Shown piece by piece: positions 1 to 64,000 of a DNA stretch of 64,000 bases. Where the stretch lies: IMG/VR virus record IMGVR_UViG_3300014204_013734, positions 128,001 through 192,000 of that record; one strand, 5' to 3'. This DNA is from a virus. Taxonomy: Duplodnaviria; Caudoviricetes. The translations under genes were made by a program, and so were the position numbers. Below the pieces are notes generated by a model. The model did no database searches. It saw nothing but the letters and a program-made list of their open reading frames with translations, and was not told where the DNA came from. How positions within the stretch are numbered: position 1 is the first letter of the stretch; every line of letters starts with the position of its first letter.

Positions 1-663
1 GTGGCCAAGTCCATCCTGGAACGTACTTCGCCTGCGACCGCATACGAAAAACTGGCGGATGTAGCCTTGTTGGTGTATCAGACAAGTCTTGGGGCGGTAA
101 AGCCCTGTTCATTTTGGGACCTGTCCAAGATTGAAGCGGTTGGAAAACGGCATGGAGAAGCTCTGTTAAGTTTTGCCAACCGTTTTGCAAGTCGTCCTGG
201 TCGTCCAACAGCATCTATGCTGCTGTGCGATATTGGGTGTCTGCATCATGTTGGGGGGAATATTCCTGCTGATGTCGTTATAGCAGCCCCCAAGATTCAT
301 CCTGTCGCTTCACCAACCACTTGTTTGACACAGCCGACGCCCCCCATTGAAAAAAATATTCAACCACAACTTCAGACTCAACCTGATCTTGGTATTATGA
401 CAAGTGTTACGTTAGCGGCTCCGTCGGGTCGTGGTGGCGGGGTTCATGTTGACAAACGGGCTGTCCACAAAAATCTTGGTAGTGATCCAGGGTTGGCTAA
501 AGTGTCTAGGATCACCCCGGAGGAATTTTGCAGATTTTTGGCCTTGCGTTTGAATGAACTGGAAAGGGAAAGGGCTAACGAAGCCAATGACAGTGCAGGA
601 TCGTCGAGACGCATCAACCTGGATAGCTGTGGAATTGAGTCCACAGGGCGAGGCCCGGGTTGA
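1..663 (+). CDS. 5'-truncated hypothetical protein (C-terminal part only)
   Basis: Frame is open from the window edge and overlaps the next gene; no diagnostic motif recognised. Confidence 0.6.
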   Translation: MAKSILERTSPATAYEKLADVALLVYQTSLGAVKPCSFWDLSKIEAVGKRHGEALLSFANRFASRPGRPTASMLLCDIGCLHHVGGNIPADVVIAAPKIHPVASPTTCLTQPTPPIEKNIQPQLQTQPDLGIMTSVTLAAPSGRGGGVHVDKRAVHKNLGSDPGLAKVSRITPEEFCRFLALRLNELERERANEANDSAGSSRRINLDSCGIESTGRGPG

Positions 664-1411
664 AGAAGGTACTTTAGAACTATTGCTTCGGTCTGATTTG
701 GGTGTTGATTCCAACTTCCCAATATTTATTCCAGCGGTCATCTACAATCGGGGTCATCGGAAAACGACCATCCATTTGATGGAAGGTTATGTTTTTATTG
801 GTTCCAGCCTTCCTGATACCCTCTATTACCGACTTGAAAACCGACCTTACATTTCACGAGTCATGTCTACTAATACGGGTCCGCATCATATGCGGACTTT
901 GAGTGTTATTCCCGATTCTGAGATTGAGGGGTTGAAACGTCAGCTACAGGCAGAAATCGGGATGTTGGTGTCTGTTGGGGATAGGGTTCGGGTTGTTGAA
1001 GGAACATACCGATCCTTGGAAGGGATTATTCAGGGGAGAGATGAGGAAAACGCTTTCGTTGAATTTGATTTTCGTTCCATGTTGTCTGTTGCTACCGTTC
1101 CGTTGGCTTTCTTGGAATCCGCTTCAGACGAAGAGGATAAGGGGATTGATATTCGTATCCCAGGTTATGTGCGATACACTGGATATATGTGCTGGCCTTC
1201 TAATCTTGATAAGTCGCTTGGAAAACTGTTGGGGTCCGCGGATTTTATTGATGTTTGGTATGAAGATAGTTTTTTGGGGAAAAAACGGGTTGCTTGGAAT
1301 AAACGCCGAATATTCCTCGGAAAACCTTTGTTGGCAGAACTACCAGAAGATCGGACGGTTTTTACCATATCCAAGAAACCTGATGGGTCTTTTGTCGTTA
1401 GGTCCCGGTAA
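587..1411 (+). CDS. NusG/RfaH-like transcription antitermination factor with C-terminal extension
   Basis: NGN-like HLMEGYVFIG; KOW motif VGDRVRVVEGTYRSLEGII; start at ATG 587 or 554. Confidence 0.8.
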   Translation: MTVQDRRDASTWIAVELSPQGEARVEEGTLELLLRSDLGVDSNFPIFIPAVIYNRGHRKTTIHLMEGYVFIGSSLPDTLYYRLENRPYISRVMSTNTGPHHMRTLSVIPDSEIEGLKRQLQAEIGMLVSVGDRVRVVEGTYRSLEGIIQGRDEENAFVEFDFRSMLSVATVPLAFLESASDEEDKGIDIRIPGYVRYTGYMCWPSNLDKSLGKLLGSADFIDVWYEDSFLGKKRVAWNKRRIFLGKPLLAELPEDRTVFTISKKPDGSFVVRSR

Positions 1412-1485
1412 TCAGTAAAAGGGTTTGCTTTTTTCTGTGCTTTTCGTTATCCTTAACAAGGGTGTCCTGAATGTGAGGAAACGAC

Positions 1486-2091
1486 ATGTCTTCTTGGTCA
1501 TTTGGACATACTATGGATCCTTCTGAACTTGAAGCCCGCTTTTCAATGGAAGATAGCTTGGCTTATCTGGATTCCATTTTTACGGAACCCACAGACGAAG
1601 ATTTGGGGCGCATTGAAAAGGTTCGTGAAATTCTGGCCCAAATACCCCCCAGAGAAGCTGATTTCGTTGATTTGTACTTCTTCAAGAAACTGCGTCAAAC
1701 GGACATTGCGGAAATCTTTGGTGTTAGTCAACCTACGGTAAGTTATCGTTTGACTAGGGCAACCGCCCGAATCCGATTTTTGCTGGAAATCCCAACTATT
1801 GGTCGGGATGATTTGGAAAAGACCCTTTCGGAAATACTATCCGACCCACTTGACATCAGTATCATGCTGTTTATGTGGGAAACTACCTGCCAATCCGAGG
1901 TGGCAAAACGTCTAGGGGTCAGTCAAGGTTTGGTCCGACACCGGTTTCTGAGGTCCTTGCGACGAATGGAAGGTATCCCCCGCCTAGAATGCTTCGTGGT
2001 TCTTTTCACCTACATCGCTGACAATCCAAATATTCTTCGGGAAGTGCAACGTCCAGCTTGGAACGAGAAGGTTTCGTACTGTCTTCGCTGA
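1486..2091 (+). CDS. Sigma-70 region-4-like protein with two HTH motifs (putative phage transcription factor)
   Basis: IPPREADFVDLYFFKKLRQTDIAEIFGVSQPTVSYRL and CQSEVAKRLGVSQGLVRHR; GAGG RBS. Confidence 0.75.
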   Translation: MSSWSFGHTMDPSELEARFSMEDSLAYLDSIFTEPTDEDLGRIEKVREILAQIPPREADFVDLYFFKKLRQTDIAEIFGVSQPTVSYRLTRATARIRFLLEIPTIGRDDLEKTLSEILSDPLDISIMLFMWETTCQSEVAKRLGVSQGLVRHRFLRSLRRMEGIPRLECFVVLFTYIADNPNILREVQRPAWNEKVSYCLR

Positions 2092-2098
2092 TTTTCAC

Positions 2099-2114
2099 CG
2101 TTTATTCGTTTATC
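2099..2114 (+). promoter_or_regulatory. Candidate phage late promoter motif
   Basis: CGTT-tattcgtt-TATC; same spacing recurs at five other intergenic sites. Confidence 0.5.
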
Positions 2115-2171
2115 ATGTAGCCGTGGTAGGGCTTGCACGCTTTAAGCGGTGTGGGCTGGAACGGAGGTTCC

Positions 2172-2471
2172 ATGAACGAAATGGGAAAACGGATCGTTAT
2201 GGCTCGGGATGTTGCCACGCGGTGGATATTACGGGTGGCAAAACCGGAATATCGGTTGCGTATCTATTCGTGTGACGCTAAGGAATGGTCCCGAAAATTG
2301 CGTTGTTTTCGTGACGGAAAATCCGTCATGGCGGGGGTGAAACCTGCGGGGGATCTGGGAATACACGAAGAATTTGATGTCTTGGAAGTGTGGTCATCAA
2401 ACCGCACAACTGTAGACCAGATCAAGGAATGGTTTGAAACTCGGGGTTTTGAAACTACTGGGGTTTGGTAA
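2172..2471 (+). CDS. Hypothetical protein with DVATRW tag
   Basis: GGAGG RBS before ATG 2172; TAATG coupling to the next gene. Confidence 0.7.
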   Translation: MNEMGKRIVMARDVATRWILRVAKPEYRLRIYSCDAKEWSRKLRCFRDGKSVMAGVKPAGDLGIHEEFDVLEVWSSNRTTVDQIKEWFETRGFETTGVW

Positions 2472-3154
2472 TGGCTTTGATGCGTCAACAGTCTGTATTC
2501 ACCTTCAAATCCTCGTCAGGGGGGGTGGATTACTATTTTGACATTGTTGTAGATGCCCAGGGACTTTTGTCCTTTCGTAATATCCGATCCCCCCAAGGGG
2601 TTGTAGATCCTGGTACAAATATCCCCAATTCTGTTATTGACGATATCACTACGGCAAAGCAGTTGGTTCAGCAACTTGTTGGGGAAACCCAGGCTGCTTC
2701 TGGGACAGTGACGTTTACAGGGGAAACAAGTCAAGCTGTGACAATCCCTGCCGGGACCCTCAATAACACCAACTATCGGGTGGTTTGTACGACGACTGAT
2801 GGCACCGCCCTGACTATTGAAAATAAGACTACCGTTGGGTTCAATATCGTGGCGGCTACCGCTTATGGCACCGTAGCGGATCCCAAAACGGTTGGTTGGG
2901 TCGTTTTGACTAAGACCCAAGAAGCCAGCGTGACAGGGGGTGTTTTGGCGTTCACTCCTGCGGATGCTGGACAAAAATCTGTAGTGTTTTCACCAGCTTT
3001 CACGTCAAACGCTTATCGGGTCATCTTATCGGAAGTTGGCTTTTTTAAGGCGTTTGTGGTTTCACAGACAAAAGCTGGTTTTACAGTGGGAATTGGGTAC
3101 ACCCTGGAACCCGGTGAAACCGTGCTGGTTGGATACGATGTTTTCGTATCGTGA
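2471..3154 (+). CDS. Putative virion structural protein with two beta-rich repeats
   Basis: Thr/Val/Gly-rich; repeated NYRVV...KTTVGF and AYRVI...QTKAGF units. Confidence 0.6.
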   Translation: MALMRQQSVFTFKSSSGGVDYYFDIVVDAQGLLSFRNIRSPQGVVDPGTNIPNSVIDDITTAKQLVQQLVGETQAASGTVTFTGETSQAVTIPAGTLNNTNYRVVCTTTDGTALTIENKTTVGFNIVAATAYGTVADPKTVGWVVLTKTQEASVTGGVLAFTPADAGQKSVVFSPAFTSNAYRVILSEVGFFKAFVVSQTKAGFTVGIGYTLEPGETVLVGYDVFVS

Positions 3155-3166
3155 GGAAGCCTAAAA

Positions 3167-3511
3167 ATGAGATGTCGTCCTTTTGACGTGTTGGTAAAAC
3201 CTCTGGGTCTTGATAAACCGCAGGTAGTGTTGGATAAAGAACCTTCAGTTGAAGAGACTTTGGAAAATGCGGTTCAGAGGGCCTTGGGTTGGGTTTACAT
3301 GGCAGACGTAGGGAAGGCCGGTAATCCCCCGGCGGTGAATCATTGGTGGCTCCGTCGGGATGTGCAGCTTGATGGCAGGATCGCCCAAGTTCTGGAGCAG
3401 AATGGCTTTGTAGAAGGTCGGAACAAAATTGCTGGTATTCCCGCTGAAGTCCGCCTTACCCGGGAAGGGGTAGCGGTAGCCCGACGCGCTATTGAGGGGA
3501 TTCGGTCATGA
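3167..3511 (+). CDS. Hypothetical protein
   Basis: GAGG RBS; ATGA overlap with the next gene. Confidence 0.65.
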   Translation: MRCRPFDVLVKPLGLDKPQVVLDKEPSVEETLENAVQRALGWVYMADVGKAGNPPAVNHWWLRRDVQLDGRIAQVLEQNGFVEGRNKIAGIPAEVRLTREGVAVARRAIEGIRS

Positions 3512-4776
3512 CCCAGGCAGCTTTCAAGGTTGACCAATTGAAAGTGGAACCCGGATTGACTGGGGTTCGGGTGATGAAGGCTGAACCCGGGACTGGAAAG
3601 TTGCAGTTTTTTGATCCGGATGCTTTGGCCGGCGTGACTTTGGCTGGTATTTCTGGTGTCGCCGTAGATCAACTGTTTATTGTTGGCCTTTCAGGTACAG
3701 GAGCCAAGTATAAAACCATCAAGGATGCCCTTGCTGCTGCCCGAGCGTTGCGTTTGGCCGGTAGCACGGACGCTTACCTGATCCTGGTGTTTCCTGGTGC
3801 ATATGTGGAAACAGAATCCTTGGTTGTGGATTTCAATGATGTTGTCATCCAGGGATTCGGCGGGTCCGTGTCCCTTTCCATAGACGACCATGTTTTCCAA
3901 ATTAAGGCATACAGTTCAGGTGCGGTTACTATTTGGCCGGAACGTGTTTGTCTGTCTGGTCTTCGTCTCATCAACGCCAGTCCAACAGGGAAAGCCTGCG
4001 TTTACATAGAAGGCGGCGATGTCAGTGCCGTCAGTTCCAGGGTTGGATTGAAAGGTATCGTCCTGGACCAGATATGTTGGGAAACTTCTGTATCCGGTAT
4101 TGCCTTACAAGCAATTTCCGCTAATCACGTTAAGGTGACTGGCGGATCCATGAAAGAATGCGCCGGGGGCGGGAGCCAGGTGCAGATTGACACCTGTGCT
4201 TCGTTTGTTTTGGAAGGGGTGCCGGACGGGTCCAGTTGTCTGCTGGATCTGGATTCCAGTCATGATATCCCCGAAGATGGTATTGCTAACTCCGTCTATC
4301 GTGTTACGTCCAGTGCTTTGTCCGGGTTGGTTTCAACCTTGACGGGCGGAGGGGCTTTGGACCTTTTGGGATGTGATGGGGCATTTAACGTCATATTCGG
4401 CGGAGCTTTGCGTAAGGCGCACGTCATCGGTTGCCGTTTGGGTGTTGTTTCGGTCACTGGAACTGTGCAGATGGCACTTGACGGGACTATTTACACGTCC
4501 TTGTCTGGCGTCGCCGGGGCGACCCTTTCGGAACCGATCCAGGCAGGATTTGACGTTTCTATTCCTGTTGGCGACACTGCTGTGTCCGTGACCATTCCCA
4601 GACAACCAGACACGAATTACATGGTTGGTGTGTCCATGCGGGATCAAACGCCTACGACTTGGAAAGTCACGGTGAAGACGGTCACTTCGTTCACTGTCGT
4701 TTTTACGGATGTGGACATTGTGAACGTTCGGACTTTTGATTGGAACCTTATCCGGTCCGTGAAAAACCTGGTGTGA
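3508..4776 (+). CDS. Putative beta-helix (pectin-lyase-like) virion fibre or spike protein
   Basis: KYKTIKDALAAA...ILVFPGAYVE cap motif typical of parallel beta-helices; C-terminal beta domain resembling 2471..3154. Confidence 0.55.
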   Translation: MTQAAFKVDQLKVEPGLTGVRVMKAEPGTGKLQFFDPDALAGVTLAGISGVAVDQLFIVGLSGTGAKYKTIKDALAAARALRLAGSTDAYLILVFPGAYVETESLVVDFNDVVIQGFGGSVSLSIDDHVFQIKAYSSGAVTIWPERVCLSGLRLINASPTGKACVYIEGGDVSAVSSRVGLKGIVLDQICWETSVSGIALQAISANHVKVTGGSMKECAGGGSQVQIDTCASFVLEGVPDGSSCLLDLDSSHDIPEDGIANSVYRVTSSALSGLVSTLTGGGALDLLGCDGAFNVIFGGALRKAHVIGCRLGVVSVTGTVQMALDGTIYTSLSGVAGATLSEPIQAGFDVSIPVGDTAVSVTIPRQPDTNYMVGVSMRDQTPTTWKVTVKTVTSFTVVFTDVDIVNVRTFDWNLIRSVKNLV

Positions 4777-4786
4777 GGAAACTTCC

Positions 4787-5344
4787 ATGAGCAATGATTT
4801 TTGGGAAGACATGGGTAACGCCTTTGTAGTTGAATCTGCTATTGATACGCATCTTCAGGGGCGGGAACTGCAAGGTGCTTCCACAACGTCTATGCGGGAA
4901 TTGACGGACAAGGCGAGGGCAGAAGCAGCTTTGGCGCCCCAACCTGCTGGGACCCGAGTAGCGTTTAAGTCAAATCTTGGGTCTCTTTTGACTTATAAGG
5001 ACTGTCCAGAACCTGATCTTGGAGGGACGGTTGTTTTGGTGAAAACCGGGGAAGGTAAGACGACCCATCTGGATGGGAACATGTTTGTTCTGTGGGATGA
5101 TGGTGTGTTTCGGTCCATACGGGCGGAGCATCTTCGGCTTGCGGGTGTGTCCAGAAAGACGGCACAACGGTTCCGGGTTGTTGTGTCAAATTTAGGTGAT
5201 TTGTCTGGGCTTTTTGCGGTTGCTGGTCAGTCCGATGAATTGGTTCACAAGGCGACGCAGGATCTTTGGTCGCTTAAGAAAGATGGGGACAACTTCGTCA
5301 TTGAACGCCTTTTCAATGAAACGGGAAAACCCCTGAAGGTGTAA
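4787..5344 (+). CDS. Hypothetical protein
   Basis: GAGG RBS; tight packing; internal KTA motif. Confidence 0.7.
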   Translation: MSNDFWEDMGNAFVVESAIDTHLQGRELQGASTTSMRELTDKARAEAALAPQPAGTRVAFKSNLGSLLTYKDCPEPDLGGTVVLVKTGEGKTTHLDGNMFVLWDDGVFRSIRAEHLRLAGVSRKTAQRFRVVVSNLGDLSGLFAVAGQSDELVHKATQDLWSLKKDGDNFVIERLFNETGKPLKV

Positions 5345-5347
5345 GGA

Positions 5348-6373
5348 ATGTCCATGTCAAACAGAAAAGCAGGAATTGGGGTTTCTAATTCCGATTCCGT
5401 TACCCTTCATGAGGTAGCGGCTTCCTTACGGTCCAAAGTTCCTGGTTTTGAGGAAGTTTACATTGCAGATATGGCGGCTGAAAGCGATGGGAGGATTTGG
5501 GTCAAGTTGAACTTCGTTCCGGATTTGGGTGATGTCCGTGATGTCAGACCTGGATTTAATCCGGTTCTAATTGGTAAGACCTTGTTGACCAGGGCTGAAC
5601 GTTTTTTGGAAAATACCCTTCCTGGTAGGGTTAGGATTGAAGCTAGGTTTACCCCCAGACAACACGGAACGATTCCTAAACCTTCGCATCCAGATGCTGG
5701 TGCCCGTGTGTTGTTTAATTTTTACAAATACAATCCTTACACGATTGAATTCCGTTGGACGAAACCGTCCCTTGGCACGAAAGGAGCCAAAGTCATGTCT
5801 GAGCAATACATTCGTCGGAGTCTTGAAAAACTTGCGGCCGGAAACCCTGATCTTCGCAAGTATCTTGTTCCCCTTATGAAGGAAGCAGCTTTGCCAATCA
5901 GTGCTGACAAACTGCCGAAACCAAGTCCCTGGACGATTCCCATCCCGTGGGATGAAGCCAAGGAGCAGTTGGCGGCGAACCTCAATGTGTTTGTAACCGC
6001 CGGATGTTCCGTCAGAAAGCTTCGGCCCGTGATGGATCCGTATGCCCAATTCCTTTACAAAGGGTGGGTCTTTATGGTTAGCGTTAGAAAGCAGATGCCG
6101 AAAGTTCCCGGCAACTTGTGGGTTGAAAACGACGAAGCTACCGCCGTAGCCTCAAAACTTCCGCGCCTTGTGCTTATGGCTTCCTATTTCCTGAAGAATG
6201 CGTCCGGGGGCATGGTTGATCGGAAACTGTTGGACAAGGTGAATCCAATGTTTTCGTCAAAACCGGCCCGTCTGTTGGCCTACGGAATCCTTGAATCTTT
6301 GTTGGAATTCAAGGGTCTCAGTATTTCGGGTGAGCAGACCCCCGAACTTCCTGCGGAAAAAGACAAGGGGTGA
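5348..6373 (+). CDS. Hypothetical protein; probable fusion of two genes with an internal start at 5795 carrying the EHPETR-type tag
   Basis: AAGGAG at 5781-5786 precedes in-frame ATG 5795, giving MSEQYIRRSLEKLAAGNPDLRKYLVPLMKEA. Confidence 0.65.
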   Translation: MSMSNRKAGIGVSNSDSVTLHEVAASLRSKVPGFEEVYIADMAAESDGRIWVKLNFVPDLGDVRDVRPGFNPVLIGKTLLTRAERFLENTLPGRVRIEARFTPRQHGTIPKPSHPDAGARVLFNFYKYNPYTIEFRWTKPSLGTKGAKVMSEQYIRRSLEKLAAGNPDLRKYLVPLMKEAALPISADKLPKPSPWTIPIPWDEAKEQLAANLNVFVTAGCSVRKLRPVMDPYAQFLYKGWVFMVSVRKQMPKVPGNLWVENDEATAVASKLPRLVLMASYFLKNASGGMVDRKLLDKVNPMFSSKPARLLAYGILESLLEFKGLSISGEQTPELPAEKDKG

Positions 6374-6376
6374 TTC

Positions 6377-7234
6377 GTGTCAACGTCCGTTTCCAGGGTT
6401 GTCGCTAGGTGGGAAATCCGCCAAGCAGCGAGGGTCATCTGTGGGACCCGGTCTTTCCGGTCTCGTCAGGCCTCCCTTTCCGGTTTGACACCGGAAGCCC
6501 TGGAAGCGTTCGCTTCTTTCTGGATTCCCCCGAAAGGAAAAGTGGCTTTTGGGGGAATCATCAAGCGTTTGAAGCAGTTGGCGGAAGCCTTCAAGAAAGC
6601 TCCCCGTCTTTGGGAACAATTCAAGAAGGTTATAGGAGCGGAAAGTTTGGCTGATATCCCTGGGGCAATTAAGGATTTGGCGAAAAAGGGGCGGGATGTC
6701 CTCAAAGGGGTAGTCGGCAAACTGTTCGGGACGTGGCCTTTGAAAATCTACACCTTGGAGAAAAGCAAGCTTTTGAGTTTCCAGACAATTTTGGATCGGC
6801 TTTTGAAGAAGCATCCGAAATTCACCCATTGGCTTGATTCCAAAGTAAAACCAAAGGTTAATCAATTTGATATTTGGTTGCGTGAAAATATTCCTGTTGT
6901 TTCAAGGGCTTTGCTGGTAGCTGTTTACTTTTTCATCTGGTTCAATGTTATTGAGTTTGAATGGGATTTCCATTCCCTGACGGAAGCCTTGACGGGAAAT
7001 ATGAGTTTGGTAGATCTTCTTGGAAGCTTGCCAAGTTCCGCCGTCGGGGCGTTGTTAAGTTCTCTTGGGTTGGGGATGTTCTCCCTTCTTCCAGCAGCTT
7101 TTGTTGCCCGTCTTGCTTGGTTGATCGCCCATAGATACGTACATTGGACGGGCAAGGGCTTTGAATTTGATATGGAACGGTTGTCCAACGATTTGGGGAT
7201 GTCCGTTCAGGAACTTGAAGCGGAAGGCATCTGA
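6377..7234 (+). CDS. Putative membrane protein with N-terminal RVVARW tag
   Basis: Hydrophobic segments ALLVAVYFFIWFNVI and AVGALLSSLGLGMFSLLPAAFVARLAWLI. Confidence 0.65.
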   Translation: MSTSVSRVVARWEIRQAARVICGTRSFRSRQASLSGLTPEALEAFASFWIPPKGKVAFGGIIKRLKQLAEAFKKAPRLWEQFKKVIGAESLADIPGAIKDLAKKGRDVLKGVVGKLFGTWPLKIYTLEKSKLLSFQTILDRLLKKHPKFTHWLDSKVKPKVNQFDIWLRENIPVVSRALLVAVYFFIWFNVIEFEWDFHSLTEALTGNMSLVDLLGSLPSSAVGALLSSLGLGMFSLLPAAFVARLAWLIAHRYVHWTGKGFEFDMERLSNDLGMSVQELEAEGI

Positions 7235-7235
7235 C

Positions 7236-7889
7236 ATGTCGGATTCTACAACGAAGGTCGCTACCCGTTGGTTGCTCGCCCATTATACCAAGACCGCTGG
7301 TGAAGTCCGATTCATCAAGGACAGGGGTGGTGACGAGAAGCAGTGGGGTTGGTCTCTGCAAGGGCCTTCGCAGCGGGAAATGCCCGCTGAATTTACGTTT
7401 GACCCCAGGAATCTGAAACCTTTGGCCCGGACACTGAGATCAGCCTTGGCCGCCTTGGGGCATACGCAGAGTGCCTACAACACGTTCACGAAGATCAAGT
7501 CCGCTACCGTGTCCCCTGACGGCAATCTTGGGGGAAAGGGATACATCCAGCGGATTACAGACATTCGGCGACAGTGCATGAACTGTTCAGAAGCGTTGTC
7601 GTCGGTTTGTGACACCCTTTATGATGAAATTCACGCCGCCCACTGGAATCCTACCATTGCAGAGCAGAGTCCACGTGAACGTGAAGAGGTCGTAGACATC
7701 ATGGAAGATGTGGACGATATTCGTCAGTCCCCCGAAAGCTGGGCGGAAGGCGAGGAAGAAGAAATGGACGAAGAAGGTGCTGGTGGGGAAGGTGGTTGGG
7801 AAGGGGAAGGGGAAGAAATGAAGACGGAAAAGATGGCTATGATTCACAGGGTAGCATTCCGTCATGCTATGGAACGGAGGATTTCATGA
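7236..7889 (+). CDS. Hypothetical protein with KVATRW (N-terminal) and RVAFRH (C-terminal) tags
   Basis: Packed between neighbours with ATGA overlap; acidic C-terminus. Confidence 0.7.
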   Translation: MSDSTTKVATRWLLAHYTKTAGEVRFIKDRGGDEKQWGWSLQGPSQREMPAEFTFDPRNLKPLARTLRSALAALGHTQSAYNTFTKIKSATVSPDGNLGGKGYIQRITDIRRQCMNCSEALSSVCDTLYDEIHAAHWNPTIAEQSPREREEVVDIMEDVDDIRQSPESWAEGEEEEMDEEGAGGEGGWEGEGEEMKTEKMAMIHRVAFRHAMERRIS

Positions 7890-10318
7890 AAAAGAACGCC
7901 GAGGACTGGACTGATTTCCTGGCGACATCGGACCTTCCAGACGGTAATGATTTGACGTTTGTGGAAACGAATGGAACAACGTTCGGCCTGGACAGTTTTG
8001 ATTTTGATACTGTAGATAACGCCGGAGCCGAAGACAGTGCCCGTCTTCCTGAAACTAAAGGATTGGCCGGACTTCCTGACGGCATCGTTACGACTGCGGA
8101 AGAGGGGCCGGATTTCGTGGGTTTGATGAAGACTGATGATGGGATTACCCTTGACGATATGTTGTCGGAAGAAGAAGGGGCGTTACCGGAAGATAAGACC
8201 GCTTCTACGGTCAATAACTTGGATTGGTTGGATCCGACGCAAGGACAGGACCTTAGTCGACTTCCAAGGCGGAAGCCCGTTATCCCGCAACTGGACAATC
8301 AGTGGGGAGGAGGGGTTCGGACGGATGGGTTGACCTTGATTCCGAACATCGACAAGGATATTGCTGATTGGCGGTCTTCCGTCAGAAGCGAACCAAAGGC
8401 GCAACTTCCACAAGATGTAAAGGATGATGCTGTTCGTTTGGCATCCCGGCTTTTGCATTATGGCCAGTCGTTTGAATCCGTGATCGTTGATTTGGCTAAA
8501 AAGACGGATGTGAAGACCGCTAGGGAAGCTGTGTCGGTCCTGGAAGAAGATGCAGGTCTGGCTGGAAAGGTGTTTGTCCGAGCTTCTTCCTTTCCTGGTT
8601 TGCGTAAGGGCCAATGGTTGCCTGAATTGAAGAAGATCGCCCGCGGTGCACGGTGGGTCATCACGGATGACCCGTTGGTTGCCAGCCGTCTTGGTATGGA
8701 AATGGTTTCCAATGTTCCTTGGTACGAAGCGGAACGCCACTACTTCCCCAAGATTGCCTCTTTGGTTGCCCGTAAGCTGGCGTCCCATCCTGGAGACCCT
8801 AAGCGGACACTCAAGGAAGCCTTTGCCGCAATGAAAGATGTTGCTGAAGTTCAGGTCACGGACGTAAAACCTGTGGAACCCAAACCTACCGTTGCATCGG
8901 CGGCGGTCGCCGGGAAGGTGTTGCGGGATTTCGTGCCTGGTCAGGTTTCCGTCAAGACACGGGAAGAACACCAGGCGGCGCGGAAAACTCACGCTGTTTT
9001 GGGTGATTTGGTCAGGTGGGTTAAAGAAGGTAAACTTTCCAGTGAAGCTGCTTTGAAAATCAAGGAATCCGGTAAATCCCCGGAAGACATGTCTGCCGCC
9101 GCGACGAAAATGATCTTGGCAGCTACCGGCAAAGAATCCACATATGGTGGTATTGGCACTACGATGAAGGCTGTTTCTGGAATTGTCCCTGATGAACCAG
9201 TTACTGTGAAGCAGGCTGCTATTGACAAAGCTACCAAAAGCAAGGTGTTGAAAGTCCTTGCGGTTATGGTGAAACGCGGAACTTTGACTAGGGCCAAGGC
9301 TGAAAGCATCGTTCGGGAAGGGAAGACGACGGCGGGGATTCGGAAGTTGGCGGCTGAGGCTATCCAATCGGAAAACACCGGGGATGTAAAACCACCAAGG
9401 AAACCAAAAGCAGTATACGAAGGCACAGTTCAGAGACAGGCCGTGTCGTCCGTTCCAGATCGTTCTGCCCAGCAGGCGGAAGTCGTGGAAAAGAATCTTC
9501 GTCGGAAAGCCGGAATTTCTGTTGGCCAAGCCGTTAAGGCTGGTTTGCTGGACAGGCAAACTGCGGAAGGGATCCTTAGAACCTGCAGAACTTCGTCAAA
9601 GATTCAGGCAGCTCTTGAACGGAATCTTGGCGGTGTCACGAAAAGCACTTACCAAGGGATCGGAAACGGTCAGGTGAATGTTTTCAGTCCCAGGAAAGCA
9701 AATCGGGAGATGACTCTGGAACAGGAAGGTGTATTGAAGGCAGCTAAGATTTCTGGGATCAAGGCCGGGGAAATTGCCAAATTCCTGAAGGATGCACGAA
9801 TCCAGATGACTGAAGGGTTGGCTGGTTCCAGGTTGGATCAGATGATCAATGCCAAGTTTTCCAAACCTCTCATTAAGGCGTCCAGGCAGCTCTTGAAGAC
9901 ACTTCGTCACGAACATGAAGGATTGTCCGGACATCTTTACGTGGATGCCGCTGCTTACGCTTCATCGTCTGGAACAACCGGGTGCGAAAAGAATGCCGCG
10001 AAGCATCGGATGAACGGTTTGAAGTTCGTTCTCGCCATGTCAAGGTGTAAAGATTGTGTGTTCGCGAATGTGGAAGGTGTCTGTCAGCAGTACAACAAGA
10101 AAATCGCTTGGGATTTTCCAAGGGAAGATTTGGAATCTTGGCGGCAACAGTCCGTGAAGATGGCGGATGCGTCCGATGCTGAAACTACAGCCGCCATGTT
10201 CAACCCATCAGAATACGGATTGCAAGACGCCATGGAATTTGATCTGGAACATCGGGTTTCATCCGAAAAGCTTGGGGATGTTTTGTTTGGCGGGTTTGAA
10301 ATCGGTGAAGGGGACTGA
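7886..10318 (+). CDS. Large hypothetical protein (putative head/internal protein)
   Basis: GGAGG RBS; acidic N-terminus; repeated helical units (VKEGKLS, VKRGTLT, VKAGLLD); many KxA motifs. Confidence 0.7.
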   Translation: MKKNAEDWTDFLATSDLPDGNDLTFVETNGTTFGLDSFDFDTVDNAGAEDSARLPETKGLAGLPDGIVTTAEEGPDFVGLMKTDDGITLDDMLSEEEGALPEDKTASTVNNLDWLDPTQGQDLSRLPRRKPVIPQLDNQWGGGVRTDGLTLIPNIDKDIADWRSSVRSEPKAQLPQDVKDDAVRLASRLLHYGQSFESVIVDLAKKTDVKTAREAVSVLEEDAGLAGKVFVRASSFPGLRKGQWLPELKKIARGARWVITDDPLVASRLGMEMVSNVPWYEAERHYFPKIASLVARKLASHPGDPKRTLKEAFAAMKDVAEVQVTDVKPVEPKPTVASAAVAGKVLRDFVPGQVSVKTREEHQAARKTHAVLGDLVRWVKEGKLSSEAALKIKESGKSPEDMSAAATKMILAATGKESTYGGIGTTMKAVSGIVPDEPVTVKQAAIDKATKSKVLKVLAVMVKRGTLTRAKAESIVREGKTTAGIRKLAAEAIQSENTGDVKPPRKPKAVYEGTVQRQAVSSVPDRSAQQAEVVEKNLRRKAGISVGQAVKAGLLDRQTAEGILRTCRTSSKIQAALERNLGGVTKSTYQGIGNGQVNVFSPRKANREMTLEQEGVLKAAKISGIKAGEIAKFLKDARIQMTEGLAGSRLDQMINAKFSKPLIKASRQLLKTLRHEHEGLSGHLYVDAAAYASSSGTTGCEKNAAKHRMNGLKFVLAMSRCKDCVFANVEGVCQQYNKKIAWDFPREDLESWRQQSVKMADASDAETTAAMFNPSEYGLQDAMEFDLEHRVSSEKLGDVLFGGFEIGEGD

Positions 10319-10320
10319 CG

Positions 10321-10668
10321 ATGAACAAGGCAGTTATGGACAAACTAGACGAAGCTTCAGATTTGGTTGATAAGGGGCATCGGTTTTCCGAAGCAGTAAA
10401 AATACTGGACACGCTTATGCAGCGAGAAGAGGTGTATGCTTTCAAACCGTTGTATGCACTTCTGGGGAATCTGTACCATGAAATTGGGGCGTTGGCAACG
10501 CAGAAGCGTCCTAGCAAATCCTGGATTTTCCGACTTCGGGATAAATTCTATGAAGCTTCAAAACTGGTTCATAAAATGCCGGATACTTTGGAATCCAAGG
10601 TTGCCAAGATTGCGGCCGAACATCCCGAAACGCGACAATACTTGGTTCCAATCCTGAAAAGCCGGTGA
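10321..10668 (+). CDS. Hypothetical protein with C-terminal EHPETR tag
   Basis: Ends LESKVAKIAAEHPETRQYLVPILKSR. Confidence 0.75.
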   Translation: MNKAVMDKLDEASDLVDKGHRFSEAVKILDTLMQREEVYAFKPLYALLGNLYHEIGALATQKRPSKSWIFRLRDKFYEASKLVHKMPDTLESKVAKIAAEHPETRQYLVPILKSR

Positions 10669-10684
10669 AAAAAGGAAACTGACG

Positions 10685-11176
10685 ATGAACAAGAGACGCG
10701 TCTATTCCGGGAAGCCTTTCACTGTTCTGACAGGAATTGCCCCGCTTGAAAGGACCGCTACGTTCGGGCAAATCATGGCTGGTGGAAAGTTGTCAAACGA
10801 CCTCATGGTTACCGATCCGGCCGGGATCGTTCCTGCGTCCGGGTCTTTCACCGTCAACGACAATGATTTCACCACTGGACGGGCTGAAATCATTTTGGGA
10901 AACTACAGCATCGTTAGTAATGTTGATTTTTATCCTGGGATTAACGTGGCGGCTACCGCAGCCAATATCGTCCTGGCCATCAGTGGGATATTGCCTGGAT
11001 TCAGGGCAGATCGAATCGGGGCGGTAGTTACGGTGTATTATGATGACGGGTCGGCGAATGACGTTGACTTCCGGGTCGTCCATCTTGGTGAAAAGGTGAA
11101 CTTCAATGCTTTGTCGCCATCTACCGGTCTTTTGCAGTTCGGTAGTCCAAGAACGCAGGGCATGACTATTTCCTGA
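10685..11176 (+). CDS. Putative virion structural protein
   Basis: AAGGA RBS; beta-rich composition. Confidence 0.55.
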   Translation: MNKRRVYSGKPFTVLTGIAPLERTATFGQIMAGGKLSNDLMVTDPAGIVPASGSFTVNDNDFTTGRAEIILGNYSIVSNVDFYPGINVAATAANIVLAISGILPGFRADRIGAVVTVYYDDGSANDVDFRVVHLGEKVNFNALSPSTGLLQFGSPRTQGMTIS

Positions 11177-11187
11177 AAGGATTTTCC

Positions 11188-11892
11188 ATGAGGAGATCAA
11201 AAGACCTAATAGATAAGGACAAGATTATGGCTTTGGTGCCGAAGGGGGCCACCAGAATCCAAGTTAAGGACGAATTTGGGAATAAGAGATACCGGAGTTT
11301 GTTTGAAGTTACGGATACGGATGAAATCCAAATTTCCAAAACAGGGGAACCTGTTGTTATGATGTCCAAACCCGGTCGTCCACTGGATGTGGAATTGAAA
11401 CCGGCTACCCCCGCCGTAGCTGAAATGATACGCCAGAAGGAAAAGGCTCTGGACGAAGATCCTATCATGGCACACGTCAAGCGGGATCCGGAATCCAGTG
11501 ACGTGCTCCATTTTGCCCTTCAGGCTTTGGCGGAAGAAGCTGCCAGCATCGGATTTGAACGGAAGGAAGCTGAACGACGTGGGGAATTTACGTCGGACTT
11601 GTCTATTCGTCGGGTTAACACCCTGAAGACACTTGTGGATACGTGGCTTAAGCGGAAAGAACAGGTGTCAGCTAAAGAGATTGATCTCAAGTCCCCTATG
11701 TTTCAGGCTCTTTTTGGATTTATGTTGGAAACGGTAGGGGATGCTATGAACACCTGCGGGGTTCGTAGAGAGTTGATTGAAACCGTCTTTTCCAAACTCG
11801 CCAAAGAAATGGAATCGGGTCAATGGGAAGCGGATGCCCGTATTCGTATGAGAAATCCTGGGGCCAAGACCTCAGTGAAGAAAGGAAGTTGA
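11188..11892 (+). CDS. Hypothetical protein, possible terminase small subunit
   Basis: Helical/coiled-coil protein two genes upstream of TerL; function inferred from position only. Confidence 0.4.
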   Translation: MRRSKDLIDKDKIMALVPKGATRIQVKDEFGNKRYRSLFEVTDTDEIQISKTGEPVVMMSKPGRPLDVELKPATPAVAEMIRQKEKALDEDPIMAHVKRDPESSDVLHFALQALAEEAASIGFERKEAERRGEFTSDLSIRRVNTLKTLVDTWLKRKEQVSAKEIDLKSPMFQALFGFMLETVGDAMNTCGVRRELIETVFSKLAKEMESGQWEADARIRMRNPGAKTSVKKGS

Positions 11893-11893
11893 C

Positions 11894-12349
11894 ATGGCCC
11901 TTTACGAAAAAGTGGCTGCTTTGGCCAATTCCGTACCGGAACTTCGTCAACATTTGGTTCCACTTCTGAAGGAAGCAATGGAATTTCCAACGGAAGATGC
12001 TTTGAAAGATTACTTGGAAAAGCACCCGGATGCTGACCGGTCTAAACACACCGTCAAGCAAAAGAAGGACGAAGCTCGGAAACCTGATGAGGGTGTAGCT
12101 AAGAAGTTGGGGATTTCAGAGGAAGACATGGCAGCTTTGTCCAACAAGGCAAAACGCAGTTTCCCTAATTCTGTCGCGTTCAAACATTTGTTTCCAAAGG
12201 CAAAGGGGTTTAGTTTTACTGATTTGGATTATGCAAGCAATTACAGTGACGCCGATTTGAAGTCTGAGTTCGGTATCAGCAGGGATGATCTTAATAAATA
12301 CCGAGAACTTACACGGCATTTGATGAAGGCAAAGAAACGGAAGTCCTAA
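11894..12349 (+). CDS. Hypothetical protein with N-terminal EHPETR-type tag
   Basis: MALYEKVAALANSVPELRQHLVPLLKEAMEFPTEDALKDYLEKHPDADRSKH; closely similar module in 57581..58048. Confidence 0.75.
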   Translation: MALYEKVAALANSVPELRQHLVPLLKEAMEFPTEDALKDYLEKHPDADRSKHTVKQKKDEARKPDEGVAKKLGISEEDMAALSNKAKRSFPNSVAFKHLFPKAKGFSFTDLDYASNYSDADLKSEFGISRDDLNKYRELTRHLMKAKKRKS

Positions 12350-12352
12350 TCT

Positions 12353-14233
12353 ATGGGCAGCAACCTAGCTAACATCGCTCTCGGGGTGGCTCGGGCCTCC
12401 CGAAACAGGTCGGTGTTGCAGGACACCCCGGCCGATATCATTCAGTTCATTGAATCCCCTTGGGGCATCCACATGCCCTTATTTCCAGTCCAGCGTGTTA
12501 TTCTGAAAGCATATTATGGGTTGGAACTGGACGACAAGGACACGTTTGAAGTTTACTCCGATTGGCATTTGAACAAGATTCGGAATTTCACCGAAGCTGG
12601 GTACTTGCGTTACCTCCATGATGAAGGTCGATGCAACGTCCGGGAAATAGTTCCAGGAAAACCCAAGACGGAACTGGTGTTGAGCATAGGCAGGCGTGGC
12701 GGGAAAACCCTTTTGTCCTCATGTATATCATCTTATGAGTCATATAGATTGATTATGAAGGGAGATCCGAAAAGCTATTACGGGATTTCCCCGTCAACGA
12801 CCATTCAGATTATTGCCATTGCTACGGATAAAGATCAGGCGGGATTGTTATACACGGAAGTTTCCGGACATTTCCGTGGTTGTGACTTTTTCGGTCCCTA
12901 TACGGCTAACAACACCTTGTCCTACGCTAGATTCCAAACTCCGAGTGACATTGAAAAATATGGGCGGTATGCTGATAATCCATCAGCTATGGCGTCGGTG
13001 AAAGTGACGTTCCGGTCGTGTATCGCCAAGGGACTTCGTGGACCTGGTAATATCGTCGTCATCATGGACGAAGCGGCCCATTTTACGGATGGGGGTCAAT
13101 CTTCCGCTGAAGCCGTGTACACTGCCGTCACGCCGTCTACATCAACGTTTGCCCCCAAGGATCCGAACGACAAGCGCAAACCAATTGGGGATGTTGAAGG
13201 CAAGATTATTTCCATCAGTTCCCCATTGGGGAAGCAAGGTCATTTTTACAAACTGTTTCAGACAGGTATGAAGGGTGGAAAGGCGGGGGCCAGCATGCTT
13301 TGTATCCAGGCGCCTACCTGGGAAGCTAACCCGACTCTTCCTGCGTCTGAATACGAAAAGCATTATCACAAGGATCCGACGATATTCTTTACGGAATATG
13401 GCGGAGAATTTACAGACAGAACCCGAGGCTGGTTGGAACGGCCGGAAGATTTGATCGCCTGTGTTGACAAGACGCGTCGGCCAATGACCAATGGGATTCC
13501 TCGTCAGCCCCATTTCATTGGAATTGACCTTGGGCTCGTCAATGATGCCACGGCAGTTGCCATTGGGCATCATGATCTGATTGGGGGTCAGAAGAAAATC
13601 GTTCTTGATTTGGTAGATCAGATTAAGGCGGGGGAAGGGAAATTTTCAGATGTGACCCGGCTGGAATTTGATGATGTTGCCGACTGGATTCTCCAACTGT
13701 CGAAACGGTTTTACTTGGCGGAAGGAATGTTTGACCAATGGACCGGGATCCCGTTTGAACAAGCTTTGGAAAAACGGGGCTTGCGCCAACTGAAATCCGT
13801 GGTCATGACTAAGGCCTTGAACAGCGAAATATATCGAAATTTCAAGGATGTGATGTGGGACAAGTGGTTGGTTCTTTACGATTGGCCTATCCCTGCGGAT
13901 ACTTCGCAGGGGGCGCATTGTGCCTATCTTGAAGAATTGTTTGAACTTCAGGCGGAATATCAATCTAAGTACGTGACCGTTGTTCACGCTCCACAAATAG
14001 AAGGCAAGCATGACGATAGGTCAGATGCCTTGGTGCGTATGATTTGGATGGCCAGCAACGCCCTTGGAAACATGAAACATATGACAGGGACTAGGGGCGG
14101 ATTTGCAACTCTAGGATCGTATCAGGCGTTTGAATCTATGTGGAGGAAATCCAGAATCAAAGCATTGCGGGGCGGTTCAAGTCCTGAACGCCAAATTCCC
14201 AGACAAGGCAGACAATCCCTGCGTACGAGGTAA
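12353..14233 (+). CDS. terL: Terminase large subunit
   Basis: Walker A GRRGGKT, Walker B VVIMDEAAHF, ISSP coupling motif, nuclease FIGIDLG and HDDRSDAL. Confidence 0.93.
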   Translation: MGSNLANIALGVARASRNRSVLQDTPADIIQFIESPWGIHMPLFPVQRVILKAYYGLELDDKDTFEVYSDWHLNKIRNFTEAGYLRYLHDEGRCNVREIVPGKPKTELVLSIGRRGGKTLLSSCISSYESYRLIMKGDPKSYYGISPSTTIQIIAIATDKDQAGLLYTEVSGHFRGCDFFGPYTANNTLSYARFQTPSDIEKYGRYADNPSAMASVKVTFRSCIAKGLRGPGNIVVIMDEAAHFTDGGQSSAEAVYTAVTPSTSTFAPKDPNDKRKPIGDVEGKIISISSPLGKQGHFYKLFQTGMKGGKAGASMLCIQAPTWEANPTLPASEYEKHYHKDPTIFFTEYGGEFTDRTRGWLERPEDLIACVDKTRRPMTNGIPRQPHFIGIDLGLVNDATAVAIGHHDLIGGQKKIVLDLVDQIKAGEGKFSDVTRLEFDDVADWILQLSKRFYLAEGMFDQWTGIPFEQALEKRGLRQLKSVVMTKALNSEIYRNFKDVMWDKWLVLYDWPIPADTSQGAHCAYLEELFELQAEYQSKYVTVVHAPQIEGKHDDRSDALVRMIWMASNALGNMKHMTGTRGGFATLGSYQAFESMWRKSRIKALRGGSSPERQIPRQGRQSLRTR

Positions 14234-14238
14234 AGGCT

Positions 14239-14496
14239 ATGGCTTCTGACCCCAAATCGCCCGTTAGGGCTGATCATAGGTTCTTGAAACAGCTCGCTTC
14301 ATCCGTTTTAGGTGGTAAGGTAGATGTCAGGCCGGATGAATGTGATCAGGCCGCTAGGATTTTCCATATTCTTGGGGGATCCTGGGTGAAGGTGTTCATG
14401 GGATCTTCGTGGGATATCGGTCTTTTGAAAGACATCCTGAAACAATTGCACAAGGCAGGGAAGCTTACCTTGACGGTTGATTGGCAGGTGCATTGA
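14239..14496 (+). CDS. Hypothetical protein
   Basis: GAGG/AAGG RBS; TGATG overlap with the next gene. Confidence 0.6.
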   Translation: MASDPKSPVRADHRFLKQLASSVLGGKVDVRPDECDQAARIFHILGGSWVKVFMGSSWDIGLLKDILKQLHKAGKLTLTVDWQVH

Positions 14497-14780
14497 TGGG
14501 TCGGTTAAGGGCCAGATTGGCGGGGAACGAAATTGACAGGGAATTGAAATCCTGTCTGGCTGAAGCGGAACGACATTTGGAACGGGCTCTTGCCGTGTGT
14601 CGCAGGGTAGCCAAGACGGAGCACTTGTCATCCCGTAAAGCCTTGAATGCTGCTAAGGTTGTTGGGTCATCCCTGTCTGCAATACGGTCTATCGGGAGTC
14701 TGGTTCCTTCCATTGACGTGTCTGATCCCGATTTAACAAAACCTACCGAAGAATCTGAACGGGGATCCTTCAGGAGTTAG
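14496..14780 (+). CDS. Hypothetical protein
   Basis: Translationally coupled ORF filling the gap before the portal gene. Confidence 0.6.
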   Translation: MGRLRARLAGNEIDRELKSCLAEAERHLERALAVCRRVAKTEHLSSRKALNAAKVVGSSLSAIRSIGSLVPSIDVSDPDLTKPTEESERGSFRS

Positions 14781-14791
14781 AAGGTCTAATA

Positions 14792-17700
14792 ATGAATCAG
14801 GATGAAAAAGTGGTCAAGAAGATACCCATCAGGAAGGGTATCGTTACGGGTCGACCCAACAAGGTTGTCACTTCAGCCATGCGGTCTAAAGTGGCATTTC
14901 CGACTTCCGGCGGTACTATCACGGGTTCCGGCGGGAATTTCTATTCTCCTGAACTGTCGACTGACTTCCTTGAACTCCCCCAAAGTATCAATGAACGTTG
15001 GAATTACTATCGCTTTTTCTATGACAACGAACCCTTCGTCGGGCAGGCTATAGATCTGCATACGGAACTTCCCCTTTCAAAAATCCGTCTGGTGCCGCCG
15101 GAAGCCAAGAATAGAGATTTGGCTCAGCAGGCGTTGACCTTTTGTGAAAAATGGTCCAAGAACATTCGGCTTCTTCACCGACTCATTGCAATCGTCCACG
15201 ATTATCACCTGATTGGGGAAGTGTACGTCTTTGCCGAAGACACTTCTCCTGATCTGCCACAGGATGTCCGGCAGGAACCCTTGCGGGAAATCACTTCCGA
15301 AGGGGAAGCCATAGAACGTTGGATAGATCGTCCTGACGCGGATGCACGGGCAATTGATTGGCTCAAGAGAAATTACAAGGGGTGGTCCGCTTTGAGGGTG
15401 CTTCCCCCTGAACAAATCCACATGACGTCATTCCCGTTCACTGACGAAAAAATTATTGAACTGGTTCCGGATTCTAAGACCAAGGACATTGTGGAAAAGG
15501 CTGACGCCGGGGATCTTCAGGCTGTCAGGGTCGTGGAATCCATGCCACAGGACATCATCCAGGCAATCAAGGAAGGTAAGAATATCCCCTTGAATACCGA
15601 TCCTGATGCCGGGTCTTTCGTTCATTATCTGGCTCGGAAGCGGAGTGATTACGACGAACACGGCAAGTCCATTCTTCAACGGTGCCTTCTGCCTGGAACA
15701 CCTATTTGGATCAAGCGGCATGGGACTATCCAACAGATTGCTGTGGAAGAGGTGAATGATTCCACGGATCTTTTGTTGACTCACCTGGGCCGGTTTATGC
15801 CTTGTAAGGCAGGAACCCGCCCGGTAGATGAAGAAATCACCGTCCTTGAAATCGAAGGTGTTGAAGAACCTTTGAAGCTGACTTCCGACCACGAAGTCCT
15901 TCGTGTCCTTGAAGACGGGTCTGAAGAGTGGGTTGCAGCAGGCAAACTGCAAATCGGGGATATTGTTCGGGAAAGTCATGTCCTTCTCGATGGAAATCCG
16001 GATGGAAATCCGGCAATTCCTTATCATTTCAAGAACATTGACATGGTCAGTTGGTGGTCGGGTCGTATCCTTGATTCAATCAAGCGCGGCAGACCCGGCA
16101 CAGATTTGTTGGAAACAGAACGGAAAGTTGTCGTTGAAGCTATTCATCCTGATGGGAATGGTATTGTCGTATCCTTCCGTCATGAAAATGACAATCGGAA
16201 CCGAGTGAAGATTAGTCCTGTGTTGGAAAAGATACTTTCTTGGGCGTTTAGCCTGGAAGTTCCCGTTGTCAAAACGCAGGCGGAAGTAGCTGTTCTTGCA
16301 GGGGTGTCGGAACGTGATGTTAGGATGTACGTCCCCCGTCTCCGTAAAGAAGGTCTGCTGAAGACGGAAGTCAGGTCCCTTGGCAGGGGGAAGGGTCAAT
16401 CCGTGACGTGGTTCCCTGCGGTAACTGGGACGCTTCCCCCTATTATTACAACCCTGTCTTCCCCTATCAGGAATATTGCCGTTGATGAAAATTTCTGTTG
16501 GTTGCTTGGGGCATGGTTTGGGGATGGTTTCGTTTGGACGGAACACGAAACTTTGTTGAACGTTGACTGTGTCGGATGGTCCCTTCACGACCAAGATGTT
16601 GAAGCTAAGGTCGTGGAATTGGTTGATAAGTATTTTGGTTCTGTGAATGTGAAGCGGGGTTGTCTCGTTGACAAGAACACGGATTCCGATGACCTTCGCA
16701 TTGAAGACCCCCTTTTGGCCCGTTGGTTTATGGAAGAATTTGGGTACACGGCACAAGGTAAGCAGATGCCCGAATGGCTTTTCCATCTTCCCGAAAGTTA
16801 CGTCCTGGCTTTTCTTCGTGGTCTGTTAGACACGGATGGTTGGATAGGGGTTGATACGGCATTTCAGATTGGGTTCGGCATGGACAATAAGGTTTTGATT
16901 GACCAGATGCACCTGTTGTGTAATCGGGTCGGGATCAAGACACATGTTGGGAAAAACCATAAGAAGGAACGTTCCTGGACAAGAACCTGGAACACCAAGA
17001 AGGGTGTTCGGGAAAAGACCTATGATTACGAAGCCAAGACTTATCCGACTTTGACTTGTTCTCGTTCCGAAGATGTTCGGCGATGGGCAGGGGAAGGAAG
17101 TATCAAGGGTTCCAGGGTTGAATGGGTAGACAGGGAACCAGACAACCGTAGGGGACCTAAGATGATCGGCGGATGGCTGGTCCACAGGATTGCTTCGGTT
17201 TTGAATACCCCCTACAAGGGTCCGGTGTGGTCGTTTGATGTTGAAGAGGATACTTCTCATTTTACTTCAATCATCACACATAATTGTTTGAGAACGCTGG
17301 TCTTCAGAGACAAGATTCGGCAGGCGCATACGTCCATTGCTTCTCGACACATGACGCCTTACCGGGTCATTTATGCCGAAAATATGAATGATGACCAGAC
17401 GGAAGCCTTGCGTGATCAAGTAGACTTGGCTTTACAAGACCCCGACTATTCCATCATCACGAACTTCGCGGTGACGTGGGAAGAAATGGGCGCCGATCAG
17501 CGGTTGCCCGACTGGTCTTGGGTGTGGGACATGACGGATCGTCAGCTTTATGCCGGTCTCGGCGTAACTGAAAGTCTGTTGTCCGGGGAAGGGGCCTATG
17601 GGGGTGACAGACTTCACCTAGAAGTTATCAACACCAGGTACATGTTACTGCGTGAAATCCTTCAAGATTTCGTTGAACATGATCTGTTCCGTCCTATGTG

Positions 17701-18070
17701 TGCAAGGATGGGGTTCGTTGAGGAAGACGATGAAGGGAATGTAGAACCTTTGGTTCCGCGTTTGTCCTTCACTCGTCTTGCTTTGCGTGATAATTCGGAC
17801 ACCTTTGACGCCTTGTTCAATCTCTACCAGAAGGGCAGCCTTGACATTGACATCATTCTGGATCTTCTCAACATAGATCCGGTAACAACCCGAGAAAAGC
17901 TGCAACGGGATGTGTTCACGTTGAATGATTCTTCGTTCAATGAAGTTTTACGGGGCATCTACCAGAAAGTCGGGGATCTTTTGGTAGAAGGTTCCGATGT
18001 TACGGAAAAGATTGCCGAAAACCTTGGACTGGTGTTCAAGAAAGTCAAGGAAGGCGGCGAACGTTTCTGA
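14792..18070 (+). CDS. Portal protein containing one intein
   Basis: Follows TerL; ~558-aa extein with portal-like motifs (EPFVGQAIDLHTELPL, HGKSILQRC, AGLGVTESLLSGE). Confidence 0.8.
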   Translation: MNQDEKVVKKIPIRKGIVTGRPNKVVTSAMRSKVAFPTSGGTITGSGGNFYSPELSTDFLELPQSINERWNYYRFFYDNEPFVGQAIDLHTELPLSKIRLVPPEAKNRDLAQQALTFCEKWSKNIRLLHRLIAIVHDYHLIGEVYVFAEDTSPDLPQDVRQEPLREITSEGEAIERWIDRPDADARAIDWLKRNYKGWSALRVLPPEQIHMTSFPFTDEKIIELVPDSKTKDIVEKADAGDLQAVRVVESMPQDIIQAIKEGKNIPLNTDPDAGSFVHYLARKRSDYDEHGKSILQRCLLPGTPIWIKRHGTIQQIAVEEVNDSTDLLLTHLGRFMPCKAGTRPVDEEITVLEIEGVEEPLKLTSDHEVLRVLEDGSEEWVAAGKLQIGDIVRESHVLLDGNPDGNPAIPYHFKNIDMVSWWSGRILDSIKRGRPGTDLLETERKVVVEAIHPDGNGIVVSFRHENDNRNRVKISPVLEKILSWAFSLEVPVVKTQAEVAVLAGVSERDVRMYVPRLRKEGLLKTEVRSLGRGKGQSVTWFPAVTGTLPPIITTLSSPIRNIAVDENFCWLLGAWFGDGFVWTEHETLLNVDCVGWSLHDQDVEAKVVELVDKYFGSVNVKRGCLVDKNTDSDDLRIEDPLLARWFMEEFGYTAQGKQMPEWLFHLPESYVLAFLRGLLDTDGWIGVDTAFQIGFGMDNKVLIDQMHLLCNRVGIKTHVGKNHKKERSWTRTWNTKKGVREKTYDYEAKTYPTLTCSRSEDVRRWAGEGSIKGSRVEWVDREPDNRRGPKMIGGWLVHRIASVLNTPYKGPVWSFDVEEDTSHFTSIITHNCLRTLVFRDKIRQAHTSIASRHMTPYRVIYAENMNDDQTEALRDQVDLALQDPDYSIITNFAVTWEEMGADQRLPDWSWVWDMTDRQLYAGLGVTESLLSGEGAYGGDRLHLEVINTRYMLLREILQDFVEHDLFRPMCARMGFVEEDDEGNVEPLVPRLSFTRLALRDNSDTFDALFNLYQKGSLDIDIILDLLNIDPVTTREKLQRDVFTLNDSSFNEVLRGIYQKVGDLLVEGSDVTEKIAENLGLVFKKVKEGGERF
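15683..17284 (+). mobile_element. Intein (534 aa) with LAGLIDADG endonuclease and an inserted winged HTH
   Basis: CLLPGTPI start, LTSDHEV block B, WLLGAWFGDG and FLRGLLDTDG, end VWSFDVEEDTSHFTSIITHN|C. Confidence 0.93.
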
Positions 18071-18077
18071 TTTTCTT

Positions 18078-18093
18078 CGTTTTTTTCCTTATC
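18078..18093 (+). promoter_or_regulatory. Candidate phage late promoter motif
   Basis: CGTT-tttttcct-TATC upstream of the giant ORF. Confidence 0.5.
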
Positions 18094-18142
18094 GGCCGCC
18101 CCTTACGGACGCACTTTCTTCGGGCGTGAGGGTTCTGGCATT

Positions 18143-21100
18143 ATGCAGCAGACAGTTTCCAGCGCAAAAGACGGCAGAAAGACGGGGGACGGGTCCGGGG
18201 TCGGATTTTTCATTCCCCTTCCTCCTGATCTTGGGGCGCAGTTCCCTGACCTTGGGGATGAAGACCGCAGCAATCCGCATACGACATTTCTTTACGTTGG
18301 GGAAGTTCCTGAAGAACGAGAAGCCGAATTCCTGGAAGTGTCTGCCCGTGTCCTGGGGACGTTGGGCGGTCTTGTTCGGGGTTATCTTGATCACCTTGAC
18401 TATTTTACGCAGCCAGACAAGGACCGGAAGGTCGCTGTCATGGCGATTCGGTTTGACAAGGATCTTGCAGCACTTAGATGGAATCTACGCGATGCCCTTC
18501 TTGATGCCGGTTTTCAGGTAGCTGATGGATTCCCCCTTCTGTACAAACCGCATGCAACTATCCAATACATGGAAGGACTTGGTTCCGAATGGAAAGGTCA
18601 TGTCCCTTCCGGGTCATGGTCATTTGACAGGATGGAAGTTTGGGGTCTGCCGAAACTGCATTCCGTTTATTTTGGTGAATCCGTGGAAGGACGTGTAGCG
18701 TCCAGGTTCCTGGAATCCATGGAACACGGGGTTTCGGTTGCCTTGATGAAGTTCTTGTCGGATGTTGCCAAAAAAGCAGGCGTGTCAAAAAACACCTACG
18801 TAGTAGGCGGGGCCGTTCGTAATTTCATTTTGGGGGTGCCCGTCAAAGACGTGGATGTCGTGATAGATTCCATTGCTTCGGGCAAGGATTCCGCATGGTT
18901 CGCCAAAAAGGTCAAGGAAGCGATTCCCGTCCCAACCAGTTTCGTGACCAATCAGTACGGTGTTGCATTGCTGACGGTGAAGGGGGATTGGTTCGTTGAT
19001 GGGGCTAATCTGAATGGGGAAACCATAGAGATTGCCAACGCCCGGAAGGAATCCTATGGTGGGGAAGCGGGCCAAGGTTACAAACCCCATATGGTCGCTC
19101 CTGCGACCATAAAGGAAGATGTCATCAGGCGGGATTTCACTTTCAACACCCTCATGTGGCGTCTCCATGATCTATCTTCCGGTCCCGATGCGGCAGAAAT
19201 CCTGGATATAACCGAATGCGGATTGAAGGATCTGCAGGCGGGGGAAATGCGGTGCCCTTCCGATCCTGACAAAACTTTTTCGAATGATCCTTCCAGATTG
19301 ATACGGGCCATAAAATTTATTTTGAAATACGGATTCAAGGTTCCCCCGGAAGTGGAAGCTTCTATTCGCCGTAACGGTCTGAAGCTCAGAAACGTCCCTC
19401 CTGGTCACCTTAGCAACATGATCATTGAATTGTTCTACGAAGGTGGGTGGGGTCGGCGTGCTTTGGAAGAAATGGACAAGTTGGGACTCCTGGAAGTCAT
19501 CAAAGACATAGCTAGGACGGACAAACCTTTCAGGGAAGCCTTGTCCAATTGGGCAGACCGCAAGGCTGACATTTCTTTCCTGTTTGACCTGATTGACATC
19601 GGGATGCCGACCGGAAGGCGTTTGAACTTCCTGACACAACCGCAGAAGGACCGTCTCAGGGAAATAACCGTACAATGGCCTGCTGAGAAGTCCGACGAAT
19701 TTGTAAACCTGCTGGAACAGCCTGGGCGCATCAAGGGTCTTGCTTTCGGGGGATTGATCCAGGAACTTGGGCTTCAAGGACCAGGAATCAAGGCGTTGAC
19801 CGACACCGTTCGCCAACGGCTTCTTGACGATCCTGATTTGGTCAGAAATCCTGACAAGCTCAGGAGGTTGGTCGGGTTGGGGAAAACGGCCGGGATTGAC
19901 AAACCCTTGGACAAGGACTGGTTGATGGCCGTCCGACGGGGATGGTTGAAATTGATGAATCCTGCTATCCGTGATTACGGCGATGTGCTGAAAGCGTTTA
20001 ATGCTTTGGATGCCTTTGCCGAAAACTTGCAGGATCAGGTGCTTAATGTCAGGCGTGATCTTTTTACGAACGATGTCAGAACTGACAAGGTAATTGCCGG
20101 CATCAAGAGGCTTCGGGAAGCAATTTCGGATTCCAGATACCATGCGAAGTTTTGGTCCGAGTGGCTTGACGGGACATCCGTGGGTTTTCGGTTGGGGGAA
20201 GATCGGACCGCAGATGCCTTGAAGATGTTGGAATTGTACCGCACGAATTTTTCTGATGCTTCTGGAACTTCAGTGAAGGGGCGTAAAAGTCCCAGCAACC
20301 CTTGGGCGAATAGCCGACAGGTTCCGTTGACTTATATCCTGGACGCGGTTTTGAAGGGGCTTTACGAAATTGCCAAAAAGAATCTGGAAGTAGGGGAGTC
20401 CGGGGACATACCGGAATATGAATCGTTCTTTCGGGAATTTTCCCTGGGAGGCATGAAGATTCTTATCAGTGATCCGAAAACACATGGTAAGGCGATAGGT
20501 GCCTATGTCCGTCAGATTGGTAAGGCAAAGCATCTTTTGGAAGCGGCTGGATTCGCCAAGGATTGGCGTGGGTTGATGATGGTCCAGTCGTCTGATTGGC
20601 ATGTTTTGACTGACACGGAAAGGGAAATATATCGGCGCAGAGGTTATGACATTCAGGAAACTGCGGGGCAGTATAGAAGTGGATCCGATTCCATTGTCCT
20701 GACTTCCCCCCCGGATTGGTCTTTGGTATTGACAATCGTGCATGAGATCGGACACCGACATTGGTCCAAGTATTTGGATGTTTCCGACAGAAAACGTTTC
20801 GCGGACTGGATTGCCGAAGGTTTGGCTCCGGTCAGCGACTACGGGAAAACCAATCCGTCAGAAGCTTTTGCAGAGGTATTCGCTCATTATGTGAATCGAA
20901 AGAACATGACCAGAGACCAGTTGGAATCCTTCAAAGCAGTGGTCAATAAGACGGCGTCCGAAAAAAAGGTGTTGAAAAACAAAAAAGGCTGCTTGATTTT
21001 GGCTCGTGTAGGGGGTTTGAGTCCGGTTAGGCAGCGCAACGAAGCGGCGCCTGCCCGTAAAGGGTTGTGGGCCTTTCTATGGCCTTGGTTTGACACTTGG

Positions 21101-24100
21101 TTGCTTAGTGGCACGAATGCTAGGGGGTGGCTTGAGAATCAAGATCAAAAAGGGGGCACGCGGTTGGAGGATTTCAAGCGCGAAGGCTACCGGAAATTCA
21201 AACATTGCGGTTATGTGTGGACGCATTTTGATATTCCAGGAAAAGAAGTTTTGACTAAAGGTCATTGGAATTTGGTTCATTCCTCGGATCTGGCGCGGGA
21301 AATTCCTCGGATATACAAGAGCGAACTTAAAGCTTTACGGAAACAGTATTGGGAAGATTCTAAAACCCCTACTACCCCGGCCGGAGTTGAAGAACAGAAA
21401 CAGCAATCCCTTGAATTTGCGGAATATTGGATACGTCGTCAGGACTGGTCCGAAATGTGCGAGGTGTTTGTTGAACCCCATATGGCGGACAAGACGGCGG
21501 CATTCACTGAAAGCGACTTGGAAACTGCCACCAAGGAGTTTGAAGAAGTTGTACAGCGTCTTACTGACAAGAGGGCCCTTTTTGAAAAAGCCTTTGCAAA
21601 CGAAAACGTTGATGACCCAAGGTATTTGCGACACAGGAAAATTGGGCTCAAGGCATGGATGGAAAAACCTTGGGCCTGGTTGGTTTTTAACGGGAATAAG
21701 TTGTCAAGAATCGTGTTGGAACGGAAATCAGTTCCTTCTGGGCAGGGGAAGGCTTTGGAAATGGCGGCTCGGACTTTCATGTCAGCCAAGCGTTTTCCTG
21801 CAGATTTTGAAGGGTGGATGGCCAAGAATTCAAAGTATGTGGCTTTCCTTCTGAATGCCGCGAAAACTTGGGAAGACAAGAAAGAAGGGGGTTCAGAACT
21901 ATTCAAGATCGGTCCATTCACTGTCCACAATACCATCGGGGCGGCGGATGCCGATTTGGAAGGTGTCCGAAAGATGTTTGAAGCAGCAACATCTGCTGTC
22001 GGACGATTGGGCGGGGATTATTCCGATTTCAAGAAGGTTCTTTACGGAGATGTGCTTGTCGTTGCCCGGTTGAGTCAGCCTAAAGTGATGGCTTGGTATA
22101 CCCCCAATGAGGATGCTGTTTATGTCCGGCAGATGAAGACCGCCGGGATTGACGATGTCCACAATCTTATTCACGAATTGGCTCATCGGTTTTGGAGAAA
22201 GTTTGCGGACGCTAAATTGAAGGCGCGTTGGGTACAACGTGATGACATTGTGCGGTGGGGGGATGATTGGTTCAAGGGTTTGAAGTTGCCTGGGATAGGG
22301 GACACCCTTCCAATTATCTTGAACAAGCAAAAGTATCCTAAGATTGTTGATTTGGACGCCAAGGTTTACAAATTGGCGGTGCCAACGATTTTGGATCCTT
22401 ACAATACTGTTTCCATCCCTCGGACCAAGGTTTTGGAATGGGTTCGGGAAGATGCCAAGAAGGAACAGTTTCCTACCCCCTATGCCGCCAGAGGAGGGGT
22501 AGAAGAACACTTCTGCGAAGCCCTTGCCCTCAAGGCACTCGGTAAGCTCCAGAAGAATCACGAAGAAGCTCTTGATAGAGTGTTCAGCGGGGAACCTGAT
22601 CCGAAGGAGATTGCGTTTGTCAAGGATGTTCAGGAGGCCCTGCGGAAACAGAATCCGTCTGTTGTAGCGTTCCGTCATCTGAAAAAGGCTGGGTTTTTCA
22701 ATGTTGGGGATAAAATTTGGTTCGGCAAATATAAAAACAAAGCCGGGATTATAAAGGGCTTTTCACGGGACCCAAAAGGCAATCCGACCGTCATCATTTC
22801 CCCTGTACCCCAAGGACGGAAGCAAGACAAGGAATTTGGCTTGTACAAAATCTGGCATGCCGATCCTGCCAAAAAGGTTGCCGTCCGTTGGATTTTTGGT
22901 TCCCCTGTCAGGGAACCTTGGCAAATGACGTTTGATGAGTTTCGGCGTGAAGTCAAAACCCAAAGAATTGAATGGAAAGCTGTTCAGACGTTTGAAGATT
23001 TTTTGAAAACGAAGAAGGTTGATCCAAAAGAGCTGCCTTCCCTTGAGGAAGAAGCTGACGTTTTGGGGGGTTTGCTTTTCAGTCGTCCAAATATGACGCA
23101 ACATGAAAAAGGTCGTTTGAAAGGAATTGTCCACAAAAAAATGCTAAAGGATAAGCTTGTTAAGGAATGGAAAGACACCGTGGACAAGGTTGAAACCCAC
23201 ACTGATCTTGATTTATCTAGAAGTTCCGATGCTGCCTATTTGAAGGTCCAGCACAAACGGGCTATCAGGAAGGCATTATCTGAAGGGAATCCAGTTCCTT
23301 CCGAAGTTCTTGCAGAATATCCCGACATCAAAACCGGGATGCGTGTCGCCCAGGATGATAGATGGGATCGTCGGAAGCCAGAAGCGTTCCGAACCCTGAT
23401 TCCCGAAGGTATTTCTAAGAGAATTTACCAAGAACAGATCGGGGAAGTCGGGGGTTTCAAGGTGTGGTTGGTAGACGGCATCGTAATTCGTGACAAAATT
23501 GATATTGATTTCACGGCAGGAGGGAACCCGTCAAGGTACGGTTACATTCCTGCGGATGAAATTTGGTTGGAAAAGACTGGGGATTCCCCATTCAGGAATT
23601 TTGATTTGGCCGCTACCTTGATTCACGAACTTGTTGAATCTTGGGTGATGTCAAACTTGGGGTGGGATTACGACAGGGCTCACGACACGGCTTCCAAATT
23701 TGAAAAGGGGTTCAGGAAGCATCCCCGACTGGTGCCGGAGAACCGGATTCTTTTGATTGCGGAATTCTTGTACCGGAAATGGTTGGGGAGTTCCATGTCG
23801 GGTCGGGTTGCCGCCCGTTACAAGGACAAGAAGACCGTTAAAGATAAGAACGGCGACGACATGGTCGTTTACGAATACAGTGACCGACAGATCGCCAACA
23901 GGAATCGGGAAAAGGCGGAACGGGTTGAAAAGCTCCGCGGCAAGTTGGACAAGCTGGTTTCTCAGGTCAAGAAAGACCTGAAGTCTGACGATGAAAAAAC
24001 CCGCATGACCGCCTTGGCGGTTGGGTTAATTAATGACGTGTACGAGCGCGTTGGAAATCCAGGATCCGCCAAGGACGGTCATTTTGGGGTCACTGGTTGG

Positions 24101-27100
24101 CTTGTCAAGCATGTGTCCTTTTCCGATGGGAAGGCCCTTCTTAAATATGTTGGCAAGTCGGGGGTTGAACAGGACAAGGAAACATCGGACGCTGGTTTGG
24201 TGAAAGCGTTGAAGGATGCCGTCAAAGGCAAGAAGAAGGATGATCCGATCTTTGAATTTGATGGAGGTCGGATCAGTTCAGAAACGGTGAACGAATATCT
24301 GAAACCTTTTGACATCACGGCGAAGGATATCCGTGGACTTCACGCCAACAAAGAAACGCAAAAGGCGTTGAAGGCTATCCGGGCTAAGGGCGGAAAGCTT
24401 CCAGAGGATAAGAAAGAACGGGAAAAGAAGCTCAAGGAGGAATTCAAGAAAGCTGTGGAAGAAGCGGCGGAAATCGTTGGACATGAACCTACCACACTTA
24501 AAAATCTGTATTTGGTTCCAAATCTGTACGAGGCGTTTATTGAAGACGGGACGGTCAAGGAAAACCTAGCGAAACAGAAAACAGCGTCCGTTGCTGCGGT
24601 AGATTTGGAAGAACAATTGAAGCTGTTGTCTCCTTCAGACCGTCACCGGTACGATGAACGGTTGAAGGAGGATCAGGAATTTAGGACTAACCAGGCTGTT
24701 ATCTTTTTGGATCGTCGTGTTCCGAAAGATCAGGTTGTCCGTCTTGAAAAGGAACGTTATCAGAAAATTTACAGGTTGTTGAAGGAATCATATAAGAAAG
24801 CACTACGAGATGGAAAAGATGTTTGGGTGCGAGGTGTTCCACAACTTCTTCCCTTGTTTTACAAATATGCCGTTGAAGCTTTGTCCGCTGAATTTCCAGG
24901 ACTTTCTTTTTCCAAACCTGTTGGATTTCTGATGAAAGATCACCAGAAGCCCCTTCGTTTGTGGGATGAAGCTGAGTATATCCATGACTACGTGGAAAAG
25001 AACCTGGGGAAAATTCATCGTGCTACCAAGACGCACGGGGAAAGGGAAGACGAGGAAGTCGCCGAATTGGTTAAGCCCTTGCCTAAGAAAAACCCCCCCA
25101 GGAATGATCTCCGGAAGGAACGCATGGAAGAGAACGACGGAGATGTAGGAAACCAGGGGGCCGACGAAGATAAAGACATGTCCTTGAATTACAAGCGGGT
25201 TGCCAACCGTTGGATTGAAGGAACCCAGAAAAAGCTATCTCCTGATCAGGAAACGCTTTTGCGTTCTTTGTGGTACAACGGGGATGATGCTGCTTTGGCG
25301 ACGTTCTTGGATTGGCCACGTTCCAAAGTCAAAAGAATTGTAGACCAGTTGCAGAAACTTGGTCTTGTGATTGTAGATTCCGACGGGATCATACAAGAAA
25401 ACACAAAGACAAATAGGATTGCCAACCGTTGGTTTCATTCCAAAAAAGACCTCATCAACGTTCGGAGAAAGGAAGATGGCAAGGTCGTTCAAGTCACCGA
25501 AGAGACCTTGAAGGAATCCCCTGATGAATATGAAACCTTGGAAGAAGGGGAACCCGAACCCGAACCCAAACCCGAACCCAAACCTGAACCTGAAAAGAAA
25601 GTTTGGGAATCAGATATGGGTTTGGTCAAGGATGATCAAGGCAAGGTGACTGGAGTTGATAAAGGCGGTAATGCCTTCAAGGAAACAGCCAAGGAATACG
25701 GGAAGGACACTGTTGAACTGGTTCTTTTCCTGCGTGCCTTTGCGCAGGGGGCCAAGATCAAAATCCCCCCTGCCCTTGCGAAAACGAAAGCCTGGAAGGA
25801 AATCTCCGATTATCCGGTTGAAACCAATCCGGCCCTTGTCAAGGGACTTTTGGAAGCCAAAGATTCCCCCTACAAGGAAGTTTTGGATGCGTTTGACGCA
25901 GCCACATCAAAGGGGAAACCTTCAATCATTCCCGAAAAGAAAAAAGAAGTTGAAGCCCCGACGGTCCAGGAAGGTGAATCCAAACCTGTTCCCAAACCGG
26001 AACCCGTTCCGGCCGTTGAAGAACCCGATACATCTGAAAAGGACTTGGATGCCGTTGTTGGTATGCTGGAAGTTGATCCTGACATGCAGGATGCTTCAGC
26101 AAAAATCACCAAGCGTTTATCCGACCCTAAAACCAGAGAAGAAGCGGTACGGGCATACCGGGAAACCTTTGACGAAGTCATGAATGAATTGAAGAACCAA
26201 GGGGGGGAAGGATTTGATGTGTCGGAATCCATGGCTACCGACCTTGGGGATGCTTTAAAGAATCCTGCCGGAGGGCGTGACGGAAAAGATTTGGGTCGCG
26301 ATTTAGCCCTTCATTCCATCGCCAAGCGTTTGGCGGATCCTGCTAATTTGGACGGGGTTGGTCTTTCGGAAGAGCCTTTGGATGAAATGACCCTTATTGA
26401 TCGGGGTGATCGTGCCCTGGAATTTTATGTCAAGTTTCCCGCTAATTTCCGTCAGGAAGTTGCTCGCCAAATGGTGGATAGGATCAGGGAAGCTAAGGAA
26501 AAAGGCGGTCCGCAAATACAGGAACTTGAACGCATTACTGCGGGTTTGCAAGCTGCTGCAATCGTTCATGATGATTTCAAGGACAAGAGGAACAAATGGC
26601 CCCTTTCTATTTCCCGTCCCGCCCCTGTTTTTAATGGGATTGTGAAATCTCTTTATGAAAAAGGGGATACTCGGGTTGTTGCGTCTTTCGGTATCGGGGC
26701 TCAAGGATTAGCTACGCCGGAAGGTCGGGAAAAATTGCGGCAGGCATTGGATTCCCTTGATGAAGATGAATTGTTTGAAGCGTTGGGCGGGGAGAAGGGC
26801 GAATGGGGTTTGATGATCCGAAACCTTAAGAAAGGGGGTTTGAGGGAAAAGGACAAGGCATGGTATTTGAATTTCATGAAGGAAATGACTGTTGGTGAAG
26901 TTACGACAGGGAATACGGTAGTGATGCAGGCGGCTACGAACGCCCAGGAAGTGAAGGCAAAGGCGGATAAAGAAAGAGAACGTAACCGGGAAGTGAAGCC
27001 GACTTCAGCCCAGATGGAACCTTCCTGGTCGGACTTAATTGATCCTAAATCCGAAAACACCATCGGGGAAGCGGCGGACGCTGTTCACAAAGATGCCCAG

Positions 27101-27439
27101 GGACGATTGCGGAAATTGCTTGAAGCTCTTTCCAAATGCTTCTTCGCTAAAGACGAAGCAAAAGGATTCCGGGATTGTTGGAATTCTTATTCTCATGGGG
27201 TCGGTATAGCACGTGGTAGCACCGGGAAGTTGGCCTTCAGTTCGGAGGAAAACGACGCCCCTAAAGAAGAAGAGATTTTAGGGTTTTTCCAGCTTCAACA
27301 GGCGGGGGCTTACCTGGAATCGGCGGAACGGAAATTCGGTCCGTTGCCGGTCAATAATCCACTGAAAGTCCAAATCCAGACTGCAATTCGTTTGGATGAT
27401 CCTTCAGAGTTGGATAAACGGTACGTACAGAAGAAATGA
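18143..27439 (+). CDS. Giant polyvalent protein: 2H phosphoesterase, class II CCA-type nucleotidyltransferase, three zincin-like domains, type IB topoisomerase, wHTH and unknown domains
   Basis: PHTTF and PHATI; VVGGAVRN...KDVDVV, EDVIRRDFTFN, NDPSRLIRAIKF; HEIGH (20741), HELAH (22172), HELVE (23624); RVGN, GKSG, KDIR and GHEPTTLKNLY (24047-24511). Confidence 0.88.
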   Translation: MQQTVSSAKDGRKTGDGSGVGFFIPLPPDLGAQFPDLGDEDRSNPHTTFLYVGEVPEEREAEFLEVSARVLGTLGGLVRGYLDHLDYFTQPDKDRKVAVMAIRFDKDLAALRWNLRDALLDAGFQVADGFPLLYKPHATIQYMEGLGSEWKGHVPSGSWSFDRMEVWGLPKLHSVYFGESVEGRVASRFLESMEHGVSVALMKFLSDVAKKAGVSKNTYVVGGAVRNFILGVPVKDVDVVIDSIASGKDSAWFAKKVKEAIPVPTSFVTNQYGVALLTVKGDWFVDGANLNGETIEIANARKESYGGEAGQGYKPHMVAPATIKEDVIRRDFTFNTLMWRLHDLSSGPDAAEILDITECGLKDLQAGEMRCPSDPDKTFSNDPSRLIRAIKFILKYGFKVPPEVEASIRRNGLKLRNVPPGHLSNMIIELFYEGGWGRRALEEMDKLGLLEVIKDIARTDKPFREALSNWADRKADISFLFDLIDIGMPTGRRLNFLTQPQKDRLREITVQWPAEKSDEFVNLLEQPGRIKGLAFGGLIQELGLQGPGIKALTDTVRQRLLDDPDLVRNPDKLRRLVGLGKTAGIDKPLDKDWLMAVRRGWLKLMNPAIRDYGDVLKAFNALDAFAENLQDQVLNVRRDLFTNDVRTDKVIAGIKRLREAISDSRYHAKFWSEWLDGTSVGFRLGEDRTADALKMLELYRTNFSDASGTSVKGRKSPSNPWANSRQVPLTYILDAVLKGLYEIAKKNLEVGESGDIPEYESFFREFSLGGMKILISDPKTHGKAIGAYVRQIGKAKHLLEAAGFAKDWRGLMMVQSSDWHVLTDTEREIYRRRGYDIQETAGQYRSGSDSIVLTSPPDWSLVLTIVHEIGHRHWSKYLDVSDRKRFADWIAEGLAPVSDYGKTNPSEAFAEVFAHYVNRKNMTRDQLESFKAVVNKTASEKKVLKNKKGCLILARVGGLSPVRQRNEAAPARKGLWAFLWPWFDTWLLSGTNARGWLENQDQKGGTRLEDFKREGYRKFKHCGYVWTHFDIPGKEVLTKGHWNLVHSSDLAREIPRIYKSELKALRKQYWEDSKTPTTPAGVEEQKQQSLEFAEYWIRRQDWSEMCEVFVEPHMADKTAAFTESDLETATKEFEEVVQRLTDKRALFEKAFANENVDDPRYLRHRKIGLKAWMEKPWAWLVFNGNKLSRIVLERKSVPSGQGKALEMAARTFMSAKRFPADFEGWMAKNSKYVAFLLNAAKTWEDKKEGGSELFKIGPFTVHNTIGAADADLEGVRKMFEAATSAVGRLGGDYSDFKKVLYGDVLVVARLSQPKVMAWYTPNEDAVYVRQMKTAGIDDVHNLIHELAHRFWRKFADAKLKARWVQRDDIVRWGDDWFKGLKLPGIGDTLPIILNKQKYPKIVDLDAKVYKLAVPTILDPYNTVSIPRTKVLEWVREDAKKEQFPTPYAARGGVEEHFCEALALKALGKLQKNHEEALDRVFSGEPDPKEIAFVKDVQEALRKQNPSVVAFRHLKKAGFFNVGDKIWFGKYKNKAGIIKGFSRDPKGNPTVIISPVPQGRKQDKEFGLYKIWHADPAKKVAVRWIFGSPVREPWQMTFDEFRREVKTQRIEWKAVQTFEDFLKTKKVDPKELPSLEEEADVLGGLLFSRPNMTQHEKGRLKGIVHKKMLKDKLVKEWKDTVDKVETHTDLDLSRSSDAAYLKVQHKRAIRKALSEGNPVPSEVLAEYPDIKTGMRVAQDDRWDRRKPEAFRTLIPEGISKRIYQEQIGEVGGFKVWLVDGIVIRDKIDIDFTAGGNPSRYGYIPADEIWLEKTGDSPFRNFDLAATLIHELVESWVMSNLGWDYDRAHDTASKFEKGFRKHPRLVPENRILLIAEFLYRKWLGSSMSGRVAARYKDKKTVKDKNGDDMVVYEYSDRQIANRNREKAERVEKLRGKLDKLVSQVKKDLKSDDEKTRMTALAVGLINDVYERVGNPGSAKDGHFGVTGWLVKHVSFSDGKALLKYVGKSGVEQDKETSDAGLVKALKDAVKGKKKDDPIFEFDGGRISSETVNEYLKPFDITAKDIRGLHANKETQKALKAIRAKGGKLPEDKKEREKKLKEEFKKAVEEAAEIVGHEPTTLKNLYLVPNLYEAFIEDGTVKENLAKQKTASVAAVDLEEQLKLLSPSDRHRYDERLKEDQEFRTNQAVIFLDRRVPKDQVVRLEKERYQKIYRLLKESYKKALRDGKDVWVRGVPQLLPLFYKYAVEALSAEFPGLSFSKPVGFLMKDHQKPLRLWDEAEYIHDYVEKNLGKIHRATKTHGEREDEEVAELVKPLPKKNPPRNDLRKERMEENDGDVGNQGADEDKDMSLNYKRVANRWIEGTQKKLSPDQETLLRSLWYNGDDAALATFLDWPRSKVKRIVDQLQKLGLVIVDSDGIIQENTKTNRIANRWFHSKKDLINVRRKEDGKVVQVTEETLKESPDEYETLEEGEPEPEPKPEPKPEPEKKVWESDMGLVKDDQGKVTGVDKGGNAFKETAKEYGKDTVELVLFLRAFAQGAKIKIPPALAKTKAWKEISDYPVETNPALVKGLLEAKDSPYKEVLDAFDAATSKGKPSIIPEKKKEVEAPTVQEGESKPVPKPEPVPAVEEPDTSEKDLDAVVGMLEVDPDMQDASAKITKRLSDPKTREEAVRAYRETFDEVMNELKNQGGEGFDVSESMATDLGDALKNPAGGRDGKDLGRDLALHSIAKRLADPANLDGVGLSEEPLDEMTLIDRGDRALEFYVKFPANFRQEVARQMVDRIREAKEKGGPQIQELERITAGLQAAAIVHDDFKDKRNKWPLSISRPAPVFNGIVKSLYEKGDTRVVASFGIGAQGLATPEGREKLRQALDSLDEDELFEALGGEKGEWGLMIRNLKKGGLREKDKAWYLNFMKEMTVGEVTTGNTVVMQAATNAQEVKAKADKERERNREVKPTSAQMEPSWSDLIDPKSENTIGEAADAVHKDAQGRLRKLLEALSKCFFAKDEAKGFRDCWNSYSHGVGIARGSTGKLAFSSEENDAPKEEEILGFFQLQQAGAYLESAERKFGPLPVNNPLKVQIQTAIRLDDPSELDKRYVQKK
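25549..25592 (+). repeat. Tandem 6-nt repeat encoding an EPEPEPKPEPKPEPE linker
   Basis: gaacccgaacccgaacccaaacccgaacccaaacctgaacctgaa. Confidence 0.8.
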
Positions 27440-27559
27440 AATCCAAAAAGATGAGACTTTTTACAATGGTTAGCTTATGTCAACGGCAGTAGTAATAGAG
27501 GGCATGCGTGTGCCCATGCTGCTGTCCGACTTTCAGGCTGCCATCCAAAGGAGGAGCTT

Positions 27560-28507
27560 ATGGCCAAGAAACTGACGACGAAGGGCGCGCTGTCCGTTAC
27601 AGGTAACCTGGATCGGCTCGCAAATTTGTTCCAGACGGAACACGAAACCTTGGGTGTAGAACCTAAGGTTGCTCAGGACTTCGCATATCGTTGCGATCTT
27701 CTCAGCGACGCCATTGAAAAGACTGCAGGTGTCGATCGGGTTGCGTTGACCGAACTGGATGTAGTCCAGGAATCCGGTTACGACCCTGAACAGATCGGCG
27801 AGGAAAAGGCCGGTCCTATGATTGGTGATGCCGACGAACCCTACATGAAGGGCAATTTCGGTCAGGAAGAGAAGCGGGAACTCCGTTATGACGTGGAACA
27901 GGGCAAGATTGGTCCTGACCGTATCGTCCCTGAACAGAAACCCCTCCAGCCCGGCAAACAGGCCGGATTTGAAGTTCTTGGCAAGCAAGCCGCCGTCAAC
28001 AGTTTGACCGGTTATGAAGGGGTTTTCCGTGATGCTTCCCTTCGGTTTGCCAACGCCGGGAATACCGATCTTGCCAAAGCGTTCTTGAAGCTTGCAAAGT
28101 CTACCATGGATGCCCAGGTTGGTATCCTTACGGGAACCCGTTCCGCAAGCAATATCAGTCGCCTCATGGAAGCAATCAAGCTTCTCGCTCCTCATGTCGC
28201 TGCCGTGAATCCGGCTTCCTACGGTGAAGTTTCCAAGATGGCAGACCTGGTTTTGAAGGTTGCCGGTGAAGACGAAGAAGAAGAAGACGACGACGACAAA
28301 GAAGACGCAGAACCGGAAGATTCCAAGGAAGCCAAAAAGGCTGGGAAGAAATCCGAAGACGAAGCCAAGGATGATGACAAGAAAGACGACAAAGACGAAG
28401 CCAAAGGCAAGGACGAGAAGAAGGATGAATCCAAAGAAGACTTCCTGAAGAAGATGCAGGAAGGCAAGGACAAGAAGTCCAGCCACGGTTTCAACCTGTC
28501 GGAATGA
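27560..28507 (+). CDS. Putative prohead core/scaffold-associated protein with D/E/K-rich tail
   Basis: AAGGAGGAG RBS; charged C-terminus; KTA, KQA and KVA motifs; located in the head module. Confidence 0.6.
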   Translation: MAKKLTTKGALSVTGNLDRLANLFQTEHETLGVEPKVAQDFAYRCDLLSDAIEKTAGVDRVALTELDVVQESGYDPEQIGEEKAGPMIGDADEPYMKGNFGQEEKRELRYDVEQGKIGPDRIVPEQKPLQPGKQAGFEVLGKQAAVNSLTGYEGVFRDASLRFANAGNTDLAKAFLKLAKSTMDAQVGILTGTRSASNISRLMEAIKLLAPHVAAVNPASYGEVSKMADLVLKVAGEDEEEEDDDDKEDAEPEDSKEAKKAGKKSEDEAKDDDKKDDKDEAKGKDEKKDESKEDFLKKMQEGKDKKSSHGFNLSE

Positions 28508-28511
28508 AGAA

Positions 28512-29090
28512 ATGACCCGCAAGAACGCGACATTGTCAGTTAACTACCAACAACGGGCGAAGCTATTTGCCGTAAACGATATTGTTTACCCGTTTTGGGG
28601 TTCCGCCGAAAAGACGGGACGTGTCGTGGCGGTTTACCCGGCAATTGGGATGGTTGATGTCGAATGGCCACACGGAAATGACCGTGTACCCGTTGAGGAC
28701 CTTCAGCAACTGAATCCCCACAGTCTGTTCCAACCTCCGTCCATCCCTGCCGGGGAAGATAGTATCCCCGGTGGGGCTGGGCAGGTTTCCGTATCCCCAG
28801 GACCAGTTAACAAAAATTCAGCTCTCCGTGTGGCGGCCGCTTTCATTAAGAAAGCCCTTTATTGGGCCGACAAAGACCGGCAGTACAAGGCCACGCAAGG
28901 GGAACTTGATGACAAGTGTTACCATTGCCCGAAGTGCGGGGAAGAACTGCGGAAGGCAATCTACAAACGTCGTGATGGCGCCAGTGTCCATCTTCTCGGT
29001 TGCGGAACATGCTTGTTCCTGATCAAAAAAGAAGACATCATTGGCGATCCTGAATATGCGGGTCCGAACATCGAAATAGAAGGTGTTTGA
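28512..29090 (+). CDS. Hypothetical protein with C-terminal zinc ribbon
   Basis: CPKC...CGTC; RVAAAF and KKA motifs between its two domains. Confidence 0.7.
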   Translation: MTRKNATLSVNYQQRAKLFAVNDIVYPFWGSAEKTGRVVAVYPAIGMVDVEWPHGNDRVPVEDLQQLNPHSLFQPPSIPAGEDSIPGGAGQVSVSPGPVNKNSALRVAAAFIKKALYWADKDRQYKATQGELDDKCYHCPKCGEELRKAIYKRRDGASVHLLGCGTCLFLIKKEDIIGDPEYAGPNIEIEGV

Positions 29091-29092
29091 CC

Positions 29093-32000
29093 ATGGCATT
29101 TTTGCGTTACAGTAACGCCCGGGTTGTTTCCCCCCACGTGACTCATGTGCAATGGGGGAAAATTAGGACGGCTGGCCTTGTTACTAAGGTTGGTGGCCAG
29201 TTGGACGAAAATCTTGTCGATCGGGCCAGTGAATTGTTCGACAAACAATTCAACCCCAACGACTTTCTTCTGACCCACGCCACTATCATTGCCAGCGTTG
29301 ACACGTACAAACCGGCCGGGGATATGGGGAAGACAGGTTCCTTCTTGATGGATGGATTCCGGGTCAACCGCAAATATGCGGATTATAGAATTACCCAAGA
29401 GACTCAAAAATACATCAACAGCAATTGCCTTGTTTCTGGGACGCCCATTGTGATGGCAGATGGAACAGCAAAATCAATTGAAGATGTTGTTGTAGGGGAT
29501 GATGTTATCACCCATATGGGACGGATCAGAAAAGTCACAGAAACTTTTTGTCACGAAGTTCATGGAAACTTGTATGAAATCAAAGTATATGGTTCTAACG
29601 AACGTCTGCATGTGACTAAGGACCATCCTTTTTTTGTTTTTCGTCCAAATAAACAATGTGCTGAGTGTGGAAGCCCCTTAAAAAGATCTTTGCAATGTAT
29701 TTCGCAACTGCTTGGGAAGCATTACTGTTCCAAGGAATGCTATTACAAGAAAAGGGTCACAAACAAAGAACTTCTTAAAAAGAAGCATGGGGTTTTCGTT
29801 CCCGTACATGATTTGCAGGTAGGGGATTTTGCAGCAGTTCCTGTAGTTTCAGAAGAAATTCCAGTTAATTTGACATTAGGGCAGGCTCGTTTGATTGGCC
29901 TTTTTCTTGCGGAGGGTTATTACGAATTAGATAGCCGGCACGATAATGAAAAAGTTGGGGCTATGTGGGCGTTTCATGAAAAAGAAACAGAAACATTAGC
30001 CCATACTGTTTGTTCTTTGATGAAATCAGAATTTGATGTGGATTGTGTCATTCGTCATTGCACTGATACTAAAGGTATTATGGTAACGACAAAAGTCAAC
30101 CGCCAAGCTGCGGCTTTCTTTTCCCGATGGGTTCTTGGAGAAGATTCTACTAGTAAATATCTTTGCGCGGATTTGTTGAGGGCTCAGAAACCCATTCAGA
30201 TGGAAATAATGCGTGGCTGGTTTGATGGGGATGGTTCGGCTTTTAGTACCGGAACTGAAGAAATTCCCATAAGGGATTTTCGGATGACCGGATGCACATC
30301 ATCTCGGAAAATGGTTTCCCAACTGCAAATAATTCTGCATCGTCTTGGTATTTCACCTCGGTTAGCCTATGTTCTTAGTGAAGGTCGCCAACGAACGGTT
30401 ATTGATGGTCTTGTTAAGGTGATACCTGATCCAACAAAAATTCAATACAGTTGGGTTTTGTCTTGTGGCGCTGGATGGATATCTGAATTGGTAGAAACAA
30501 CCCGATTTGAAGAATCTTATAATGAAGTCATGTCTATTTTAGGGGGGGTTCAAGAAGTTCCAGATCTTAGGTTTCTGAATGGTTTTTGTATTAGGATGAT
30601 AACTTCAATAGAACCATATCCTTATCAAGGATTTGTTTATAACATTGAAACAGAAGAAGATCATTCTTACATTGCAGGTGGAATTGCCGTACATAATAGC
30701 GATAGTTGGTCCCGTGAAGTGCTTTTGAAGGCGTATCCAACGTTCATTGGCGGGCACAATTTCTGTTTTGCACCGGGTACTAGGGTTCTCTTGGAAAATG
30801 GCATCTATAAAGCCATTGAAGAAATACGTGTTGGCGACAAAGTTGTTACCCACAAAGGTGTGTTGCAGGAAGTAACCCACAAATTTGAACGCCAATTCCT
30901 GGGGAATCTTCAGGTTATTTGTGTGGATGGGTTTGAACATCCCTTGCGTGTTACTGGAAACCATCCTTTTTTGGTGATGGAAAACCAAACTGGAAATACC
31001 TGGATTCCAGCAGATAAACTGCAAGTTGGAACCCTCTTGGCAGGGACCAGTTCGGAAATAGGTGCTGTCAATTATCGTGTCCTATCCAATGTTGAAGTTT
31101 CTTACGAAGGTCTTGTGTACAATCTTGAAGTTTGTGATGATAATTCCTACATCGTGGAACCTGGTGTTGCAGTTCATAATTGCGAGCACGTCCAGGTTGA
31201 ATCTCTGAGCAAGGGTCGCATCATTGATGCAGTTGCCCGTGACATCGGGGATTCGGTCTACGTTGACATCCTCATTGCCACTGACCGCAGACACAAGGAT
31301 CTCATTGAATCCATTGAAAATGGCAAGACGAATACACTGAGTATGGGATGTTCAGTGGACATGACTACATGTACTAAATGTGGCCACGTGGCCGCTGACG
31401 AGACCACTCTTTGTAACCATATAAAATACGAAAAAGGCAATACCTTTTTTGACGAGCAAGGACGGTCACATCGTATCTGCGAAATTTGCGGCCACCAGTC
31501 TATTGATCCGCACGGAGGGGTTCAGTTCATTGAAGCTTCGTGGGTTGCCCAACCGGCATTCACTGGAGCTGTGATGAGGAACATCATTCAGCCGACCGAA
31601 GATACCGTTCGTTTGGCGCAGCACATTCTCAATACCCCTCCGCCGCAATGGACCGAAGATTCCCGTCTGAAAGCCGCTAGGCATGAGGTTGTTGGGTCTA
31701 CAGGGACGGACGGCAACGGCAACGGCAACGGAGAAACGGTTGTAGTAGGTTCCTCAAAATTCCGTACGGCAGACATGTCTTCCGGCGGACGGCATTTCAC
31801 TGTTACGGCTGCCGAAATGGATCCTTTCATGGCAGGTTGGAACGAAGAGGATTCTTCAGGTACGGAACCGGAAAAACCACCTGTCCAGCCAACCCCAGCG
31901 GATCCTTTGACGCAGGTTGAAGACGATTTGGAAAAGCACCTTGTAGACAAGGTCGTCAAACGTGTCAGGGATCGTCTAAAAGACCAGGCTGTTGAAGAAA

Positions 32001-32431
32001 CTCTGAAACCGTCGTCAGCCGAAACCAACGAAAACGTGGTTAAAGAAGCCCGTACCGCCAAGTTGGCGATTCGTGTTTACAAGGCTGGTTTGAAGGCCCT
32101 TGTCAAGAAGTCAACCAACGGGGCGGATCTGTTGGATTCCGTTGCTGCATTCAATCAACAGGCAGGAATTGATATCCCCGTTGACGTTTACCGGACGGCA
32201 TTGGCTGTAGGTCCTTCTTCTGACCATGAGTCTATCGATTCGTTCCTGGATAAATGTTCACAGTGTTTGGGACGGTGTCCCGACATCAGTGAATCAAAAA
32301 CTCTGGTGAAGTTGTGCAAGTTGCTTTCGCAAGGACAACCTTTGTGGAAAGCGGATTCCAGTGGAAGCCCCCTAAATCAGGGGACGCGTCAAGCGGTTCG
32401 AAACAAACCCGATTGGAGGAACGTGAAATGA
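29093..32431 (+). CDS. Prohead (capsid maturation) serine protease with two inteins
   Basis: Spliced extein NSN|SDSW...YPTFIGGHNF|CEH...TLSMGC...CTKCGH...FIEASWVAQPAF fits a His/Ser phage prohead protease; upstream of scaffold and capsid genes. Confidence 0.82.
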   Translation: MAFLRYSNARVVSPHVTHVQWGKIRTAGLVTKVGGQLDENLVDRASELFDKQFNPNDFLLTHATIIASVDTYKPAGDMGKTGSFLMDGFRVNRKYADYRITQETQKYINSNCLVSGTPIVMADGTAKSIEDVVVGDDVITHMGRIRKVTETFCHEVHGNLYEIKVYGSNERLHVTKDHPFFVFRPNKQCAECGSPLKRSLQCISQLLGKHYCSKECYYKKRVTNKELLKKKHGVFVPVHDLQVGDFAAVPVVSEEIPVNLTLGQARLIGLFLAEGYYELDSRHDNEKVGAMWAFHEKETETLAHTVCSLMKSEFDVDCVIRHCTDTKGIMVTTKVNRQAAAFFSRWVLGEDSTSKYLCADLLRAQKPIQMEIMRGWFDGDGSAFSTGTEEIPIRDFRMTGCTSSRKMVSQLQIILHRLGISPRLAYVLSEGRQRTVIDGLVKVIPDPTKIQYSWVLSCGAGWISELVETTRFEESYNEVMSILGGVQEVPDLRFLNGFCIRMITSIEPYPYQGFVYNIETEEDHSYIAGGIAVHNSDSWSREVLLKAYPTFIGGHNFCFAPGTRVLLENGIYKAIEEIRVGDKVVTHKGVLQEVTHKFERQFLGNLQVICVDGFEHPLRVTGNHPFLVMENQTGNTWIPADKLQVGTLLAGTSSEIGAVNYRVLSNVEVSYEGLVYNLEVCDDNSYIVEPGVAVHNCEHVQVESLSKGRIIDAVARDIGDSVYVDILIATDRRHKDLIESIENGKTNTLSMGCSVDMTTCTKCGHVAADETTLCNHIKYEKGNTFFDEQGRSHRICEICGHQSIDPHGGVQFIEASWVAQPAFTGAVMRNIIQPTEDTVRLAQHILNTPPPQWTEDSRLKAARHEVVGSTGTDGNGNGNGETVVVGSSKFRTADMSSGGRHFTVTAAEMDPFMAGWNEEDSSGTEPEKPPVQPTPADPLTQVEDDLEKHLVDKVVKRVRDRLKDQAVEETLKPSSAETNENVVKEARTAKLAIRVYKAGLKALVKKSTNGADLLDSVAAFNQQAGIDIPVDVYRTALAVGPSSDHESIDSFLDKCSQCLGRCPDISESKTLVKLCKLLSQGQPLWKADSSGSPLNQGTRQAVRNKPDWRNVK
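29426..30697 (+). mobile_element. Intein (424 aa) with LAGLIDADG endonuclease and a Cys-rich insert
   Basis: CLVSGTPI, VTKDHPF, LIGLFLAEG and MRGWFDGDG, end VYNIETEEDHSYIAGGIAVHN|S. Confidence 0.95.
30764..31180 (+). mobile_element. Mini-intein (139 aa)
   Basis: CFAPGTRV, VTGNHPF, end VYNLEVCDDNSYIVEPGVAVHN|C; no endonuclease domain. Confidence 0.95.
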
Positions 32432-33906
32432 AGAATACTCGTGAACGCATGACGTGGCAGGCGGCTGGCCGGAAGGCTTCCGCCCCGCCCGCAACCCCGG
32501 GTTACGGGAAAGAAGATCAGGATCACCCGGCTCACCTGCCGGATCCCGACGCCAAAAAGTACGAAAACGGTGACACGTCTTCGTGGGCGGAAGATCCCCA
32601 TCAACCCCCGTACCCACAGGGCAACCCGCCCAGTACGCCGGGTTACGACGTCGAAGACAAGGATCATCCGGCTCACATCGACCTGCCTCGTGTGCCGAAG
32701 GAAGCCCGTGCCCTGGCTGCTGCGCAGCGCAAGGCTGCCAAGTGCATCCGGGTCGCAGAACTTATCCTTCAGAACGTGCCCGGCAAGACGGCGGAAATGG
32801 TTGAAGATCAGGCATTGGATCTGATGAACCTTCCGGATTCCGGCGTTGAAGCGACTTTCGGTCGGATTAGTGGTGGATTCTTGGCGGAAGACGAGTCTTT
32901 TGACGAATTGGACGAACTGCTCGCTGATGACGAAGAAGATGCGGCGCCAGTGGAAGAGTCCCCGAAGACCGCCATGGAAGACATTCTCTTGGCCGTCAAG
33001 AAGTTGTCGGAAGATGTGAACGAGCTCAAGACTGGTAAGCGTGCCGATCAGAACGACCCGAAGGGTCCTACGTTGGCGCCGAAGCCCAAGACTGAAGAAG
33101 AAGCCCGCAAGCCCGAAGTCACCGCTGCTGATAGCGATCCGGTCATCAAGGAATTTGACACCTACGACACCAGTAAGACCGGGTTCCTGATGTCCGATGA
33201 ATGGAAGGGCAGCAGGGCGGTTTTTGCGGCTCTTGACACTGACAAGGACGGCATCATTGCCCGTTGCGACCTCGTTAAGATGGCGTGTGGCTGTGACGAA
33301 ACGGTTCCCATGATGGCGAATGAACTGGATACGGAAGAAGAGGCTCTTCTGGCCGAGTTTAACCTGGAAGACGTTCCCGTGACGGCAGAAGAAATTCCTG
33401 CTGAGGAACCGGTTCCAACGGTTTCCTGCGACCAAATGGCGGAAGAAGACACTTTGGAAGACATCACTTTGGCCGAAGATGCCCAAGACCCCATGGGTCT
33501 CGCTGACGAACCGGAAATGACGGAAGACTTGGCGCTTCTGGCTGAGATTCTTGGCGGCAAGGTTGCCAAGAAGGCCGAAGACGAGGAAGAGAACGACGAA
33601 GCTGAAACTGACGACGAAGAAGAACCGGTGAAAGAAGGCGGCAAGGGCAAGAAGGCCACCAAGAAGTCCGAAGACGAAGCTGACGATGAAGCTAAGACGG
33701 ACGACGAAGAGAAAGAAGAAGAACCGGTGAAAGAAGGCGGCAAGAAAGCTGCTGTCCGTGTTGCTTCTCGGCGCCCACAGCCCCGCAAGGTCAGTGCCGG
33801 TGTCAAGTCGGTAGGCAGCGTTCCGAAAGTCCATACTGACGAAATCAAGGAACTGTCCAAGCTTTGGGAGAGTTCTCCTGATGTCAGTGGGGCCTTCAAC
33901 GGCTGA
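32428..33906 (+). CDS. Putative capsid scaffolding protein with an EF-hand-like pair
   Basis: Highly acidic; between protease and capsid genes; GGAGG RBS; ATGA overlap; FDTYDTSKTGFLMSDEW and LDTDKDGIIARCDL. Confidence 0.7.
   Translation: MKNTRERMTWQAAGRKASAPPATPGYGKEDQDHPAHLPDPDAKKYENGDTSSWAEDPHQPPYPQGNPPSTPGYDVEDKDHPAHIDLPRVPKEARALAAAQRKAAKCIRVAELILQNVPGKTAEMVEDQALDLMNLPDSGVEATFGRISGGFLAEDESFDELDELLADDEEDAAPVEESPKTAMEDILLAVKKLSEDVNELKTGKRADQNDPKGPTLAPKPKTEEEARKPEVTAADSDPVIKEFDTYDTSKTGFLMSDEWKGSRAVFAALDTDKDGIIARCDLVKMACGCDETVPMMANELDTEEEALLAEFNLEDVPVTAEEIPAEEPVPTVSCDQMAEEDTLEDITLAEDAQDPMGLADEPEMTEDLALLAEILGGKVAKKAEDEEENDEAETDDEEEPVKEGGKGKKATKKSEDEADDEAKTDDEEKEEEPVKEGGKKAAVRVASRRPQPRKVSAGVKSVGSVPKVHTDEIKELSKLWESSPDVSGAFNG
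33578..33750 (+). repeat. Internal duplication encoding EDE..DEA.TDDEE..EPVKEGGK twice
   Basis: gaagaagaaccggtgaaagaaggcggcaag occurs twice. Confidence 0.75.
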
Positions 33907-34123
33907 AAACTATTCCGTCCGGGACCCTGACGGGGTCCCGGATGTGATTGTTCTTTGATGAATACACGAAGATGATTCCACGGATGCCTGGCGAGAGGCG
34001 GAAGTGGCGTGGCCCTTTGACCCATGGGACACGTAAAATGGACGGGATTTCCCCGCCAAGTCTAGCTGACGGGTTTAGCAACCACCTGTGAACCTGTAAA
34101 CAGGAAGACGAAGGAGGCACATC

Positions 34124-34822
34124 ATGCCACTCGGACTCGGACAGGCTTCTGGCGGTTGGACGGAAAGTTCTTCGGCACTCAGGATTTTGTATGTTGGTGT
34201 TCGTAACACCCTGAGTCTGCTGACGACTGACGCGTTCAGCCAAACAAACCCCCCGGCAGTTGCGACGAACGTGTCTGCCAAGGTCGACATCACGCTTCAC
34301 GGCGTTCTGTCGGGTTCGGTCGCGTTCACGCGTCCTGACACGGGGTCGGACTACATTGGCGGCCCCGGCTCGGCGGCTGTCCAGGCGGCCATTCAGGCCA
34401 ACGTAGCGCAAGCTATCGGTTATCGTGTTCTCGGCGTGTTCGAGAATTCGGCGGCCGGTAATGCCTACGAAAACACCCCTGGCGTCGCCAGTGGGCGTGG
34501 CCCCCATGTCACGGCAATGGGTTCGTTCGGCAACAAGCTGTACGAAACCGCCCTCATTGGGGATGCTGTTGGTGGCGACCCGGCTGCGGGCGCTGCGATC
34601 ACCTACGTGATGGGCATCGGGCTCATTGCGTCCCGTAACGGTTACCTCACTCCGAATCAGCAACTGAATGCAGCCGGTGCGGCCATCATCTCCTGCGACG
34701 ATGTCACCATCTCCGCAGAAGCGTACTGCCGCAACACGGACAACATCTCCACGTTGATCGGTGTCGTGAAAATGGTCCCCGATGCAACGCAAACGGAGCT
34801 GGTCTATGACCAGCGGATCTAA
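34124..34822 (+). CDS. Putative capsid decoration/cement protein
   Basis: AAGGAGG RBS; Gly/Ala-rich; strong codon bias; directly upstream of the major capsid gene. Confidence 0.6.
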   Translation: MPLGLGQASGGWTESSSALRILYVGVRNTLSLLTTDAFSQTNPPAVATNVSAKVDITLHGVLSGSVAFTRPDTGSDYIGGPGSAAVQAAIQANVAQAIGYRVLGVFENSAAGNAYENTPGVASGRGPHVTAMGSFGNKLYETALIGDAVGGDPAAGAAITYVMGIGLIASRNGYLTPNQQLNAAGAAIISCDDVTISAEAYCRNTDNISTLIGVVKMVPDATQTELVYDQRI

Positions 34823-34832
34823 GGAGGGAGCC

Positions 34833-35717
34833 ATGACACAAACCAATCAAGTTGACAATGCCGTTCGGCAGCGCATCATCGGCGACCTTATCAAGACCCC
34901 TGCGGGTCGTGCAAAGCTTGCCGCTTCCATGACGCAACCTCTCCGTACCCGTCGTGACTATGCCGCGGTCGGTCGTAAGACCTTCCTCGTCGAACAGCTC
35001 CCCGACGGTGCTCTCCCGATCTACGACAAAGACCCGGACATCACGGCTTTTGTCGTGGGTGAAGAAGGTCAGAACATTCTGGCCGTCACGAAACCTCGGC
35101 GCGTGATTTTCCCGTTGTTCGAAATTGCTTCGAACCCGGAAATCCCGCTCACCCAAATCAAGGAACGTCGGTTCGACCTCATCGAACGGTCCCAGAACTT
35201 GGCTCGCGCCCAGATTCAGGCCGCTGAAGATGAGAGGACCTTTGCGGTTCTTGACAGCATCGCAACCTTCGGTTTTGACAGCCTTGCTGGACAGTTGAAC
35301 CCGGACATCCCGGTTGTGGCCCCAATCAGCTCTGCCGTCCTCGCCGACGCATTCAGCTTGGTTGAACGTCAGGACCTCCGTGTTGCTCGCGTTTACATGA
35401 ACGCCCGTGACTACGCTGACCTGCGTAAGTTCGGCCGTGACATCCTGGACATCGAATCCCAGGCGACTTTGCTGAAGACCGGTCTCATGGCGACCCTCTG
35501 GGGTGCCCAGGTCGTGACCAGCCGTCTCGTGCCCGTCGGCACGGTGTACGTTTGTTGCGAGCCGGAACACTTCGGTCGCATTCCAGTCCGTACGGAATTG
35601 ACGGTCCTGTCTGCTGACGACCCGAAAGCCCGTACAATTGGTTTCTCATGCTTCGAGAATTTAGGCATAGGCGCTTTCAACCCGCGTGGTCTGGCCCGTC
35701 TGACCATCACCCGCTAA
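34833..35717 (+). CDS. Major capsid protein (compact, 294 aa, probably HK97 fold)
   Basis: AAGGAGG RBS; strong codon bias; followed by a terminator; capsid-like motifs (FEIASNPEI, AQIQAAEDERTF, VYMNARDYADL, TLWGAQVVTS). Confidence 0.82.
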   Translation: MTQTNQVDNAVRQRIIGDLIKTPAGRAKLAASMTQPLRTRRDYAAVGRKTFLVEQLPDGALPIYDKDPDITAFVVGEEGQNILAVTKPRRVIFPLFEIASNPEIPLTQIKERRFDLIERSQNLARAQIQAAEDERTFAVLDSIATFGFDSLAGQLNPDIPVVAPISSAVLADAFSLVERQDLRVARVYMNARDYADLRKFGRDILDIESQATLLKTGLMATLWGAQVVTSRLVPVGTVYVCCEPEHFGRIPVRTELTVLSADDPKARTIGFSCFENLGIGAFNPRGLARLTITR

Positions 35718-35733
35718 GCTGTCTGCGTTTCTG

Positions 35734-35781
35734 CAAACAAAAAGATCCCTGTGGCGAAAGTCGCAGGGATCTTTTTGTTTG
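35734..35781 (+). terminator. Rho-independent terminator (possibly bidirectional)
   Basis: caaacaaaaagatccctgtggc-gaaa-gtcgcagggatctttttgtttg. Confidence 0.9.
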
Positions 35782-35904
35782 TTTTACTTGTTGCTTTGGT
35801 AGTCTGCTTTTTTGTACTAGAATTGCATTTTACCTGTATCCTTTCTTGTACTTCTGTGGTATCATGTTTTAGGTGGCTTATTGTTTTTTGAGAAAGGTTA
35901 GGTC

Positions 35905-38622
35905 GTGTTGACAAAACAGGAATTGATGGGTTTCATTAGACAAGGGATGTTGGACAAAGAAATAGGATTAGCTTGTGGCGTTACGGACGTCACGGTAGGT
36001 AATTGGCGGGACTTTTATGGTTTGAAGACGTTGTCTGTTGATGATCGGCGCGTTTTGCAGGGTTTTCCTTCTTTTGAAGCTGTCACCAAGGATCAGATGC
36101 TTGCACACTTGGTTTCGGGCAAATCCTTGAAGCAGATTGCAGACCTTCACGGGGTGTCTGTTTTTCCCGTGAAGCAGAAGCTGAAGAAATTCGGGTTGGG
36201 TGTCAGGCAGAAATGGCATTATCAAGGGTGTGATGTACTTTCGGATTCTTTGCGTCGTTTGCTGGTTGGTGTTTTGTTGGGGGATGGTACTGTAGGTTAT
36301 GTTGAAGGAGGGGAAACTTCAAGATTCAAGGTAGGTCATAGTCACAAACAGTATACTTACCTCAAGTCTTTGCATGCCAAAATGGGGAAATGGGCACGAC
36401 CGATCAAAGGGTCTGTGTCTTTCAAGTATGGGAAGAAACGATTTAGTTATTGGTTCACGACCATTAATCACCAGGAATTCAGGAAGCTTCGCAAAGAATT
36501 TTACAGGGACGATTTATATGGGACCGTTCCGAACGACTGGTTGAAAGCACCCCCGTTGGAAGTATTTCGTACCTTGCACGATGAATCTTTAGCTTACTGG
36601 TATTTTGATGATGGGGCTTTGGGAACTTCGGACGAAAGCGTTTCTTTGGCGGTGTTCTTTCCGTTGCTTGACATGGATGCCGTTGTAGAAGCCTTGCGTG
36701 TCGGAACGGGTTTGCATTGGAGAAAAAAAGAATGTTCAGGTCATTTTTATAAGGTGTTTTTGGAAGCGGCAGACAAAGAAGCTTTCTTTTCTCGCATCGT
36801 ACAATATGCAACCCAGGATATGGCCTACAAATTCCCGGAAAAATGGTGGAAAGACATAGAAGGATTTTGTATTATTCCTGACGGAATTAGCAATCTTTCG
36901 GAAGAAATATTGTACCACTATCCTGTCACGGAATGGAAGAAGTTGGAAGCGGATGATCAGAAACGTTGGGTGAATGAAGTATTCACCATTTACAGGGCGA
37001 CGGGATTCCCTTTCTCTAAGGTGCTATCAAAAGAAGAAACCCTTGCTACCGTTTTAAGGCTTGCACGGCATAAGGAATTTGTGGATGACGGACATCCTTT
37101 TATTCGTTCCATCGTGGGTCTTTCTTTGTGTAATGGATATATGCCACACAGATTCCAAGTGGTAGTTGGGGGCAAGAGTGCATGGGACACTTTCCACGAT
37201 GATGTTGCTTTCAAGAAAGTGCTTTGGACGCAGTTCAGGATGGCAGGAAGCCGGTGGGTTGGGCCTAAGAATATAAGAGGGGCTTTGTCCGTGTACGGAG
37301 GAAATCGGACACCTTCTAATTTTAGGCCCTCCGCAGTCAAGGCATTGGTGGACCGTTTCTGTTTACCTAGCGGGGTGGTGTGGGATCCTTGTGCGGGTTT
37401 TGGGGGTCGTCTGTTGGGAGCTGTCTGTTCGGACATGAACGTAACTTATATCGGTACGGAACCTTCCCCTCAAACGGTGACTGGTCTTGAAAGGTTGTGG
37501 AAATCAGTTTCTTCTTCAATGGGGTGGCAAAAGGATAGGGTTCGTTTGATTCAAGGGGTAGCAGAAAAAGATTGTCCTGACCCTGATTCTGTGGACTTCG
37601 TTTTCACGTCCCCTCCTTACTTTGACAATGAACGTTATGTAGGAGGACGACAATCTTATTTGTACGACACCTACGTCTCTTGGGTTGAAAGCTTTTTGGG
37701 ACCTTTGGTAGGCAATGCCTATTCTTGTTTGCGGTCTGGGGGTTTTCTGGCAATCAATATTCAAGACATAAAGATGAACGGAAAAACGCTTCCTTTGGTA
37801 GAAGATTTGGATGGGGAAGTTAGGAAAAAGGGCTTCAAGAGGTTCATTCGTTGTTGGTACCCTCTCAGTTTTTTTGGGGGGCAACGCCCTGATGAACCGA
37901 TCCTTATTTATTGGAAACCCTTAGAAAGTATGGATTATGAAGAACCTTCATGGGATTTCGGGGTGAAAAACACCACGTCTGGAAGACATACGGTGTCCAT
38001 TGAAAACGCTTTTTTGCGAAAACGATCCGCCTGTAGCAGGTGCGGAATTCCTTTGGAAGGTCCTACGCGTCAGGTTCGGCATTGCCCTTCTTGTAAGAAA
38101 GAACTTAACGCGGAAAGGGCTCAAACCAAACGAAATTCCTTCAGGGAAGTTCACCCTATCAAGGGATGTCGCACTTTTACCTGCAAACAGTGTGGTTCTT
38201 CTTGGGAAACCTTTGAACTTGGGAATTTTTCTATTTGTCCTTCATGCCGGGAAAAGGAAGCTTTAGCTAAAAGGTCCAAAATCTGTGTCTACCGAAATTG
38301 CGGAAAATCTTTTGTAGACAATAGTTTAAAGAATTCCATGTCTTATTGTTGTTCAGAATGCCAGCGTCGGGAGAAATTGTTTCGATCAGGGAAGGTAACG
38401 GACGAATCCCATTTTCGGGTCAAGGGTAGTCCCAGGGTTCGTACTTGTATGGTTTGCCAAGGGGTTTTCATCCTTGAAAGCGGGGAGGGGAACAATAATC
38501 GGTGTCCAGTTTGTCGTGAAAGGGCTCGGGACAAGAAATGCCGGAAGTGTGGTGTTGGTTTCCGTGATGGTAGCCTGAAGAATACGGTAAAGTTCTGTCC
38601 TGATTGTCGGAAGGGTCCCTGA
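35905..38622 (+). CDS. HTH + LAGLIDADG endonuclease + amino-DNA methyltransferase + zinc-ribbon fusion protein
   Basis: LVGVLLGDG and LAYWYFDDG; motif I WDPCAGFGGR; motif IV FTSPPYF; many C-terminal CxxC pairs. Confidence 0.82.
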   Translation: MLTKQELMGFIRQGMLDKEIGLACGVTDVTVGNWRDFYGLKTLSVDDRRVLQGFPSFEAVTKDQMLAHLVSGKSLKQIADLHGVSVFPVKQKLKKFGLGVRQKWHYQGCDVLSDSLRRLLVGVLLGDGTVGYVEGGETSRFKVGHSHKQYTYLKSLHAKMGKWARPIKGSVSFKYGKKRFSYWFTTINHQEFRKLRKEFYRDDLYGTVPNDWLKAPPLEVFRTLHDESLAYWYFDDGALGTSDESVSLAVFFPLLDMDAVVEALRVGTGLHWRKKECSGHFYKVFLEAADKEAFFSRIVQYATQDMAYKFPEKWWKDIEGFCIIPDGISNLSEEILYHYPVTEWKKLEADDQKRWVNEVFTIYRATGFPFSKVLSKEETLATVLRLARHKEFVDDGHPFIRSIVGLSLCNGYMPHRFQVVVGGKSAWDTFHDDVAFKKVLWTQFRMAGSRWVGPKNIRGALSVYGGNRTPSNFRPSAVKALVDRFCLPSGVVWDPCAGFGGRLLGAVCSDMNVTYIGTEPSPQTVTGLERLWKSVSSSMGWQKDRVRLIQGVAEKDCPDPDSVDFVFTSPPYFDNERYVGGRQSYLYDTYVSWVESFLGPLVGNAYSCLRSGGFLAINIQDIKMNGKTLPLVEDLDGEVRKKGFKRFIRCWYPLSFFGGQRPDEPILIYWKPLESMDYEEPSWDFGVKNTTSGRHTVSIENAFLRKRSACSRCGIPLEGPTRQVRHCPSCKKELNAERAQTKRNSFREVHPIKGCRTFTCKQCGSSWETFELGNFSICPSCREKEALAKRSKICVYRNCGKSFVDNSLKNSMSYCCSECQRREKLFRSGKVTDESHFRVKGSPRVRTCMVCQGVFILESGEGNNNRCPVCRERARDKKCRKCGVGFRDGSLKNTVKFCPDCRKGP

Positions 38623-38710
38623 CAAAGATCCCGATTTTCCTTTGATGGTTTGTATTTTCGGGTAAACCTTGCCGGAGGTTAACCGGTTTCGTCAAACAAA
38701 GGAGGTTTCC

Positions 38711-39070
38711 ATGTCTAAGACTTACGAAATGTTTCTTCCGTACTTCAAAAAGGGTGACGATTTTGGGAGTTACCTGGATGACGCCAAAGGGGACATCCAA
38801 GTGGCGGCTGAAAATCACGCCTTGGCTATGGATGCGGCTGCCAAGCAGCTCCGGGATTTTGCTGCTGGCGTCAAGGGTGTTGAAGGCGTGACGGTTGAAG
38901 CCGATACCCACATGATCTTGGTCAATGGCCCTGAAGAGGTTCTGGACGGTTTGGTTGCAAAGGAGGTTCTGGCCGTTGTTGACTGGTTGGATGAGGAAGA
39001 AGAAGAGGAAGAAGGGGACGTGGAAGAGTTACTGGAAGAATTAGATGGGGAAGACGGTGAAGAAGTCTGA
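38711..39070 (+). CDS. Small acidic hypothetical protein
   Basis: AAGGAGG RBS; poly-Glu tail; followed by a terminator. Confidence 0.75.
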   Translation: MSKTYEMFLPYFKKGDDFGSYLDDAKGDIQVAAENHALAMDAAAKQLRDFAAGVKGVEGVTVEADTHMILVNGPEEVLDGLVAKEVLAVVDWLDEEEEEEEGDVEELLEELDGEDGEEV

Positions 39071-39090
39071 TCTTTCCTGTTTTTGAAATG

Positions 39091-39128
39091 GGAAAAGCCC
39101 GACCAGGAAAACCGGGTCGGGCTTTTCC
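39091..39128 (+). terminator. Rho-independent terminator
   Basis: ggaaaagcccgacc...ggtcgggcttttcc inverted repeat. Confidence 0.8.
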
Positions 39129-39143
39129 GTTTGTCCATTTATC
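39128..39143 (+). promoter_or_regulatory. Candidate phage late promoter motif
   Basis: CGTT-tgtccatt-TATC upstream of glnA. Confidence 0.5.
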
Positions 39144-39201
39144 AGAAAGATTGGTGTGGAAACGACAGGTGTTTCCATGCAATTAAAGGGAAGGAACCCC
39201 T

Positions 39202-40524
39202 ATGACCGCCAAGGACATTTTAGAAACTTTGAAAGAGAACAAGGTACGTTACCTTCGCCTGTGGTTCTCTGATATTTTGGGCCACAACAAGAACGTAGAA
39301 GTTCCAGAAAGCCAGTTTGAAAAGGCACTGGATGGCCAAATACTCTTTGACGGTTCCTCAATTGAGGGTTTCGCCCGCATTGAGGAGTCCGACATGCTGT
39401 TGCGCCCTGACTTTGCTACCTTCTGCATCTTTCCGTGGGAGGAACGTGGGGGCAAGGTAGCACGTCTTATTTGTGACGTGTTCCATCCAGACGGCACCCC
39501 TTTTGAAGGGTGTCCCCGGACCGTCCTGAAACGGGTTTGTGAGAAGGCATTGAAACTCGGCTATGTTATGATGGCCGGCCCCGAAGCCGAGTTCTTCCTC
39601 TTTGAACGCACTGTGGGTTCGTCTGTTCCTAAAACACATGACGTCGGCAGTTATTTTGACCTGACCCCAGTGGACCGGGCCGAAGATGCACGTCGGGACA
39701 TTGTGTCGGTCCTGGAGACCATCGGCTTTGAAGTCGAGGCGGCCCATCACGAAGTGGCCTTCGGCCAGCACGAGATTGATTTCCGTTACGCTGAGGCACT
39801 CAAAACTGCTGACAACGTGGCGACCTTCCGGTTTGTCGTGCGTAAAGTAGCTCTTGATCATCACTTGCTCGCCACCTTCATGCCCAAACCCATCTTTGGT
39901 ATCAACGGTTCCGGCATGCACGTCCATCAGAGCCTTTTCACACAGGAAGGCAAAAATGCCTTCTATGACGCCGATGCCAAGTACCAGATCTCTGAAACGG
40001 GGCTTTCATACATTGGCGGTCTGCTTGCCCATGCCCGTGGGTTCTGTGCTGTCACGAATCCGCTTGTGAACTCGTACAAACGCCTTGTGCCGGGCTACGA
40101 GGCGCCTACGCACATCGCATGGTCCGAACGCAACAGGTCCCCGCTTGTTCGTGTCCCGGCTCGCCGTGGTGTGGGCACGCGTGCTGAGCTGCGCATGCCC
40201 GACCCCTCCTGTAACCCCTATCTTGCCATGGCCGTGACGTTGGCGGCCGGGCTTGACGGCATTGAGAAACACCTTGACCCTGGCCCTCCGGTGAATCAGA
40301 ACATTTATACGATGAGCCCGCAGGAACGTGCAAGGCTCAAAATAAGTTCCTTGCCCGGGGATCTGGGAGAAGCCGTGGAAGCGATGCAGAAAGACGATTT
40401 GGTACGGGAAGCTTTAGGAGACCACGTTTTCCAGCATTTCATTGCCGCCAAGACGCAGGAATGGCAGGAATACATTGCACAGGTCCATCCCTGGGAGGTG
40501 GAACGGTATCTCTCGGCTTATTGA
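39202..40524 (+). CDS. glnA: Glutamine synthetase type I (GSI-alpha-like)
   Basis: FDGSSIEGF, HHEVAFGQHEIDF, ATFMPKPIFGINGSGMHVHQS, NSYKRLVPGYEAP, ELRMPDPSCNPYLA; 440 aa. Confidence 0.96.
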   Translation: MTAKDILETLKENKVRYLRLWFSDILGHNKNVEVPESQFEKALDGQILFDGSSIEGFARIEESDMLLRPDFATFCIFPWEERGGKVARLICDVFHPDGTPFEGCPRTVLKRVCEKALKLGYVMMAGPEAEFFLFERTVGSSVPKTHDVGSYFDLTPVDRAEDARRDIVSVLETIGFEVEAAHHEVAFGQHEIDFRYAEALKTADNVATFRFVVRKVALDHHLLATFMPKPIFGINGSGMHVHQSLFTQEGKNAFYDADAKYQISETGLSYIGGLLAHARGFCAVTNPLVNSYKRLVPGYEAPTHIAWSERNRSPLVRVPARRGVGTRAELRMPDPSCNPYLAMAVTLAAGLDGIEKHLDPGPPVNQNIYTMSPQERARLKISSLPGDLGEAVEAMQKDDLVREALGDHVFQHFIAAKTQEWQEYIAQVHPWEVERYLSAY

Positions 40525-40651
40525 CGCCAAGTTCCGTTTATTTCATCAGGGCATTTGGTTTTCTGGTTATGAAATTCCTTTATTGTGTTTTTTGAGTTTT
40601 GGGTGTGTAAAAGGTCCTTCCAGGACTCTGTAAGCGGGGATCGTATGGACG

Positions 40652-41053
40652 ATGACGACAACAGTTGGAACGAAAGGACGACACGTCCTTGCGGAATACT
40701 GGGGTTGCAATCCCTTGGTTCTCGCAAACAAGGACGTGATCAAGATACGCATGGAAGAGGCTGCTTTGGCGGCGAGGGCTACCATTGTCGCGTCGGTCTT
40801 CCATCAGTTCACCCCTTCCGGGGTGTCCGGCGTAGTAGTCGTGGCTGAATCCCACCTTTCTATCCACACATGGCCTGAAGAGGGATATGCTTCAGCGGAT
40901 TTTTACACCTGTGGGGATTGCGAACCTGAACGTGCTTTGGAATTTCTTCAGAATGCCTTTGGGGCTTCACGCATCCATTTCTTGGTTGTTGATCGGGGTC
41001 TTAAAGACCAGACCCCTAGTTTCAGAGTAATTGGAAATAAGTTGAATGGTTGA
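40652..41053 (+). CDS. speH: S-adenosylmethionine decarboxylase proenzyme (short class 1B)
   Basis: GVSGVVVVAE|SHLSIHTWPEEGYASADFYTCG with the pyruvoyl-forming ESH site. Confidence 0.92.
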   Translation: MTTTVGTKGRHVLAEYWGCNPLVLANKDVIKIRMEEAALAARATIVASVFHQFTPSGVSGVVVVAESHLSIHTWPEEGYASADFYTCGDCEPERALEFLQNAFGASRIHFLVVDRGLKDQTPSFRVIGNKLNG

Positions 41054-41270
41054 ACTTGACGAAACAGCCGTTGATATACACCCTTACGCAAACGCGTTTC
41101 GTGTTGTTGAAGCGGAACCCGGTTCTTCCGAATGTTTCTTAGATTTCCTTTTTTTGTCCCCGGAAGAAGACCGAGCTTCTGTGGTGTCTAGAATCAGGGT
41201 CCGTAATGGATTCCTTCCAACCATTAAAACACGTCTCACATTTGCCTTGGATGGTTTTCTTTTTCCGTAA
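41046..41270 (+). CDS. Small hypothetical protein, paralog of 49085..49366
   Basis: Both share NAFR.V.....LDFL.LS....ASV..R.RV. Confidence 0.7.
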   Translation: MVELDETAVDIHPYANAFRVVEAEPGSSECFLDFLFLSPEEDRASVVSRIRVRNGFLPTIKTRLTFALDGFLFP

Positions 41271-41357
41271 CAAATAAAAATTCTGCGGTATGGTGAAACT
41301 TGTAATTGTATCCGGCATTCCTGCCGGGTCCTGAAAACTTTTTTGGAGGATGACCAC

Positions 41358-42116
41358 ATGCCGGAATTCGCTTTTGTGCCAGGAACCTTCAGACAATTCA
41401 AGACCTTGAATCGTATCCATCTGGGTGCTATTTCCAAGGATCTTCCTGAAAACACCTTGGTGGAGTTTGACGGGACGACTCTGAAGATCGGGACGGAAAG
41501 TTATTCGTTGCCGACCTTTATTGGGGCACTTCGTAACAAGTGGGCGGTGCCGGTTAACGACAACGTGAGCCACTATGTTCCGCTTTCCTCTGGTGTTACA
41601 ATGCACAGTGCTACCAACCAGGAGAGGACCGTGGAAAGCGTGACAACTACCGTCACGGAAGATGAACTCCAGGTTGGGAGCGTGGCAGCTACGAACGCAA
41701 AGCGGACGGCTCCTGCCAACAAGTTGGTAGTGGGGAAAATCGTTGGGGAAGACGATTTGCCGGAAGTGGATTACAAGTTGCCGCCCGCCAAACCGCAATC
41801 CAGCAATTCGGATGAAATTGCTGTGGTTGAAAACGCATTGAATAACGGCAAAAAGGTCAGCGGACTCAAGGCGGTCTACCAAACGGTTGTTGAAGATCAG
41901 GATGCACAACCGGTTGCTCGGGTGATGTCTCCTGCCGTGCAAGGCATGGTTGATGCCCGCAGTGAGAGTGCCGTGGTCAAAGACCTGGATCCGATTTACG
42001 GCAAGGTATCCAAAGTACAGCATTTGGTCGATCCGCCTGTGAAAGCTGTGGCGGATCCTGACACTGCTTCCAAGAAGGGACCATCCAAGACAAAGGGTCC
42101 CCGCAAGTCCAAGTAA
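41358..42116 (+). CDS. Hypothetical protein
   Basis: GGAGGA RBS before ATG 41358. Confidence 0.7.
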   Translation: MPEFAFVPGTFRQFKTLNRIHLGAISKDLPENTLVEFDGTTLKIGTESYSLPTFIGALRNKWAVPVNDNVSHYVPLSSGVTMHSATNQERTVESVTTTVTEDELQVGSVAATNAKRTAPANKLVVGKIVGEDDLPEVDYKLPPAKPQSSNSDEIAVVENALNNGKKVSGLKAVYQTVVEDQDAQPVARVMSPAVQGMVDARSESAVVKDLDPIYGKVSKVQHLVDPPVKAVADPDTASKKGPSKTKGPRKSK

Positions 42117-42117
42117 G

Positions 42118-42133
42118 CGTTGGTTTTCCTATT
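42118..42133 (+). promoter_or_regulatory. Candidate phage late promoter motif
   Basis: CGTT-ggttttcc-TATT. Confidence 0.45.
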
Positions 42134-42173
42134 GGAACCCTCCTGTGGGCACAAAATGCTCACAGGAGGTTCC
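42134..42173 (+). promoter_or_regulatory. RBS-sequestering hairpin
   Basis: ggaaccctcctgtgggca pairs with tgctcacaggaggttcc, burying the AGGAGG of the TTG start at 42178. Confidence 0.65.
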
Positions 42174-42177
42174 CCCA

Positions 42178-42567
42178 TTGAAACATAACGCCAGCAGTCA
42201 AGCCGCTTGGGCACTCCTTATGGAAGGGGTTACCAAAGCGAGGATTGAAGCTCACCGGATCAGGCACTTGGTTAACCGTGCTACCAGCCTTGTGGGATCC
42301 TCTTCCGAAAAAGAACACCTATACCAAGTAGCAGGCGACATTATCGTCGGGTTGCCTGATCGGTTGGAAAAGTTGGAAGTCACTCTTGACCGAACAGGGT
42401 TGGCCTTGTCGGAAATGGGTCAGGATTTCCTGAAATCGCGTCTCCCCTTTTCGGAAAAGACTTTGGTAGAAGAAGCCGTTGAACCGGCTTTTGGGAAGGG
42501 GCGTCCGATGGAATCCATGTCCGAACGCATAGCGTCGCGGTGGTTGGAGGGGGTTGATGTCGATTAA
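42178..42567 (+). CDS. Hypothetical protein with C-terminal RIASRW tag
   Basis: AGGAGG RBS before TTG; ends SMSERIASRWLEGVDVD. Confidence 0.7.
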   Translation: MKHNASSQAAWALLMEGVTKARIEAHRIRHLVNRATSLVGSSSEKEHLYQVAGDIIVGLPDRLEKLEVTLDRTGLALSEMGQDFLKSRLPFSEKTLVEEAVEPAFGKGRPMESMSERIASRWLEGVDVD

Positions 42568-44071
42568 GTTGACATACAGCCAGCCGGCCAGCGAACTTCC
42601 AGGTTACAAGACGCTGGTTACGCCTGACCCTGTCCCCGGACAGGGGGAACCTGATTCTGCGCTTCCAACCCCTCCGTGGACCCGGTCAAAGCCGACCGGA
42701 CCGACCTATTACAACAAGCATGATGTGACTCCCCACAGGACTTTGAACGAACCTGGGGAAGATAGACCCGTGCCTAACCCGGAACCTAGCACCTTGGTAG
42801 TGCGCCGCCCCGAAATGCGGGCGGCGGGTGATCGGGAAGGGGCTATGAATGGTCCTGCTTATCCTCCTAGCCAACTGCGGCAGAAGGACCAAAGGGGCCA
42901 GGCCCGGATGTACCACAAAAAGTGGTACCGGTCCCATCGGGGCAAGATCAAGAACCGTGCGCTGCGGTGGTGGAAGAAGAACCACAACAAGTTCAACTAC
43001 AAGAAAGACCAACAGCGGCGCCGGAAGTGGCCCGCCAAGTTTGAACGGAAACCGGGTGGCGGCGTTAAGGAAAACAAAAACCGCACTCAAGAATGGCGGG
43101 ACAAGAATTCTGCTTTGGAAGAATGGATTGGTGATCCTGAAATCCAGTTGGTTGGAAATGGGAATCCCGTTTTTTTCGTTCAGTCTTCTACGGACCGTGA
43201 CGGTTGGGTTGTTGGGGTCAATCCCGACACAGGTGAAGTTGTAGTCTTGTTTGACCAAACGGACACTTTGGAAAACATTCCCATTGAAACCTTCTTTGAA
43301 GATGCAGATTTCCTGTCCGAAGAAGACGCCAACGTTGTGATGGCTGATCTTGATGCCGTATTCGGGTGGTCAGAAGACATGACGGAACGGGTCGCCTGCC
43401 GTTGGGCTGAAATGCTGTATGAAAAACGGCCCCCGGAGATGGACCCGGAAACCGTGTGGAATCGGGGTAGTGACAGGTCCAAATGGTGGACGCAAGGTCC
43501 GCCCGCCGAGGATATGGATGGCGGATGGGTCCCGGACAATCCAGGATCAGCTAAGGTCATCCCGGACAATCGGGATTTTGTCAACAACAAAGCGGCCGCC
43601 TTGATTGCCGACATACGGAAGGGATGTGATCCCAGCATCCTGGAAAAGGCTAAGGGTGTCCAGTTCCGTAAGATTCGGTCGGACAAACAGAATCTTGTCT
43701 GGTTGTTTAATGTAGAGGGTTCCGAAGGGAAGAGTTATCGGGTCAGGGCCAAGGTCATTCCCAAAGGGAACGTTAGGGATGTGGCGAAAGCCGACATCAT
43801 GGTGTCTTGTTCTTGTCCGTTCTGGCGTTGGCAGGGTCCGGAACACTGGGCATTGGAAAAGGGATACCTCTACGGTAAACCAAAAGGTTCAGCCGAAAAT
43901 CCTGATGTCAGGGACCCTGATGGGAAGCATTTGATGTGCAAACACGTGGCCGCCATTTTGGATCGTATTTCCGGGTGGTCGGTCCGCAATAAAGTAGCGG
44001 TTGTGTCAGTTTCCTGGCAGGATTTTATGACGGATGAAGTCGTCCGTCGGTACTGTGAAGCCTGGAGGTGA
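42557..44071 (+). CDS. Multidomain protein with C-terminal SWIM-type zinc finger
   Basis: VSCSCPFW...MCKHVAAIL; basic central domain; internal RVACRW tag. Confidence 0.72.
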   Translation: MSIKLTYSQPASELPGYKTLVTPDPVPGQGEPDSALPTPPWTRSKPTGPTYYNKHDVTPHRTLNEPGEDRPVPNPEPSTLVVRRPEMRAAGDREGAMNGPAYPPSQLRQKDQRGQARMYHKKWYRSHRGKIKNRALRWWKKNHNKFNYKKDQQRRRKWPAKFERKPGGGVKENKNRTQEWRDKNSALEEWIGDPEIQLVGNGNPVFFVQSSTDRDGWVVGVNPDTGEVVVLFDQTDTLENIPIETFFEDADFLSEEDANVVMADLDAVFGWSEDMTERVACRWAEMLYEKRPPEMDPETVWNRGSDRSKWWTQGPPAEDMDGGWVPDNPGSAKVIPDNRDFVNNKAAALIADIRKGCDPSILEKAKGVQFRKIRSDKQNLVWLFNVEGSEGKSYRVRAKVIPKGNVRDVAKADIMVSCSCPFWRWQGPEHWALEKGYLYGKPKGSAENPDVRDPDGKHLMCKHVAAILDRISGWSVRNKVAVVSVSWQDFMTDEVVRRYCEAWR

Positions 44072-44074
44072 CTC

Positions 44075-44452
44075 ATGCCCGTTTACGAATACACCTGTTC
44101 AAATTGTGGTCAGAAGTTTGAAATGCAACGTCCGATTTCAGAATGGGCTGATTCCGGTGTTTGCCCGGAATGCGGGGGTGAAGGCACCAAATTGGTGTCC
44201 TCCTGCAATTTCAACCTTCCCGGAGACGGTTGGCCAAGCAAGAACAATAGGGTCAAGGGACAGATGGCAGCGAAGAATCGGCGTTTAGACAGGAAATCCA
44301 AGGATCTTCCAAAGGTGTCTTTAACTCCGAATGTGGACGGAGAAAGTACGGATTCGTGGTCGGACGCAAGGAAGCTTGCCAAAAGCAAGGGGAAGGTTGC
44401 TGAAACCTATACCCCCTATGTAGACAAAGAAGCACATTCAAAAAAGCGGTGA
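44075..44452 (+). CDS. FmdB-family zinc-ribbon protein
   Basis: MPVYEYTCSNCGQKFE...CPECGG...KLVS. Confidence 0.8.
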   Translation: MPVYEYTCSNCGQKFEMQRPISEWADSGVCPECGGEGTKLVSSCNFNLPGDGWPSKNNRVKGQMAAKNRRLDRKSKDLPKVSLTPNVDGESTDSWSDARKLAKSKGKVAETYTPYVDKEAHSKKR

Positions 44453-44476
44453 TTTGAAGGGACTCGGGGTCCCAGA

Positions 44477-45325
44477 TTGGCAGGTTGGGATATGGGCAAC
44501 TACGGACCATTTGAAGCAAGGGTTGGTATTTGGTTGCGGGCCACGAATTTTGTGGATTTGATCGTCAGGGATCAGGATGACGTGACGGAATGGCGTTTGT
44601 GGGGCGCTTCCACGTTGAATGACGCTTACGGTGATCCGACCGGAAGCGGTGTGGGTGGGGTATGGCCAACGACAATGCTCACGGCCGCTAAGGGCCGTAT
44701 GGCTACATCACCTTCTATCGTCAAGCGTGGGTACGCCGGGTTAGCTCCAGATAACCGTCAGAACTTTGCCAGTTTCGTGTATGATCCTGATGATTTCCTT
44801 GCTCCGGCAACCCCGCCTCCGTTCTTGTCGGATTCCGAGACCTTTTACGTCAGGGCGCAGATGAAACGTTTAGCTGGGGGTTGGGCGGCGGTTCCTGCCG
44901 GAGCCCCCCTGAACGCCAACAGGCCCATCATGGGACCTATTCTGGTAATCCCCACGGTTCAGGCTATGGGAATGGCCAGCCTGTCTATCAATCTGACCGG
45001 CATCGCTCCGTCAGGTACGGGCGCCGTGATCGGCAGTGCCCCGATTTTTGATGAAACATTCCAAGCCCCGATTCCTATGCACATCATCCTTCCTCGTCCT
45101 ATTTCCAATTTCGTCATCACCAATCTGTCTGATGATGCTGACACCGCCCTTCTGGTGTCGTTCGGAATTGGTCAGCCTTGGCATCCGATTTACGGAGGCA
45201 TGGGCAATCTGTCGCAACTGTCTTCCGATTCCCTTGGTGGTGGAACCAGGGACCTTATCCTGGCGACAACGGCCGCTGCCGGAGGAAGTCCCTTTGCCAT
45301 CCTGGCGGTTTGTCCCGGAGCATGA
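44477..45325 (+). CDS. Putative virion structural protein (start at 44477 or 44492)
   Basis: Long Pro/Gly/Ala-rich ORF in the late region. Confidence 0.6.
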   Translation: MAGWDMGNYGPFEARVGIWLRATNFVDLIVRDQDDVTEWRLWGASTLNDAYGDPTGSGVGGVWPTTMLTAAKGRMATSPSIVKRGYAGLAPDNRQNFASFVYDPDDFLAPATPPPFLSDSETFYVRAQMKRLAGGWAAVPAGAPLNANRPIMGPILVIPTVQAMGMASLSINLTGIAPSGTGAVIGSAPIFDETFQAPIPMHIILPRPISNFVITNLSDDADTALLVSFGIGQPWHPIYGGMGNLSQLSSDSLGGGTRDLILATTAAAGGSPFAILAVCPGA

Positions 45326-45473
45326 TCCTATAACGTAAATAGCGAAGGTTGTCTGGGGGTTATTGTATTCCCTTTGTAGATGGGCGGTAGTACGTGTCGC
45401 CTGTTGAAAAGAAGAGGGTAATCCCCTAGCCCTGGGGATGCTTGAATCGGACATCTGATTGAAAGGGAACACA

Positions 45474-46634
45474 ATGCCTTACATTTGCTTGGTCAGAGCT
45501 GATTTGCCGGATGGGGTTCTTCAGATACTGGACCTCCAACCCAGCGCATCCTTGCGTGTGCCTGCCTATGATCCACCGGCACAGACCCGTTACGTGAACC
45601 GTGTTCTGAACGACACGGTCCAGATCGTCGGGGGCAAGACCCCGAAGGTGTTCAATGGCCTTGGGGCGTACCTCATGGATTGCCTGGAACCGGGCGGATT
45701 GGGTTTCGGAACGGCTGACATCGACCTGTCAACCGTTGTGGCCGGGGACAAGGTGTTTATTGGGGGGGTTGCTTTCACGGCGACACTGGCCGCCCCGAAT
45801 CCGGCCCTCCAGCAGTTCTGGTCCTTTGCGGGCGGCGGGTCGGACTTGGTTTCGGCTACTTCGCTGATTGCTACTATCAACAATGCAGCATCACAAGCGC
45901 TTTTGTTGGCGGCGGGTTCTACCGTCACGGCATCGGCTGGCGGGTCGGTCGGATCAGGTGACGTTACGGTCGATGCCGATACGGCAGGGCAGACGGGTGC
46001 TTTGACTTTGACGGAAAACACCGGCGGCACGACCATCGTGGTTTCTGCCGACCATCTGACCCGTCCCTTTGAGGTGTTCACCTTCGCACAACTGAATCTG
46101 ATTTCTGCTGCCCTGATTGCCAGGATGGATGCCAGTGCAGTGTTGACGTCTACGGCGGTCAATGCCGCCATCAATGCTATCCCTGGCGTCTCTGATACGT
46201 CGATTTCCAGTCCGGCTTCCGGGGTTACCCTGACTGATTTCCTGTCCATCCTGTCGGGTCGTGGTTATCGGGTCCCGGTCAATTCAACCATCTACACGGG
46301 GACGGCATGGCATATGACTCCGGTAGGTGGCTTCACGATCATCGGCCTCAAGAATGACACCGTGATGACTCAAGGCGAGTTGCATCCCGTGCTTATCGGT
46401 GGCGACCCTCATCCGATGGAAGTCAAAGGAATCACACAGACGTATCACACGTCTTCCTTGGATATTTCCATGCTTGAAGGAACCCTTTACCGGTTGAATG
46501 CCGGCGTGACTCTCTGGCCAAGCAGCGGGGGTATTCCGCACCTTCCCTGGACTTACCAACATGGTTTGCAGTTCAACCCGACTACGGCCCGTGTCGTCAC
46601 GGTTTACGACGACAACGGCACGTTGCTTCTGTAA
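45474..46634 (+). CDS. Structural protein, paralog 1 of 3
   Basis: N-terminal YICLVRADL...LQILDLQP and C-terminal VVTVYDDNGTLLL shared with the next two genes. Confidence 0.7.
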   Translation: MPYICLVRADLPDGVLQILDLQPSASLRVPAYDPPAQTRYVNRVLNDTVQIVGGKTPKVFNGLGAYLMDCLEPGGLGFGTADIDLSTVVAGDKVFIGGVAFTATLAAPNPALQQFWSFAGGGSDLVSATSLIATINNAASQALLLAAGSTVTASAGGSVGSGDVTVDADTAGQTGALTLTENTGGTTIVVSADHLTRPFEVFTFAQLNLISAALIARMDASAVLTSTAVNAAINAIPGVSDTSISSPASGVTLTDFLSILSGRGYRVPVNSTIYTGTAWHMTPVGGFTIIGLKNDTVMTQGELHPVLIGGDPHPMEVKGITQTYHTSSLDISMLEGTLYRLNAGVTLWPSSGGIPHLPWTYQHGLQFNPTTARVVTVYDDNGTLLL

Positions 46635-46652
46635 CAAGAAAGGAACCCGAAC

Positions 46653-47450
46653 ATGGCAGCTCGCGTTTACATCGTCCTGGCCCGGAATGATGTTTCTGAC
46701 AATCTCCTTCAGGTCCTGGACCTGAAACCCAATTCCTCGCAGCGGGTTCCGGCGCTGGAAGGGGAAGGGCAAACGGGATATCTCACTTGGGATCCTCAGA
46801 ATGATACCGTGGCAACAACCGGTGGGGCTGGGGGCATCCGTACGACCAACGCCATCTACAAGGGTCTTGCCGCTTACGTCATCGACAACGTGGAAAACGT
46901 TCAGGGGGGCAACTTGGCGTCCACGGCCGCACAGGCAAACACCATTGCCGCAGCGATTCTGACCAGGATCACGAACGGTACGTCCCTTACCTTGGCGGCT
47001 ATCAACACCATCATCAACGCGGCGTTCGGCGGGGCTGCCAATTCCGACTTGAACGGTGCCGTTGCAGGGTCTTTCTCGACCGGGACTGTTGAAGAAGTTC
47101 TCCGCATTGCCGGTGGTGAAGTCTACAGTTTGCCGGCTGCGTCCCAGGTCGGTAACGCCGGCAACGCATTCCCTGGCCATGGTGTAGCACACGTTCGTAA
47201 GGGTGCATACCTTGCGTCTACTGCTACCGGGTATCGCAACGTCCGTCAGTTCGTTTGGACTGGGGAACTGAACCTGTCCTGCTTGTCCGGCACTTTGAGC
47301 AAGCTCAAGGCGGCTACGTGGCAGTGGATCAACCCCCTCTTCACTTATGGCGCAGCCGGGACGGCCTTGACCGCATCCGGGACGCACATTCTCGCCACAG
47401 GCCTCGCAGCGGCAGTTGTCGTCTACGAAGCCGACGGCGACGTCCTGTAA
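46653..47450 (+). CDS. Structural protein, paralog 2 of 3
   Basis: YIVLARNDV...LQVLDLKPN and VVVYEADGDVL; strong codon bias. Confidence 0.72.
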   Translation: MAARVYIVLARNDVSDNLLQVLDLKPNSSQRVPALEGEGQTGYLTWDPQNDTVATTGGAGGIRTTNAIYKGLAAYVIDNVENVQGGNLASTAAQANTIAAAILTRITNGTSLTLAAINTIINAAFGGAANSDLNGAVAGSFSTGTVEEVLRIAGGEVYSLPAASQVGNAGNAFPGHGVAHVRKGAYLASTATGYRNVRQFVWTGELNLSCLSGTLSKLKAATWQWINPLFTYGAAGTALTASGTHILATGLAAAVVVYEADGDVL

Positions 47451-47462
47451 GGAGGAACACAC

Positions 47463-48416
47463 ATGGCGCAAAGAACTTACATCATCCCCCGGAGGTTGGA
47501 TGTCCGTGACATGAATCTCCAAGTGCTGGACCTCAAACCCAATACGTCTCTGAAGAACAGTGTCCTTGACGGTAATGGACAGACGTTCTACATCGACAGC
47601 ATGGATTGGTTCGGGGCGACGACTGACCAGAACGATTCCTTCAAAAGCGGGAGCCGGAACACTGACTTCGCTACGGCGTCCAACTATGACTGCACGGCAC
47701 AGGACACTACCGGTGGCGGAAACGACTGTTTCGCTACGGCTCGGGCGTCCTTTGGTCTTGCCGCATACCTGCGGGAAATGGTGCAGCCGGGAGGCATCAT
47801 TCTGGCAACGGCAGGACGTATGACTCCGGCTAATGCTATCCTTCAGGCTCGGGCACTTGCCGCCTTGGTAGAATCAGGCGGAAACCTTACGGCAGCAGGT
47901 ATCAATACGGTCCTGTGCAATGTCGGCGTCGGAGGTACGGCAAATACGGACCTTACCGGGGCGGCCGGTTTCTCCAGGTCCCACGGTACCGTGGATGACA
48001 TTCTCCGCATCATGTCAGGAGAAACCTGGGTGTGCCCGAGGTATGTGATCGTCGCCAATGCGGCTAACCAGTTCCTTACGGCGGCTTCCAGAGCTACCCT
48101 CGTGACAGCGCAGAAGCCCTGGGTTACCGGCAAGACCTTCGTGGCTTCCGGTCACTGGGCAACGACTACGGAACCCGGTCACAAGGAAATTCCGATGTTG
48201 GCGTACGGCGGGGCGGTAAACGCTTCCTATCACGCCGGCTACCTGTTCAAACTTGCGGCCAACGTCACCTTCCTCAACCCGAATAAGGCGTACACTGCCG
48301 GTGATGTCAGCCAAGAACGCCCCAGGGCCGTGAGAATGAGCGGCGCTGCCATTGCAGCTACCGGAACGGCTCCTGTCGTTCGTGTCTACGACTACGACGG
48401 CACTTGCCTGCTGTAA
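47463..48416 (+). CDS. Structural protein, paralog 3 of 3
   Basis: YIIPRRLDV...LQVLDLKPN and VVRVYDYDGTCLL; AAGGAGG RBS. Confidence 0.72.
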   Translation: MAQRTYIIPRRLDVRDMNLQVLDLKPNTSLKNSVLDGNGQTFYIDSMDWFGATTDQNDSFKSGSRNTDFATASNYDCTAQDTTGGGNDCFATARASFGLAAYLREMVQPGGIILATAGRMTPANAILQARALAALVESGGNLTAAGINTVLCNVGVGGTANTDLTGAAGFSRSHGTVDDILRIMSGETWVCPRYVIVANAANQFLTAASRATLVTAQKPWVTGKTFVASGHWATTTEPGHKEIPMLAYGGAVNASYHAGYLFKLAANVTFLNPNKAYTAGDVSQERPRAVRMSGAAIAATGTAPVVRVYDYDGTCLL

Positions 48417-48437
48417 GACATCAGTTTGTTCGCTGAG

Positions 48438-48472
48438 AAACGGGGTTCCTTACGAGGAGCCCCGTTTTTTTT
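48438..48472 (+). terminator. Rho-independent terminator
   Basis: aaacggggttcct-tacg-aggagccccgtttttttt. Confidence 0.9.
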
Positions 48473-48553
48473 CCTTTGGTTAGTATCTTAATGGGGGTTA
48501 CCTCCCACCGCCAAACGGCGGAACGACATATTTATGGATCAAGGAGCCAAATC

Positions 48554-48802
48554 ATGGAAAATGTTCAGCCCAACCTGTTCCGTACGTCCGACCTGTATTT
48601 CGCCGCTTACCTGAAAGTAGCCGGTGTCAAATTTCTTGAAACCGTCAAGGAAGGGGATCGGGTAGTATTTGTGTTTGAAGAAGGTGGCGTATTGCGGGAT
48701 CTGAAGAACGCTTATTTCAACCGGTCAGCTAAGGTGTTTGCCATGAGCTATGCCGATGAAATCAAGGCCATGAAGGCTCTGACCCATATGGCAGGTCGGT
48801 AA
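48554..48802 (+). CDS. Small hypothetical protein (resembles DUF5659)
   Basis: AAGGAG RBS; FRTSDLYFAAYL...RVVFVF. Confidence 0.6.
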   Translation: MENVQPNLFRTSDLYFAAYLKVAGVKFLETVKEGDRVVFVFEEGGVLRDLKNAYFNRSAKVFAMSYADEIKAMKALTHMAGR

Positions 48803-49092
48803 TGTTTCCTTCCTGGCAAGCATTACTGGTAGCCTATGCCATCTGTTTCGGTATCCGGCAGAAATGCCGATTCTTAGACGGATTGCATCCGGTCCTTGAC
48901 AACTTTCTTGAATGCCCATACTGCGTCGGATTCCATTCCGGATGGATGGTTTGGGCACTCGTGTGGGTAGCCGAAGGTAACCCCCCGGGAGGATTCGTGG
49001 GAGCCCCCCTTTGGGCCTTAGCATCGGCAGCGTTTTGTTTGCTTTTGGAATATTTGGCAGATTGGCTTGAAAACGGGGTGCTGAATGCCTGA
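48802..49092 (+). CDS. Small membrane protein (resembles DUF1360)
   Basis: LECPYCVGFH motif with hydrophobic segments. Confidence 0.6.
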   Translation: MFPSWQALLVAYAICFGIRQKCRFLDGLHPVLDNFLECPYCVGFHSGWMVWALVWVAEGNPPGGFVGAPLWALASAAFCLLLEYLADWLENGVLNA

Positions 49093-49366
49093 CAGGAATC
49101 TGGATTGTCGGATTGACGTTCCGGATGCGTTTGATTCCGTTCCTTTAGTCAATGCCTTTAGGGCTGTTCAGGATGGAAGTGGGGATTGGATGCTTGACTT
49201 CCTTATCCTTTCAGACAAAGCTTGCAAGGCATCTGTCATGGCCCGGGTGCGGGTAGGACCCGAATTCATGGCCGCAATCCGGGACCGGTTGGCGTCTACC
49301 CTGCGTTATGTCGGGGATGATGTCCTGATGCTTCCGGCCGGGTCTGGAAGCACGGAGGTAAATTGA
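49085..49366 (+). CDS. Small hypothetical protein, paralog of 41046..41270
   Basis: VNAFRAVQ...MLDFLILSD...ASVMARVRV. Confidence 0.7.
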   Translation: MPDRNLDCRIDVPDAFDSVPLVNAFRAVQDGSGDWMLDFLILSDKACKASVMARVRVGPEFMAAIRDRLASTLRYVGDDVLMLPAGSGSTEVN

Positions 49367-49367
49367 A

Positions 49368-49868
49368 ATGGCTGCAACTTTTACGCCTGGCGAAACGCTA
49401 GTTCGTGGGGATTTATCAATTTTCTTAGTAGATTCTAATACCAATGCAACGGACGCGGCGGAAATCACGTTTGCCCTTTATTGGGTTGATCCAGGTCCCC
49501 CCGAAACGGAAGTCCTGATCGGGTCGGCCACCAGGATACCGGCCCATCCAGCCGTTGGGGAATATTACGCTTCCCTGATGATCCCTCCTGCAGCGACGCC
49601 AGGAAATTACCGTATTCGCTGGACCTTCAGGGAATTCATATCATCCCCACAACAACAGGTAGTCCAGCAATTTCAGGTTGTTCTGCCTAGTTCCCCTCTT
49701 GTTAATTTGCAGTATTCCGTGGCCAAACAGGACATGATCAACAAGTTGCGGGTTCTCCTTCGGGACAACTGTGTAGGAGGGGAAGCAACGGTAGAAGTGG
49801 ACGCCGAGGGGGAACGACTGGTTGTGTCCATGGAAGACCTGTGGGAGGCATTGAAGGATGAAGGTTGA
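49368..49868 (+). CDS. N-terminal half of a fractured neck/head-completion-type gene: 134-aa extein plus 32-aa split-intein N fragment (49770-49865)
   Basis: Ends LLRDN|CVGGEATVEVDAEGERLVVSMEDLWEALKDEG*, resembling intein block A and aligning with the start of the intact intein at 51287. Confidence 0.78.
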   Translation: MAATFTPGETLVRGDLSIFLVDSNTNATDAAEITFALYWVDPGPPETEVLIGSATRIPAHPAVGEYYASLMIPPAATPGNYRIRWTFREFISSPQQQVVQQFQVVLPSSPLVNLQYSVAKQDMINKLRVLLRDNCVGGEATVEVDAEGERLVVSMEDLWEALKDEG

Positions 49869-50624
49869 TCGGCCACATCCCAAACTGATCCCTTTGTTGG
49901 AAAAGAACGCCCTTTCTTGGGAACAGTTTTCCAAAAGGGGGCGTTTGCCCGCCGATTTGCAGTGGGTCGTCAACAAACGTTCTTCCATCATCACCGAAGT
50001 GCATGCGGCTGGAACCCCGTGGAAGGAAATCATTGAAATCACGGGTTTGTCCTTGGGTTCCATTGAACGGTTGACAAAGGCCATGTGGAATTCTGAATCC
50101 AGGAAGAATGCTTCGGCAATGGGGGTGAAAACAGGAAAGGCGTGGAAAGGGAAGAAACGCCCAGGCCAGTTGGAACGACAATGGGCGGCAGGGAATTTTG
50201 ATGCTCCTTCTACCAGGGCAAAATATTCCATGGCCGCAATCCAGAACATCCTGAATCATCCGAAATGGGGATATCCGCAGGGGATTAGGGAAGTCGTCAA
50301 TACCTTGAAAGGCAAAACAGCCGAAGTCCGTGTTAGGTCTTCCTATGAAAAGAAGGCAATTGAAATCTTGGACAATGCCCTTGGGTAGCTTCTTATGAAT
50401 ATGAACGGTTGATCCGGTTGCAAAACGGCAAAAGAATACTTCCCGATTTTGTGGTGAATAAAACGGAGGGGTCGTGTCTATTGGTTGAAGTGAAGGCATC
50501 TTATGTTTTGAAAAAAGCTGCAAGATTCATCTCGCAAATAGAACGGTTGGAAGTTGCAAAGAAGGAAGCTGAAGCACGGGGTTGGGCCTTCACCGTTTGG
50601 ACGGAAAAGGAATTGTGGTCATGA
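49858..50624 (+). pseudogene. Frameshifted TnsA-like PD-(D/E)xK homing endonuclease between the split-intein halves
   Basis: RSSYEKKAIEILDNA, then the -1 frame continues PWVASYEYE...ILPDFVV...LVEVK...GWAFTVWTEKEL; break near 50378-50388. Confidence 0.75.
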
Positions 50625-52024
50625 TCACCGACGCCCAAAAAAATAAGCTGCGGACGGCATTCAAGAAAAATGAACTCCGAATCCGATCCGTATCCCCCGA
50701 AGGAACCGTGGTCTGGAAACGCGTCCTTCAGGTGTTCAGGAATGAAGTCCCTTGGGAACGTATCGTTTCTATCACAACCCCTTACGGAAGCATCCCCTTC
50801 ACAGGGGGTCACAAACTGTACACCACCCCCACAGTGAAGAAAAAAGCCGAAGATTTCCGCCCGGGAGATCATGTGGTGGCGGTAGTAGATGACAAAATTC
50901 TGTATGTCCCTGTTACGGAAATCAAGGAACTTCCCCCCAGGCAGTTCATGTATGACCTGACCGCCGACACTTGGGCAAATTTCTCTTGTTGCGGTGTTTT
51001 AGTTAAAAATTCCCCAGATCGCAACTACCACTTCAGACCCCCGGAATTTGAAGGGGACATCGGTAAGTACGACCGTATCTTCGGTCAGGTCTGGGAAGAT
51101 GCGGAACTCCTGGAATACATAGAACGGGCCCTGGACTGGTTCAACATGTTCCCCCCATTGACCCAACGGATCAATACCGTCGACCTCCTTTGCACGGAAA
51201 TGCCTGCGTGGCGTACCGCCATCCTTTGGGGAGCCATTTCCCACGCCTGCTTCGCCCTTGCGGCGAATTGGGTCGTGGACGAATTCAGCCTCAAGGGCGA
51301 CACCACCGTTACCGTTTTCCTGCCTGGGGAAAAATCGGTCAGAATGACCATGGCGGGCGTCTTCGACGCTTGCCACGTTCCTTTCCCAGCTTCCCGCCAT
51401 CCCATGCACCAGGAAATCCGGGATGCTTTCAGGGAAGGGACCTTGATGGTCGCTTCCGTGGATCCCGAAACCGGACGGGTTGAGAAGAGGCAGGTTTCCG
51501 ATGTCCTTCGTCATTTGACGCCTCACAAACGGATGGTCAAGGTGTTTCTGGAAGGGAACCGGTCCGTTACCGTCACTGAAGACCACAGCCTCTTCAAGAT
51601 GGATGGTAAACGGATTGTCCCGGTTCGGACGGCGGACCTGGTGTCCGGTGATATCTTGTCGGTGGTCGCTGAGGGAGAAAATCAGGCATCCGGTGCCAAG
51701 ATCACTTCATTCCTTGATGAACCGAGGGAAGAATTCACCTACGACCTGTCCGTTCCAGGTTTTGAAAACTTCGTCCTTTCCAACGGTATCGTAGCCCACA
51801 ATTCCTATTCCATCGGGGGGGTCAGTCTGGACATTGAAAAATCGTCCAAGTACGAAAGTTTGAAGCAAAACGCCGAATCAATGTTCGACAAATCGACCGA
51901 GGCCAAAAAATCTACCGTGCTTTTTATTCGTGGTTTGCAGCAGCCGCGATTCGGGTTGGGTGTACGCTCGGCGTTTGGTCCCGCCGTTGGTAAGGGGGTG
52001 CTTTCGCCCAGAGCATTCCTGTAA
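50621..52024 (+). CDS. C-terminal half of the fractured gene: 130-aa split-intein C fragment, extein, and a second contiguous intein
   Basis: ATGA overlap with the endonuclease stop; FTGGHKL block B; MYDLTA...GVLVKN|S; extein DEF|SYSIGGVSLDIEKS. Confidence 0.8.
   Translation: MITDAQKNKLRTAFKKNELRIRSVSPEGTVVWKRVLQVFRNEVPWERIVSITTPYGSIPFTGGHKLYTTPTVKKKAEDFRPGDHVVAVVDDKILYVPVTEIKELPPRQFMYDLTADTWANFSCCGVLVKNSPDRNYHFRPPEFEGDIGKYDRIFGQVWEDAELLEYIERALDWFNMFPPLTQRINTVDLLCTEMPAWRTAILWGAISHACFALAANWVVDEFSLKGDTTVTVFLPGEKSVRMTMAGVFDACHVPFPASRHPMHQEIRDAFREGTLMVASVDPETGRVEKRQVSDVLRHLTPHKRMVKVFLEGNRSVTVTEDHSLFKMDGKRIVPVRTADLVSGDILSVVAEGENQASGAKITSFLDEPREEFTYDLSVPGFENFVLSNGIVAHNSYSIGGVSLDIEKSSKYESLKQNAESMFDKSTEAKKSTVLFIRGLQQPRFGLGVRSAFGPAVGKGVLSPRAFL
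51287..51802 (+). mobile_element. Mini-intein (172 aa, Ser1 and Ser+1)
   Basis: SLKGDTTVTV, VTEDHSLF, end TYDLSVPGFENFVLSNGIVAHN|S. Confidence 0.92.
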
Positions 52025-52152
52025 AACCTAATAATTTCAAACGCTTACAAAAACCTGCCGATTTTACTTGCAGTTTTGTTTTGGTTGTTGCCTTGGGTGT
52101 TGTATGTAAGTATTTTCATGCAGTTTTATCCATTTTAGTTCTTATTATTTAC

Positions 52153-52181
52153 TTGCTTTCTTTTCCGTAGCTTTATACAAT
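52153..52181 (+). promoter_or_regulatory. Sigma70-like promoter
   Basis: TTGCTT-17 nt-TACAAT, followed by AGGAGG RBS and ATG 52202. Confidence 0.6.
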
Positions 52182-52201
52182 AGGCAATTAGGAGGTGTCC
52201 T

Positions 52202-54991
52202 ATGCCTGTTTGTGAAGGTTGTGGAAAAGAATACAGTAAGGGCGGTTTGAATTCACACCGTAAAACATGTATTTCTTATCAAGAATGGGCAAAGCAACTG
52301 CCCTTTTCTTGTGCTTGTGGGTTTCATTTTGCCACAGAAAGATCATTACGATCTCACAAAAAAGGTTGTGGCAAGGCGGAACGATTGCGGCTGGGAGGGC
52401 GAAAGTGTGTTTGCGGTCAAACTTACTGGTCGGTTTCGGAACACCGTAAAACTTGTCCTGGTGCACCAGAAGAGTCTTCGTCTTTGGTGGTATTGAAAGA
52501 CCCACCTCCCGGATTTTGTGCGTGTGGAAGGGATTTTTCCGCCAGCAATCAAAGATCAACTTTGCACAAACATCAGCAGGGGTGTTCGGCGTGGCACGTC
52601 TGGCAAAAGACATTGCCAGTCAAATGCGAAGGTTGCGGTCTTGGTTTTAAAGACCAGTTTAGCAAACGGTCGCATGCACAATTATGTTCTGATTGGCAGC
52701 GTTGGAAACAGATAAAAGACGAAAAGGAAAAGAAATTCCCTTGCCCTTCTTGTGGAATGTTGTTTCGTGGTCTTAAATTAGGTCTTCACGTTAATTCTTG
52801 TTCCGGGCCATGGACAAAACGTGATTGGGCTCGGCAACATAGACGAAGTAAGAGCAAGAGATTAGGTTTGATGAATCAAAAATTTCGGGAAGGGGCGGAT
52901 TTTGTCACCTGCTTGTTGTGTGGGGACCGTTTTCGTTCATTGTCCTTCCACTTGACTAGTCAGCATGGCATTGATACTGTGGAATACAGGTGCAGATTTG
53001 GAGGGGCTTCGGTGTCTGGAAACACCCAAGCTAAAAGAAAAGCAACAATGATGGACCGATACGGGTATCCTACACTTCTTCAACATCCCGTGTTATCTAA
53101 ACAGATACAAGAAAAGAGAAAAGCTACTTGTCGTAAACGGTATGGAGGAGACAGCCCTTTTTCTTCTAACTTGACAAGACCCCCAAAGAAAAACCGTTTG
53201 GAGTCAACGGTGGAAATGATTTCCCCTAAAAATGTGATCTATGTTGGAGATTTTCGTTACTGGATACAGTGCAAAGATGTGACGGGGAAGTGGATCAACA
53301 GAAATCCGGATTTCGTAGTGTATGACAAGGATAAGATGGATATTCTTTACAGCGGGGTTGTTCCGAACAAGATTCGCACTTGGAAAATTGTAGAAGTTCT
53401 AGGTGACTATTTTCACGGTCCAAAACTAAAAGGTTTGGATAGGGCAGCTTACACAGCCATGAGGATTGCAGAATATGCTTCCGTTAAGGTTCATTGCCTG
53501 ATCTTATGGGAATCTGAAATAAAGGATGACTTGGAAGCCGTTCGTGCCCGGTTATCCGCCTTTGCTGAAGAAAACCCCGTTTGTTTGAATTCGGATTCCG
53601 TCATTGGGGTTCCCCCTTCAAAATTTGACTTTGACAGGTATTACAAACGGAAGTTGTGGGCGGATGGGTTGGTAGAAGGGAAGGATTTTGTTTCCTGTCC
53701 GATTTGTGTGGCTTCCGATTCAGAGAAGGAATATCGGGCGCTACGTCTGGCCGACCACTTGAAACTGGTTCACGGGTTGTCCAGGGCGGAATTTGAGAAG
53801 CAGTTTCCAGGGTCCCCCATCGTTGCCCCTGTCGTCTATGAGAAGCGATCCAAGACCGTTAAGGCACTTTACGGCGTTGACAATGTGTTCCAGGCTGAAT
53901 CCATCAAAGAAAAGTCCAGGGAAACTGTCAGGGCCGAATATGGGGTGGACCATTCATCTCAAATACCTTCTGTCGTCCGACAGCGGGCAATGACCAATCT
54001 GTCCCGTTACGGACATGAAAACCCGTTCGGTGGGGAAGCCGTACAGGAAAAAATCCGCAAGACCATGACGGAACGGCACGGTGCCCCTAACCCCCAACAG
54101 GTTCCTGAAATCAGGGCACGCACTTTGGAAACCTGCAAGGATCTGTATGGGGATGAATTCTTTTTCCGCACGGAAGAATTCAGGAAGAAATTCCGGGAAG
54201 TCAGCCAGGAACGATTCGGTGCGGATCATCCGATGCAATCCGATGAAGGAAAAGCCTTGTGTGTAAAGGGTTGTCAAGAACATTTGGGGGTTGACAACCC
54301 TTTCCTTGTGCCGGACATTTTCAAGAAGTCTTACGAAACCAATCTAGCTAATCATGGGAGCAAGCATTCACAGCAGTGTAAGGAAGTACTTAAAAAAGCC
54401 CGTCAGACTTGGATGGAAAGGATTGGTGTTGACAATCCGTCAAAGTCGGAAGAAGTTAGGGCTAGGATGCGGGCAACATGGATGGAAAAGTATGGGGTTG
54501 ATCATCCGTTCAAAACCGAAATGGTTAGGCAAAAACTCAGGGAAGCTTTTATCAAAGCTTATGGAGTCCCTTTCTTTCCCAGCAGTGCTTTTTTCAAACA
54601 AAACCGCCCCAACAAGTTGGAAAAGAAATTTGATGCCTTGTCCCCCGTCAATGTGGTTTATGCGGGAGATGGGTCCTATTGGATCAAGCATACCGGGGCG
54701 ACCAATTCTCGTAATCCAGATTTTGTAATCTTGGATCAGGATCAGTTGGAATCCTGGAAGTCTGGGACGGCCTTGAACAAGCTCCGCACTTGGGGTACTG
54801 TAGAAATCCTAGGTGTTTACTGGCACGGACCTAAATTTACAGGGAAGAACCGTGATGACCATCAACTGGAAATCATTGAGTATTACGCCAAGTGCGGGAT
54901 TTCCTGTTTGGTTGTATGGGAAGATGATTTGAATTCCGATCCTGCTACCGTTGTCACCCGTCTTCAGCGGTTCCTCGGGTTTCAGCACTAA
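52202..54991 (+). CDS. Zinc-finger-rich putative homing endonuclease with two Vsr/PD-(D/E)xK-like nuclease domains
   Basis: Repeated CxC...HxxxC fingers; YGVDNP-type repeats; duplicated YxGD..YWI...RNPDFV...VE.LG.Y.HG...CL..WE. Confidence 0.78.
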   Translation: MPVCEGCGKEYSKGGLNSHRKTCISYQEWAKQLPFSCACGFHFATERSLRSHKKGCGKAERLRLGGRKCVCGQTYWSVSEHRKTCPGAPEESSSLVVLKDPPPGFCACGRDFSASNQRSTLHKHQQGCSAWHVWQKTLPVKCEGCGLGFKDQFSKRSHAQLCSDWQRWKQIKDEKEKKFPCPSCGMLFRGLKLGLHVNSCSGPWTKRDWARQHRRSKSKRLGLMNQKFREGADFVTCLLCGDRFRSLSFHLTSQHGIDTVEYRCRFGGASVSGNTQAKRKATMMDRYGYPTLLQHPVLSKQIQEKRKATCRKRYGGDSPFSSNLTRPPKKNRLESTVEMISPKNVIYVGDFRYWIQCKDVTGKWINRNPDFVVYDKDKMDILYSGVVPNKIRTWKIVEVLGDYFHGPKLKGLDRAAYTAMRIAEYASVKVHCLILWESEIKDDLEAVRARLSAFAEENPVCLNSDSVIGVPPSKFDFDRYYKRKLWADGLVEGKDFVSCPICVASDSEKEYRALRLADHLKLVHGLSRAEFEKQFPGSPIVAPVVYEKRSKTVKALYGVDNVFQAESIKEKSRETVRAEYGVDHSSQIPSVVRQRAMTNLSRYGHENPFGGEAVQEKIRKTMTERHGAPNPQQVPEIRARTLETCKDLYGDEFFFRTEEFRKKFREVSQERFGADHPMQSDEGKALCVKGCQEHLGVDNPFLVPDIFKKSYETNLANHGSKHSQQCKEVLKKARQTWMERIGVDNPSKSEEVRARMRATWMEKYGVDHPFKTEMVRQKLREAFIKAYGVPFFPSSAFFKQNRPNKLEKKFDALSPVNVVYAGDGSYWIKHTGATNSRNPDFVILDQDQLESWKSGTALNKLRTWGTVEILGVYWHGPKFTGKNRDDHQLEIIEYYAKCGISCLVVWEDDLNSDPATVVTRLQRFLGFQH

Positions 54992-55001
54992 CCCTTTGCT
55001 G

Positions 55002-55017
55002 CGGTTATCCTTTTATC
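55002..55017 (+). promoter_or_regulatory. Candidate phage late promoter motif
   Basis: CGGT-tatccttt-TATC upstream of the tagged-gene array. Confidence 0.5.
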
Positions 55018-55085
55018 GTTTCCCTATCTGTGTCAGGCCCAGATATTCTGGGCTTCCATCCTTTCGTATGAAGAGGATTGCAAAC

Positions 55086-55703
55086 ATGTCCAATTTGCGT
55101 GAAAAGATCATCCGTCTGGCCAATGAACATCCTGAAACGAGGAAACATTTGATGCCTATCATCAAGAAAGGGGAATGGGATCCCCGGCACGGGTGGCCAA
55201 AGGCGGAAGCCGACCAGTGGGTTGATCAGGCCACGAAGGACTTGAATAGTCTTGTTGAACAGTTTGTCATGGATGTGCAAAAGAGTGGAAAGTTTGAATT
55301 GCCAGAAGCGAAGCGAATCAGCAATCACTATTTGCCGAAAATTCAAAAGTATTTTGCTGGTAGGTTAGAATCTGTGATTCACATTGATAGTGACCGAAAG
55401 GTAGCTGCAAACGATTTGGCTTCGGTCATGCAGAATAGGATGATAGCTGAACTTTACGACGTGTATCCTAAAGGTCAGGCCAACAAGATAGTAGCAGCTA
55501 TTGAAGGTTTGTTCAAGAAATTGGATTTTTCGTGGGAACCTGAAGGATATTCCAGGTTTCGTATTGAAGTGGTTGCCAAGTTGGGTTCGGTTGAAGTAGG
55601 GTCTATGACCTACAACATGCTGACTGGCGAGGTTGAGATTCGCAGCGGTGTGTTTGCCGATGATCGTTTGGTCAAAGCTATCAATGGCCTAAAAGGGGTC
55701 TAG
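55086..55703 (+). CDS. EHPETR-tagged protein
   Basis: MSNLREKIIRLANEHPETRKHLMPIIKKG; GAGG RBS. Confidence 0.8.
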   Translation: MSNLREKIIRLANEHPETRKHLMPIIKKGEWDPRHGWPKAEADQWVDQATKDLNSLVEQFVMDVQKSGKFELPEAKRISNHYLPKIQKYFAGRLESVIHIDSDRKVAANDLASVMQNRMIAELYDVYPKGQANKIVAAIEGLFKKLDFSWEPEGYSRFRIEVVAKLGSVEVGSMTYNMLTGEVEIRSGVFADDRLVKAINGLKGV

Positions 55704-55705
55704 AG

Positions 55706-56182
55706 ATGGATCAGCTTCTTGTTAGGTTAGCAAAGATTGCTTCCGAGCACCCTGAAACCAGGAAGTGTCTTGTTCCTTTGATTAAAGAAGCTGGCGGTAA
55801 GGTTGCTTACAGAATGGATTCTGATTTCACTGAGGGTGTCAAAGAAATGTGGCCAAAAGTCCTTAAGTGGCTGCGGTCTGGGGATACCAACAGAATCCAA
55901 AAGAATTTTCAAACATCCAAGCAAGAGGCTTTGATGTTTATCGGAAACGCATCCCAAATAATTAATCAACACAAGGACCTTCTCAAAGAGGACAAACCAT
56001 ACCTCCTCGGTTCTGTGGCGTGGCACGCCGAAGTTGACGCTAATTTGAAGCGGTATTCCAAAAGGGCGGGGTGGATGATGGCTGCTTGGGCCGGGGCTTT
56101 TCCGGACCGGGCTCTCAAAATGGCTTGGCCTCGTGAAACGTTCCCTGGGCTTGAGGAATGGTGGTCTGAATCCAAGAGATGA
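55706..56182 (+). CDS. EHPETR-tagged protein, paralog of 56206..56718
   Basis: MDQLLVRLAKIASEHPETRKCLVPLIKEA. Confidence 0.8.
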   Translation: MDQLLVRLAKIASEHPETRKCLVPLIKEAGGKVAYRMDSDFTEGVKEMWPKVLKWLRSGDTNRIQKNFQTSKQEALMFIGNASQIINQHKDLLKEDKPYLLGSVAWHAEVDANLKRYSKRAGWMMAAWAGAFPDRALKMAWPRETFPGLEEWWSESKR

Positions 56183-56205
56183 AATTCCGTTGGGAAGGGA
56201 ATTAC

Positions 56206-56718
56206 ATGCAAACGCTTCTTGTTAGATTAGCGAAAATCGCGTCAGAGCATCCTGAAACGAGGAAACACTTGATACCTATCATCAAGGAAACTGGTAGTAA
56301 GTTTGCTTATTCTGCCGATCCCGATTCCGTTGCCAGCACCAAGAAAATGTGGCCAAAAGTCCTTAAGTGGTTGCGGGCCGGGGATACCGCCAGTATTGAA
56401 AATACTTTTGAAGCGTCCAAGCAAGAAGCCTTGACATTTCTTGAATATCCAATCCTACCGTTGTTCTATCGGCACGTGGATCATCTCAAATCAGACCAAC
56501 CTTACCTCAACGAATCTTCTGACTGGCGTGCTGAACTTGATGCCAATTTGAAGGCATATTCCCGAGAGATCGGTTTCATGGTAGCTGCGTGGGCTGGGAT
56601 GTTTCCAGAAGAAGCACTAAAAACAACGTGGCATAAAGAACGTTTCTCCGGGCTTGAGGAATGGTGGTCTGAATCTGGGGCAAAAGAATGGTCTGACAAG
56701 TCAGGGAGACATTCATGA
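56206..56718 (+). CDS. EHPETR-tagged protein, paralog of 55706..56182
   Basis: MQTLLVRLAKIASEHPETRKHLIPIIKET; shared MWPKVLKWLR and GLEEWWSES. Confidence 0.8.
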   Translation: MQTLLVRLAKIASEHPETRKHLIPIIKETGSKFAYSADPDSVASTKKMWPKVLKWLRAGDTASIENTFEASKQEALTFLEYPILPLFYRHVDHLKSDQPYLNESSDWRAELDANLKAYSREIGFMVAAWAGMFPEEALKTTWHKERFSGLEEWWSESGAKEWSDKSGRHS

Positions 56719-57182
56719 ATCGGGAAGAACAAGTGGTGGAAGCCCGAAAGGAAGTGGCAAAATTGGCGGCTTCCGTCAGGACGGCGGCAGGTTATAGCCC
56801 TGATCCCATTAAGAAGTACGTCACCATTGAGTTGACCAATACCGATGTCAGCTTGTTCTTTCATTTGCTGTATCAACCCAAGATTGAGTTGGATGTGTGG
56901 TACGTGGATGTCAAAGACCGAATGATGGACACCGAATCCGACATGAAGAAAGTCTTTGCCAAAATCGACGAAAGTTGGCGAAGTACAAAATTCCGTTTTG
57001 ACCCTTATGTTGAAAAGGCCAAGGAAGGAAATTACCTGCACGTAGGGGGAATTTCTTGGCAAGCTCAATATCCGAAAGGGTGGTTGGAGAAGTTGGGGGT
57101 CCGCAGTGCGAAGGATTTCAAGAAAATGATCCTTCCTTTGATAGGGACTACCTGGGAAGTCCGAGAAGTTTCCATTGTGTAA
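56715..57182 (+). CDS. Hypothetical protein, paralog of the C-terminal domain of 58097..58732
   Basis: YPKGWLEKLG...ILPLIGTTWEVRE versus FPLGWLEELG...ILPLVGGTWNIRE. Confidence 0.75.
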   Translation: MNREEQVVEARKEVAKLAASVRTAAGYSPDPIKKYVTIELTNTDVSLFFHLLYQPKIELDVWYVDVKDRMMDTESDMKKVFAKIDESWRSTKFRFDPYVEKAKEGNYLHVGGISWQAQYPKGWLEKLGVRSAKDFKKMILPLIGTTWEVREVSIV

Positions 57183-57195
57183 GGAAAGTACTTCC

Positions 57196-57546
57196 ATGAA
57201 AACGCTTCTTGAAAGTTTGAAAAAAGTAGCTGCTGAACATCCTGAAACCAGGAAGGTGCTTCTTCCTCTGATTAAAGAAGCTGTTTCCTGTGGGGAACAC
57301 GGGAAGATCGCCGCATTGGATCCGATCATCAAGCGAATTGGGGATTTGGTGAAGGGTAAGAAACTTGTTGATCTCAGGAAACCCTTGGAAACTATTTTTC
57401 CGAAGAAGGCCATTGACTTTTCTTTTGAAGTGGGGGGCCATTTTACCGTCAAATACAAGGGAAAGACAATTATTTTGGTGAATAAAAAGTATGCTGATGA
57501 TCCAGATTTGGTTGTGGATGATATTGCTATTGGATTTGCTAAATAA
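57196..57546 (+). CDS. EHPETR-tagged protein
   Basis: MKTLLESLKKVAAEHPETRKVLLPLIKEA. Confidence 0.8.
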   Translation: MKTLLESLKKVAAEHPETRKVLLPLIKEAVSCGEHGKIAALDPIIKRIGDLVKGKKLVDLRKPLETIFPKKAIDFSFEVGGHFTVKYKGKTIILVNKKYADDPDLVVDDIAIGFAK

Positions 57547-57580
57547 GGGTGTGTTTCGTCTGACCGTGAAAGGGAACTAC

Positions 57581-58048
57581 ATGAAAACGCTTCTTGAGGG
57601 TTTGAAACGGATCGCGTCGGAACATCCTGAAACCAGGAAACATCTCGTTCCGATCCTGAGGGAAGCTATGGATTTCCCTTCTGAAAAAGCATTGAAGGAT
57701 TATCTGAAGGAACATCCAGACGCCGATAAGTCAAAGCATCATGTGAAGAAGCAGAAAGGCAATGAAAAACTGAAATCAAATTTGAAGGATGTGCTCAGAA
57801 CATTTCCGAAAGAATTGGTAGCTGAAGTAGGTCCTGAGCTCCGACGGTTAAATCGTCTTTTGAAAGGCAACCCGGAATTCGGAGACGTGAGTCGGGTCTT
57901 GATAGACGTGCAAACAAAATTGGAAGACCCTTGGAGGGATACTTCAAAGACTGATCCGGCGGAATTCTATAAACGGACACCTCTCAACAAAGCGATTGCC
58001 GACTTTGCAAAAGCCAAGTATGAAGAATTGACGGGGGAACGTTGGTGA
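57581..58048 (+). CDS. EHPETR-tagged protein
   Basis: MKTLLEGLKRIASEHPETRKHLVPILREAMDFPSEKALKDYLKEHPDADKSKH. Confidence 0.8.
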   Translation: MKTLLEGLKRIASEHPETRKHLVPILREAMDFPSEKALKDYLKEHPDADKSKHHVKKQKGNEKLKSNLKDVLRTFPKELVAEVGPELRRLNRLLKGNPEFGDVSRVLIDVQTKLEDPWRDTSKTDPAEFYKRTPLNKAIADFAKAKYEELTGERW

Positions 58049-58096
58049 TGTTTTGCGTCAGTTACTTGATTGATCAAATTCAGGAGATCGCTTCCC

Positions 58097-58732
58097 ATGT
58101 CCATTCTTGAAGGTTTGAAACGAATCGCATCCGAGCATCCTGAAACCAGGATGGCACTTCTTCCCCTAATCAAGGAAGCATCTTCTTGTGGGGACAAGTA
58201 CAAGAATGATGAGGGTACGTTCAAAGGGAAGCCAGGGGAGAAGTTTGACAACTGCAAGAAATTTATGACGGACTGTCGGGATGACGTGGACGACCCGGAT
58301 GCCCTTTGTGCTTGGATTGGAAGGGAGCACGGGAAGATTGCCGCCGGAACAGACCCTAAGCGGTACCTCCAGATAGATTTGAATCCAACTGGTTTAACTG
58401 TGTATTTCAACTTATTGTACTTAGAAGGCGAAGGATTGACGAACCTGTATGAGGATGTTCAAAAGAACATCAATCTGGCACTTTCCCATTTCAAAGGTTT
58501 CTTTGCGGAAGTAGGGGATGGCGGGGTCATCAAACACAGTCCTAATCTGAAGGATGCTGTTATTTCTCATGAAGTGAACAAGTTGCGGGTGTCCGGCATT
58601 GTTGGTACTGTTAAGTTTCCGTTGGGTTGGTTGGAAGAACTTGGTATTCACGATGAGAACGATTACCGGGAAAAGATCCTGCCTTTGGTAGGAGGTACTT
58701 GGAATATACGTGAAATTTTCATTGGAAAATGA
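58097..58732 (+). CDS. EHPETR-tagged protein
   Basis: MSILEGLKRIASEHPETRMALLPLIKEA; AGGAG RBS. Confidence 0.8.
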   Translation: MSILEGLKRIASEHPETRMALLPLIKEASSCGDKYKNDEGTFKGKPGEKFDNCKKFMTDCRDDVDDPDALCAWIGREHGKIAAGTDPKRYLQIDLNPTGLTVYFNLLYLEGEGLTNLYEDVQKNINLALSHFKGFFAEVGDGGVIKHSPNLKDAVISHEVNKLRVSGIVGTVKFPLGWLEELGIHDENDYREKILPLVGGTWNIREIFIGK

Positions 58733-58733
58733 C

Positions 58734-58781
58734 ATGCTTGATTTGGTAGGGACTACCTGGGAAATCAACCTGTCTAAATAG
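58734..58781 (+). pseudogene. Remnant 3' end of a 56715-like gene
   Basis: tagggactacctgggaa (58747-58763) is identical to 57142-57158; encodes LVGTTWE. Confidence 0.55.
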
Positions 58782-58795
58782 TGAAAGGTACTTCC

Positions 58796-59251
58796 ATGCA
58801 AACGCTTGAAGAGCTGAAGAAAATTGCTGCGGAACATCCGGAAATGCGGAAGAAAATAGTTCCCTTCATCAAGCAGGCATTGGTGAAGCCCGAAGTCAAC
58901 GTGGACGTGAAGCGTGATGGTATCGTCTTCAATTTCACATGGCGTCTTCCTAACATAGGTTCGGTTGATGAATTCCCGATCCACGTCAGGAATGCAACAT
59001 TCCTATTGGATAGTGTAGTAGAAGGTATCCGTAAGGAATTTTCTGGAACGACCAAGAAAGATCAGGACGACCTTATTTGGTTGTGGACTTCCAAGGGAGT
59101 TTACTTGACCGGGCGTTTGATGCCGAATGTTGGTGTTTTCGGTATTCCCGTAGCTGAACATGTGGAACGTCTTGGAGGGCGGAAGTCTTTTGAAACCGTC
59201 CTGAAGGGTTTGTTCAAAGGATGGAATGTTGTCAGCCTAAATTGGACGTGA
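58796..59251 (+). CDS. EHPETR-tagged protein
   Basis: MQTLEELKKIAAEHPEMRKKIVPFIKQA. Confidence 0.8.
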   Translation: MQTLEELKKIAAEHPEMRKKIVPFIKQALVKPEVNVDVKRDGIVFNFTWRLPNIGSVDEFPIHVRNATFLLDSVVEGIRKEFSGTTKKDQDDLIWLWTSKGVYLTGRLMPNVGVFGIPVAEHVERLGGRKSFETVLKGLFKGWNVVSLNWT

Positions 59252-59592
59252 CCATTTTTTGGGTTTACGTCATTCAGTCCCAGGAAATCCGTCCAGGCGG
59301 GAAGCCGGGATTTTTCTATGTTGGCTGCACGACCAATCCGGCTCGTCGTCTACGCGAGCATAACGGTTTGTTAGCCGGGGGCGGTAAGTACACTGCCAAA
59401 CACCGGCCTTGGATCGCAAAAAGCTTATACGGACCCTATTCCGGCCGATCAGATGCCATGAAGGCGGAATGGGCTTTGAAGCATGGGAAACGTGGGGCTG
59501 GGCGTCTGAAATGGTCCGTTGATGATTCCCCTTGGTGCCGCGGCAAAGGGCCTGACGATCCTTGGGTCACCGCAGGCATTTCGCCTGTTTGA
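59248..59592 (+). CDS. GIY-YIG nuclease (SLX1-like)
   Basis: WVYVIQS...FYVGCTTNPARRLREHNG...GGKYT...RPW...AMKAEWALK; GTGA overlap. Confidence 0.85.
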   Translation: MTIFWVYVIQSQEIRPGGKPGFFYVGCTTNPARRLREHNGLLAGGGKYTAKHRPWIAKSLYGPYSGRSDAMKAEWALKHGKRGAGRLKWSVDDSPWCRGKGPDDPWVTAGISPV

Positions 59593-59605
59593 AAGGAACT
59601 TTTAC

Positions 59606-61084
59606 ATGTTCAGTATCAACAACCCCTTTTTGAAAATTGTCCAGGAAGCCCTTGAAGATACGGTTAGAAATTCCAAGATGTATTTCTTGGACAAGGACCC
59701 TGTGCGGAATGCACAGGGTTGGTATACTTGGAAATTGTCCGAAGTTAAGGGTGCAGGTGGAATCTGGCAGATGGAATTTTCGGTCAAGGAATCTACCGGG
59801 GAAGCTTTGGTGCAAGTGTTTCCGATTGGGTGGACTGCCCCTGGAAATTCCTCCGTCACGAGTAAGTCACTGTCTGGGTCTGTTGGGGATATACGGTTGA
59901 ATGTAGGTGAGGCGATCAAGTCTGGGATAGACAGGGCGCGGAAATATTCATTTTTCCAGAAATTCCTTCAGGAAAATGCGGGGGGTACTGGTGAATTTGA
60001 ACGGACATTCAAGGAAAACTTGATAAAAGCCACCCATCGTTTTGATGGTCTCAGTTTTTCATCTCAACAACCCATTCGGAACGTTAACGGAAGATTAACC
60101 TGGGAATTGACCTGGGATATGGGGAACGCTTTTGCTTTTGGAAAATGGGACATTGTGTTGACTGTTGAAAAAGAACAGGGAAGGGTTGAAGCGAAAATCA
60201 AACCTTTTGGTTTCACTTCTTCCGGCGTGGTTATCCCCTATTCCGTCAAAGCTTGGCCCTTTTTTGATGTTGGTGCATTTCTTTTGGACGGCGTCCGCAA
60301 AGCCAAAAGGTCCGGTCTTTTCCAGAAATTCCTTCAGGTAAAGAAGGGATCCAAAGTTGCTTCTTTTCCTTCCGTGGTAAGTCCGGAAACCAAAAGAATA
60401 GTGAAGCCTTTGATGGCGGATCTTTTCAGGAAATCCCAAAAAGACCCATGGGTAGTGGCGGATGCTGCTTATATGGTTTCGGCCGCTTCTGGGGTACTGG
60501 CGGGGTGCTATGCCCATTGGTCCAGACGTTTCCCGGTCATCAGCGAAATGTTTATGGAAACGGATCGTTCAAGTGAAAAAATCAACACCCTTTGGGAATC
60601 TTTGATGCCTGATCTAGAGAATAATTTTACCCAGGTTTCTGCGAGCCGTGTTGCTTCCCGCCATTTGGAAGCACAGGTTACGAAAGATGTTTGGGTTTAC
60701 TATGACAGGACAGCCATCTATTTTGAATTTGATTGGCCCTTGTATCCGATGGATTGGATCCACAACATCCCGAAGCAGGCGGATGCCTGTCGGACGGCTT
60801 TGGAAAAGGCGGTAGATCTTCTTCAAAAACAATTCGGGGGCAGGGAAAAGAAGGTTTCAGACAAGGCTAAGATGTACTACAGTATCCGGGACGAAGACGG
60901 ACGGTTGGTGCTGACTGGTTCCGCGCCGGCAGCGAACGGTGTGTTTGGTTTGGACGTTCCAGCAGAGGTACAGGATATTGGGGGGACGGCGGATTTCGAG
61001 AAGGCTCTTTCGGAAACTTTCCACAAGGCCGGTTGGACCGTCAAAGATCGGGATGATCTGATAGATTGGGACGACTTGGTGTAA
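59606..61084 (+). CDS. Multidomain protein: tandem duplicated domain, RVASRH tag, C-terminal domain paralogous to 58796..59251
   Basis: PVRNAQG..FFQKFLQ and PIRNVNG..LFQKFLQ; GVFGLDVPAEVQDIGG versus GVFGIPVAEHVERLGG. Confidence 0.75.
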   Translation: MFSINNPFLKIVQEALEDTVRNSKMYFLDKDPVRNAQGWYTWKLSEVKGAGGIWQMEFSVKESTGEALVQVFPIGWTAPGNSSVTSKSLSGSVGDIRLNVGEAIKSGIDRARKYSFFQKFLQENAGGTGEFERTFKENLIKATHRFDGLSFSSQQPIRNVNGRLTWELTWDMGNAFAFGKWDIVLTVEKEQGRVEAKIKPFGFTSSGVVIPYSVKAWPFFDVGAFLLDGVRKAKRSGLFQKFLQVKKGSKVASFPSVVSPETKRIVKPLMADLFRKSQKDPWVVADAAYMVSAASGVLAGCYAHWSRRFPVISEMFMETDRSSEKINTLWESLMPDLENNFTQVSASRVASRHLEAQVTKDVWVYYDRTAIYFEFDWPLYPMDWIHNIPKQADACRTALEKAVDLLQKQFGGREKKVSDKAKMYYSIRDEDGRLVLTGSAPAANGVFGLDVPAEVQDIGGTADFEKALSETFHKAGWTVKDRDDLIDWDDLV

Positions 61085-61099
61085 GGTTTTCTAAAGGAA

Positions 61100-61540
61100 T
61101 TGGTTCATGAAACAATCGGAAATTACCAAGTTTGTCCAGCGGATCCGGGTGCCTTTGAAGAGTTTGAAGAAGGTAGAAGTTTGATGTCAGATGAAATCGT
61201 GAAGCACTTTCAGGGGTTCAAACCTAACCCTACGATCCGTGAAGTTGCCGCTAGGCAGGAAGAGGATGTGGACATCCCTGACCCGGCGGAAAATGCGTTT
61301 GTTGCTTGTCTTCCCGGTGATGCGGATCATCCTTTGGATGACCCCAACCCGTGGTTATCAAAGTTGCCTTCCACGATACAGGTGGCGTTGGCCACAGGTC
61401 TGTCAGAAGAAGAGGAACGGAAAGCTAGGCGAGCTTTGGCCGTCCACGAACGGCTGGAAGGTGCCCAGTATCCAGAATCTGGAAGTCAGATCCCCCCGGT
61501 CGCCAAACGGACTTTCGGAATTAGGAAAGCTGACGTTTAG
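61100..61540 (+). CDS. Hypothetical protein (start uncertain)
   Basis: ORF in the dominant orientation; AAGGA upstream. Confidence 0.6.
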   Translation: MVHETIGNYQVCPADPGAFEEFEEGRSLMSDEIVKHFQGFKPNPTIREVAARQEEDVDIPDPAENAFVACLPGDADHPLDDPNPWLSKLPSTIQVALATGLSEEEERKARRALAVHERLEGAQYPESGSQIPPVAKRTFGIRKADV

Positions 61541-61674
61541 TCAGTTCCGGATTTTTTCATCCGTCCAGTTGGTTTGTCCGTTGTGACAGTAGTTTCAGGT
61601 TGTTTTTTCTGGCCAAGCACTTCACGATTCTTCTTTTCCTTGGCCCGCTTCCTCTTGTCACGTCCTTTTCCCAT
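61537..61674 (-). CDS. Small basic protein (45 aa), absent from the ORF track
   Basis: GAGGTG RBS; MGKGRDKRKRAKEKKNREVLGQKKQPETTVTTDKPTGRMKKSGTD*. Confidence 0.55.
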   Translation of the reverse strand: MGKGRDKRKRAKEKKNREVLGQKKQPETTVTTDKPTGRMKKSGTD

Positions 61675-61799
61675 GTCACCTCTTGTCGCCAGTTCCAAGT
61701 TCAAGATACGGCCTTGCCAGTGTTCAAGGCCATATCCGGACCTATTTGTGGTCCATCGTTGTTTTAGGGGGTTTGCGTTTCACGTCTCATGCTATGACT

Positions 61800-61828
61800 A
61801 TTTTGGGTCCTCTTCATGGATTTGTCAA
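61800..61828 (-). promoter_or_regulatory. Sigma70-like promoter on the minus strand
   Basis: TTGACA-17 nt-CAAAAT on the reverse complement. Confidence 0.5.
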
Positions 61829-61879
61829 GGGGTTTTTGGAAGGTTTTCACTTTTTCAGGAAGGGGTTGCCAAAAATTTC

Positions 61880-61895
61880 TGGTAACTACCTTATC
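61880..61895 (+). promoter_or_regulatory. Candidate phage late promoter motif
   Basis: TGGT-aactacct-TATC. Confidence 0.45.
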
Positions 61896-61938
61896 TAATC
61901 GCCTTTGTTGGGGTAGGTTCTTTTGGAGGAGGTTGGAC

Positions 61939-62169
61939 ATGGCGGGTAATATTGTTCGGGTATACGCTTATGTGGATGATGAAGGCAACCCATTTTGGTC
62001 TTTTACAAAATATCCGCAGACCGTTTCACCGTCCAAGCGGTTGTTCCTCCAAAGCCGTATCGGCATAACTCTACCTGCGTTCACCCGGTTTATCCGGGAA
62101 CAAGGGGAGGAAATGTTGGCGGCGTTGGAAGGGGAAGAGGAAGGGACGGAATCGACAAATGTATCTTGA
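61939..62169 (+). CDS. Small hypothetical protein
   Basis: GGAGGAGG RBS before ATG 61939. Confidence 0.7.
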   Translation: MAGNIVRVYAYVDDEGNPFWSFTKYPQTVSPSKRLFLQSRIGITLPAFTRFIREQGEEMLAALEGEEEGTESTNVS

Positions 62170-62188
62170 CAAAGCAAAAGGAGAACCC

Positions 62189-62554
62189 ATGACCGAAGAA
62201 GCCAAGAATGAAGAAACCGTTGTGACCGAAGCTGTTGTGTCCCAGGAAGCAGAAACCCCGCCGGAAGCTATCGGCGAGCCCGTCCAGGATCAGTCAATTA
62301 TCGGCGAGTTGGAACAGAACGAAGTTGCCTTGCTCAACGCCTTGGCGCAGAAGCAACGTGCTCTGACGTTTCAGATCGGGGATATGGAAGTCCGGAAGGC
62401 GATGACCCTCGGTCAGATGCAGGGGATTGACAACCAGGTACGTACGGTTTACCAGAACGTAGCGGTTCGGTTGGGTATCGGGGATAACGTTCAATGGAAC
62501 ATCACCCCGGACTTCAAAGTTCGCGTGCTGCCGGTAACCGGCATGGCGTCCTGA
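62189..62554 (+). CDS. Hypothetical coiled-coil protein
   Basis: AAGGAG RBS before ATG 62189. Confidence 0.7.
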   Translation: MTEEAKNEETVVTEAVVSQEAETPPEAIGEPVQDQSIIGELEQNEVALLNALAQKQRALTFQIGDMEVRKAMTLGQMQGIDNQVRTVYQNVAVRLGIGDNVQWNITPDFKVRVLPVTGMAS

Positions 62555-62561
62555 GGTTAAA

Positions 62562-63980
62562 ATGGGCTGGGGTCCGGGACCAAACGACCAACCCATCCCC
62601 CCACAGAATGTAATGTTGGTCCGCCCGTCCATATCGGGCGTTCACCATGGGGTTTGGGATATTAGATGGGATGACCCATCCCTCCTGGCGCGTAATGCGG
62701 CTTGGACGGTGGTGGGCGTCAACATTTACAGGTCGGACGTTTCGGACCTCGGCCCGTTTTACCGAATCAATGAATTCCCCGTAGGTGGGGGTTTCTTTCG
62801 GGACATCACGAAAAACGTCAGGACGATTGAGACCGTTGACTGGAACACCGGATGGCTTTCAAAGGGCGATTCGCCCAATGACCGCCGATGGGTCATTAAG
62901 ACTACGAATCCCATCGTCAAAGAAAATTCAGAACCTCCGTTTGATAGGCCGATTCCTGCCAATCTTCCTTCTGATGTTCACGTCTACATTGATGGGGTTG
63001 AGGCAGGTGTAGACAATGTGTTTGGACCATCGGGGGAAGTCAAGCTCATTGACCAGGAAACGTTTGATACCATCACGGAAAAGATTATCCCTCCGGTTCT
63101 TCCTACCACTGCTACTTCTGTTGTTGAAATCGTGTATTTCCGAAACATCAATCACATCCAGACCGGTCTTGAATCGGGGGTGTTTTACAGGCTGACGACA
63201 GTTGTGATTGACGCTACAAAGCCTAGCGGGTACAACGAAACGGATCTGGATTGGTGTAAACCGGCAGTAGCAAACGTGGTGGAGGAGTTGGATTACATCT
63301 GGCGTGAAGCAGTCCGCCGGAACCAGTGGATACTCCAGCAGGGTGGGGAACGGGTCAAGATTTTCATCAGACGTCAGTCTGGGATTCCTTGTGATTGCGG
63401 GCTGGATCCTCGCCAGTTGGAATATTCAGGACAGCCTTCTAATAGGTGTCAAAAATGTTATGGCACATCTTTTGTTGGCGGCTTCGAGGGCCCGTATGAG
63501 GCCCTTATCGCCCCTGACGATGCTGAACGCAAGATTTCACAGCAACCTACGGGTCGTAGGCAGGAACACATGTACGAAGTGTTCATGGGTCCTTCTCCTA
63601 TGGTATCCATGCGTGATTTCATCGTGAAGCAGAACAATGACAGATACACCATCGGGGCAGTCAGGCGCCCGACGAACCGCGGGAACCTGCTTCAGCAACA
63701 TTTTAGTATCAATTCAATGGATGGTCAAGACATCCGTTTCATGGTCCCCATTGACGGAGTAGACACTTTGGTATTCCCACAGACACGTTATGGCAGGCGT
63801 CAGGTCCCGGCTATGCCGGTTGACGGTGAACTTCGTATGTCCCCGTCTACGCAACCGGATAAACCCGCGTATCCTCTTGGTCCCGATGCCCAAACCCCGA
63901 TGCAGACGGACAAGCAACCTTGGGCTGAAGGGACACAGCAACGCGGTAGGACTCCGAGTTGGGAGAATTCAACCGAATAA
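62562..63980 (+). CDS. Putative neck/head-closure structural protein
   Basis: GGERVKIFIRR...CDC...CQKCYGTSFVGGF zinc-containing motif; function inferred from motif and late-region context. Confidence 0.55.
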   Translation: MGWGPGPNDQPIPPQNVMLVRPSISGVHHGVWDIRWDDPSLLARNAAWTVVGVNIYRSDVSDLGPFYRINEFPVGGGFFRDITKNVRTIETVDWNTGWLSKGDSPNDRRWVIKTTNPIVKENSEPPFDRPIPANLPSDVHVYIDGVEAGVDNVFGPSGEVKLIDQETFDTITEKIIPPVLPTTATSVVEIVYFRNINHIQTGLESGVFYRLTTVVIDATKPSGYNETDLDWCKPAVANVVEELDYIWREAVRRNQWILQQGGERVKIFIRRQSGIPCDCGLDPRQLEYSGQPSNRCQKCYGTSFVGGFEGPYEALIAPDDAERKISQQPTGRRQEHMYEVFMGPSPMVSMRDFIVKQNNDRYTIGAVRRPTNRGNLLQQHFSINSMDGQDIRFMVPIDGVDTLVFPQTRYGRRQVPAMPVDGELRMSPSTQPDKPAYPLGPDAQTPMQTDKQPWAEGTQQRGRTPSWENSTE

Positions 63981-64000
63981 AATGTTCAATGATTTCAAAG

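Follow-up and report, generated by a model that had tools for sequence, protein, structure and literature searches.

A short helical peptide with the consensus R-V-A-x-R-aromatic-L recurs near the ends, and at the module joints, of proteins in a 381-kb phage genome and in its relatives. Across three genomes, it is found on unrelated proteins—2H PDE, HAD, TopoIB, a pentapeptide-repeat protein, and ORFans. The tag is thus portable, and selection acts on it at the peptide level, because the codons vary while the peptide stays fixed. By analogy with the T4 capsid targeting sequence (CTS), we tentatively read it as a portable short linear docking motif, an amphipathic alpha-helix, that may well serve as an address label targeting cargo to the prohead for loading. 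The window analyzed here is a stretch of 64,000 nucleotides (IMGVR_UViG_3300014204_013734:128001-192000); all features given below with window coordinates lie on its plus strand.

Results

How far does the peptide exceed chance expectation? All copies cited in a first-pass annotation of the window are present in the coding frame. The extended logo reads [S/M]-[A/T]-x-[R/K]-V-A-x-R-[Y/W/F/H]-[L/I/V/M], followed by a short basic stretch, and covers ~10-13 residues. In the 381-kb genome, the strict form [RK]VA.RW occurs 8 times against 0.05-0.1 expected, [RK]VA.R[WFYH] 12 times against 0.5, and a loose form 18 times against 1.7. Reversing the motif gives a background count (3 vs. 1.6), and the minus-strand frames hold almost no matches. 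A PSSM trained on the relatives only, with a threshold of 14 bits, found 16 sites at or above that value, compared with 0.1 in shuffles, so the enrichment over background on which the annotation's proposal depended is borne out. The enrichment recurs in two further whole genomes (21 vs. 1.4 and 7 vs. 0.5) and is 20- to 100-fold in the three genomes and in ~50 TerL-related contigs, on the coding strand only. The peptide is fixed while its codons are free: five are used for Arg and four each for Val and Ala. These three residues are nearly invariant across phages whose TerL proteins are only ~50% identical. Tandem doubling of the tag is also seen (RVAMAV-RVAARY and RVASRV-RVASRW). The clade that uses the tag consists of uncultured huge phages.

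Where in proteins does the tag lie? Copies stand 6-21 residues after a start, 3-12 before a stop, or at module joints. Seven are 6-21 residues from a start, placed by ribosome-binding sites or nearby in-frame stops (the ribosome-binding sites support true N-termini only for terminal tag copies), and four are 5-12 residues ahead of a stop. In the complete relative G003, six of seven sites fall within 13 residues of a terminus, where ~9% of residues lie. The bias toward termini and linkers noted in the annotation therefore holds. On a helix, conserved positions 0, 1, 2, 4, 5, and 6 line up on one side, with the variable positions 3 and 7 opposite. AlphaFold predicts the tag as a short helix outside folded cores: in the giant protein described below as helix 181-194, after a confident 2H core, and in the head-module protein p28512 as a short helix within a disordered linker (pLDDT <50). 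The face pattern and the predicted helices both support the short amphipathic helix that the annotation had proposed. In keeping with a SLiM, the tag forms an island of conservation in linkers (pLDDT <50 in p28512, low-information positions beside the tags elsewhere) and occurs independently on nonhomologous proteins. Methionines at -3 to -7 were considered as relic starts of fused genes; going by the logo and helical-wheel reasoning, they are better explained as belonging to the hydrophobic face of the helix. Module A was also considered as a receptor for the tag; AlphaFold shows the tag helix as a lower-confidence appendage after the core, which speaks neither for nor against docking onto that core.

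Several proteins carry the tag at their ends. The gene at 2172 has DVATRW (2208-2225) near its N-terminus, in the context MGKRIVMAR-DVATRW-IL, and its orthologues read KVASRW, SVAKRF, RVAARW, or SVAGRW. RVVARW (6395-6412) stands at residue 7 of a 285-aa protein (6377-7234), with an in-frame stop seven codons upstream of the tag. The protein at 7236-7889 is doubly tagged, with KVATRW (7254-7271) six residues after the ATG and RVAFRH (7848-7865) seven residues before the stop. Among 120 homologues of this protein, the N-terminal tag lies at residues 6-9 in 89 and the C-terminal tag 5-7 residues before the stop in 81. The R, V, A, R, aromatic, and L positions hold 2.2-3.5 bits and most adjacent positions ~0.4-1.6 bits; the tags are sharp conservation peaks between mostly variable flanks. 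RIASRW (42526-42543) lies seven residues before the stop, at the C-terminus of a 140-aa protein (42145-42567) whose homologue in the relative G001 has an extra module beyond its tag.

Other copies are internal. RVACRW (43388-43405) is at residue 279 of a 505-aa protein (42554-44071), and RVASRH (60647-60664) is at residue 377 of the protein at 59519-61084, directly ahead of a 125-aa domain. Residues 384-508 of the latter align with residues 32-150 of the protein at 58781 (30% identity, E 4e-12), in which the domain directly follows an EHPEMR module. To the annotation, the present tag and another one, EHPETR, looked interchangeable; a single domain shows this, and the EHPETR module is lineage-specific and longer (~28 aa).

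Tagged genes are scattered over the genomes, and several sit far from the head module. The HAD phosphatase is a stand-alone tagged gene here, at genome position 87636. NusG-like and sigma-like genes precede the first tagged gene, and in relatives a gene ahead of it is presumably clamp-loader-like, judging from its KYRP...GQ N-terminus. A GroEL-like chaperonin gene directly follows two tagged genes, and two tagged proteins of G003 have hydrophobic, TM-like segments. Most tagged ORFans had no match in Pfam or PHROGs.

The densest use of the tag is in a 3098-aa polyvalent protein (18143-27439) encoded directly after the portal gene. It comprises a 2H phosphoesterase (residues 20-176), a CCA/PcnB-type nucleotidyltransferase (~190-600), HExxH zincin motifs (867 and 1344), and a topoisomerase IB (~1894-2165)—several unrelated enzymatic domains in one chain, in a portal-terminase virion context, as is typical of polyvalent proteins. 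Its modules are separated by tags, of which the protein has six. RVASRF (18692-18709, residue 184) lies at the joint of the 2H phosphoesterase and the nucleotidyltransferase; a weaker copy, VVAFRH (22661-22678, residue 1507), starts a homology block, and KVAVRW (22874-22891, residue 1578) marks a homology-block boundary. RVAARY (23804-23821, residue 1888), immediately ahead of the topoisomerase IB module, is kept in at least 12 relatives, encoded by differing codons. RVANRW (25196-25213, residue 2352) is the counterpart of the C-terminal tag in the TopoIB protein of L009/G001, and RIANRW (25415-25432) follows at residue 2425.

The BLAST block boundaries of this protein coincide with the tag positions. 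In relatives, its modules are permuted, fused, or split into genes of their own with a tag at the start or end; those shuffled are the 2H phosphoesterase, the CCA-type nucleotidyltransferase, the two HExxH zincins, and the topoisomerase IB. The post-portal protein of G001 begins with HAD and has the order HAD-tag-TopoIB-tag-tag-stop. A Pfam ATLF match to the giant protein fell below the cutoff (19.7 vs. 27.4 bits), a scan of viral contigs with its 1167-aa segment gave no match, and neither did PDB sequence searches with two of its segments.

How is the tag distributed over the head module, whose genes run in the order TerL, portal, giant protein, scaffold candidate, p28512, protease, and major capsid protein (MCP)? 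The scaffold candidate (27560-28507) is helical with a very acidic, D/E/K-rich tail; the head maturation protease (29087-32431, PHROG 18299) has a gene interrupted by two inteins and no Pfam assignment; and the MCP (PHROG 2522) is encoded at 34782-35717. No copy of the tag was found in these three proteins, the portal, or TerL, and its absence from the MCP, portal, scaffold candidate, and protease neither supports nor refutes a capsid-targeting role. A degenerate copy, RVAAAF (28827-28844), is present in p28512 (28512-29090), which is laid out as an SH3/KOW-like barrel, a disordered linker, the tag helix, and a Zn-ribbon; a fold search gave weak KOW/Tudor/SH3-like similarity only. The p28512 gene lies between scaffold candidate and protease in the relatives examined across the clade, and in G003 the module is joined to a scaffold-like protein that is long and charged. 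Two ideas were set aside here: that the barrel or Zn-ribbon of p28512 holds its own tag, as the tag helix lies in the linker with pLDDT <50, and that the N-terminal part of the G003 fusion is a homologue of the window's scaffold candidate, as BLAST found no significant similarity.

In several families, an [R/K]-[K/T]-A-[S/G] element stands between the tag and the protein body (at 19 of 96 tags, where 2.8 would be expected; the count is partly inflated by orthologues of one family). A Glu ~8 residues past the aromatic was considered as a cut site like that of T4 and rejected, since the 2172 gene family supplies most of its occurrences.

Discussion

What might such a tag do? In the mechanism we propose, one helix face (M/S at -3, A at -2, V at 1, A at 2, the aromatic at 5, and L at 6, flanked by R0 and R4) would bind a common receptor, and flexible linkers would attach the tag to the N- or C-termini of otherwise unrelated proteins. 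During head assembly, the tag would dock its cargo to the prohead interior—the scaffold/core, the inner shell surface, or the portal—and an exchangeable enzyme set would be packaged and then delivered with the DNA. This cargo would include a 2',3'-cyclic/2H phosphoesterase, a CCA-type nucleotidyltransferase, a HAD phosphatase, topoisomerase IB, and zincins, and in relatives also a pentapeptide-repeat protein and membrane-active proteins. The [R/K]-[K/T]-A-[S/G] element may be a site of later tag removal. We infer the prohead receptor, the packaging and ejection of the cargo, and the removal of the tag; the scaffold candidate is a possible receptor. In the annotation, docking by the helix would serve prohead assembly or protease recruitment, both of them hypothetical.

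The link to the capsid is circumstantial: a tagged polyvalent protein after the portal, a tagged module next to the scaffold candidate, and the exchange of modules with stand-alone genes. Polyvalent proteins in the post-portal position are predicted to be virion-packaged and injected (Iyer et al. 2017, PMC5512222). The head regions of two cultured relatives, Tunturi_5 and Bacillus phage G, hold no canonical tag, only RVAARG (gp330) and KTAARY (gp13), and a megablast of the window against a phage collection gave no match. A more specific proposal, which we regard as doubtful, is a bipartite and removable address code: the docking helix plus the [R/K][K/T]A-[S/G] cut site would load exchangeable RNA-repair and anti-defence enzymes into the capsid, either as beads on one polyprotein behind the portal or as single proteins whose genes may lie at any place in the genome.

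Could the tag instead dock to a hub other than the capsid, gathering repair and anti-defence enzymes in the cell with no loading into heads? The SLiM properties fit this equally, the tagged genes are scattered over the genomes, and candidate hubs, among phage and host factors, come to hand: a GroEL-like chaperonin, whose gene directly follows two tagged genes; RNA polymerase with NusG/sigma-like factors; a sliding clamp; or an assembly on the incoming DNA after injection. The genes ahead of the first tagged gene include NusG-like and sigma-like ones, along with a gene in relatives that we take to be clamp-loader-like, so a transcription or replication hub is conceivable. However, a clamp or replisome tag would mark polymerase, helicase, primase, or ligase, and none of these is among the annotated tagged proteins; we also know of no clamp-binding peptide that the motif resembles. 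The tag is used most densely in the polyvalent protein behind the portal and in the p28512 module beside the scaffold candidate. We consider such a hub unlikely, if worth keeping in view.

We give less credence still to a proteolytic processing site, at which the prohead protease, a zincin, or a C39-like peptidase would cut a polyprotein and trim protein ends. V-A-[S/A] loosely resembles the Ala-Ser sites of assemblin-type proteases, and copies lie exactly at the joints of the 3098-aa protein, as in viral polyproteins. That protein also contains two HExxH zincin motifs, and zincins of polyvalent proteins have been proposed as autoprocessing peptidases (Iyer et al., PMC5512222). Yet in many stand-alone proteins the motif is only 5-8 residues away from a terminus, so that a cut by itself would gain little, and the motif can be doubled in tandem. 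Conservation follows one helical face over 7-10 residues rather than a short P1/P1' signature, only about half of the copies have S or A at the would-be P1', and the usual protease substrates—MCP, scaffold candidate, and portal—are without the motif.

A membrane-targeting amphipathic helix, bound for the inner membrane like the terminal helices of MinD, FtsA, and MreB, would account for the terminal position, the basic and aromatic/hydrophobic make-up, the helical propensity, and the TM-like segments in two tagged G003 proteins. Membrane-targeting helices tolerate wide sequence variation, though, whereas Val, Ala, and Arg are nearly invariant here at ~50% TerL identity; moreover, V, A, A, the aromatic, and L make up only a small hydrophobic face, and copies lie deep within a 3098-aa soluble enzyme chain, which makes this reading very improbable. 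That the motif is nonfunctional—a chance or compositional pattern, or a DNA repeat or recombination linker at the module borders where shuffling does take place—has next to no likelihood, given that shuffles, reversed motif, wrong frames, and the other strand are all at background, that codons vary freely around a fixed peptide (which rules out a DNA-level repeat or linker), and that hundreds of homologues keep it at constant distances from their ends.

How large phages select the dozens of head proteins that they inject is largely unexplained. If the tag does target cargo to the prohead, it would supply a sequence rule for predicting this clade's injected proteome from metagenomes, and the 2H phosphoesterase, CCA-adding-type enzyme, and HAD phosphatase would form a packaged kit for tRNA-end repair or signal degradation. 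Confirmation, if it came, would also provide a 10-residue handle with which foreign proteins could be loaded into the heads of phages. Should the bipartite code be true, it would mirror encapsulin cargo loading in phages and explain in general terms how the heads of giant phages choose their dozens of internal proteins. If the receptor lies outside the capsid, the tag still marks an undescribed protein-interaction hub of huge phages.

Comparison with known systems

Encapsulin cargo peptides are short and terminal, and through a flexible linker they dock diverse enzymes inside an HK97-fold shell. They differ from the tag in being Gly/Ser/Leu-rich and extended and in belonging to other organisms, whose shells package no DNA and eject no cargo. 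In the anti-restriction protein DarB of phage P1, the signal likewise lies a few residues past the start: N-terminal residues 6-10 are essential, and the first 30 suffice for packaging, including that of a reporter (PMC9024508). The DarB signal concerns a single protein, is not recurrent, and has no sequence similarity to the tag; it was tested experimentally, whereas the tag is known from sequence.

SPN3US heads contain ~50 proteins, including ejected enzymes; only 9 of the ~50 have a recognized processing signal, and 42 are without a known one (PMC10052503). Some head proteins of phiKZ-like phages, the gp245 substrates in SPN3US, have N-terminal propeptides that are 20-24 aa long and thought to be prohead-targeting (PMC10052503); it is an (A/S/G)-x-E cleavage motif, not a common docking helix, that defines these propeptides. 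Polyvalent proteins resemble the giant protein in being large multi-enzyme chains encoded beside the portal and terminase genes, with zincin-like motifs and nucleic-acid-modifying domains. Their description contains no conserved interdomain peptide (the word "linker" has 0 occurrences in PMC5512222); here, the delimiting tag is found on stand-alone proteins as well, and modules are exchanged between the two forms.

Another close parallel is the T4 CTS, carried by internal proteins IPI-III and Alt (Mullaney and Black 1996; reviewed in PMC9026906). It is an N-terminal peptide, MKTYQEFIAE, cut after Glu and bipartite in that it joins targeting residues to a processing site, and Alt is processed at both termini (PMC9026906). 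The two sequences are unrelated; the CTS is N-terminal only, the tag N-terminal, C-terminal, and internal. The present lineage is related to Bacillus phage G, and its packaging and cleavage are proposed only. In both cases, a ~10-residue end peptide is common to unrelated proteins, and both peptides are portable to other cargo. The bipartite CTS and the doubly processed Alt have their likeness here in the candidate processing element and the doubly tagged protein. The cargo of T4 includes anti-defence enzymes that are delivered with the DNA, as we propose for the tagged proteins.

A recurrent peptide tag near protein ends

How far does the RVAxR-aromatic-L tag stand out from chance? Every copy reported by the first-pass annotation was found in a coding frame, the sixth in the giant protein being VVAFRH at residue 1507, and both the enrichment over background and the bias to termini proposed there held. 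Genome-wide counts are 8 for [RK]VA.RW, where 0.05-0.1 would be expected, and 12 for [RK]VA.R[WFYH], where 0.5 would be; reversing the pattern or reading minus-strand frames gives background levels. A position matrix built from relatives alone, with this genome left out of training and therefore independent of it, found 16 sites here of at least 14 bits vs. 0.1 in shuffles. N-terminal copies lie 6-21 residues after starts marked by ribosome-binding sites or close in-frame stops. Outside the window (bases 128001-192000 of the 381-kb IMG/VR virus record), the tag is N-terminal at genome positions 86888, 92252, 100546, and 348790 and C-terminal at 88260 and in the open reading frame (ORF) at 287382 (residue 273 of 290). 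This genome prefers Trp as the aromatic residue, with 13 of 22 tags here vs. 3 of 25 for G001 and 0 of 12 for G003 (two whole-genome relatives).

Which proteins carry the tag? The giant protein combines a 2H phosphoesterase, a CCA/PcnB-type nucleotidyltransferase (NTase), two HExxH zincin motifs, and a topoisomerase IB (TopoIB), and elsewhere in this genome the tag occurs on a HAD phosphatase, a second probable 2H phosphoesterase, and several ORFans. That second enzyme, probably of the 2H class judging by its two HxT motifs, is a 160-aa protein (genome 348772-349254; L055 2772-3254) starting MPEMKV-RVAARW, and its gene lies directly 3' of a receiver-domain gene. The stretch at genome 88327-99167 (L054 4327-15167), which precedes the window and is interspersed with tagged genes, codes for a chaperonin resembling GroEL/Cpn60, a C39-like peptidase, and a protein of 1647 aa that has an OAS1_C-like region. 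In G003, the tag marks a pentapeptide-repeat protein, a pair of proteins containing hydrophobic, TM-like stretches, and a charged protein of 942 aa that is joined to the module of p28512, a small conserved protein.

Setting in the head module

Nearly all genes in the window are on the + strand. TerL (12353-14233), two small proteins, and the portal gene (14792-18070, with intein- or endonuclease-like insert matches within) are followed by the 3098-aa giant protein (18143-27439), an acidic, helical scaffold candidate (27560-28507), p28512 (28512-29090), a head maturation protease with two inteins (29087-32431), and the major capsid protein (MCP; 34782-35717); a small gene 5' of the latter (34124-34822) matches the phage G capsid decoration gene in position. 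Among cultured phages, Tunturiibacter phage Tunturi_5 (47%) comes closest in its MCP, followed by Bacillus phage G (38%). The tag was looked for in MCP, portal, TerL, scaffold candidate, and protease and found in none of them.

Selfish elements have heavily colonized the structural genes, with intein/Hint and LAGLIDADG matches in the portal-sized ORF and the protease and homing-endonuclease matches in ORFs of 905 and 929 aa (35905-38622 and 52202-54991); TerL reaches 1040-1448 aa in some relatives. Directly 5' of the first tagged gene lie a NusG-like antiterminator (554-1411) and then a sigma-factor region 4-like protein (1486-2091). Relatives have a clamp-loader-like gene (KYRP...GQ N-terminus) before this pair, and phage G, too, has a sigma factor in the corresponding position.

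Distribution among relatives

Is the tag shared beyond this genome? In 50 related viral contigs gathered with a TerL profile, strict matches numbered 67 on the coding strand vs. 5 on the opposite strand, and 20 of 92 unique instances lay 3-12 residues upstream of a stop. The complete 312-kb G003 has 7 sites vs. 0.5 expected, six of them no more than 13 residues from a protein end and one at the conserved p28512 position, while the 485-kb G001 has 21 vs. 1.4. The canonical tag was not found in the head regions of the cultured relatives Tunturi_5 and phage G. In the latter (L073, phage G 3292-44131), gp5, gp9, gp10, gp17, and gp20 begin with a basic x-R-L-K-K motif, which may be a lineage-specific N-terminal tag, and gp13 begins MKRLIS-KTAARY.

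Other recurrent elements are more local. The EHPETR element of this genome spans about 28 aa (L..LAKIA[SA]EHPETRK.L[VI]P[LI]IKEA), is helix-turn-helix-like, and is found at the N-terminus of eight neighboring genes and the C-terminus of the 10321 protein (copies at 10618, 55125, 55745, 56245, 57235, 57620, 58133, and 58832). Inserted between these paralogues and the 59519 gene is a small ORF (59221-59592) that has a GIY-YIG-like motif (GFFYVGCTTNPARRLREHN) at its N-terminus. In G003, 28 proteins, many flanking the head module (L056-L071; e.g., genome 146213-158523, 183199, and 183903), have a different N-terminal heptad-like helix at residues 10-32, LE-x-R[IV]A-x-LE-KEA (e.g., IRSLE-M-RIARLE-KEA), which shares an R-[VI]-A core with the tag. 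The EHPETR module is absent from both G003 and G001, and the heptad helix is absent from this genome bar one chance match (two matches in G001), which leaves the RVAxR-aromatic tag as the clade-wide one.

Selection, structure, and portability

In orthologues, the tag before TopoIB uses five Arg codons, drawn from both families, and four codons each for Val and for Ala, and the four residues preceding it vary freely. The 7236 protein has 822 homologues in the database; among the best 120 (54-84% identical), the N-terminal tag is kept in 89, mostly at residues 6-9, and the C-terminal tag in 81, where it stops 5-7 residues short of the end (6 in 43 of these). In this family the tag residues R, V, A, R, aromatic, and L carry the most information (2.2-3.5 bits), with adjacent positions mostly at about 0.4-1.6 bits. 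The tag logo reads [S/M]-[A/T]-x-[R/K]-V-A-[S/A/x]-R-[Y/W/F/H]-[L/I/V/M], then basic and Ala residues; reasoning from a helical wheel, the conserved positions would share one face, with variable positions 3 and 7 opposite.

AlphaFold places a 2H-phosphoesterase core at residues 20-176 of giant-protein residues 1-221 (pLDDT above 90; Foldseek matches to LigT, CPDase, and viral 2',5'-phosphodiesterases), with the tag after it as a separate helix (181-194, pLDDT 64-71). For p28512 it predicts a small beta-barrel, a 44-residue linker (pLDDT below 50) in which the tag coincides with a short helix, and a Zn-ribbon. By both models, the tag is a helix-prone element outside folded domains.

Does the tag travel with its modules? 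BLAST homology blocks between the giant protein and relatives begin and end at tags. The order is tag-NTase-2H-tag-stop in L021; the 2H module continues across a tag to TopoIB in L026, L006, L022, and L044 and is a separate gene with a degenerate terminal tag in L019; L027, L047, and L041 have the tag at the start of an NTase protein; and the terminal tag of the L009/G001 TopoIB protein is the internal residue-2352 tag here. The post-portal region of several relatives is a row of genes, each closing with the tag, 4-9 residues, and a stop. A stand-alone HAD protein of the Swiss-Army-Knife RNA-repair type (genome 87636) ends with the tag plus five residues; in G001 its homologue opens the post-portal protein, which reads HAD-tag-TopoIB-tag-tag-stop. 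The swap of one tag for the other seen at first pass was confirmed: the same 125-aa domain follows RVASRH in the 59519 protein and the EHPEMR module in the 58781 protein. We establish the motif as a selected, portable, helical short linear motif.

What the tag may do

What is such a motif used for? Its most likely use, which we propose tentatively and with slightly less than even confidence, is as a putative address tag loading cargo into the prohead, because it is densest in the protein whose gene comes next after the portal gene, because modules move, tag included, between that protein and stand-alone genes, and because a tagged module adjoins the scaffold candidate, its G003 version being a fusion with a charged scaffold-like protein. 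Iyer et al. predicted that post-portal proteins of this class are packaged and injected, and their paper describes no inter-domain delimiter for them (PMC5512222). Prohead loading is also favored by the known make-up of giant-phage heads, with about 50 proteins that mostly lack a known loading signal (PMC10052503).

Docking to a non-capsid hub, for which the chaperonin encoded at genome 88327 and the NusG-like/sigma-like gene pair preceding the first tagged gene speak, seems rather unlikely. Direct cleavage at the motif is less probable still. Membrane targeting by the tag is very improbable.

Under the prohead-loading reading, an [R/K]-[K/T]-A-[S/G] element may mark tag removal. It adjoins 19 of 96 tags vs. 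2.8 expected, a count inflated by orthologues, and stands between tag and body in several unrelated families: the 7236 (KTAG, 7290-7301) and 6377 families, the proteins at genome 86852 and 92105, a post-portal protein, the pentapeptide-repeat protein, and a TM-containing protein. Prohead loading is further favored by parallels with known systems: position near the protein end, use at both ends of one protein, and a possible processing element recall the T4 CTS and Alt (PMC9026906), and P1 DarB (PMC9024508) counts among the parallels to the tag's position a few residues from the end.

What the first reader, a model, noticed from the sequence alone, without database searches (positions are those of the whole stretch)
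18143..27439. 3098-aa head-module protein looks like a cleavable polyprotein of injected enzymes
Seen: the ORF lies between the portal and the core/protease genes. It carries a 2H phosphoesterase, a CCA-type nucleotidyltransferase, three zincin-like domains, topoisomerase IB, a wHTH and unknown domains. Boundaries are marked by short recurring motifs: RVASRF (18692), KTAG (19883), KTAS (20948), KTAA (21491), VVAFRHLKKAG (22661), KVAVRW (22874), RVAARY (23804), KTAS (24578), RVANRW (25196), RIANRW (25415). Known: phage polyvalent proteins concatenate such domains. Inference: it is packaged and cut by the prohead protease into separate enzymes delivered with the DNA.
Basis: partly seen in the sequence, partly recalled or inferred. 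Interest (0 to 1): 0.9.

Follow-up and report, generated by a model that had tools for sequence, protein, structure and literature searches.

The report
Tag-punctuated cargo polyprotein of huge phage
A 3,098-residue protein encoded next to the portal gene of a 381-kb phage is a string of about twelve enzyme-sized modules. Short conserved peptides sit exactly at the module borders, and they most likely label the modules for loading into the capsid and mark where the capsid protease cuts them apart, though neither has been measured.

Summary
The ORF (18143-27439, +) is intact and all ten motifs are in frame at the stated coordinates. [KR][VI]AxR[WYF] occurs 5 times against 0.02 expected, and KTA[GSA] 5 times against 0.21.

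Comparison with 33 giant orthologues and more than 1,200 module homologues puts homology breaks at 8-9 of the 10 sites. AlphaFold places sites 184 and 581 in the only low-confidence gaps between folded domains.

- RVAxR[WYF] is a helix-forming tag. It also sits at the extreme N- and C-termini of stand-alone homologues encoded anywhere in related genomes, so it works as an address or docking label, not only as a junction.
- [KR]-x-A-[S/G/A] looks like the cut site. It lies between tag and module, and it is conserved or invariant in the phage's own protease (both flanks of the catalytic domain) and in the scaffold proteins.

Packaging, cleavage and injection are all inferred, not shown. One KTAG (residue 1332) lies inside a folded block, so that motif alone does not define a border.

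Earlier notes of this scan report similar tag codes in other huge-phage genomes. I found no published description. The closest known systems are the T4 capsid-targeting sequence with gp21 processing, and polyvalent proteins.

The parts
18143..27439 (+). 3098-aa modular (polyvalent) head-module protein, P0001
   Evidence: Open frame and translation. 33 giant orthologues of 1.7-4.5 kaa. Same position in a 435-kb relative.
18200..18676 (+). Module 1: 2H phosphoesterase (residues 20-178; HxT at 46 and 137)
   Evidence: pLDDT about 90. Pfam 2_5_RNA_ligase2 E 2.2e-4, below the cut-off. The homology block ends at 178-188.
18692..18709 (+). Tag RVASRF (residues 184-189) between 2H and CCA
   Evidence: In frame. 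pLDDT below 50 at residues 181-190 between two confident domains. 23 homology breaks nearby.
18713..19882 (+). Module 2: CCA-type tRNA nucleotidyltransferase (residues 191-580)
   Evidence: Pfam PolyA_pol E 2.9e-15. PDB CCA enzymes at E 1e-14. pLDDT above 85.
19883..19894 (+). KTAG (residues 581-584), putative cut site after CCA
   Evidence: Orthologues carry [KR]-x-A-[GAS] here and diverge right after it. pLDDT below 50 at residues 582-589.
19907..20947 (+). Module 3: zincin-1, lethal-factor-like metallopeptidase (residues 589-935; HEIGH at 867, EAFAE)
   Evidence: The 585-1120 query (zincin-1 plus the next module) has 545 homologues. Stand-alone zincin-1 forms begin M-x(2-8)-RVARRF and then the module. 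Weak ATLF hit.
20948..20959 (+). KTAS (residues 936-939), putative cut site after zincin-1
   Evidence: About 140 HSP ends fall at residues 930-945. Homologues have K-[TQRS]-A-[SGA] here, often followed by a tag and the stop codon.
20963..21490 (+). Module 4: unknown (residues 941-1116)
   Evidence: Stand-alone homologues of 180-250 aa match from about residue 941.
21491..21502 (+). KTAA (residues 1117-1120), weakly supported border
   Evidence: In frame. Only 3 homology breaks nearby.
21503..22660 (+). Module 5: zincin-2 (HELAH at residue 1344). Contains an internal KTAG at residue 1332 (22136-22147).
   Evidence: The homology block runs from about residue 1160 to about 1500 in 15 orthologues, with no break at 1332.
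22661..22693 (+). Composite tag VVAFRH-L-KKAG (residues 1507-1517)
   Evidence: 21 breaks nearby. Orthologues have RVADRY-LKRAG or RVAHRY in front of the same small domain.
22694..22873 (+). Module 6: small about 60-aa domain (GDxIxxGKYKNKxGxIxGF)
   Evidence: Block at residues 1506-1580 found in about 25 relatives in different contexts.
22874..22891 (+). Tag KVAVRW (residues 1578-1583)
   Evidence: 21 breaks nearby. It resembles the C-terminal DPAKRVALRW of the stand-alone HAD protein.
23342..23365 (+). RVAQDDRW (residues 1734-1741), likely an extra border
   Evidence: P0002 and P0003 homology ends at residue 1736. P0005 starts at 1740 and P0024 at 1753.
23366..23803 (+). Module 8: zincin-3-like, degenerate (HELVE at residue 1828)
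   Evidence: Block at residues 1740-1890 shared with P0005 and P0024. Motif position.
23804..23821 (+). Tag RVAARY (residues 1888-1893) before Topo IB
   Evidence: 140 breaks nearby. The upstream sequence differs in every orthologue. It lies at a helix-to-strand junction with pLDDT 64-81.
23819..24577 (+). Module 9: type IB topoisomerase (residues 1893-2145; catalytic Tyr 2123)
   Evidence: Pfam E 6.3e-26. pLDDT above 90. R, K, R, H and Y are invariant in 90 sequences.
24578..24589 (+). KTAS (residues 2146-2149), putative cut site after Topo IB
   Evidence: 118 breaks nearby. Orthologues have K-[QKR]-[GAS] here and then unrelated sequence. It is in coil after the domain.
24590..25195 (+). Helical insert (residues 2150-2290) and acidic disordered block (2291-2351)
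   Evidence: pLDDT 35-81. The acidic block is conserved in 59 or more relatives, where a tag precedes it.
25196..25213 (+). Tag RVANRW (residues 2352-2357)
   Evidence: 68 breaks nearby. The conserved LSLNYK-RVAxRW is followed by divergent sequence. It forms a short helix.
25220..25402 (+). Module 11: winged-helix-like domain (residues 2360-2420)
   Evidence: Three helices and two strands, pLDDT 70-87. Several wHTH families at E about 0.02.
25415..25432 (+). Tag RIANRW (residues 2425-2430)
   Evidence: In frame. It forms a helix after the wHTH. There is no comparative support.
25433..27436 (+). C-terminal region (residues 2431-3098), function unknown, with a PEPK repeat
   Evidence: Weakly conserved (21-28% identity) at the C-end of most orthologues. 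No Pfam or Atlas match.
27560..28507 (+). 315-aa scaffold-like head protein with a conserved K-T-A-G (27719-27730)
   Evidence: [ED]-[KR]-x-A-G is kept in 25 of 28 related loci ([KR]-x-A in 25) while x varies.
29087..32431 (+). Prohead protease (two inteins). R-T-A-G at 29165-29176 and K-A-A-R at 31670-31681.
   Evidence: PHROG head maturation protease and inteins. R-x-A is invariant at the N-end, and K-x-A follows the catalytic domain, in 23 orthologues.
32428..33906 (+). EF-hand scaffold-like protein. R-K-A-S at 32470-32481 and R-V-A-S at 33757-33768.
   Evidence: [KR]-x-A-S is conserved before APPATPGY and before RPQPRK in about 50 loci. RVAS here aligns with KTAS or KKAS elsewhere.

Best explanation
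P0001 is a polyvalent head-cargo polyprotein. About twelve independently folding modules are joined by a two-part peptide code. In order the modules are a 2H phosphoesterase, a CCA-adding enzyme, two intact zincins and one degenerate zincin, a small beta-rich domain, topoisomerase IB, a winged helix and several unknown modules.

- **Part one** is a basic, helix-forming tag, [KR]-[VI]-A-x-[RK]-[WYF] followed by a hydrophobic residue. It acts as an address or docking peptide that brings a module into the assembling procapsid.
- **Part two** is [KR]-x-A followed by a small residue (S, G or A). This is the site where the phage's own prohead protease cuts, freeing the modules and removing terminal tags.

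The freed enzymes would then leave the capsid with the DNA.

**Shown:** modularity, position of the motifs at borders, tags on stand-alone homologues, conservation of [KR]-x-A in protease and scaffold proteins, and conserved head-module location.

**Inferred:** packaging, cleavage, the identity of the protease, and injection.
For: 1. **Borders.** Homology breaks coincide with the motifs (62% against 10%, 0 of 5000 permutations). The zincin-1 module is bounded by KTAG 581 and KTAS 936.
2. **Folds.** AlphaFold gives confident 2H (20-178) and CCA (191-581) domains, with pLDDT below 50 only at 181-190 and 582-589. Topo IB (1893-2144) has pLDDT above 90 and KTAS 2146 lies in the coil after it. RVANRW and RIANRW are short helices flanking the wHTH.
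3. **Tag autonomy.** In 304 family proteins there are 296 tags against 8 expected. 80 lie in the first 25 residues and 31 in the last 26.
   - Stand-alone Topo IB proteins of 275-360 aa begin M-x(2-11)-RVAARY, and many end with a tag.
   - Stand-alone zincin-1 proteins begin M-x(2-8)-RVARRF.
   - These genes can lie far from head genes.
   - A different tag replaces RVARRF at the same place in one homologue.
4. **Cut site between tag and module.** C-ends read module-K[TQRS]A[SGA]-x(0-4)-tag-stop. N-ends in this genome read M-x-tag-KKAS or KTAG-module.
5. **Same core in classical protease substrates.**
   - R-x-A is invariant at residue 25-27 of the protease.
   - K-[AV]-A comes directly after the catalytic domain, followed by variable sequence.
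   - R-x-A-S and K-x-A-S occur at conserved places in the scaffold-like protein.
   - [KR]-x-A-G occurs in the 315-aa protein family while x varies freely.
6. **Position.** The portal - polyprotein - protease - scaffold - capsid order is kept in a 435-kb relative.
Against: - No virion proteomics, no cleavage data and no structure of the protease exist. No PDB relative was found by sequence.
- KTAG 1332 lies inside the zincin-2 block, so the short motif is not sufficient.
- [KR].A[GSA] is only 1.2-fold enriched across the whole genome.
- N-terminal RVARRF tags abut the zincin-1 module with no separate K-x-A-small site. Either the cut is inside the tag or those tags are not removed.
- RVAARY merges into the first strand of Topo IB, so that tag is partly structural.
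- The protein carries two seemingly intact zincins that could do the cutting instead.
- Very large virion proteins such as N4 vRNAP are packaged uncut (Iyer 2017, PMC5512222).
Confidence: 0.5

Rival explanations
1. Address tags only. The motifs dock the protein, and the stand-alone homologues, to a capsid or scaffold component. The 3098-aa chain is packaged and ejected uncut, as a beads-on-a-string multi-enzyme.
For: - Tags sit at the extreme termini of stand-alone proteins, where cutting would remove only 5-12 residues.
- The tags form helices in the models.
- N4 vRNAP and several plasmid polyvalent proteins are transferred full-length (PMC5512222).
Against: - A separate [KR]-x-A-small element lies between tag and module, and is conserved in protease and scaffold proteins where docking is not needed.
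- Several junctions (581, 936, 2146) carry only that element and no tag.
Confidence: 0.2
2. Self-processing. The embedded zincin metallopeptidases (or the abundant stand-alone zincin-1 homologues) cut the junctions, in the capsid or after injection. The prohead protease is not involved.
For: - Iyer et al. 2017 proposed exactly this role for zincin (MPTase) domains of polyvalent proteins.
- Zincin-1 (HEIGH...EAFAE) and zincin-2 (HELAH) look intact.
- 27 of 34 giant proteins have at least one HExxH.
Against: - 7 of 34 orthologues have no HExxH yet keep tags and junction motifs.
- The [KR]-x-A core is invariant on both flanks of the prohead protease domain and in scaffolds. This is the usual signature of the prohead protease's own specificity.
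Confidence: 0.12
3. Not capsid cargo. The polyprotein and the tagged proteins work in the infected cytoplasm (tRNA end repair, DNA relaxation). The tags assemble them on another hub or compartment.
For: - Tagged stand-alone genes lie outside head modules.
- The 2H, CCA and HAD_SAK modules fit RNA repair, and this phage has CCA-less tRNAs.
Against: - The polyprotein gene is fixed between portal and protease across relatives.
- The junction core is shared with protease and scaffold.
- Polyvalent proteins in this position are generally taken to be packaged (PMC5512222).
Confidence: 0.08
4. Inert linkers. The motifs are domain-capping or linker sequences that spread with the modules by recombination, with no addressing or cleavage role.
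For: RVAARY is partly built into the Topo IB fold. Module shuffling happens at the motifs.
Against: - The same six-residue pattern flanks unrelated folds.
- It is 36-fold enriched and is kept at the free termini of stand-alone proteins.
- Its codons differ between copies, so DNA homology is not what is conserved.
Confidence: 0.05

Closest known systems
Phage T4 capsid targeting sequence (CTS) on IPI-III and Alt, removed by the prohead protease gp21; likewise the propeptides of phiKZ/SPN3US head proteins cut at A/S/G-x-E (PMC10052503, PMC5694885)
   Same: - A short shared peptide on otherwise unrelated proteins.
- A protease consensus directly next to it.
- The same consensus in scaffold proteins and in the protease itself.
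- Cargo that includes host-modifying enzymes.
   Different: - The consensus is [KR]-x-A then a small residue, not (L/I)-x-E or A-x-E.
- The tag can be N-terminal, C-terminal or internal.
- Many modules are fused into one chain.
- No sequence relation of the protease to gp21 was detected.
- Nothing has been shown experimentally.
Polyvalent proteins of phages and conjugative elements (Iyer, Burroughs, Anand, de Souza, Aravind 2017, PMC5512222)
   Same: - Up to 15 unrelated enzymatic domains in one chain.
- Encoded beside portal and virion genes.
- Zincin peptidase domains.
- Orthologues carry ART-PolyVal, RNA ligase, GNAT and similar domains.
- Predicted to be packaged and injected.
   Different: - That work does not use the word 'linker', and I saw no junction code in the passages read. 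It proposes zincin autoprocessing.
- Here a two-part junction code is conserved over hundreds of phages.
- The code is shared with stand-alone proteins and with protease and scaffold.
Herpesvirus assemblin release and maturation sites, (V/L/I)-x-A then Ser (own knowledge)
   Same: - Ala at the cut position with a small residue after it.
- One site lies directly after the protease domain.
- Further sites lie in the scaffold.
   Different: - A basic residue two positions before the Ala is required here.
- The fold of this protease was not determined.
Encapsulin cargo-loading peptides (own knowledge)
   Same: A short terminal peptide, at either end, that addresses unrelated enzymes to the inside of an HK97-fold shell.
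   Different: - The sequence is different.
- Here the tag is coupled to a probable protease site.
- The shell is a DNA-filled virion.

Membership tests
Polyvalent proteins (Iyer et al. 2017) | Several unrelated catalytic or binding domains in one polypeptide | tested here: met
   2H, CCA nucleotidyltransferase, zincins, Topo IB and wHTH. About 12 homology blocks.
Polyvalent proteins (Iyer et al. 2017) | Encoded by a phage next to portal, terminase or virion genes | tested here: met
   The order is TerL, portal, P0001, protease, scaffold, MCP. A relative has the same order.
Polyvalent proteins (Iyer et al. 2017) | Domain set varies between orthologues and is drawn from conflict or repair enzymes | tested here: met
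   Orthologues add HAD_SAK, RNA ligase, GNAT, SOD, PARP/ART-PolyVal, ChaC and C45 domains.
Polyvalent proteins (Iyer et al. 2017) | Packaged in the capsid and delivered to the host | not testable with these tools
   No virion proteome exists for this clade. Phage G proteomics (PMC12484599) concerns a distant relative that lacks this gene.
T4-type CTS plus prohead-protease processing | Short shared peptide at the N-terminus of unrelated internal proteins | tested here: met
   80 of 296 tags lie within the first 25 residues. Stand-alone Topo IB, zincin-1 and proteins of this genome carry them. The resemblance is in function, not in sequence.
T4-type CTS plus prohead-protease processing | Protease consensus shared by cargo, scaffold and the protease itself | tested here: met
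   [KR]-x-A is conserved in the protease N- and C-flanks, the scaffold and the 315-aa protein, and at cargo junctions.
T4-type CTS plus prohead-protease processing | Demonstrated cleavage after the consensus | not testable with these tools
   This needs mass spectrometry or an in vitro assay.
T4-type CTS plus prohead-protease processing | Protease homologous to gp21 (Peptidase S77/U9), Glu-specific | tested here: not met
   No Pfam hit other than inteins and no PDB relative. The consensus has Ala, not Glu. It therefore works like the T4 system but is not a member of that family.
Type IB topoisomerase | Catalytic R-K-R-H-Y set and family profile | tested here: met
   Pfam Topoisom_I scores 91.6 bits against a cut-off of 23.7. 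R1969, K2005, R2064, H2114 and Y2123 are invariant in 90 sequences.
Class II CCA-adding / poly(A) polymerase | Head-domain profile with GG-x-V-R and D-x-D | tested here: met
   Pfam PolyA_pol scores 57.1 bits against a cut-off of 23. PDB CCA enzymes match at E 1e-14. GGAVRN...DVDVV is seen in the translation. CCA versus poly(A) specificity was not tested.
2H phosphoesterase | Two HxT/S motifs and the family profile | tested here: inconclusive
   H46-T-T and H137-A-T are present. Pfam gives 21.8 bits, below the 27-bit cut-off. Orthologues with 68% identity carry PF13563. The fold is confident but was not compared with solved structures.

The most novel reading that the evidence does not exclude
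Huge phages of the phage-G-like capsid lineage (540 MCP relatives in IMG/VR alone) use a portable two-part peptide code: a basic helix tag plus [KR]-x-A then a small residue. With it they load any enzyme into the capsid, either as a tagged single protein or as a bead on a polyprotein, and release it with a protease of herpesvirus-like Ala specificity. The code would be a readable list of each phage's injected arsenal, and a handle for packaging foreign proteins.
Probability: 0.4. Interest if true: 0.8.

Novelty: new variant of a known kind. Interest (0 to 1): 0.7.

Why it matters
If the code works as proposed, it has several consequences.
- The injected protein arsenal of hundreds of uncultured huge phages could be read from sequence alone. 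That arsenal includes RNA-repair enzymes, topoisomerase IB, peptidases, ADP-ribosyltransferases and superoxide dismutase.
- It would explain how very large multi-enzyme genes arise and break up, by fusion and fission at a shared junction.
- It gives a concrete and cheap experiment: the protease plus a junction peptide, and a tagged reporter plus procapsids.
- It would add a third, independent example of tag-and-cut capsid loading beside T4 and phiKZ, with a cut rule that recalls herpesvirus assemblin.

Tried and rejected
- **Alignment A1 (region 1480-2480).** Short fragments were pulled into the Topo IB columns, so it was not used. Colinear alignments A2 and A3 were folded instead.
- **Protease fold class.** Sequence and profile searches of the PDB found nothing.
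- **C-terminal 500 residues.** The protein-atlas search gave no usable hit.
- **Phage G and Tunturi_5.** tblastn of P0001 against their head regions found nothing. These cultured relatives lack the polyprotein.
- **Genome-wide [KR].A[GSA] count.** The result was 279 against 227 expected, too weak to use as a marker by itself.
- **Rfam on the tRNA region.** It gave no HDV-type match at E 0.01 or better, so the ribozyme reading from earlier notes is not confirmed here.
- **DNA-level repeat or recombination signal.** Rejected, because the codons differ between copies.
- **Complex prediction.** Not run. The receptor of the tag is unknown, and the tool's own guidance advises against enzyme-substrate pairs.
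- **Literature.** Searches found no description of this code. The phage G multi-omics paper reports no cleavage sites.
Full report
**What is there**

The window lies in a single 381,280-bp contig of a jumbo phage. Its major capsid protein is 84% identical to that of the uncultured 485-kb phage LR745208.1. It is more distantly related to Tunturiibacter phage Tunturi_5 and Bacillus phage G.

ORF 18143-27439 (+) is open for 3098 codons. It follows the large terminase (12353-14233) and the portal (14792-18070, with a LAGLIDADG intein). Downstream of it lie:
- a 315-aa and a 192-aa protein;
- the prohead protease (29087-32431, interrupted by two inteins);
- an EF-hand, acid-rich scaffold-like protein;
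- a 232-aa protein;
- the capsid protein.

The same order is found in a 435-kb metagenomic relative.

**The motifs**

- [KR][VI]AxR[WYF] occurs five times against 0.02 expected.
- KTA[GSA] occurs five times against 0.21 expected.
- The copies use different synonymous codons, so the constraint is on the peptide, not on the DNA.

**Do they mark borders?**

A search for proteins of similar length found 33 giant orthologues of 1.7-4.5 kaa. They share a CCA-enzyme and Topo IB core, and otherwise carry different domains: HAD_SAK, RNA ligase, GNAT, superoxide dismutase, PARP/ART, ChaC, a C45 peptidase and inteins.

BLAST of P0001 against these and 120 shorter relatives shows homology starting and stopping at residues 188, 581, 1486/1511, 1575, 1885, 2147, 2291 and 2358. 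Of 684 HSP ends, 62% lie within -12..+17 residues of the motif sites, against 10% for random sites. None of 5000 permutations reached this value. The hits are related to each other, so this is a strong pattern and not a formal probability.

A library-wide search with residues 585-1120 found 545 homologues. It defines a zincin module at 589-935 and a further module from about 941, so KTAG 581 and KTAS 936 are borders too.

AlphaFold models built on colinear alignments agree.
- 2H (20-178) and the CCA enzyme (191-581) are confident. The only internal stretches with pLDDT below 50 are 181-190 and 582-589.
- Topo IB (1893-2144) has pLDDT above 90, with KTAS 2146 in the coil behind it.
- The acidic block 2293-2351 is disordered.
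- RVANRW and RIANRW are short helices on either side of a winged-helix-like domain.

Two sites rest on thin evidence: KTAA 1117 and RIANRW 2425.

**Two different elements**

Printing the context of every tag in the orthologues changed the picture.
- Before Topo IB the sequence is always RVAA[RK][YF] followed by the conserved start of the enzyme, while the 30 residues upstream differ in every protein.
- After the Topo extension the conserved LSLNYK-RVAxRW is followed by unrelated sequence.
- The small domain at 1518-1577 has a tag on each side wherever it occurs.

Stand-alone relatives then show that the tag is not only a junction.
- Topo IB proteins of 275-360 aa, some on contigs of 190-570 kb, begin M-x(2-11)-RVAARY. 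Many end with ...RV[AVL]xR[YWF]L and two to six more residues.
- Two such genes sit among small unknown genes, far from any head module.
- About fifty stand-alone zincin-1 proteins begin M-x(2-8)-RVARRF, one residue before the module.
- In one of them the same place is taken by a different peptide (…LRKHLVPLLK). That peptide also heads five genes of this window, ends one and is internal in one.
- Over 304 family proteins there are 296 tags against 8 expected, with 80 in the first 25 residues and 31 in the last 26.
- In this genome the tag heads or ends at least eight other proteins, among them a HAD_SAK_1 phosphatase that ends ...RVALRWIKRNA. In LR745208.1 that phosphatase is fused to Topo IB through a tag.

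A peptide kept at the free ends of single proteins must do something on its own. An address or docking function is the simplest reading.

The second element is [KR]-x-A followed by S, G or A.
- At the C-ends of zincin-1 homologues the order is module, K-[TQRS]-A-[SGA], zero to four residues, tag, stop. The same order is seen in several Topo IB proteins.
- At N-ends in this genome the order is M, tag, KKAS or KTAG, module.
- The end of the CCA module carries [KR]-x-A-[GAS] in nearly all orthologues, and similarity stops right behind it.
- The end of Topo IB carries K-[QKR]-[GAS].

An element that lies between tag and module is what a tag-removing cut site would look like.

**Is that the head protease's rule?**

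I fetched 80 related head modules through the capsid protein, out of 540 relatives in IMG/VR.
- In the 315-aa protein family, [ED]-[KR]-x-A-G is kept in 25 of 28 loci while x takes eight different residues.
- The scaffold-like protein keeps R-x-A-S before APPATPGY near its N-end.
- It keeps K-x-A-S before RPQPRK, and [KR]-[TA]-A-S before its conserved C-terminal peptide.
- In this phage, RVAS sits where relatives have KTAS or KKAS.
- In 23 intein-free proteases, R25 and A27 (R-x-A-[GSA]) are invariant. K-[AV]-A follows the catalytic domain directly and is followed by unrelated sequence.

Self-cleavage on both flanks, plus the same consensus in scaffolds, is the usual behaviour of prohead proteases (T4 gp21, phiKZ/SPN3US gp175/gp245; PMC10052503). 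The Ala-then-small-residue rule also recalls herpesvirus assemblin (own knowledge). This is conservation evidence, not a measurement.

**What speaks against it**

- The broad pattern [KR].A[GSA] is only slightly enriched genome-wide.
- KTAG 1332 is internal to a fold.
- RVARRF abuts the zincin-1 module without a separate cut site.
- RVAARY runs into the first strand of Topo IB.
- The protein also has two apparently intact zincins, and Iyer et al. 2017 proposed that such domains process polyvalent proteins. However, 7 of 34 orthologues have no HExxH at all and still carry the tags.
- Some giant virion proteins are packaged uncut.

**Function of the modules**

- The Topo IB catalytic set R-K-R-H-Y is invariant.
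- The 2H-CCA pair is fused in most orthologues.
- HAD_SAK_1, RNA ligase and kinase domains appear in relatives, which points to RNA-end repair.
- Two tRNA genes of this phage lack an encoded CCA and are followed by a shared element of about 85 nt. Earlier notes of this scan read this element as a ribozyme, but Rfam did not confirm that.
- A ribozyme cut would leave a cyclic phosphate. A 2H enzyme, a phosphatase and a CCA-adding enzyme could turn that end into a mature one. This is only a lead.

**Comparison and novelty**

The system works like the T4 capsid-targeting sequence with gp21 processing, and the protein fits the definition of a polyvalent protein. It is not a member of the gp21 system: the consensus differs and no homology of the protease was found.

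I found no paper describing this junction code.

Earlier notes of this scan describe the same tag in this genome (e1-5481921). They also describe analogous tag or cut codes in other huge phages (e1-5410417, e1-5361049, e1-5358065). The theme has therefore been found before on other DNA within the scan.

**Verdict**

The best explanation is a tag-and-cut cargo polyprotein, with probability about 0.5.

Noticed in passing
window 5846, 10624, 11936, 55751, 56251, 57241, 58139 (+): A second shared peptide (…[AV]A.EHPE[TL]R..L[VIL]P[LI][LI]KEA) heads five genes, ends one and is internal in one. In a zincin-1 homologue from another phage (P0178) it takes the place of the RVARRF tag, so the two tags look interchangeable.
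   Followed up: partly
G000 87636-88295 (L004:3636-4295); L002:14202-15728 (-): A stand-alone HAD_SAK_1 (RNA-repair type) phosphatase ends with the tag RVALRWIKRNA. In LR745208.1 the same kind of HAD domain is fused through a tag to Topo IB, as a 508-aa gene in the polyprotein's slot. This is a natural fusion and fission at the tag.
   Followed up: partly
L004:2395-2477 and 1946-2034 (-), i.e. G000 about 85.9-86.5 kb: tRNA-Leu(cag) and tRNA-Ser(gga) have no encoded CCA. Each is followed by a shared element of about 85 nt (…cagggctaatcgcttgg…). The neighbouring tRNA-Ser(gct) does encode CCA. Rfam gives no HDV match. The 2H, CCA enzyme and HAD_SAK modules could finish such 3' ends.
   Followed up: partly
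window 14792-18070 and 29087-32431; orthologues P0003, P0012, P0019, P0022: Inteins are frequent in this head module: one in the portal and two in the prohead protease here. Several orthologues have inteins inside the CCA module of the polyprotein.
   Followed up: no
G000 94224-99167 (L004:10224-15167): A 1647-aa protein carries other repeated peptides: …EFPTEKA.K.YLKEHPKADPSNHTV… occurs twice and …YEEG[VK]PADPTENM[ST].ED[AK]… five times. It ends with KTAS plus a tag-like NSVEGWLKF. It may belong to the same cargo set.
   Followed up: no
window 29087-32431; alignment A5: The protease catalytic domain carries an invariant four-Cys insertion (MGC…C..C…C.H), probably a zinc ribbon. It has no detectable sequence relative in the PDB.
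   Followed up: partly
L002:18401-19684 (+) and 21852-23153 (-), 12115-12975 (-): In LR745208.1 the terminase-portal-head region is interrupted by two TnpB-like (IS200/605-type) genes and a GIY-YIG homing endonuclease.
   Followed up: no
window 34782-35717: The capsid gene most likely starts at the ATG at 34833 (MTQTNQV…), not at 34782. Relatives align from there and have stops upstream.
   Followed up: yes
G000 92817-94214 (L004:8817-10214): A Peptidase_C39-like protein carries an internal tag (QIAKRWLRKVA) 84 residues before its end. This is another tagged peptidase outside the head module.
   Followed up: no

Follow-up and report, generated by a model that had tools for sequence, protein, structure and literature searches.

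The multifunctional CCA-adding and repair enzyme of Escherichia coli, reportedly described by Yakunin et al. in 2004 (PMID 15210699), carries a class II nucleotidyltransferase together with a C-terminal HD domain. On phage tRNAs that are trimmed by theta- or HDV-like ribozymes (2024), CCA addition requires prior loss of the 2',3'-cyclic phosphate. To our knowledge, no enzyme has so far been assigned to this removal step on ribozyme-trimmed phage tRNAs.

Theta-ribozyme phages are enriched 250-fold in CCA enzymes and 140-fold in DRB0094-type ligases, and the terms "cyclic phosphate" and "phosphodiesterase" are absent from the text of the paper that describes them (PMC10879173). Among 2H enzymes, ThpR converts RNA>p to a 2'-phosphate, for which the Arg of its second HxTxxR motif is essential (PMC4201822). 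A CRISPR immune strategy described in 2026 acts by cleaving tRNA tails and, according to that description, leaves phage tRNAs no means of evasion. Here, we describe a phage locus in which a 2H phosphoesterase domain precedes a CCA-type nucleotidyltransferase in the same polypeptide.

The giant reading frame and its N-terminal module

The window is a 64,000-nucleotide stretch of a 381-kb phage genome (positions 128,001 to 192,000 of IMG/VR record IMGVR_UViG_3300014204_013734), and all coordinates refer to it and to its + strand. The multi-enzyme reading frame (P0001; 18143..27439) begins with the ATG at 18143 and encodes 3098 amino acids, the first 579 of which form the pair of 2H domain and nucleotidyltransferase. 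It lies between the gene for the portal protein, which contains a LAGLIDADG intein and stops 72 nucleotides upstream (14792..18070), and the intein-interrupted gene for the prohead protease downstream (29087..32431); the large terminase subunit is encoded at 12353..14233 (PHROG 2, E = 9e-25). C-terminal of the pair, the chain contains zincin-like HExxH modules (HEIGH at residue 867 and HELAH at 1344) and a topoisomerase IB core (residues 1918 to 2121), and hence several unrelated catalytic domains share one polypeptide, as in polyvalent proteins. A phosphatase in cis behind the nucleotidyltransferase was considered and rejected; residues 580 to 1000 resemble an ATLF/zincin-type peptidase. Among isolated phages, no cultured relative exceeded 30% identity in TerL. 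The first-pass annotation had delimited the module as 18143 to 19880. The end of this span agrees with the module end defined by the family (query residues 572 to 579; 150 homologues), and the span is the N terminus of the 3098-residue frame, not a separate protein.

The 2H domain (residues 18 to 180; 18194..18682) adopts a LigT/CPDase-like fold in an AF2 model with a pLDDT of about 90. The two HxT motifs recognized at first pass are present as H46-T-T48 (HTTFLY; 18278..18286) and H137-A-T139 (HATIQY; 18551..18559), and H46, T48, H137, and T139 are invariant in 69 homologues. Measured against the extended motifs of ThpR, the first is acceptable, with an aromatic Tyr at +5 (HxTxxF, Phe48 in ThpR), whereas the second departs from HxTxxR and has Tyr in place of Arg130; the family consensus reads PHVTLAY. 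Fold comparison with VIA, covering model residues 18 to 180, gave Z scores of 14.8 for the D. radiodurans CPDase (5h7e; 157 aligned residues, rmsd 3.7), 14.0 for 2d4g, 13.0 for 1iuh, and 12.6 for LigT (5ldm), and a family profile of the domain matched PH0099, TT0787, and DrCPDase. The score of the single sequence against PF13563 is weak (22.1 bits versus a cut-off of 27); 23 of 25 close homologues match this family at E ≤ 0.01 (best, 4.7e-13), several of them above the cut-off. Because the homologues match PF13563 and the fold agrees, we regard the 2H assignment as secure. The 2H and CCA-type domains detected in this phage lie only in the giant frame, with the qualification that a six-frame genome search with PF13563 returned nothing at E ≤ 0.1 and missed even the known 2H domain, so that a second, divergent 2H gene could escape it. 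The recurring motif RVASRF (residues 184 to 189; 18692..18709) marks the domain boundary, next to a stretch of low pLDDT (181 to 184), and in relatives such as that at locus L018, the 2H domain and the nucleotidyltransferase are separate reading frames split at this boundary.

The nucleotidyltransferase unit (residues 192 to 579; 18716..19879), whose limits were set from 150 homologues, is a class II enzyme with head, neck, body, and tail, as assigned by PF01743 and PF12627, by phmmer against the PDB, and by Foldseek (E = 1e-11). Its PolyA_pol head domain covers residues 218 to 369 (Pfam, E = 2.9e-15). VIA aligned model residues 191 to 579 with residues 12 to 421 of 3h38 (Z = 23.7; 316 aligned), that is, over a full-length CCA-enzyme architecture, and gave a Z score of 20.8 for tRNA-bound 5hc9; the model of the whole module has a pLDDT of 90.9. 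The class II assignment and the DxD motif proposed at first pass both hold. Motif A (18806..18856) combines G222-G-A-V-R-N, in which Asn replaces the final Asp of GGxVRD throughout the family, with the metal-binding carboxylates D236-V-D238, and G222, G223, R226, D236, and D238 are invariant in the alignment. In the motif B region, EDVIRRDFTFN (residues 325 to 335; 19115..19147), R329-R-D-F-T aligns to the RRDFT of PAP I and Cca2, and the family form is RR(E/D)FT. Several relatives have an intein-sized insert that splits the nucleotidyltransferase at motif B.

The one error in the first-pass annotation, whose observation otherwise holds, concerns the EDxxR templating motif. The sole literal ED..R is EDVIR (325 to 329), on the flank of motif B, and the position of motif D reads N381-D-P-S-R385 (19283..19297), aligned to EDPVR and EDPLR of PAP I and yeast Cca2. 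Across the family, this position reads (D/N)DP(T/S)R; D382 and R385 are at least 90% conserved, and the canonical Glu is replaced. The NCBIfam models for CCA enzymes (TIGR02692, 73 bits versus a cut-off of 439; NF009814, 57 versus 290; NF008137, 47 versus 451) and for PcnB (TIGR01942, 89 versus about 306; NF008634, 56 versus 702) all score below cut-off. Because the curated CCA equivalog cut-offs are not reached, the nucleotidyltransferase is, as judged by sequence, a separate phage family and not an orthologue of the cellular enzymes; it matches phrog_2244 (E = 6e-27). Pfam matches at E ≤ 1 include no HD family, and no C-terminal HD phosphohydrolase domain was found. The giant frame is the only match to PF01743 in the phage genome, where no other class II enzyme was detected. 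From their conserved motifs, both domains look catalytically intact.

Family architectures and phage tRNA genes

At E ≤ 1e-30, the nucleotidyltransferase family has 326 cluster representatives, and it is present on 412 IMG/VR contigs. Members stand alone or are fused to 2H (in either order), HAD_SAK_1, pyrophosphatase, P-loop kinase, or RNA ligase domains. The 2H domain and the nucleotidyltransferase occur together in 41 of the best 150 representatives, in both orders and sometimes with inserts, and a HAD_SAK_1 phosphatase is fused in about 20 of 120 among the matches listed; other partners are InPase, Zeta/AAA_33 kinase with HAD, and the RNA ligase PF09414. Some chains hold 2H with both HAD_SAK_1 and pyrophosphatase. 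This repeated fusion, across the family, to domains predicted to heal RNA 3' or 5' ends supports a heal-then-add chemistry on RNA 3' ends and gives partial backing to the early proposal of a module that restores tRNA acceptor ends.

Gene contexts were taken from IMG/VR loci. The portal-adjacent gene order, a head-gene setting, is kept in 51 of 80 loci; 34 of these 51 have 2H in the same or a neighboring reading frame, compared with 0 of the 29 loci without head genes, and topoisomerase IB co-occurs in 41 of the 51. The module is an accessory part, carried by 13 of the 22 portal-anchored loci with enough downstream DNA. Two further ideas were rejected: stand-alone family members do not as a rule lie beside tRNA genes (tRNAs within 10 kb in 1 of 29 such loci), and gp033 of Cellulophaga phage phi17:2, upstream of a short nucleotidyltransferase, shows no sign of being a split 2H (no Pfam match; E = 67 to the 2H domain).

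In this genome, an HDV-like ribozyme is located 0 to 1 nucleotide 3' of 12 of 12 CCA-less tRNA genes and of 0 of 24 CCA-encoding ones. One such unit, tRNA-Arg(tct) with its ribozyme, occupies C1:55838-55986 in genome coordinates. Pairing in the P1-P4 fold reaches 95.6%, and 14 of 21 pairs show compensatory changes; a covariance model (R1) built from 11 of the copies (effective sequence number, 2.5) retrieves 12 copies from this genome. Since the CCA-less tRNAs abut the ribozyme, all 12 should end in a 2',3'-cyclic phosphate according to this analysis, and tRNAs freed in this way should need both the opening of the cyclic phosphate and the addition of CCA. Beside the tRNA array lies a separate HAD_SAK_1 gene (C1:87636-88292 in genome coordinates) whose DxDxT motif is intact (DFDGT), and the phage also encodes RtcB, Thg1, and a DraRnl-like (DRB0094-like) ligase; this genome has no match to an AAA_33-type P-loop kinase.

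Relatives present a different picture. R1 identified no ribozyme in 35 records of related phages, of which five are at least 90% complete, although divergent ribozymes could be missed by so narrow a model. RF02682 had no match in four near-complete relatives, and when tRNA arrays totaling 56 kb, taken from three relatives with 2H and nucleotidyltransferase, were scanned with Rfam, no HDV-type ribozyme appeared among the matches listed. Because relatives that carry the module show no such ribozymes, a general pairing of ribozyme and 2H was rejected. One relative (G002) has the module although 62 of its 66 tRNAs encode CCA.

A proposed pathway and its alternatives

The 2H domain and the nucleotidyltransferase are best explained as two independent enzymes on one chain. 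We hypothesize, with a probability of roughly 0.6, that within residues 1 to 579, the 2H domain opens RNA 2',3'-cyclic phosphates and the CCA-type enzyme rebuilds the 3' tail, with the ribozyme-cut tRNAs of the phage as substrates. The 2H domain would first open the cyclic phosphate on a tRNA that ends at the discriminator base, leaving a monophosphate. A phosphatase would then take off this monophosphate, for which the phage HAD_SAK_1 protein is a candidate in trans, and the nucleotidyltransferase would finally add C, C, and A. The caution expressed at first pass, that a 2H enzyme alone may leave a monophosphate, is met in relatives by the fused HAD_SAK_1 and here by the stand-alone gene beside the tRNA array. 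Substrates would be constitutive in this phage, in the form of 12 CCA-less tRNAs, each set free by an HDV-like ribozyme with a predicted cut at the tRNA 3' end, and tRNA tails cut by host nucleases could be repaired by the same chemistry. Judged by gene order, with the module as the first part of a polyvalent protein encoded next to the portal, packaging into the head and injection along with the DNA are possible.

Several findings count against this pathway: motif D reads NDPSR without the canonical Glu, the second 2H motif (HATIQY) has no counterpart of the essential Arg of ThpR, the CCA and PcnB equivalog scores are 73 to 89 bits compared with about 305 to 439, the link to ribozymes is not general among relatives, and the host almost certainly has a CCA enzyme of its own. 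Nevertheless, a 2H domain fused to the only CCA-type enzyme detected in the phage is a direct candidate for the step that removes the cyclic phosphate.

A different main role, which we consider possible though clearly less probable, is counter-defense, in which a module delivered with the genome restores tRNA 3' tails cut by immune nucleases or toxins, whether these leave 3'-OH or cyclic phosphate ends. Suitable damage is known. Cas12a3 cuts tRNA CCA tails in antiphage defense, and the means by which viruses may resist it were called "yet unknown" (PMC12851939); RsCas13 cleaves tRNA 3' tails in a metal-independent manner and leaves 2',3'-cyclic phosphates (bioRxiv 10.64898/2026.08.25.746378); and the toxin CdiA-CT EC869 is reported to cleave the 3' acceptor regions of tRNAs (PMC9071432). 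The location of the module beside the portal gene in the head-gene loci would suit delivery. The first-pass annotation had likewise named damage by host nucleases as the source of substrates. With 12 ribozyme-trailed CCA-less tRNAs supplied by the genome itself, the case for a need to mature phage-encoded tRNAs is documented better here; the module is also kept by relatives in which ribozymes were not detected and by G002, with its mostly CCA-encoding tRNAs, so that the repair of host-cut tails (Cas12a3 and Cas13) stays plausible. However, the module is an accessory part, and a counter-defense role would use the very chemistry of the proposed pathway, so we see it as a second use more than a true alternative. 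In its boldest form, which is equally tentative, a whole clade of huge phages would carry in its capsids, within a polyprotein encoded beside the portal, a tRNA-tail repair kit (2H, CCA enzyme, and an accompanying phosphatase) and inject it with the DNA against tail-cutting immunity. Host-cut tRNA 3' tails, whether produced by Cas12a3, Cas13, or toxins, could then be rebuilt from the first minute of infection, and such a capsid-loaded kit, if real, would supply the means of resistance called "yet unknown" in the work on Cas12a3. A widespread family that joins end healing to tail addition, often within a head-gene polyprotein, offers concrete candidates for such countermeasures.

It is rather unlikely that the 2H domain instead degrades immune signaling nucleotides, like Acb1 or viral 2',5'-phosphodiesterases, and has a function unrelated to that of its neighbor, as the mixture of unrelated weapons in polyvalent proteins would allow. 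Such a role was proposed for 2H in polyvalent proteins by Iyer et al. (2017, PMC5512222), who never saw it there with RNA ligases. The fold also resembles AKAP18 (Z = 12.6) and the rotavirus VP3 phosphodiesterase (Z = 11.4), and 10 of 25 homologues match AKAP7. The Acb1-type alternative is weak but conceivable. In its favor, 4 of 25 homologues match PF23474 weakly (best E, 4.9e-4); the 2H sequence itself has no match to this family, and Acb1 is absent among the matches listed by the VIA fold comparison. By sequence and by fold, the domain is closest to RNA cyclic phosphodiesterases of the LigT group; in the 80 loci, 2H was found only in the head-gene setting of the nucleotidyltransferase, and the chains that it shares with HAD_SAK_1 and pyrophosphatase make up a coherent RNA-end pathway.

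We consider it improbable that, instead of being a tRNA CCA enzyme, the nucleotidyltransferase acts as a poly(A) polymerase or tailing enzyme of another kind, either to mark host RNAs for decay or to modify transcripts of the phage. The replaced Glu of motif D would be compatible with this role, E. coli PAP I is the best single match to a PDB sequence (E = 7e-16), and pcnB has the highest NCBIfam score. Yet the poly(A) polymerase signature G(R/K)(R/K)F, reported as lacking from the outset, is indeed absent from residues 1 to 600; between motifs A and B, where PcnB has [LIV][LIV]G[RK][RK]F, the aligned segment is FVTNQYGVA ("vTNQYGva" opposite "vGRRFrla" of PAP I). Moreover, CCA- and A-adding enzymes reach higher structural Z scores in VIA (20 to 24) than PAP I (about 18), and 12 phage tRNAs need CCA in a genome in which no second class II enzyme was detected. 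The least credible idea is that the 2H domain assists the topoisomerase IB farther along the chain by healing cyclic phosphate nicks at ribonucleotides in DNA: type IB topoisomerases can leave a cyclic phosphate at ribonucleotides and the enzyme accompanies most head-context loci, but in most architectures, 2H adjoins the nucleotidyltransferase and not the topoisomerase.

Comparison with known systems

The proposed healing and extension of tRNA ends by one chain has a close precedent in the E. coli CCA-adding and repair enzyme, which likewise unites a class II CCA-type nucleotidyltransferase with a domain active as a 2',3'-cyclic phosphodiesterase, an activity that is predicted for the phage 2H domain. 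The phage protein differs in having an N-terminal 2H instead of the HD domain and no built-in phosphatase step, in placing the pair inside a 3098-residue head-gene protein, and in its low score against NF008137 (47 bits versus 451).

With ThpR/LigT and the D. radiodurans CPDase, the 2H domain shares the fold (Z = 12.6 to 14.8), the two HxT motifs, and the aromatic residue at +5 of the first (PMC4201822). It differs in its second motif, HxTxxY instead of HxTxxR, in an identity of about 18%, and in its fusion to other enzymes.

The repair proteins T4 Pnkp/Rnl1 and the "Swiss Army Knife" proteins (PF10307) share with this module the logic of a phage-borne system that heals and restores damaged tRNA, and chains of its relatives similarly carry HAD_SAK_1, kinase, and ligase domains. 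Here, however, a 3' tail would be extended rather than an anticodon loop sealed, and a 2H domain takes the place of the HAD phosphatase of Pnkp.

Polyvalent proteins (PMC5512222) are also giant chains of unrelated catalytic domains, including 2H and peptidases, with head genes as neighbors and predicted entry into the host with the DNA. Unlike in those proteins, MuF, LPD, or other known packaging domains were not detected by Pfam in the giant frame. The term "CCA" does not occur in that survey, whose authors saw no link between 2H and RNA repair (PMC5512222). The known domain set of polyvalent proteins would gain a CCA-type enzyme, and their 2H domains would be tied to RNA repair, contrary to the argument of the 2017 survey.

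Finally, the tRNA nucleotidyltransferases of jumbo and theta-ribozyme phages are likewise class II enzymes (PHROG 2244) from genomes that are rich in tRNAs, have CCA-less tRNAs trailed by ribozymes, and encode a DRB0094-like ligase (PMC7824862, PMC10879173). Those enzymes were described as products of stand-alone genes (Iyer et al., 2021, PMC7824862; Kienbeck et al., 2024, PMC10879173), whereas the enzyme of this phage shares a chain with a 2H domain and is encoded between the portal and protease genes, and at least 34 related loci likewise have 2H fused to it or next to it.

Domains of the N-terminal module

The first 579 residues of the giant ORF (ATG at 18143, end at 27439, plus strand; 9297 nt, 3098 residues) combine a 2H phosphoesterase with a class II CCA-type nucleotidyltransferase. 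Both HxT motifs reported in the first-pass annotation are present, as H46-T-T48 and H137-A-T139. Taken alone, this 2H sequence scores 22 bits with PF13563 (Pfam cut-off, 27) and has an E-value of 5e-4 with TIGR02258; despite the low score, its identity is settled by homologues. The domain is common to 69 proteins (E<1e-10), in which both histidines and both threonines are invariant, and 25 copies from related phages match PF13563 (23/25), LigT_PEase (15/25), AKAP7 (10/25) and, weakly, Acb1 (4/25). The family profile matches P. horikoshii PH0099, T. thermophilus TT0787 and the D. radiodurans CPDase, and in an AlphaFold model of the module (pLDDT 90.9) the 2H part superimposes on DrCPDase (Z 14.8), YjcG (Z 14.0) and LigT (Z 12.6). 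Its second motif reads HxTxxY, whereas ThpR has HxTxxR with an essential arginine (PMC4201822). Sequence and model point to a LigT-group 2H enzyme that forms a distinct subfamily of its own.

Residues 191 to 579 of the model match class II CCA-adding enzymes across the full length, with Z 23.7 to T. maritima 3h38 (316 residues aligned) and 20.8 to the tRNA-bound 5hc9; A-adding enzymes reach 20 to 21.5, PAP I about 18 and CC-adding enzymes about 17. Pfam places the PolyA_pol head domain at residues 218 to 369 (E 2.9e-15). Conservation among 130 aligned homologues extends to the catalytic carboxylates, to motif B and, within motif D, to its Asp and Arg; the scores with the curated CCA/PcnB equivalog models fall far under cut-off. 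The enzyme represents a separate phage family whose nucleotide specificity is not given by sequence alone. The DxD (D236-V-D238; GGAVR begins at 222) was correctly noted earlier, as was the lack of the poly(A) polymerase signature, where TNQYGVA replaces the GRRFRLA of PAP I. The EDxxR string also exists (EDVIR at 325, the sole literal ED..R), but the templating role given to it does not hold: when aligned with E. coli PAP I and yeast Cca2, EDVIRRDFTFN pairs with EDAQRRDFTIN, the flank of motif B. The motif was misassigned, because motif D of these enzymes (EDPVR/EDPLR) aligns with N381-D-P-S-R385, which lacks the canonical Glu. Apart from motif D, the original observation is real.

Partner domains and a recurring motif

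An exhaustive search recovered 326 representatives of the nucleotidyltransferase family at E<=1e-30. The 385-residue unit stands alone (~390 aa) or occurs anywhere within larger proteins. A 2H domain accompanies it in 41 of the best 150 representatives, either immediately N-terminal to the unit, N-terminal with an insert in between, or C-terminal to it, and a HAD_SAK_1 phosphatase shares the chain in about 20 of 120 listed. Chains may also include inorganic pyrophosphatase, DUF5661, RNA ligase PF09414, a Zeta/AAA_33 kinase with HAD_SAK_1, ART-PolyVal, superoxide dismutase and C39 peptidases. One protein (P0040) has the order nucleotidyltransferase-HAD_SAK_1-2H with DFDGT intact; another (P0027) reads nucleotidyltransferase-InPase-2H. 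These partners are the main support for heal-then-add chemistry, because a cyclic phosphodiesterase, a phosphomonoesterase, a nucleotide adder and a pyrophosphate remover would make up a coherent 3'-end pathway. Backed by these associations, the proposed 3'-end heal-and-add role of the module is well supported.

Some homologues differ in architecture. Motif B (query residues 333 to 337) is interrupted by inserts of ~450 residues in P0002, P0029, P0050, P0051, P0063 and P0231 and at loci L045 and L084; the inserts are probably active-site inteins, given that Pfam finds intein and LAGLIDADG domains in P0231. Among the relatives at L066:3670-5091 and L067:9893-12736, one has a tandem pair of 2H domains ahead of its nucleotidyltransferase, and another has a 948-aa ORF in which the nucleotidyltransferase unit is repeated in tandem, as two copies. 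Cellulophaga phage phi17:2 (NC_021798, 17907-19797; locus L001) encodes a short, 245-aa nucleotidyltransferase with the head domain only; the next genes encode a WGR-PARP protein and a DNA ligase. The best phage-database relative of the nucleotidyltransferase studied here (32% identity), from the uncultured 735-kb phage LR756501 (L002:820-4521), lies within a 1233-aa ORF and is therefore part of a multidomain protein too.

ORFs of at least 80 aa contain 12 copies of the motif R-[VILM]-A-x-[RK]-[WFY], against 2.2 expected from shuffling; four are in the giant ORF, and others are at protein ends. Copies lie at window positions 18692-18709, 23804-23821, 25196-25213, 25415-25432, 42526-42543 and 43388-43405 and, outside the window, in C1:87636-88292, 348772-349251 and 100456-101505 (C1, whole-contig coordinates). 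The C terminus of the HAD_SAK_1 phosphatase carries one (KRVALRWIKRNA), and in related phages the motif also follows the 2H domain. Its role may be that of a tag for docking, targeting or cleavage.

Proposed sources of substrate for the 2H domain

This genome provides a concrete predicted substrate for the module that the first-pass annotation did not know of, namely, ribozyme-released tRNAs. Outside the window, aragorn predicts 35 tRNA genes, grouped in two arrays. T-rich trailers follow the 24 CCA-encoding tRNAs; at CCA-less tRNAs, a conserved 66-89-nt element takes the place of the trailer. One copy, beginning at the first base past tRNA-His, matches the full Rfam HDV-F-prausnitzii model at 35.5 bits (gathering score, 44; E 1e-5 for the genome). 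Eleven aligned copies share the HDV topology (P1, P2 pseudoknot, P3, variable P4 and an invariant C in GGGC(U/C)AA), with 95.6% pairing and compensatory changes in 14 of 21 pairs; slid controls pair at 47% or less. The covariance model built from them finds 12 copies, each 0 to 1 nt off a tRNA 3' end, including one at a tRNA that aragorn missed. The twelve HDV-like ribozymes (C1:49285-86394; loci L086 and L087; outside the window) directly follow 12/12 CCA-less and 0/24 CCA-encoding tRNAs; the Ser(cga) copy is without P4 and of theta-like size. A Y RNA-like (YrlA) match of 38 bits (gathering score, 69) lies in the array region at L086:2479-2580 (+), or C1:51278-51379.

HDV-type ribozymes cleave at their own 5' end, and the upstream product keeps a 2',3'-cyclic phosphate; the twelve CCA-less tRNAs should therefore emerge, by prediction, as tRNA-N73>p. 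The giant ORF is the only PF01743 match in the genome, and a HAD_SAK_1 gene with an intact DxDxT motif adjoins the tRNA array. RtcB, Thg1 and a DraRnl-like ligase are also encoded; the RtcB match (C1:69061-71361, minus strand) is in two pieces ~1 kb apart within one 869-codon open frame, probably due to another intein. Kienbeck et al. found theta-ribozyme phages enriched 250-fold for CCA enzyme and 140-fold for DRB0094-type ligase (PMC10879173); their text contains neither 'cyclic phosphate' nor 'phosphodiesterase'.

The covariance model found none of these ribozymes in 35 related records, and no HDV-type ribozyme was among the Rfam matches listed for the tRNA arrays of three relatives carrying both 2H and the nucleotidyltransferase, in which 42/62, 27/38 and 16/24 tRNAs are CCA-less. 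A further relative (G002) encodes CCA in 62/66 tRNAs and still keeps the module. Hence, phage tRNAs across the clade commonly need CCA added. Cyclic ends generated by ribozymes appear peculiar to this phage, and in the other phages the 2H domain must draw its substrates from another source. Host-inflicted tRNA damage is the obvious candidate, which would give the module a putative anti-defense role. Cas12a3 cuts tRNA CCA tails as an antiphage defense, with the viral escape route called unknown by its authors (PMC12851939), and RsCas13, which also cleaves these tails, does so by a chemistry that yields a cyclic phosphate (bioRxiv 10.64898/2026.08.25.746378). The 536-kb relative G001 has a full tmRNA gene (145 bits; L089:1791-2191, minus strand) within its tRNA array, where several trailers have the repeat GGGGACTTACTT...GTGCGTAGA in common.

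Head-gene setting and relation to known systems

The window belongs to one 381,280-bp virus contig (CheckV completeness estimate, 72%). The giant ORF is preceded by the genes for the large terminase (12353-14233) and for a portal that contains a LAGLIDADG intein (14792-18070). The portal stop is 72 nt before the ATG, which itself follows GAGGG; an intein-interrupted prohead protease (29087-32431) lies downstream. The giant ORF also contains a topoisomerase IB core (residues 1918 to 2121; Pfam E 6e-26) and a weak Pfam match to zincin/ATLF (866 to 928). A glutamine synthetase is encoded at 39202-40524 (Gln-synt_C, E 9e-139).

Nucleotidyltransferase relatives occur on 412 IMG/VR contigs, the longest of 536 kb. 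In 51 of 80 fetched loci the order is g10685, g11188, TerL, portal, nucleotidyltransferase protein(s), g27560, protease, with 2H in 34/51 and topoisomerase IB in 41/51; where head genes are absent (29 loci), the nucleotidyltransferase stands alone, with 2H in 0/29. Some phages divide the giant-ORF counterpart into two to four ORFs; at L018 the 2H domain is a 206-codon frame ending at the start of the nucleotidyltransferase ORF, a split point that coincides with the RVASRF boundary of the giant ORF. Viewed from the portal, the nucleotidyltransferase is present at 13 of the 22 loci that extend far enough downstream, which makes it a common though not universal cargo of the head module. Among cultured phages, the nearest has a TerL identity of only 30%. 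From gene order and the precedent of polyvalent proteins (PMC5512222), we infer that the module may be packaged and injected.

Phage CCA enzymes and 2H domains in polyvalent proteins are known; the literature searched yielded no description of the 2H-CCA pair as a recurrent cargo of the head module in a clade of huge phages. An E. coli CCA enzyme with a healing domain is likewise known, but there the healing domain is HD, whereas in this module it is 2H.
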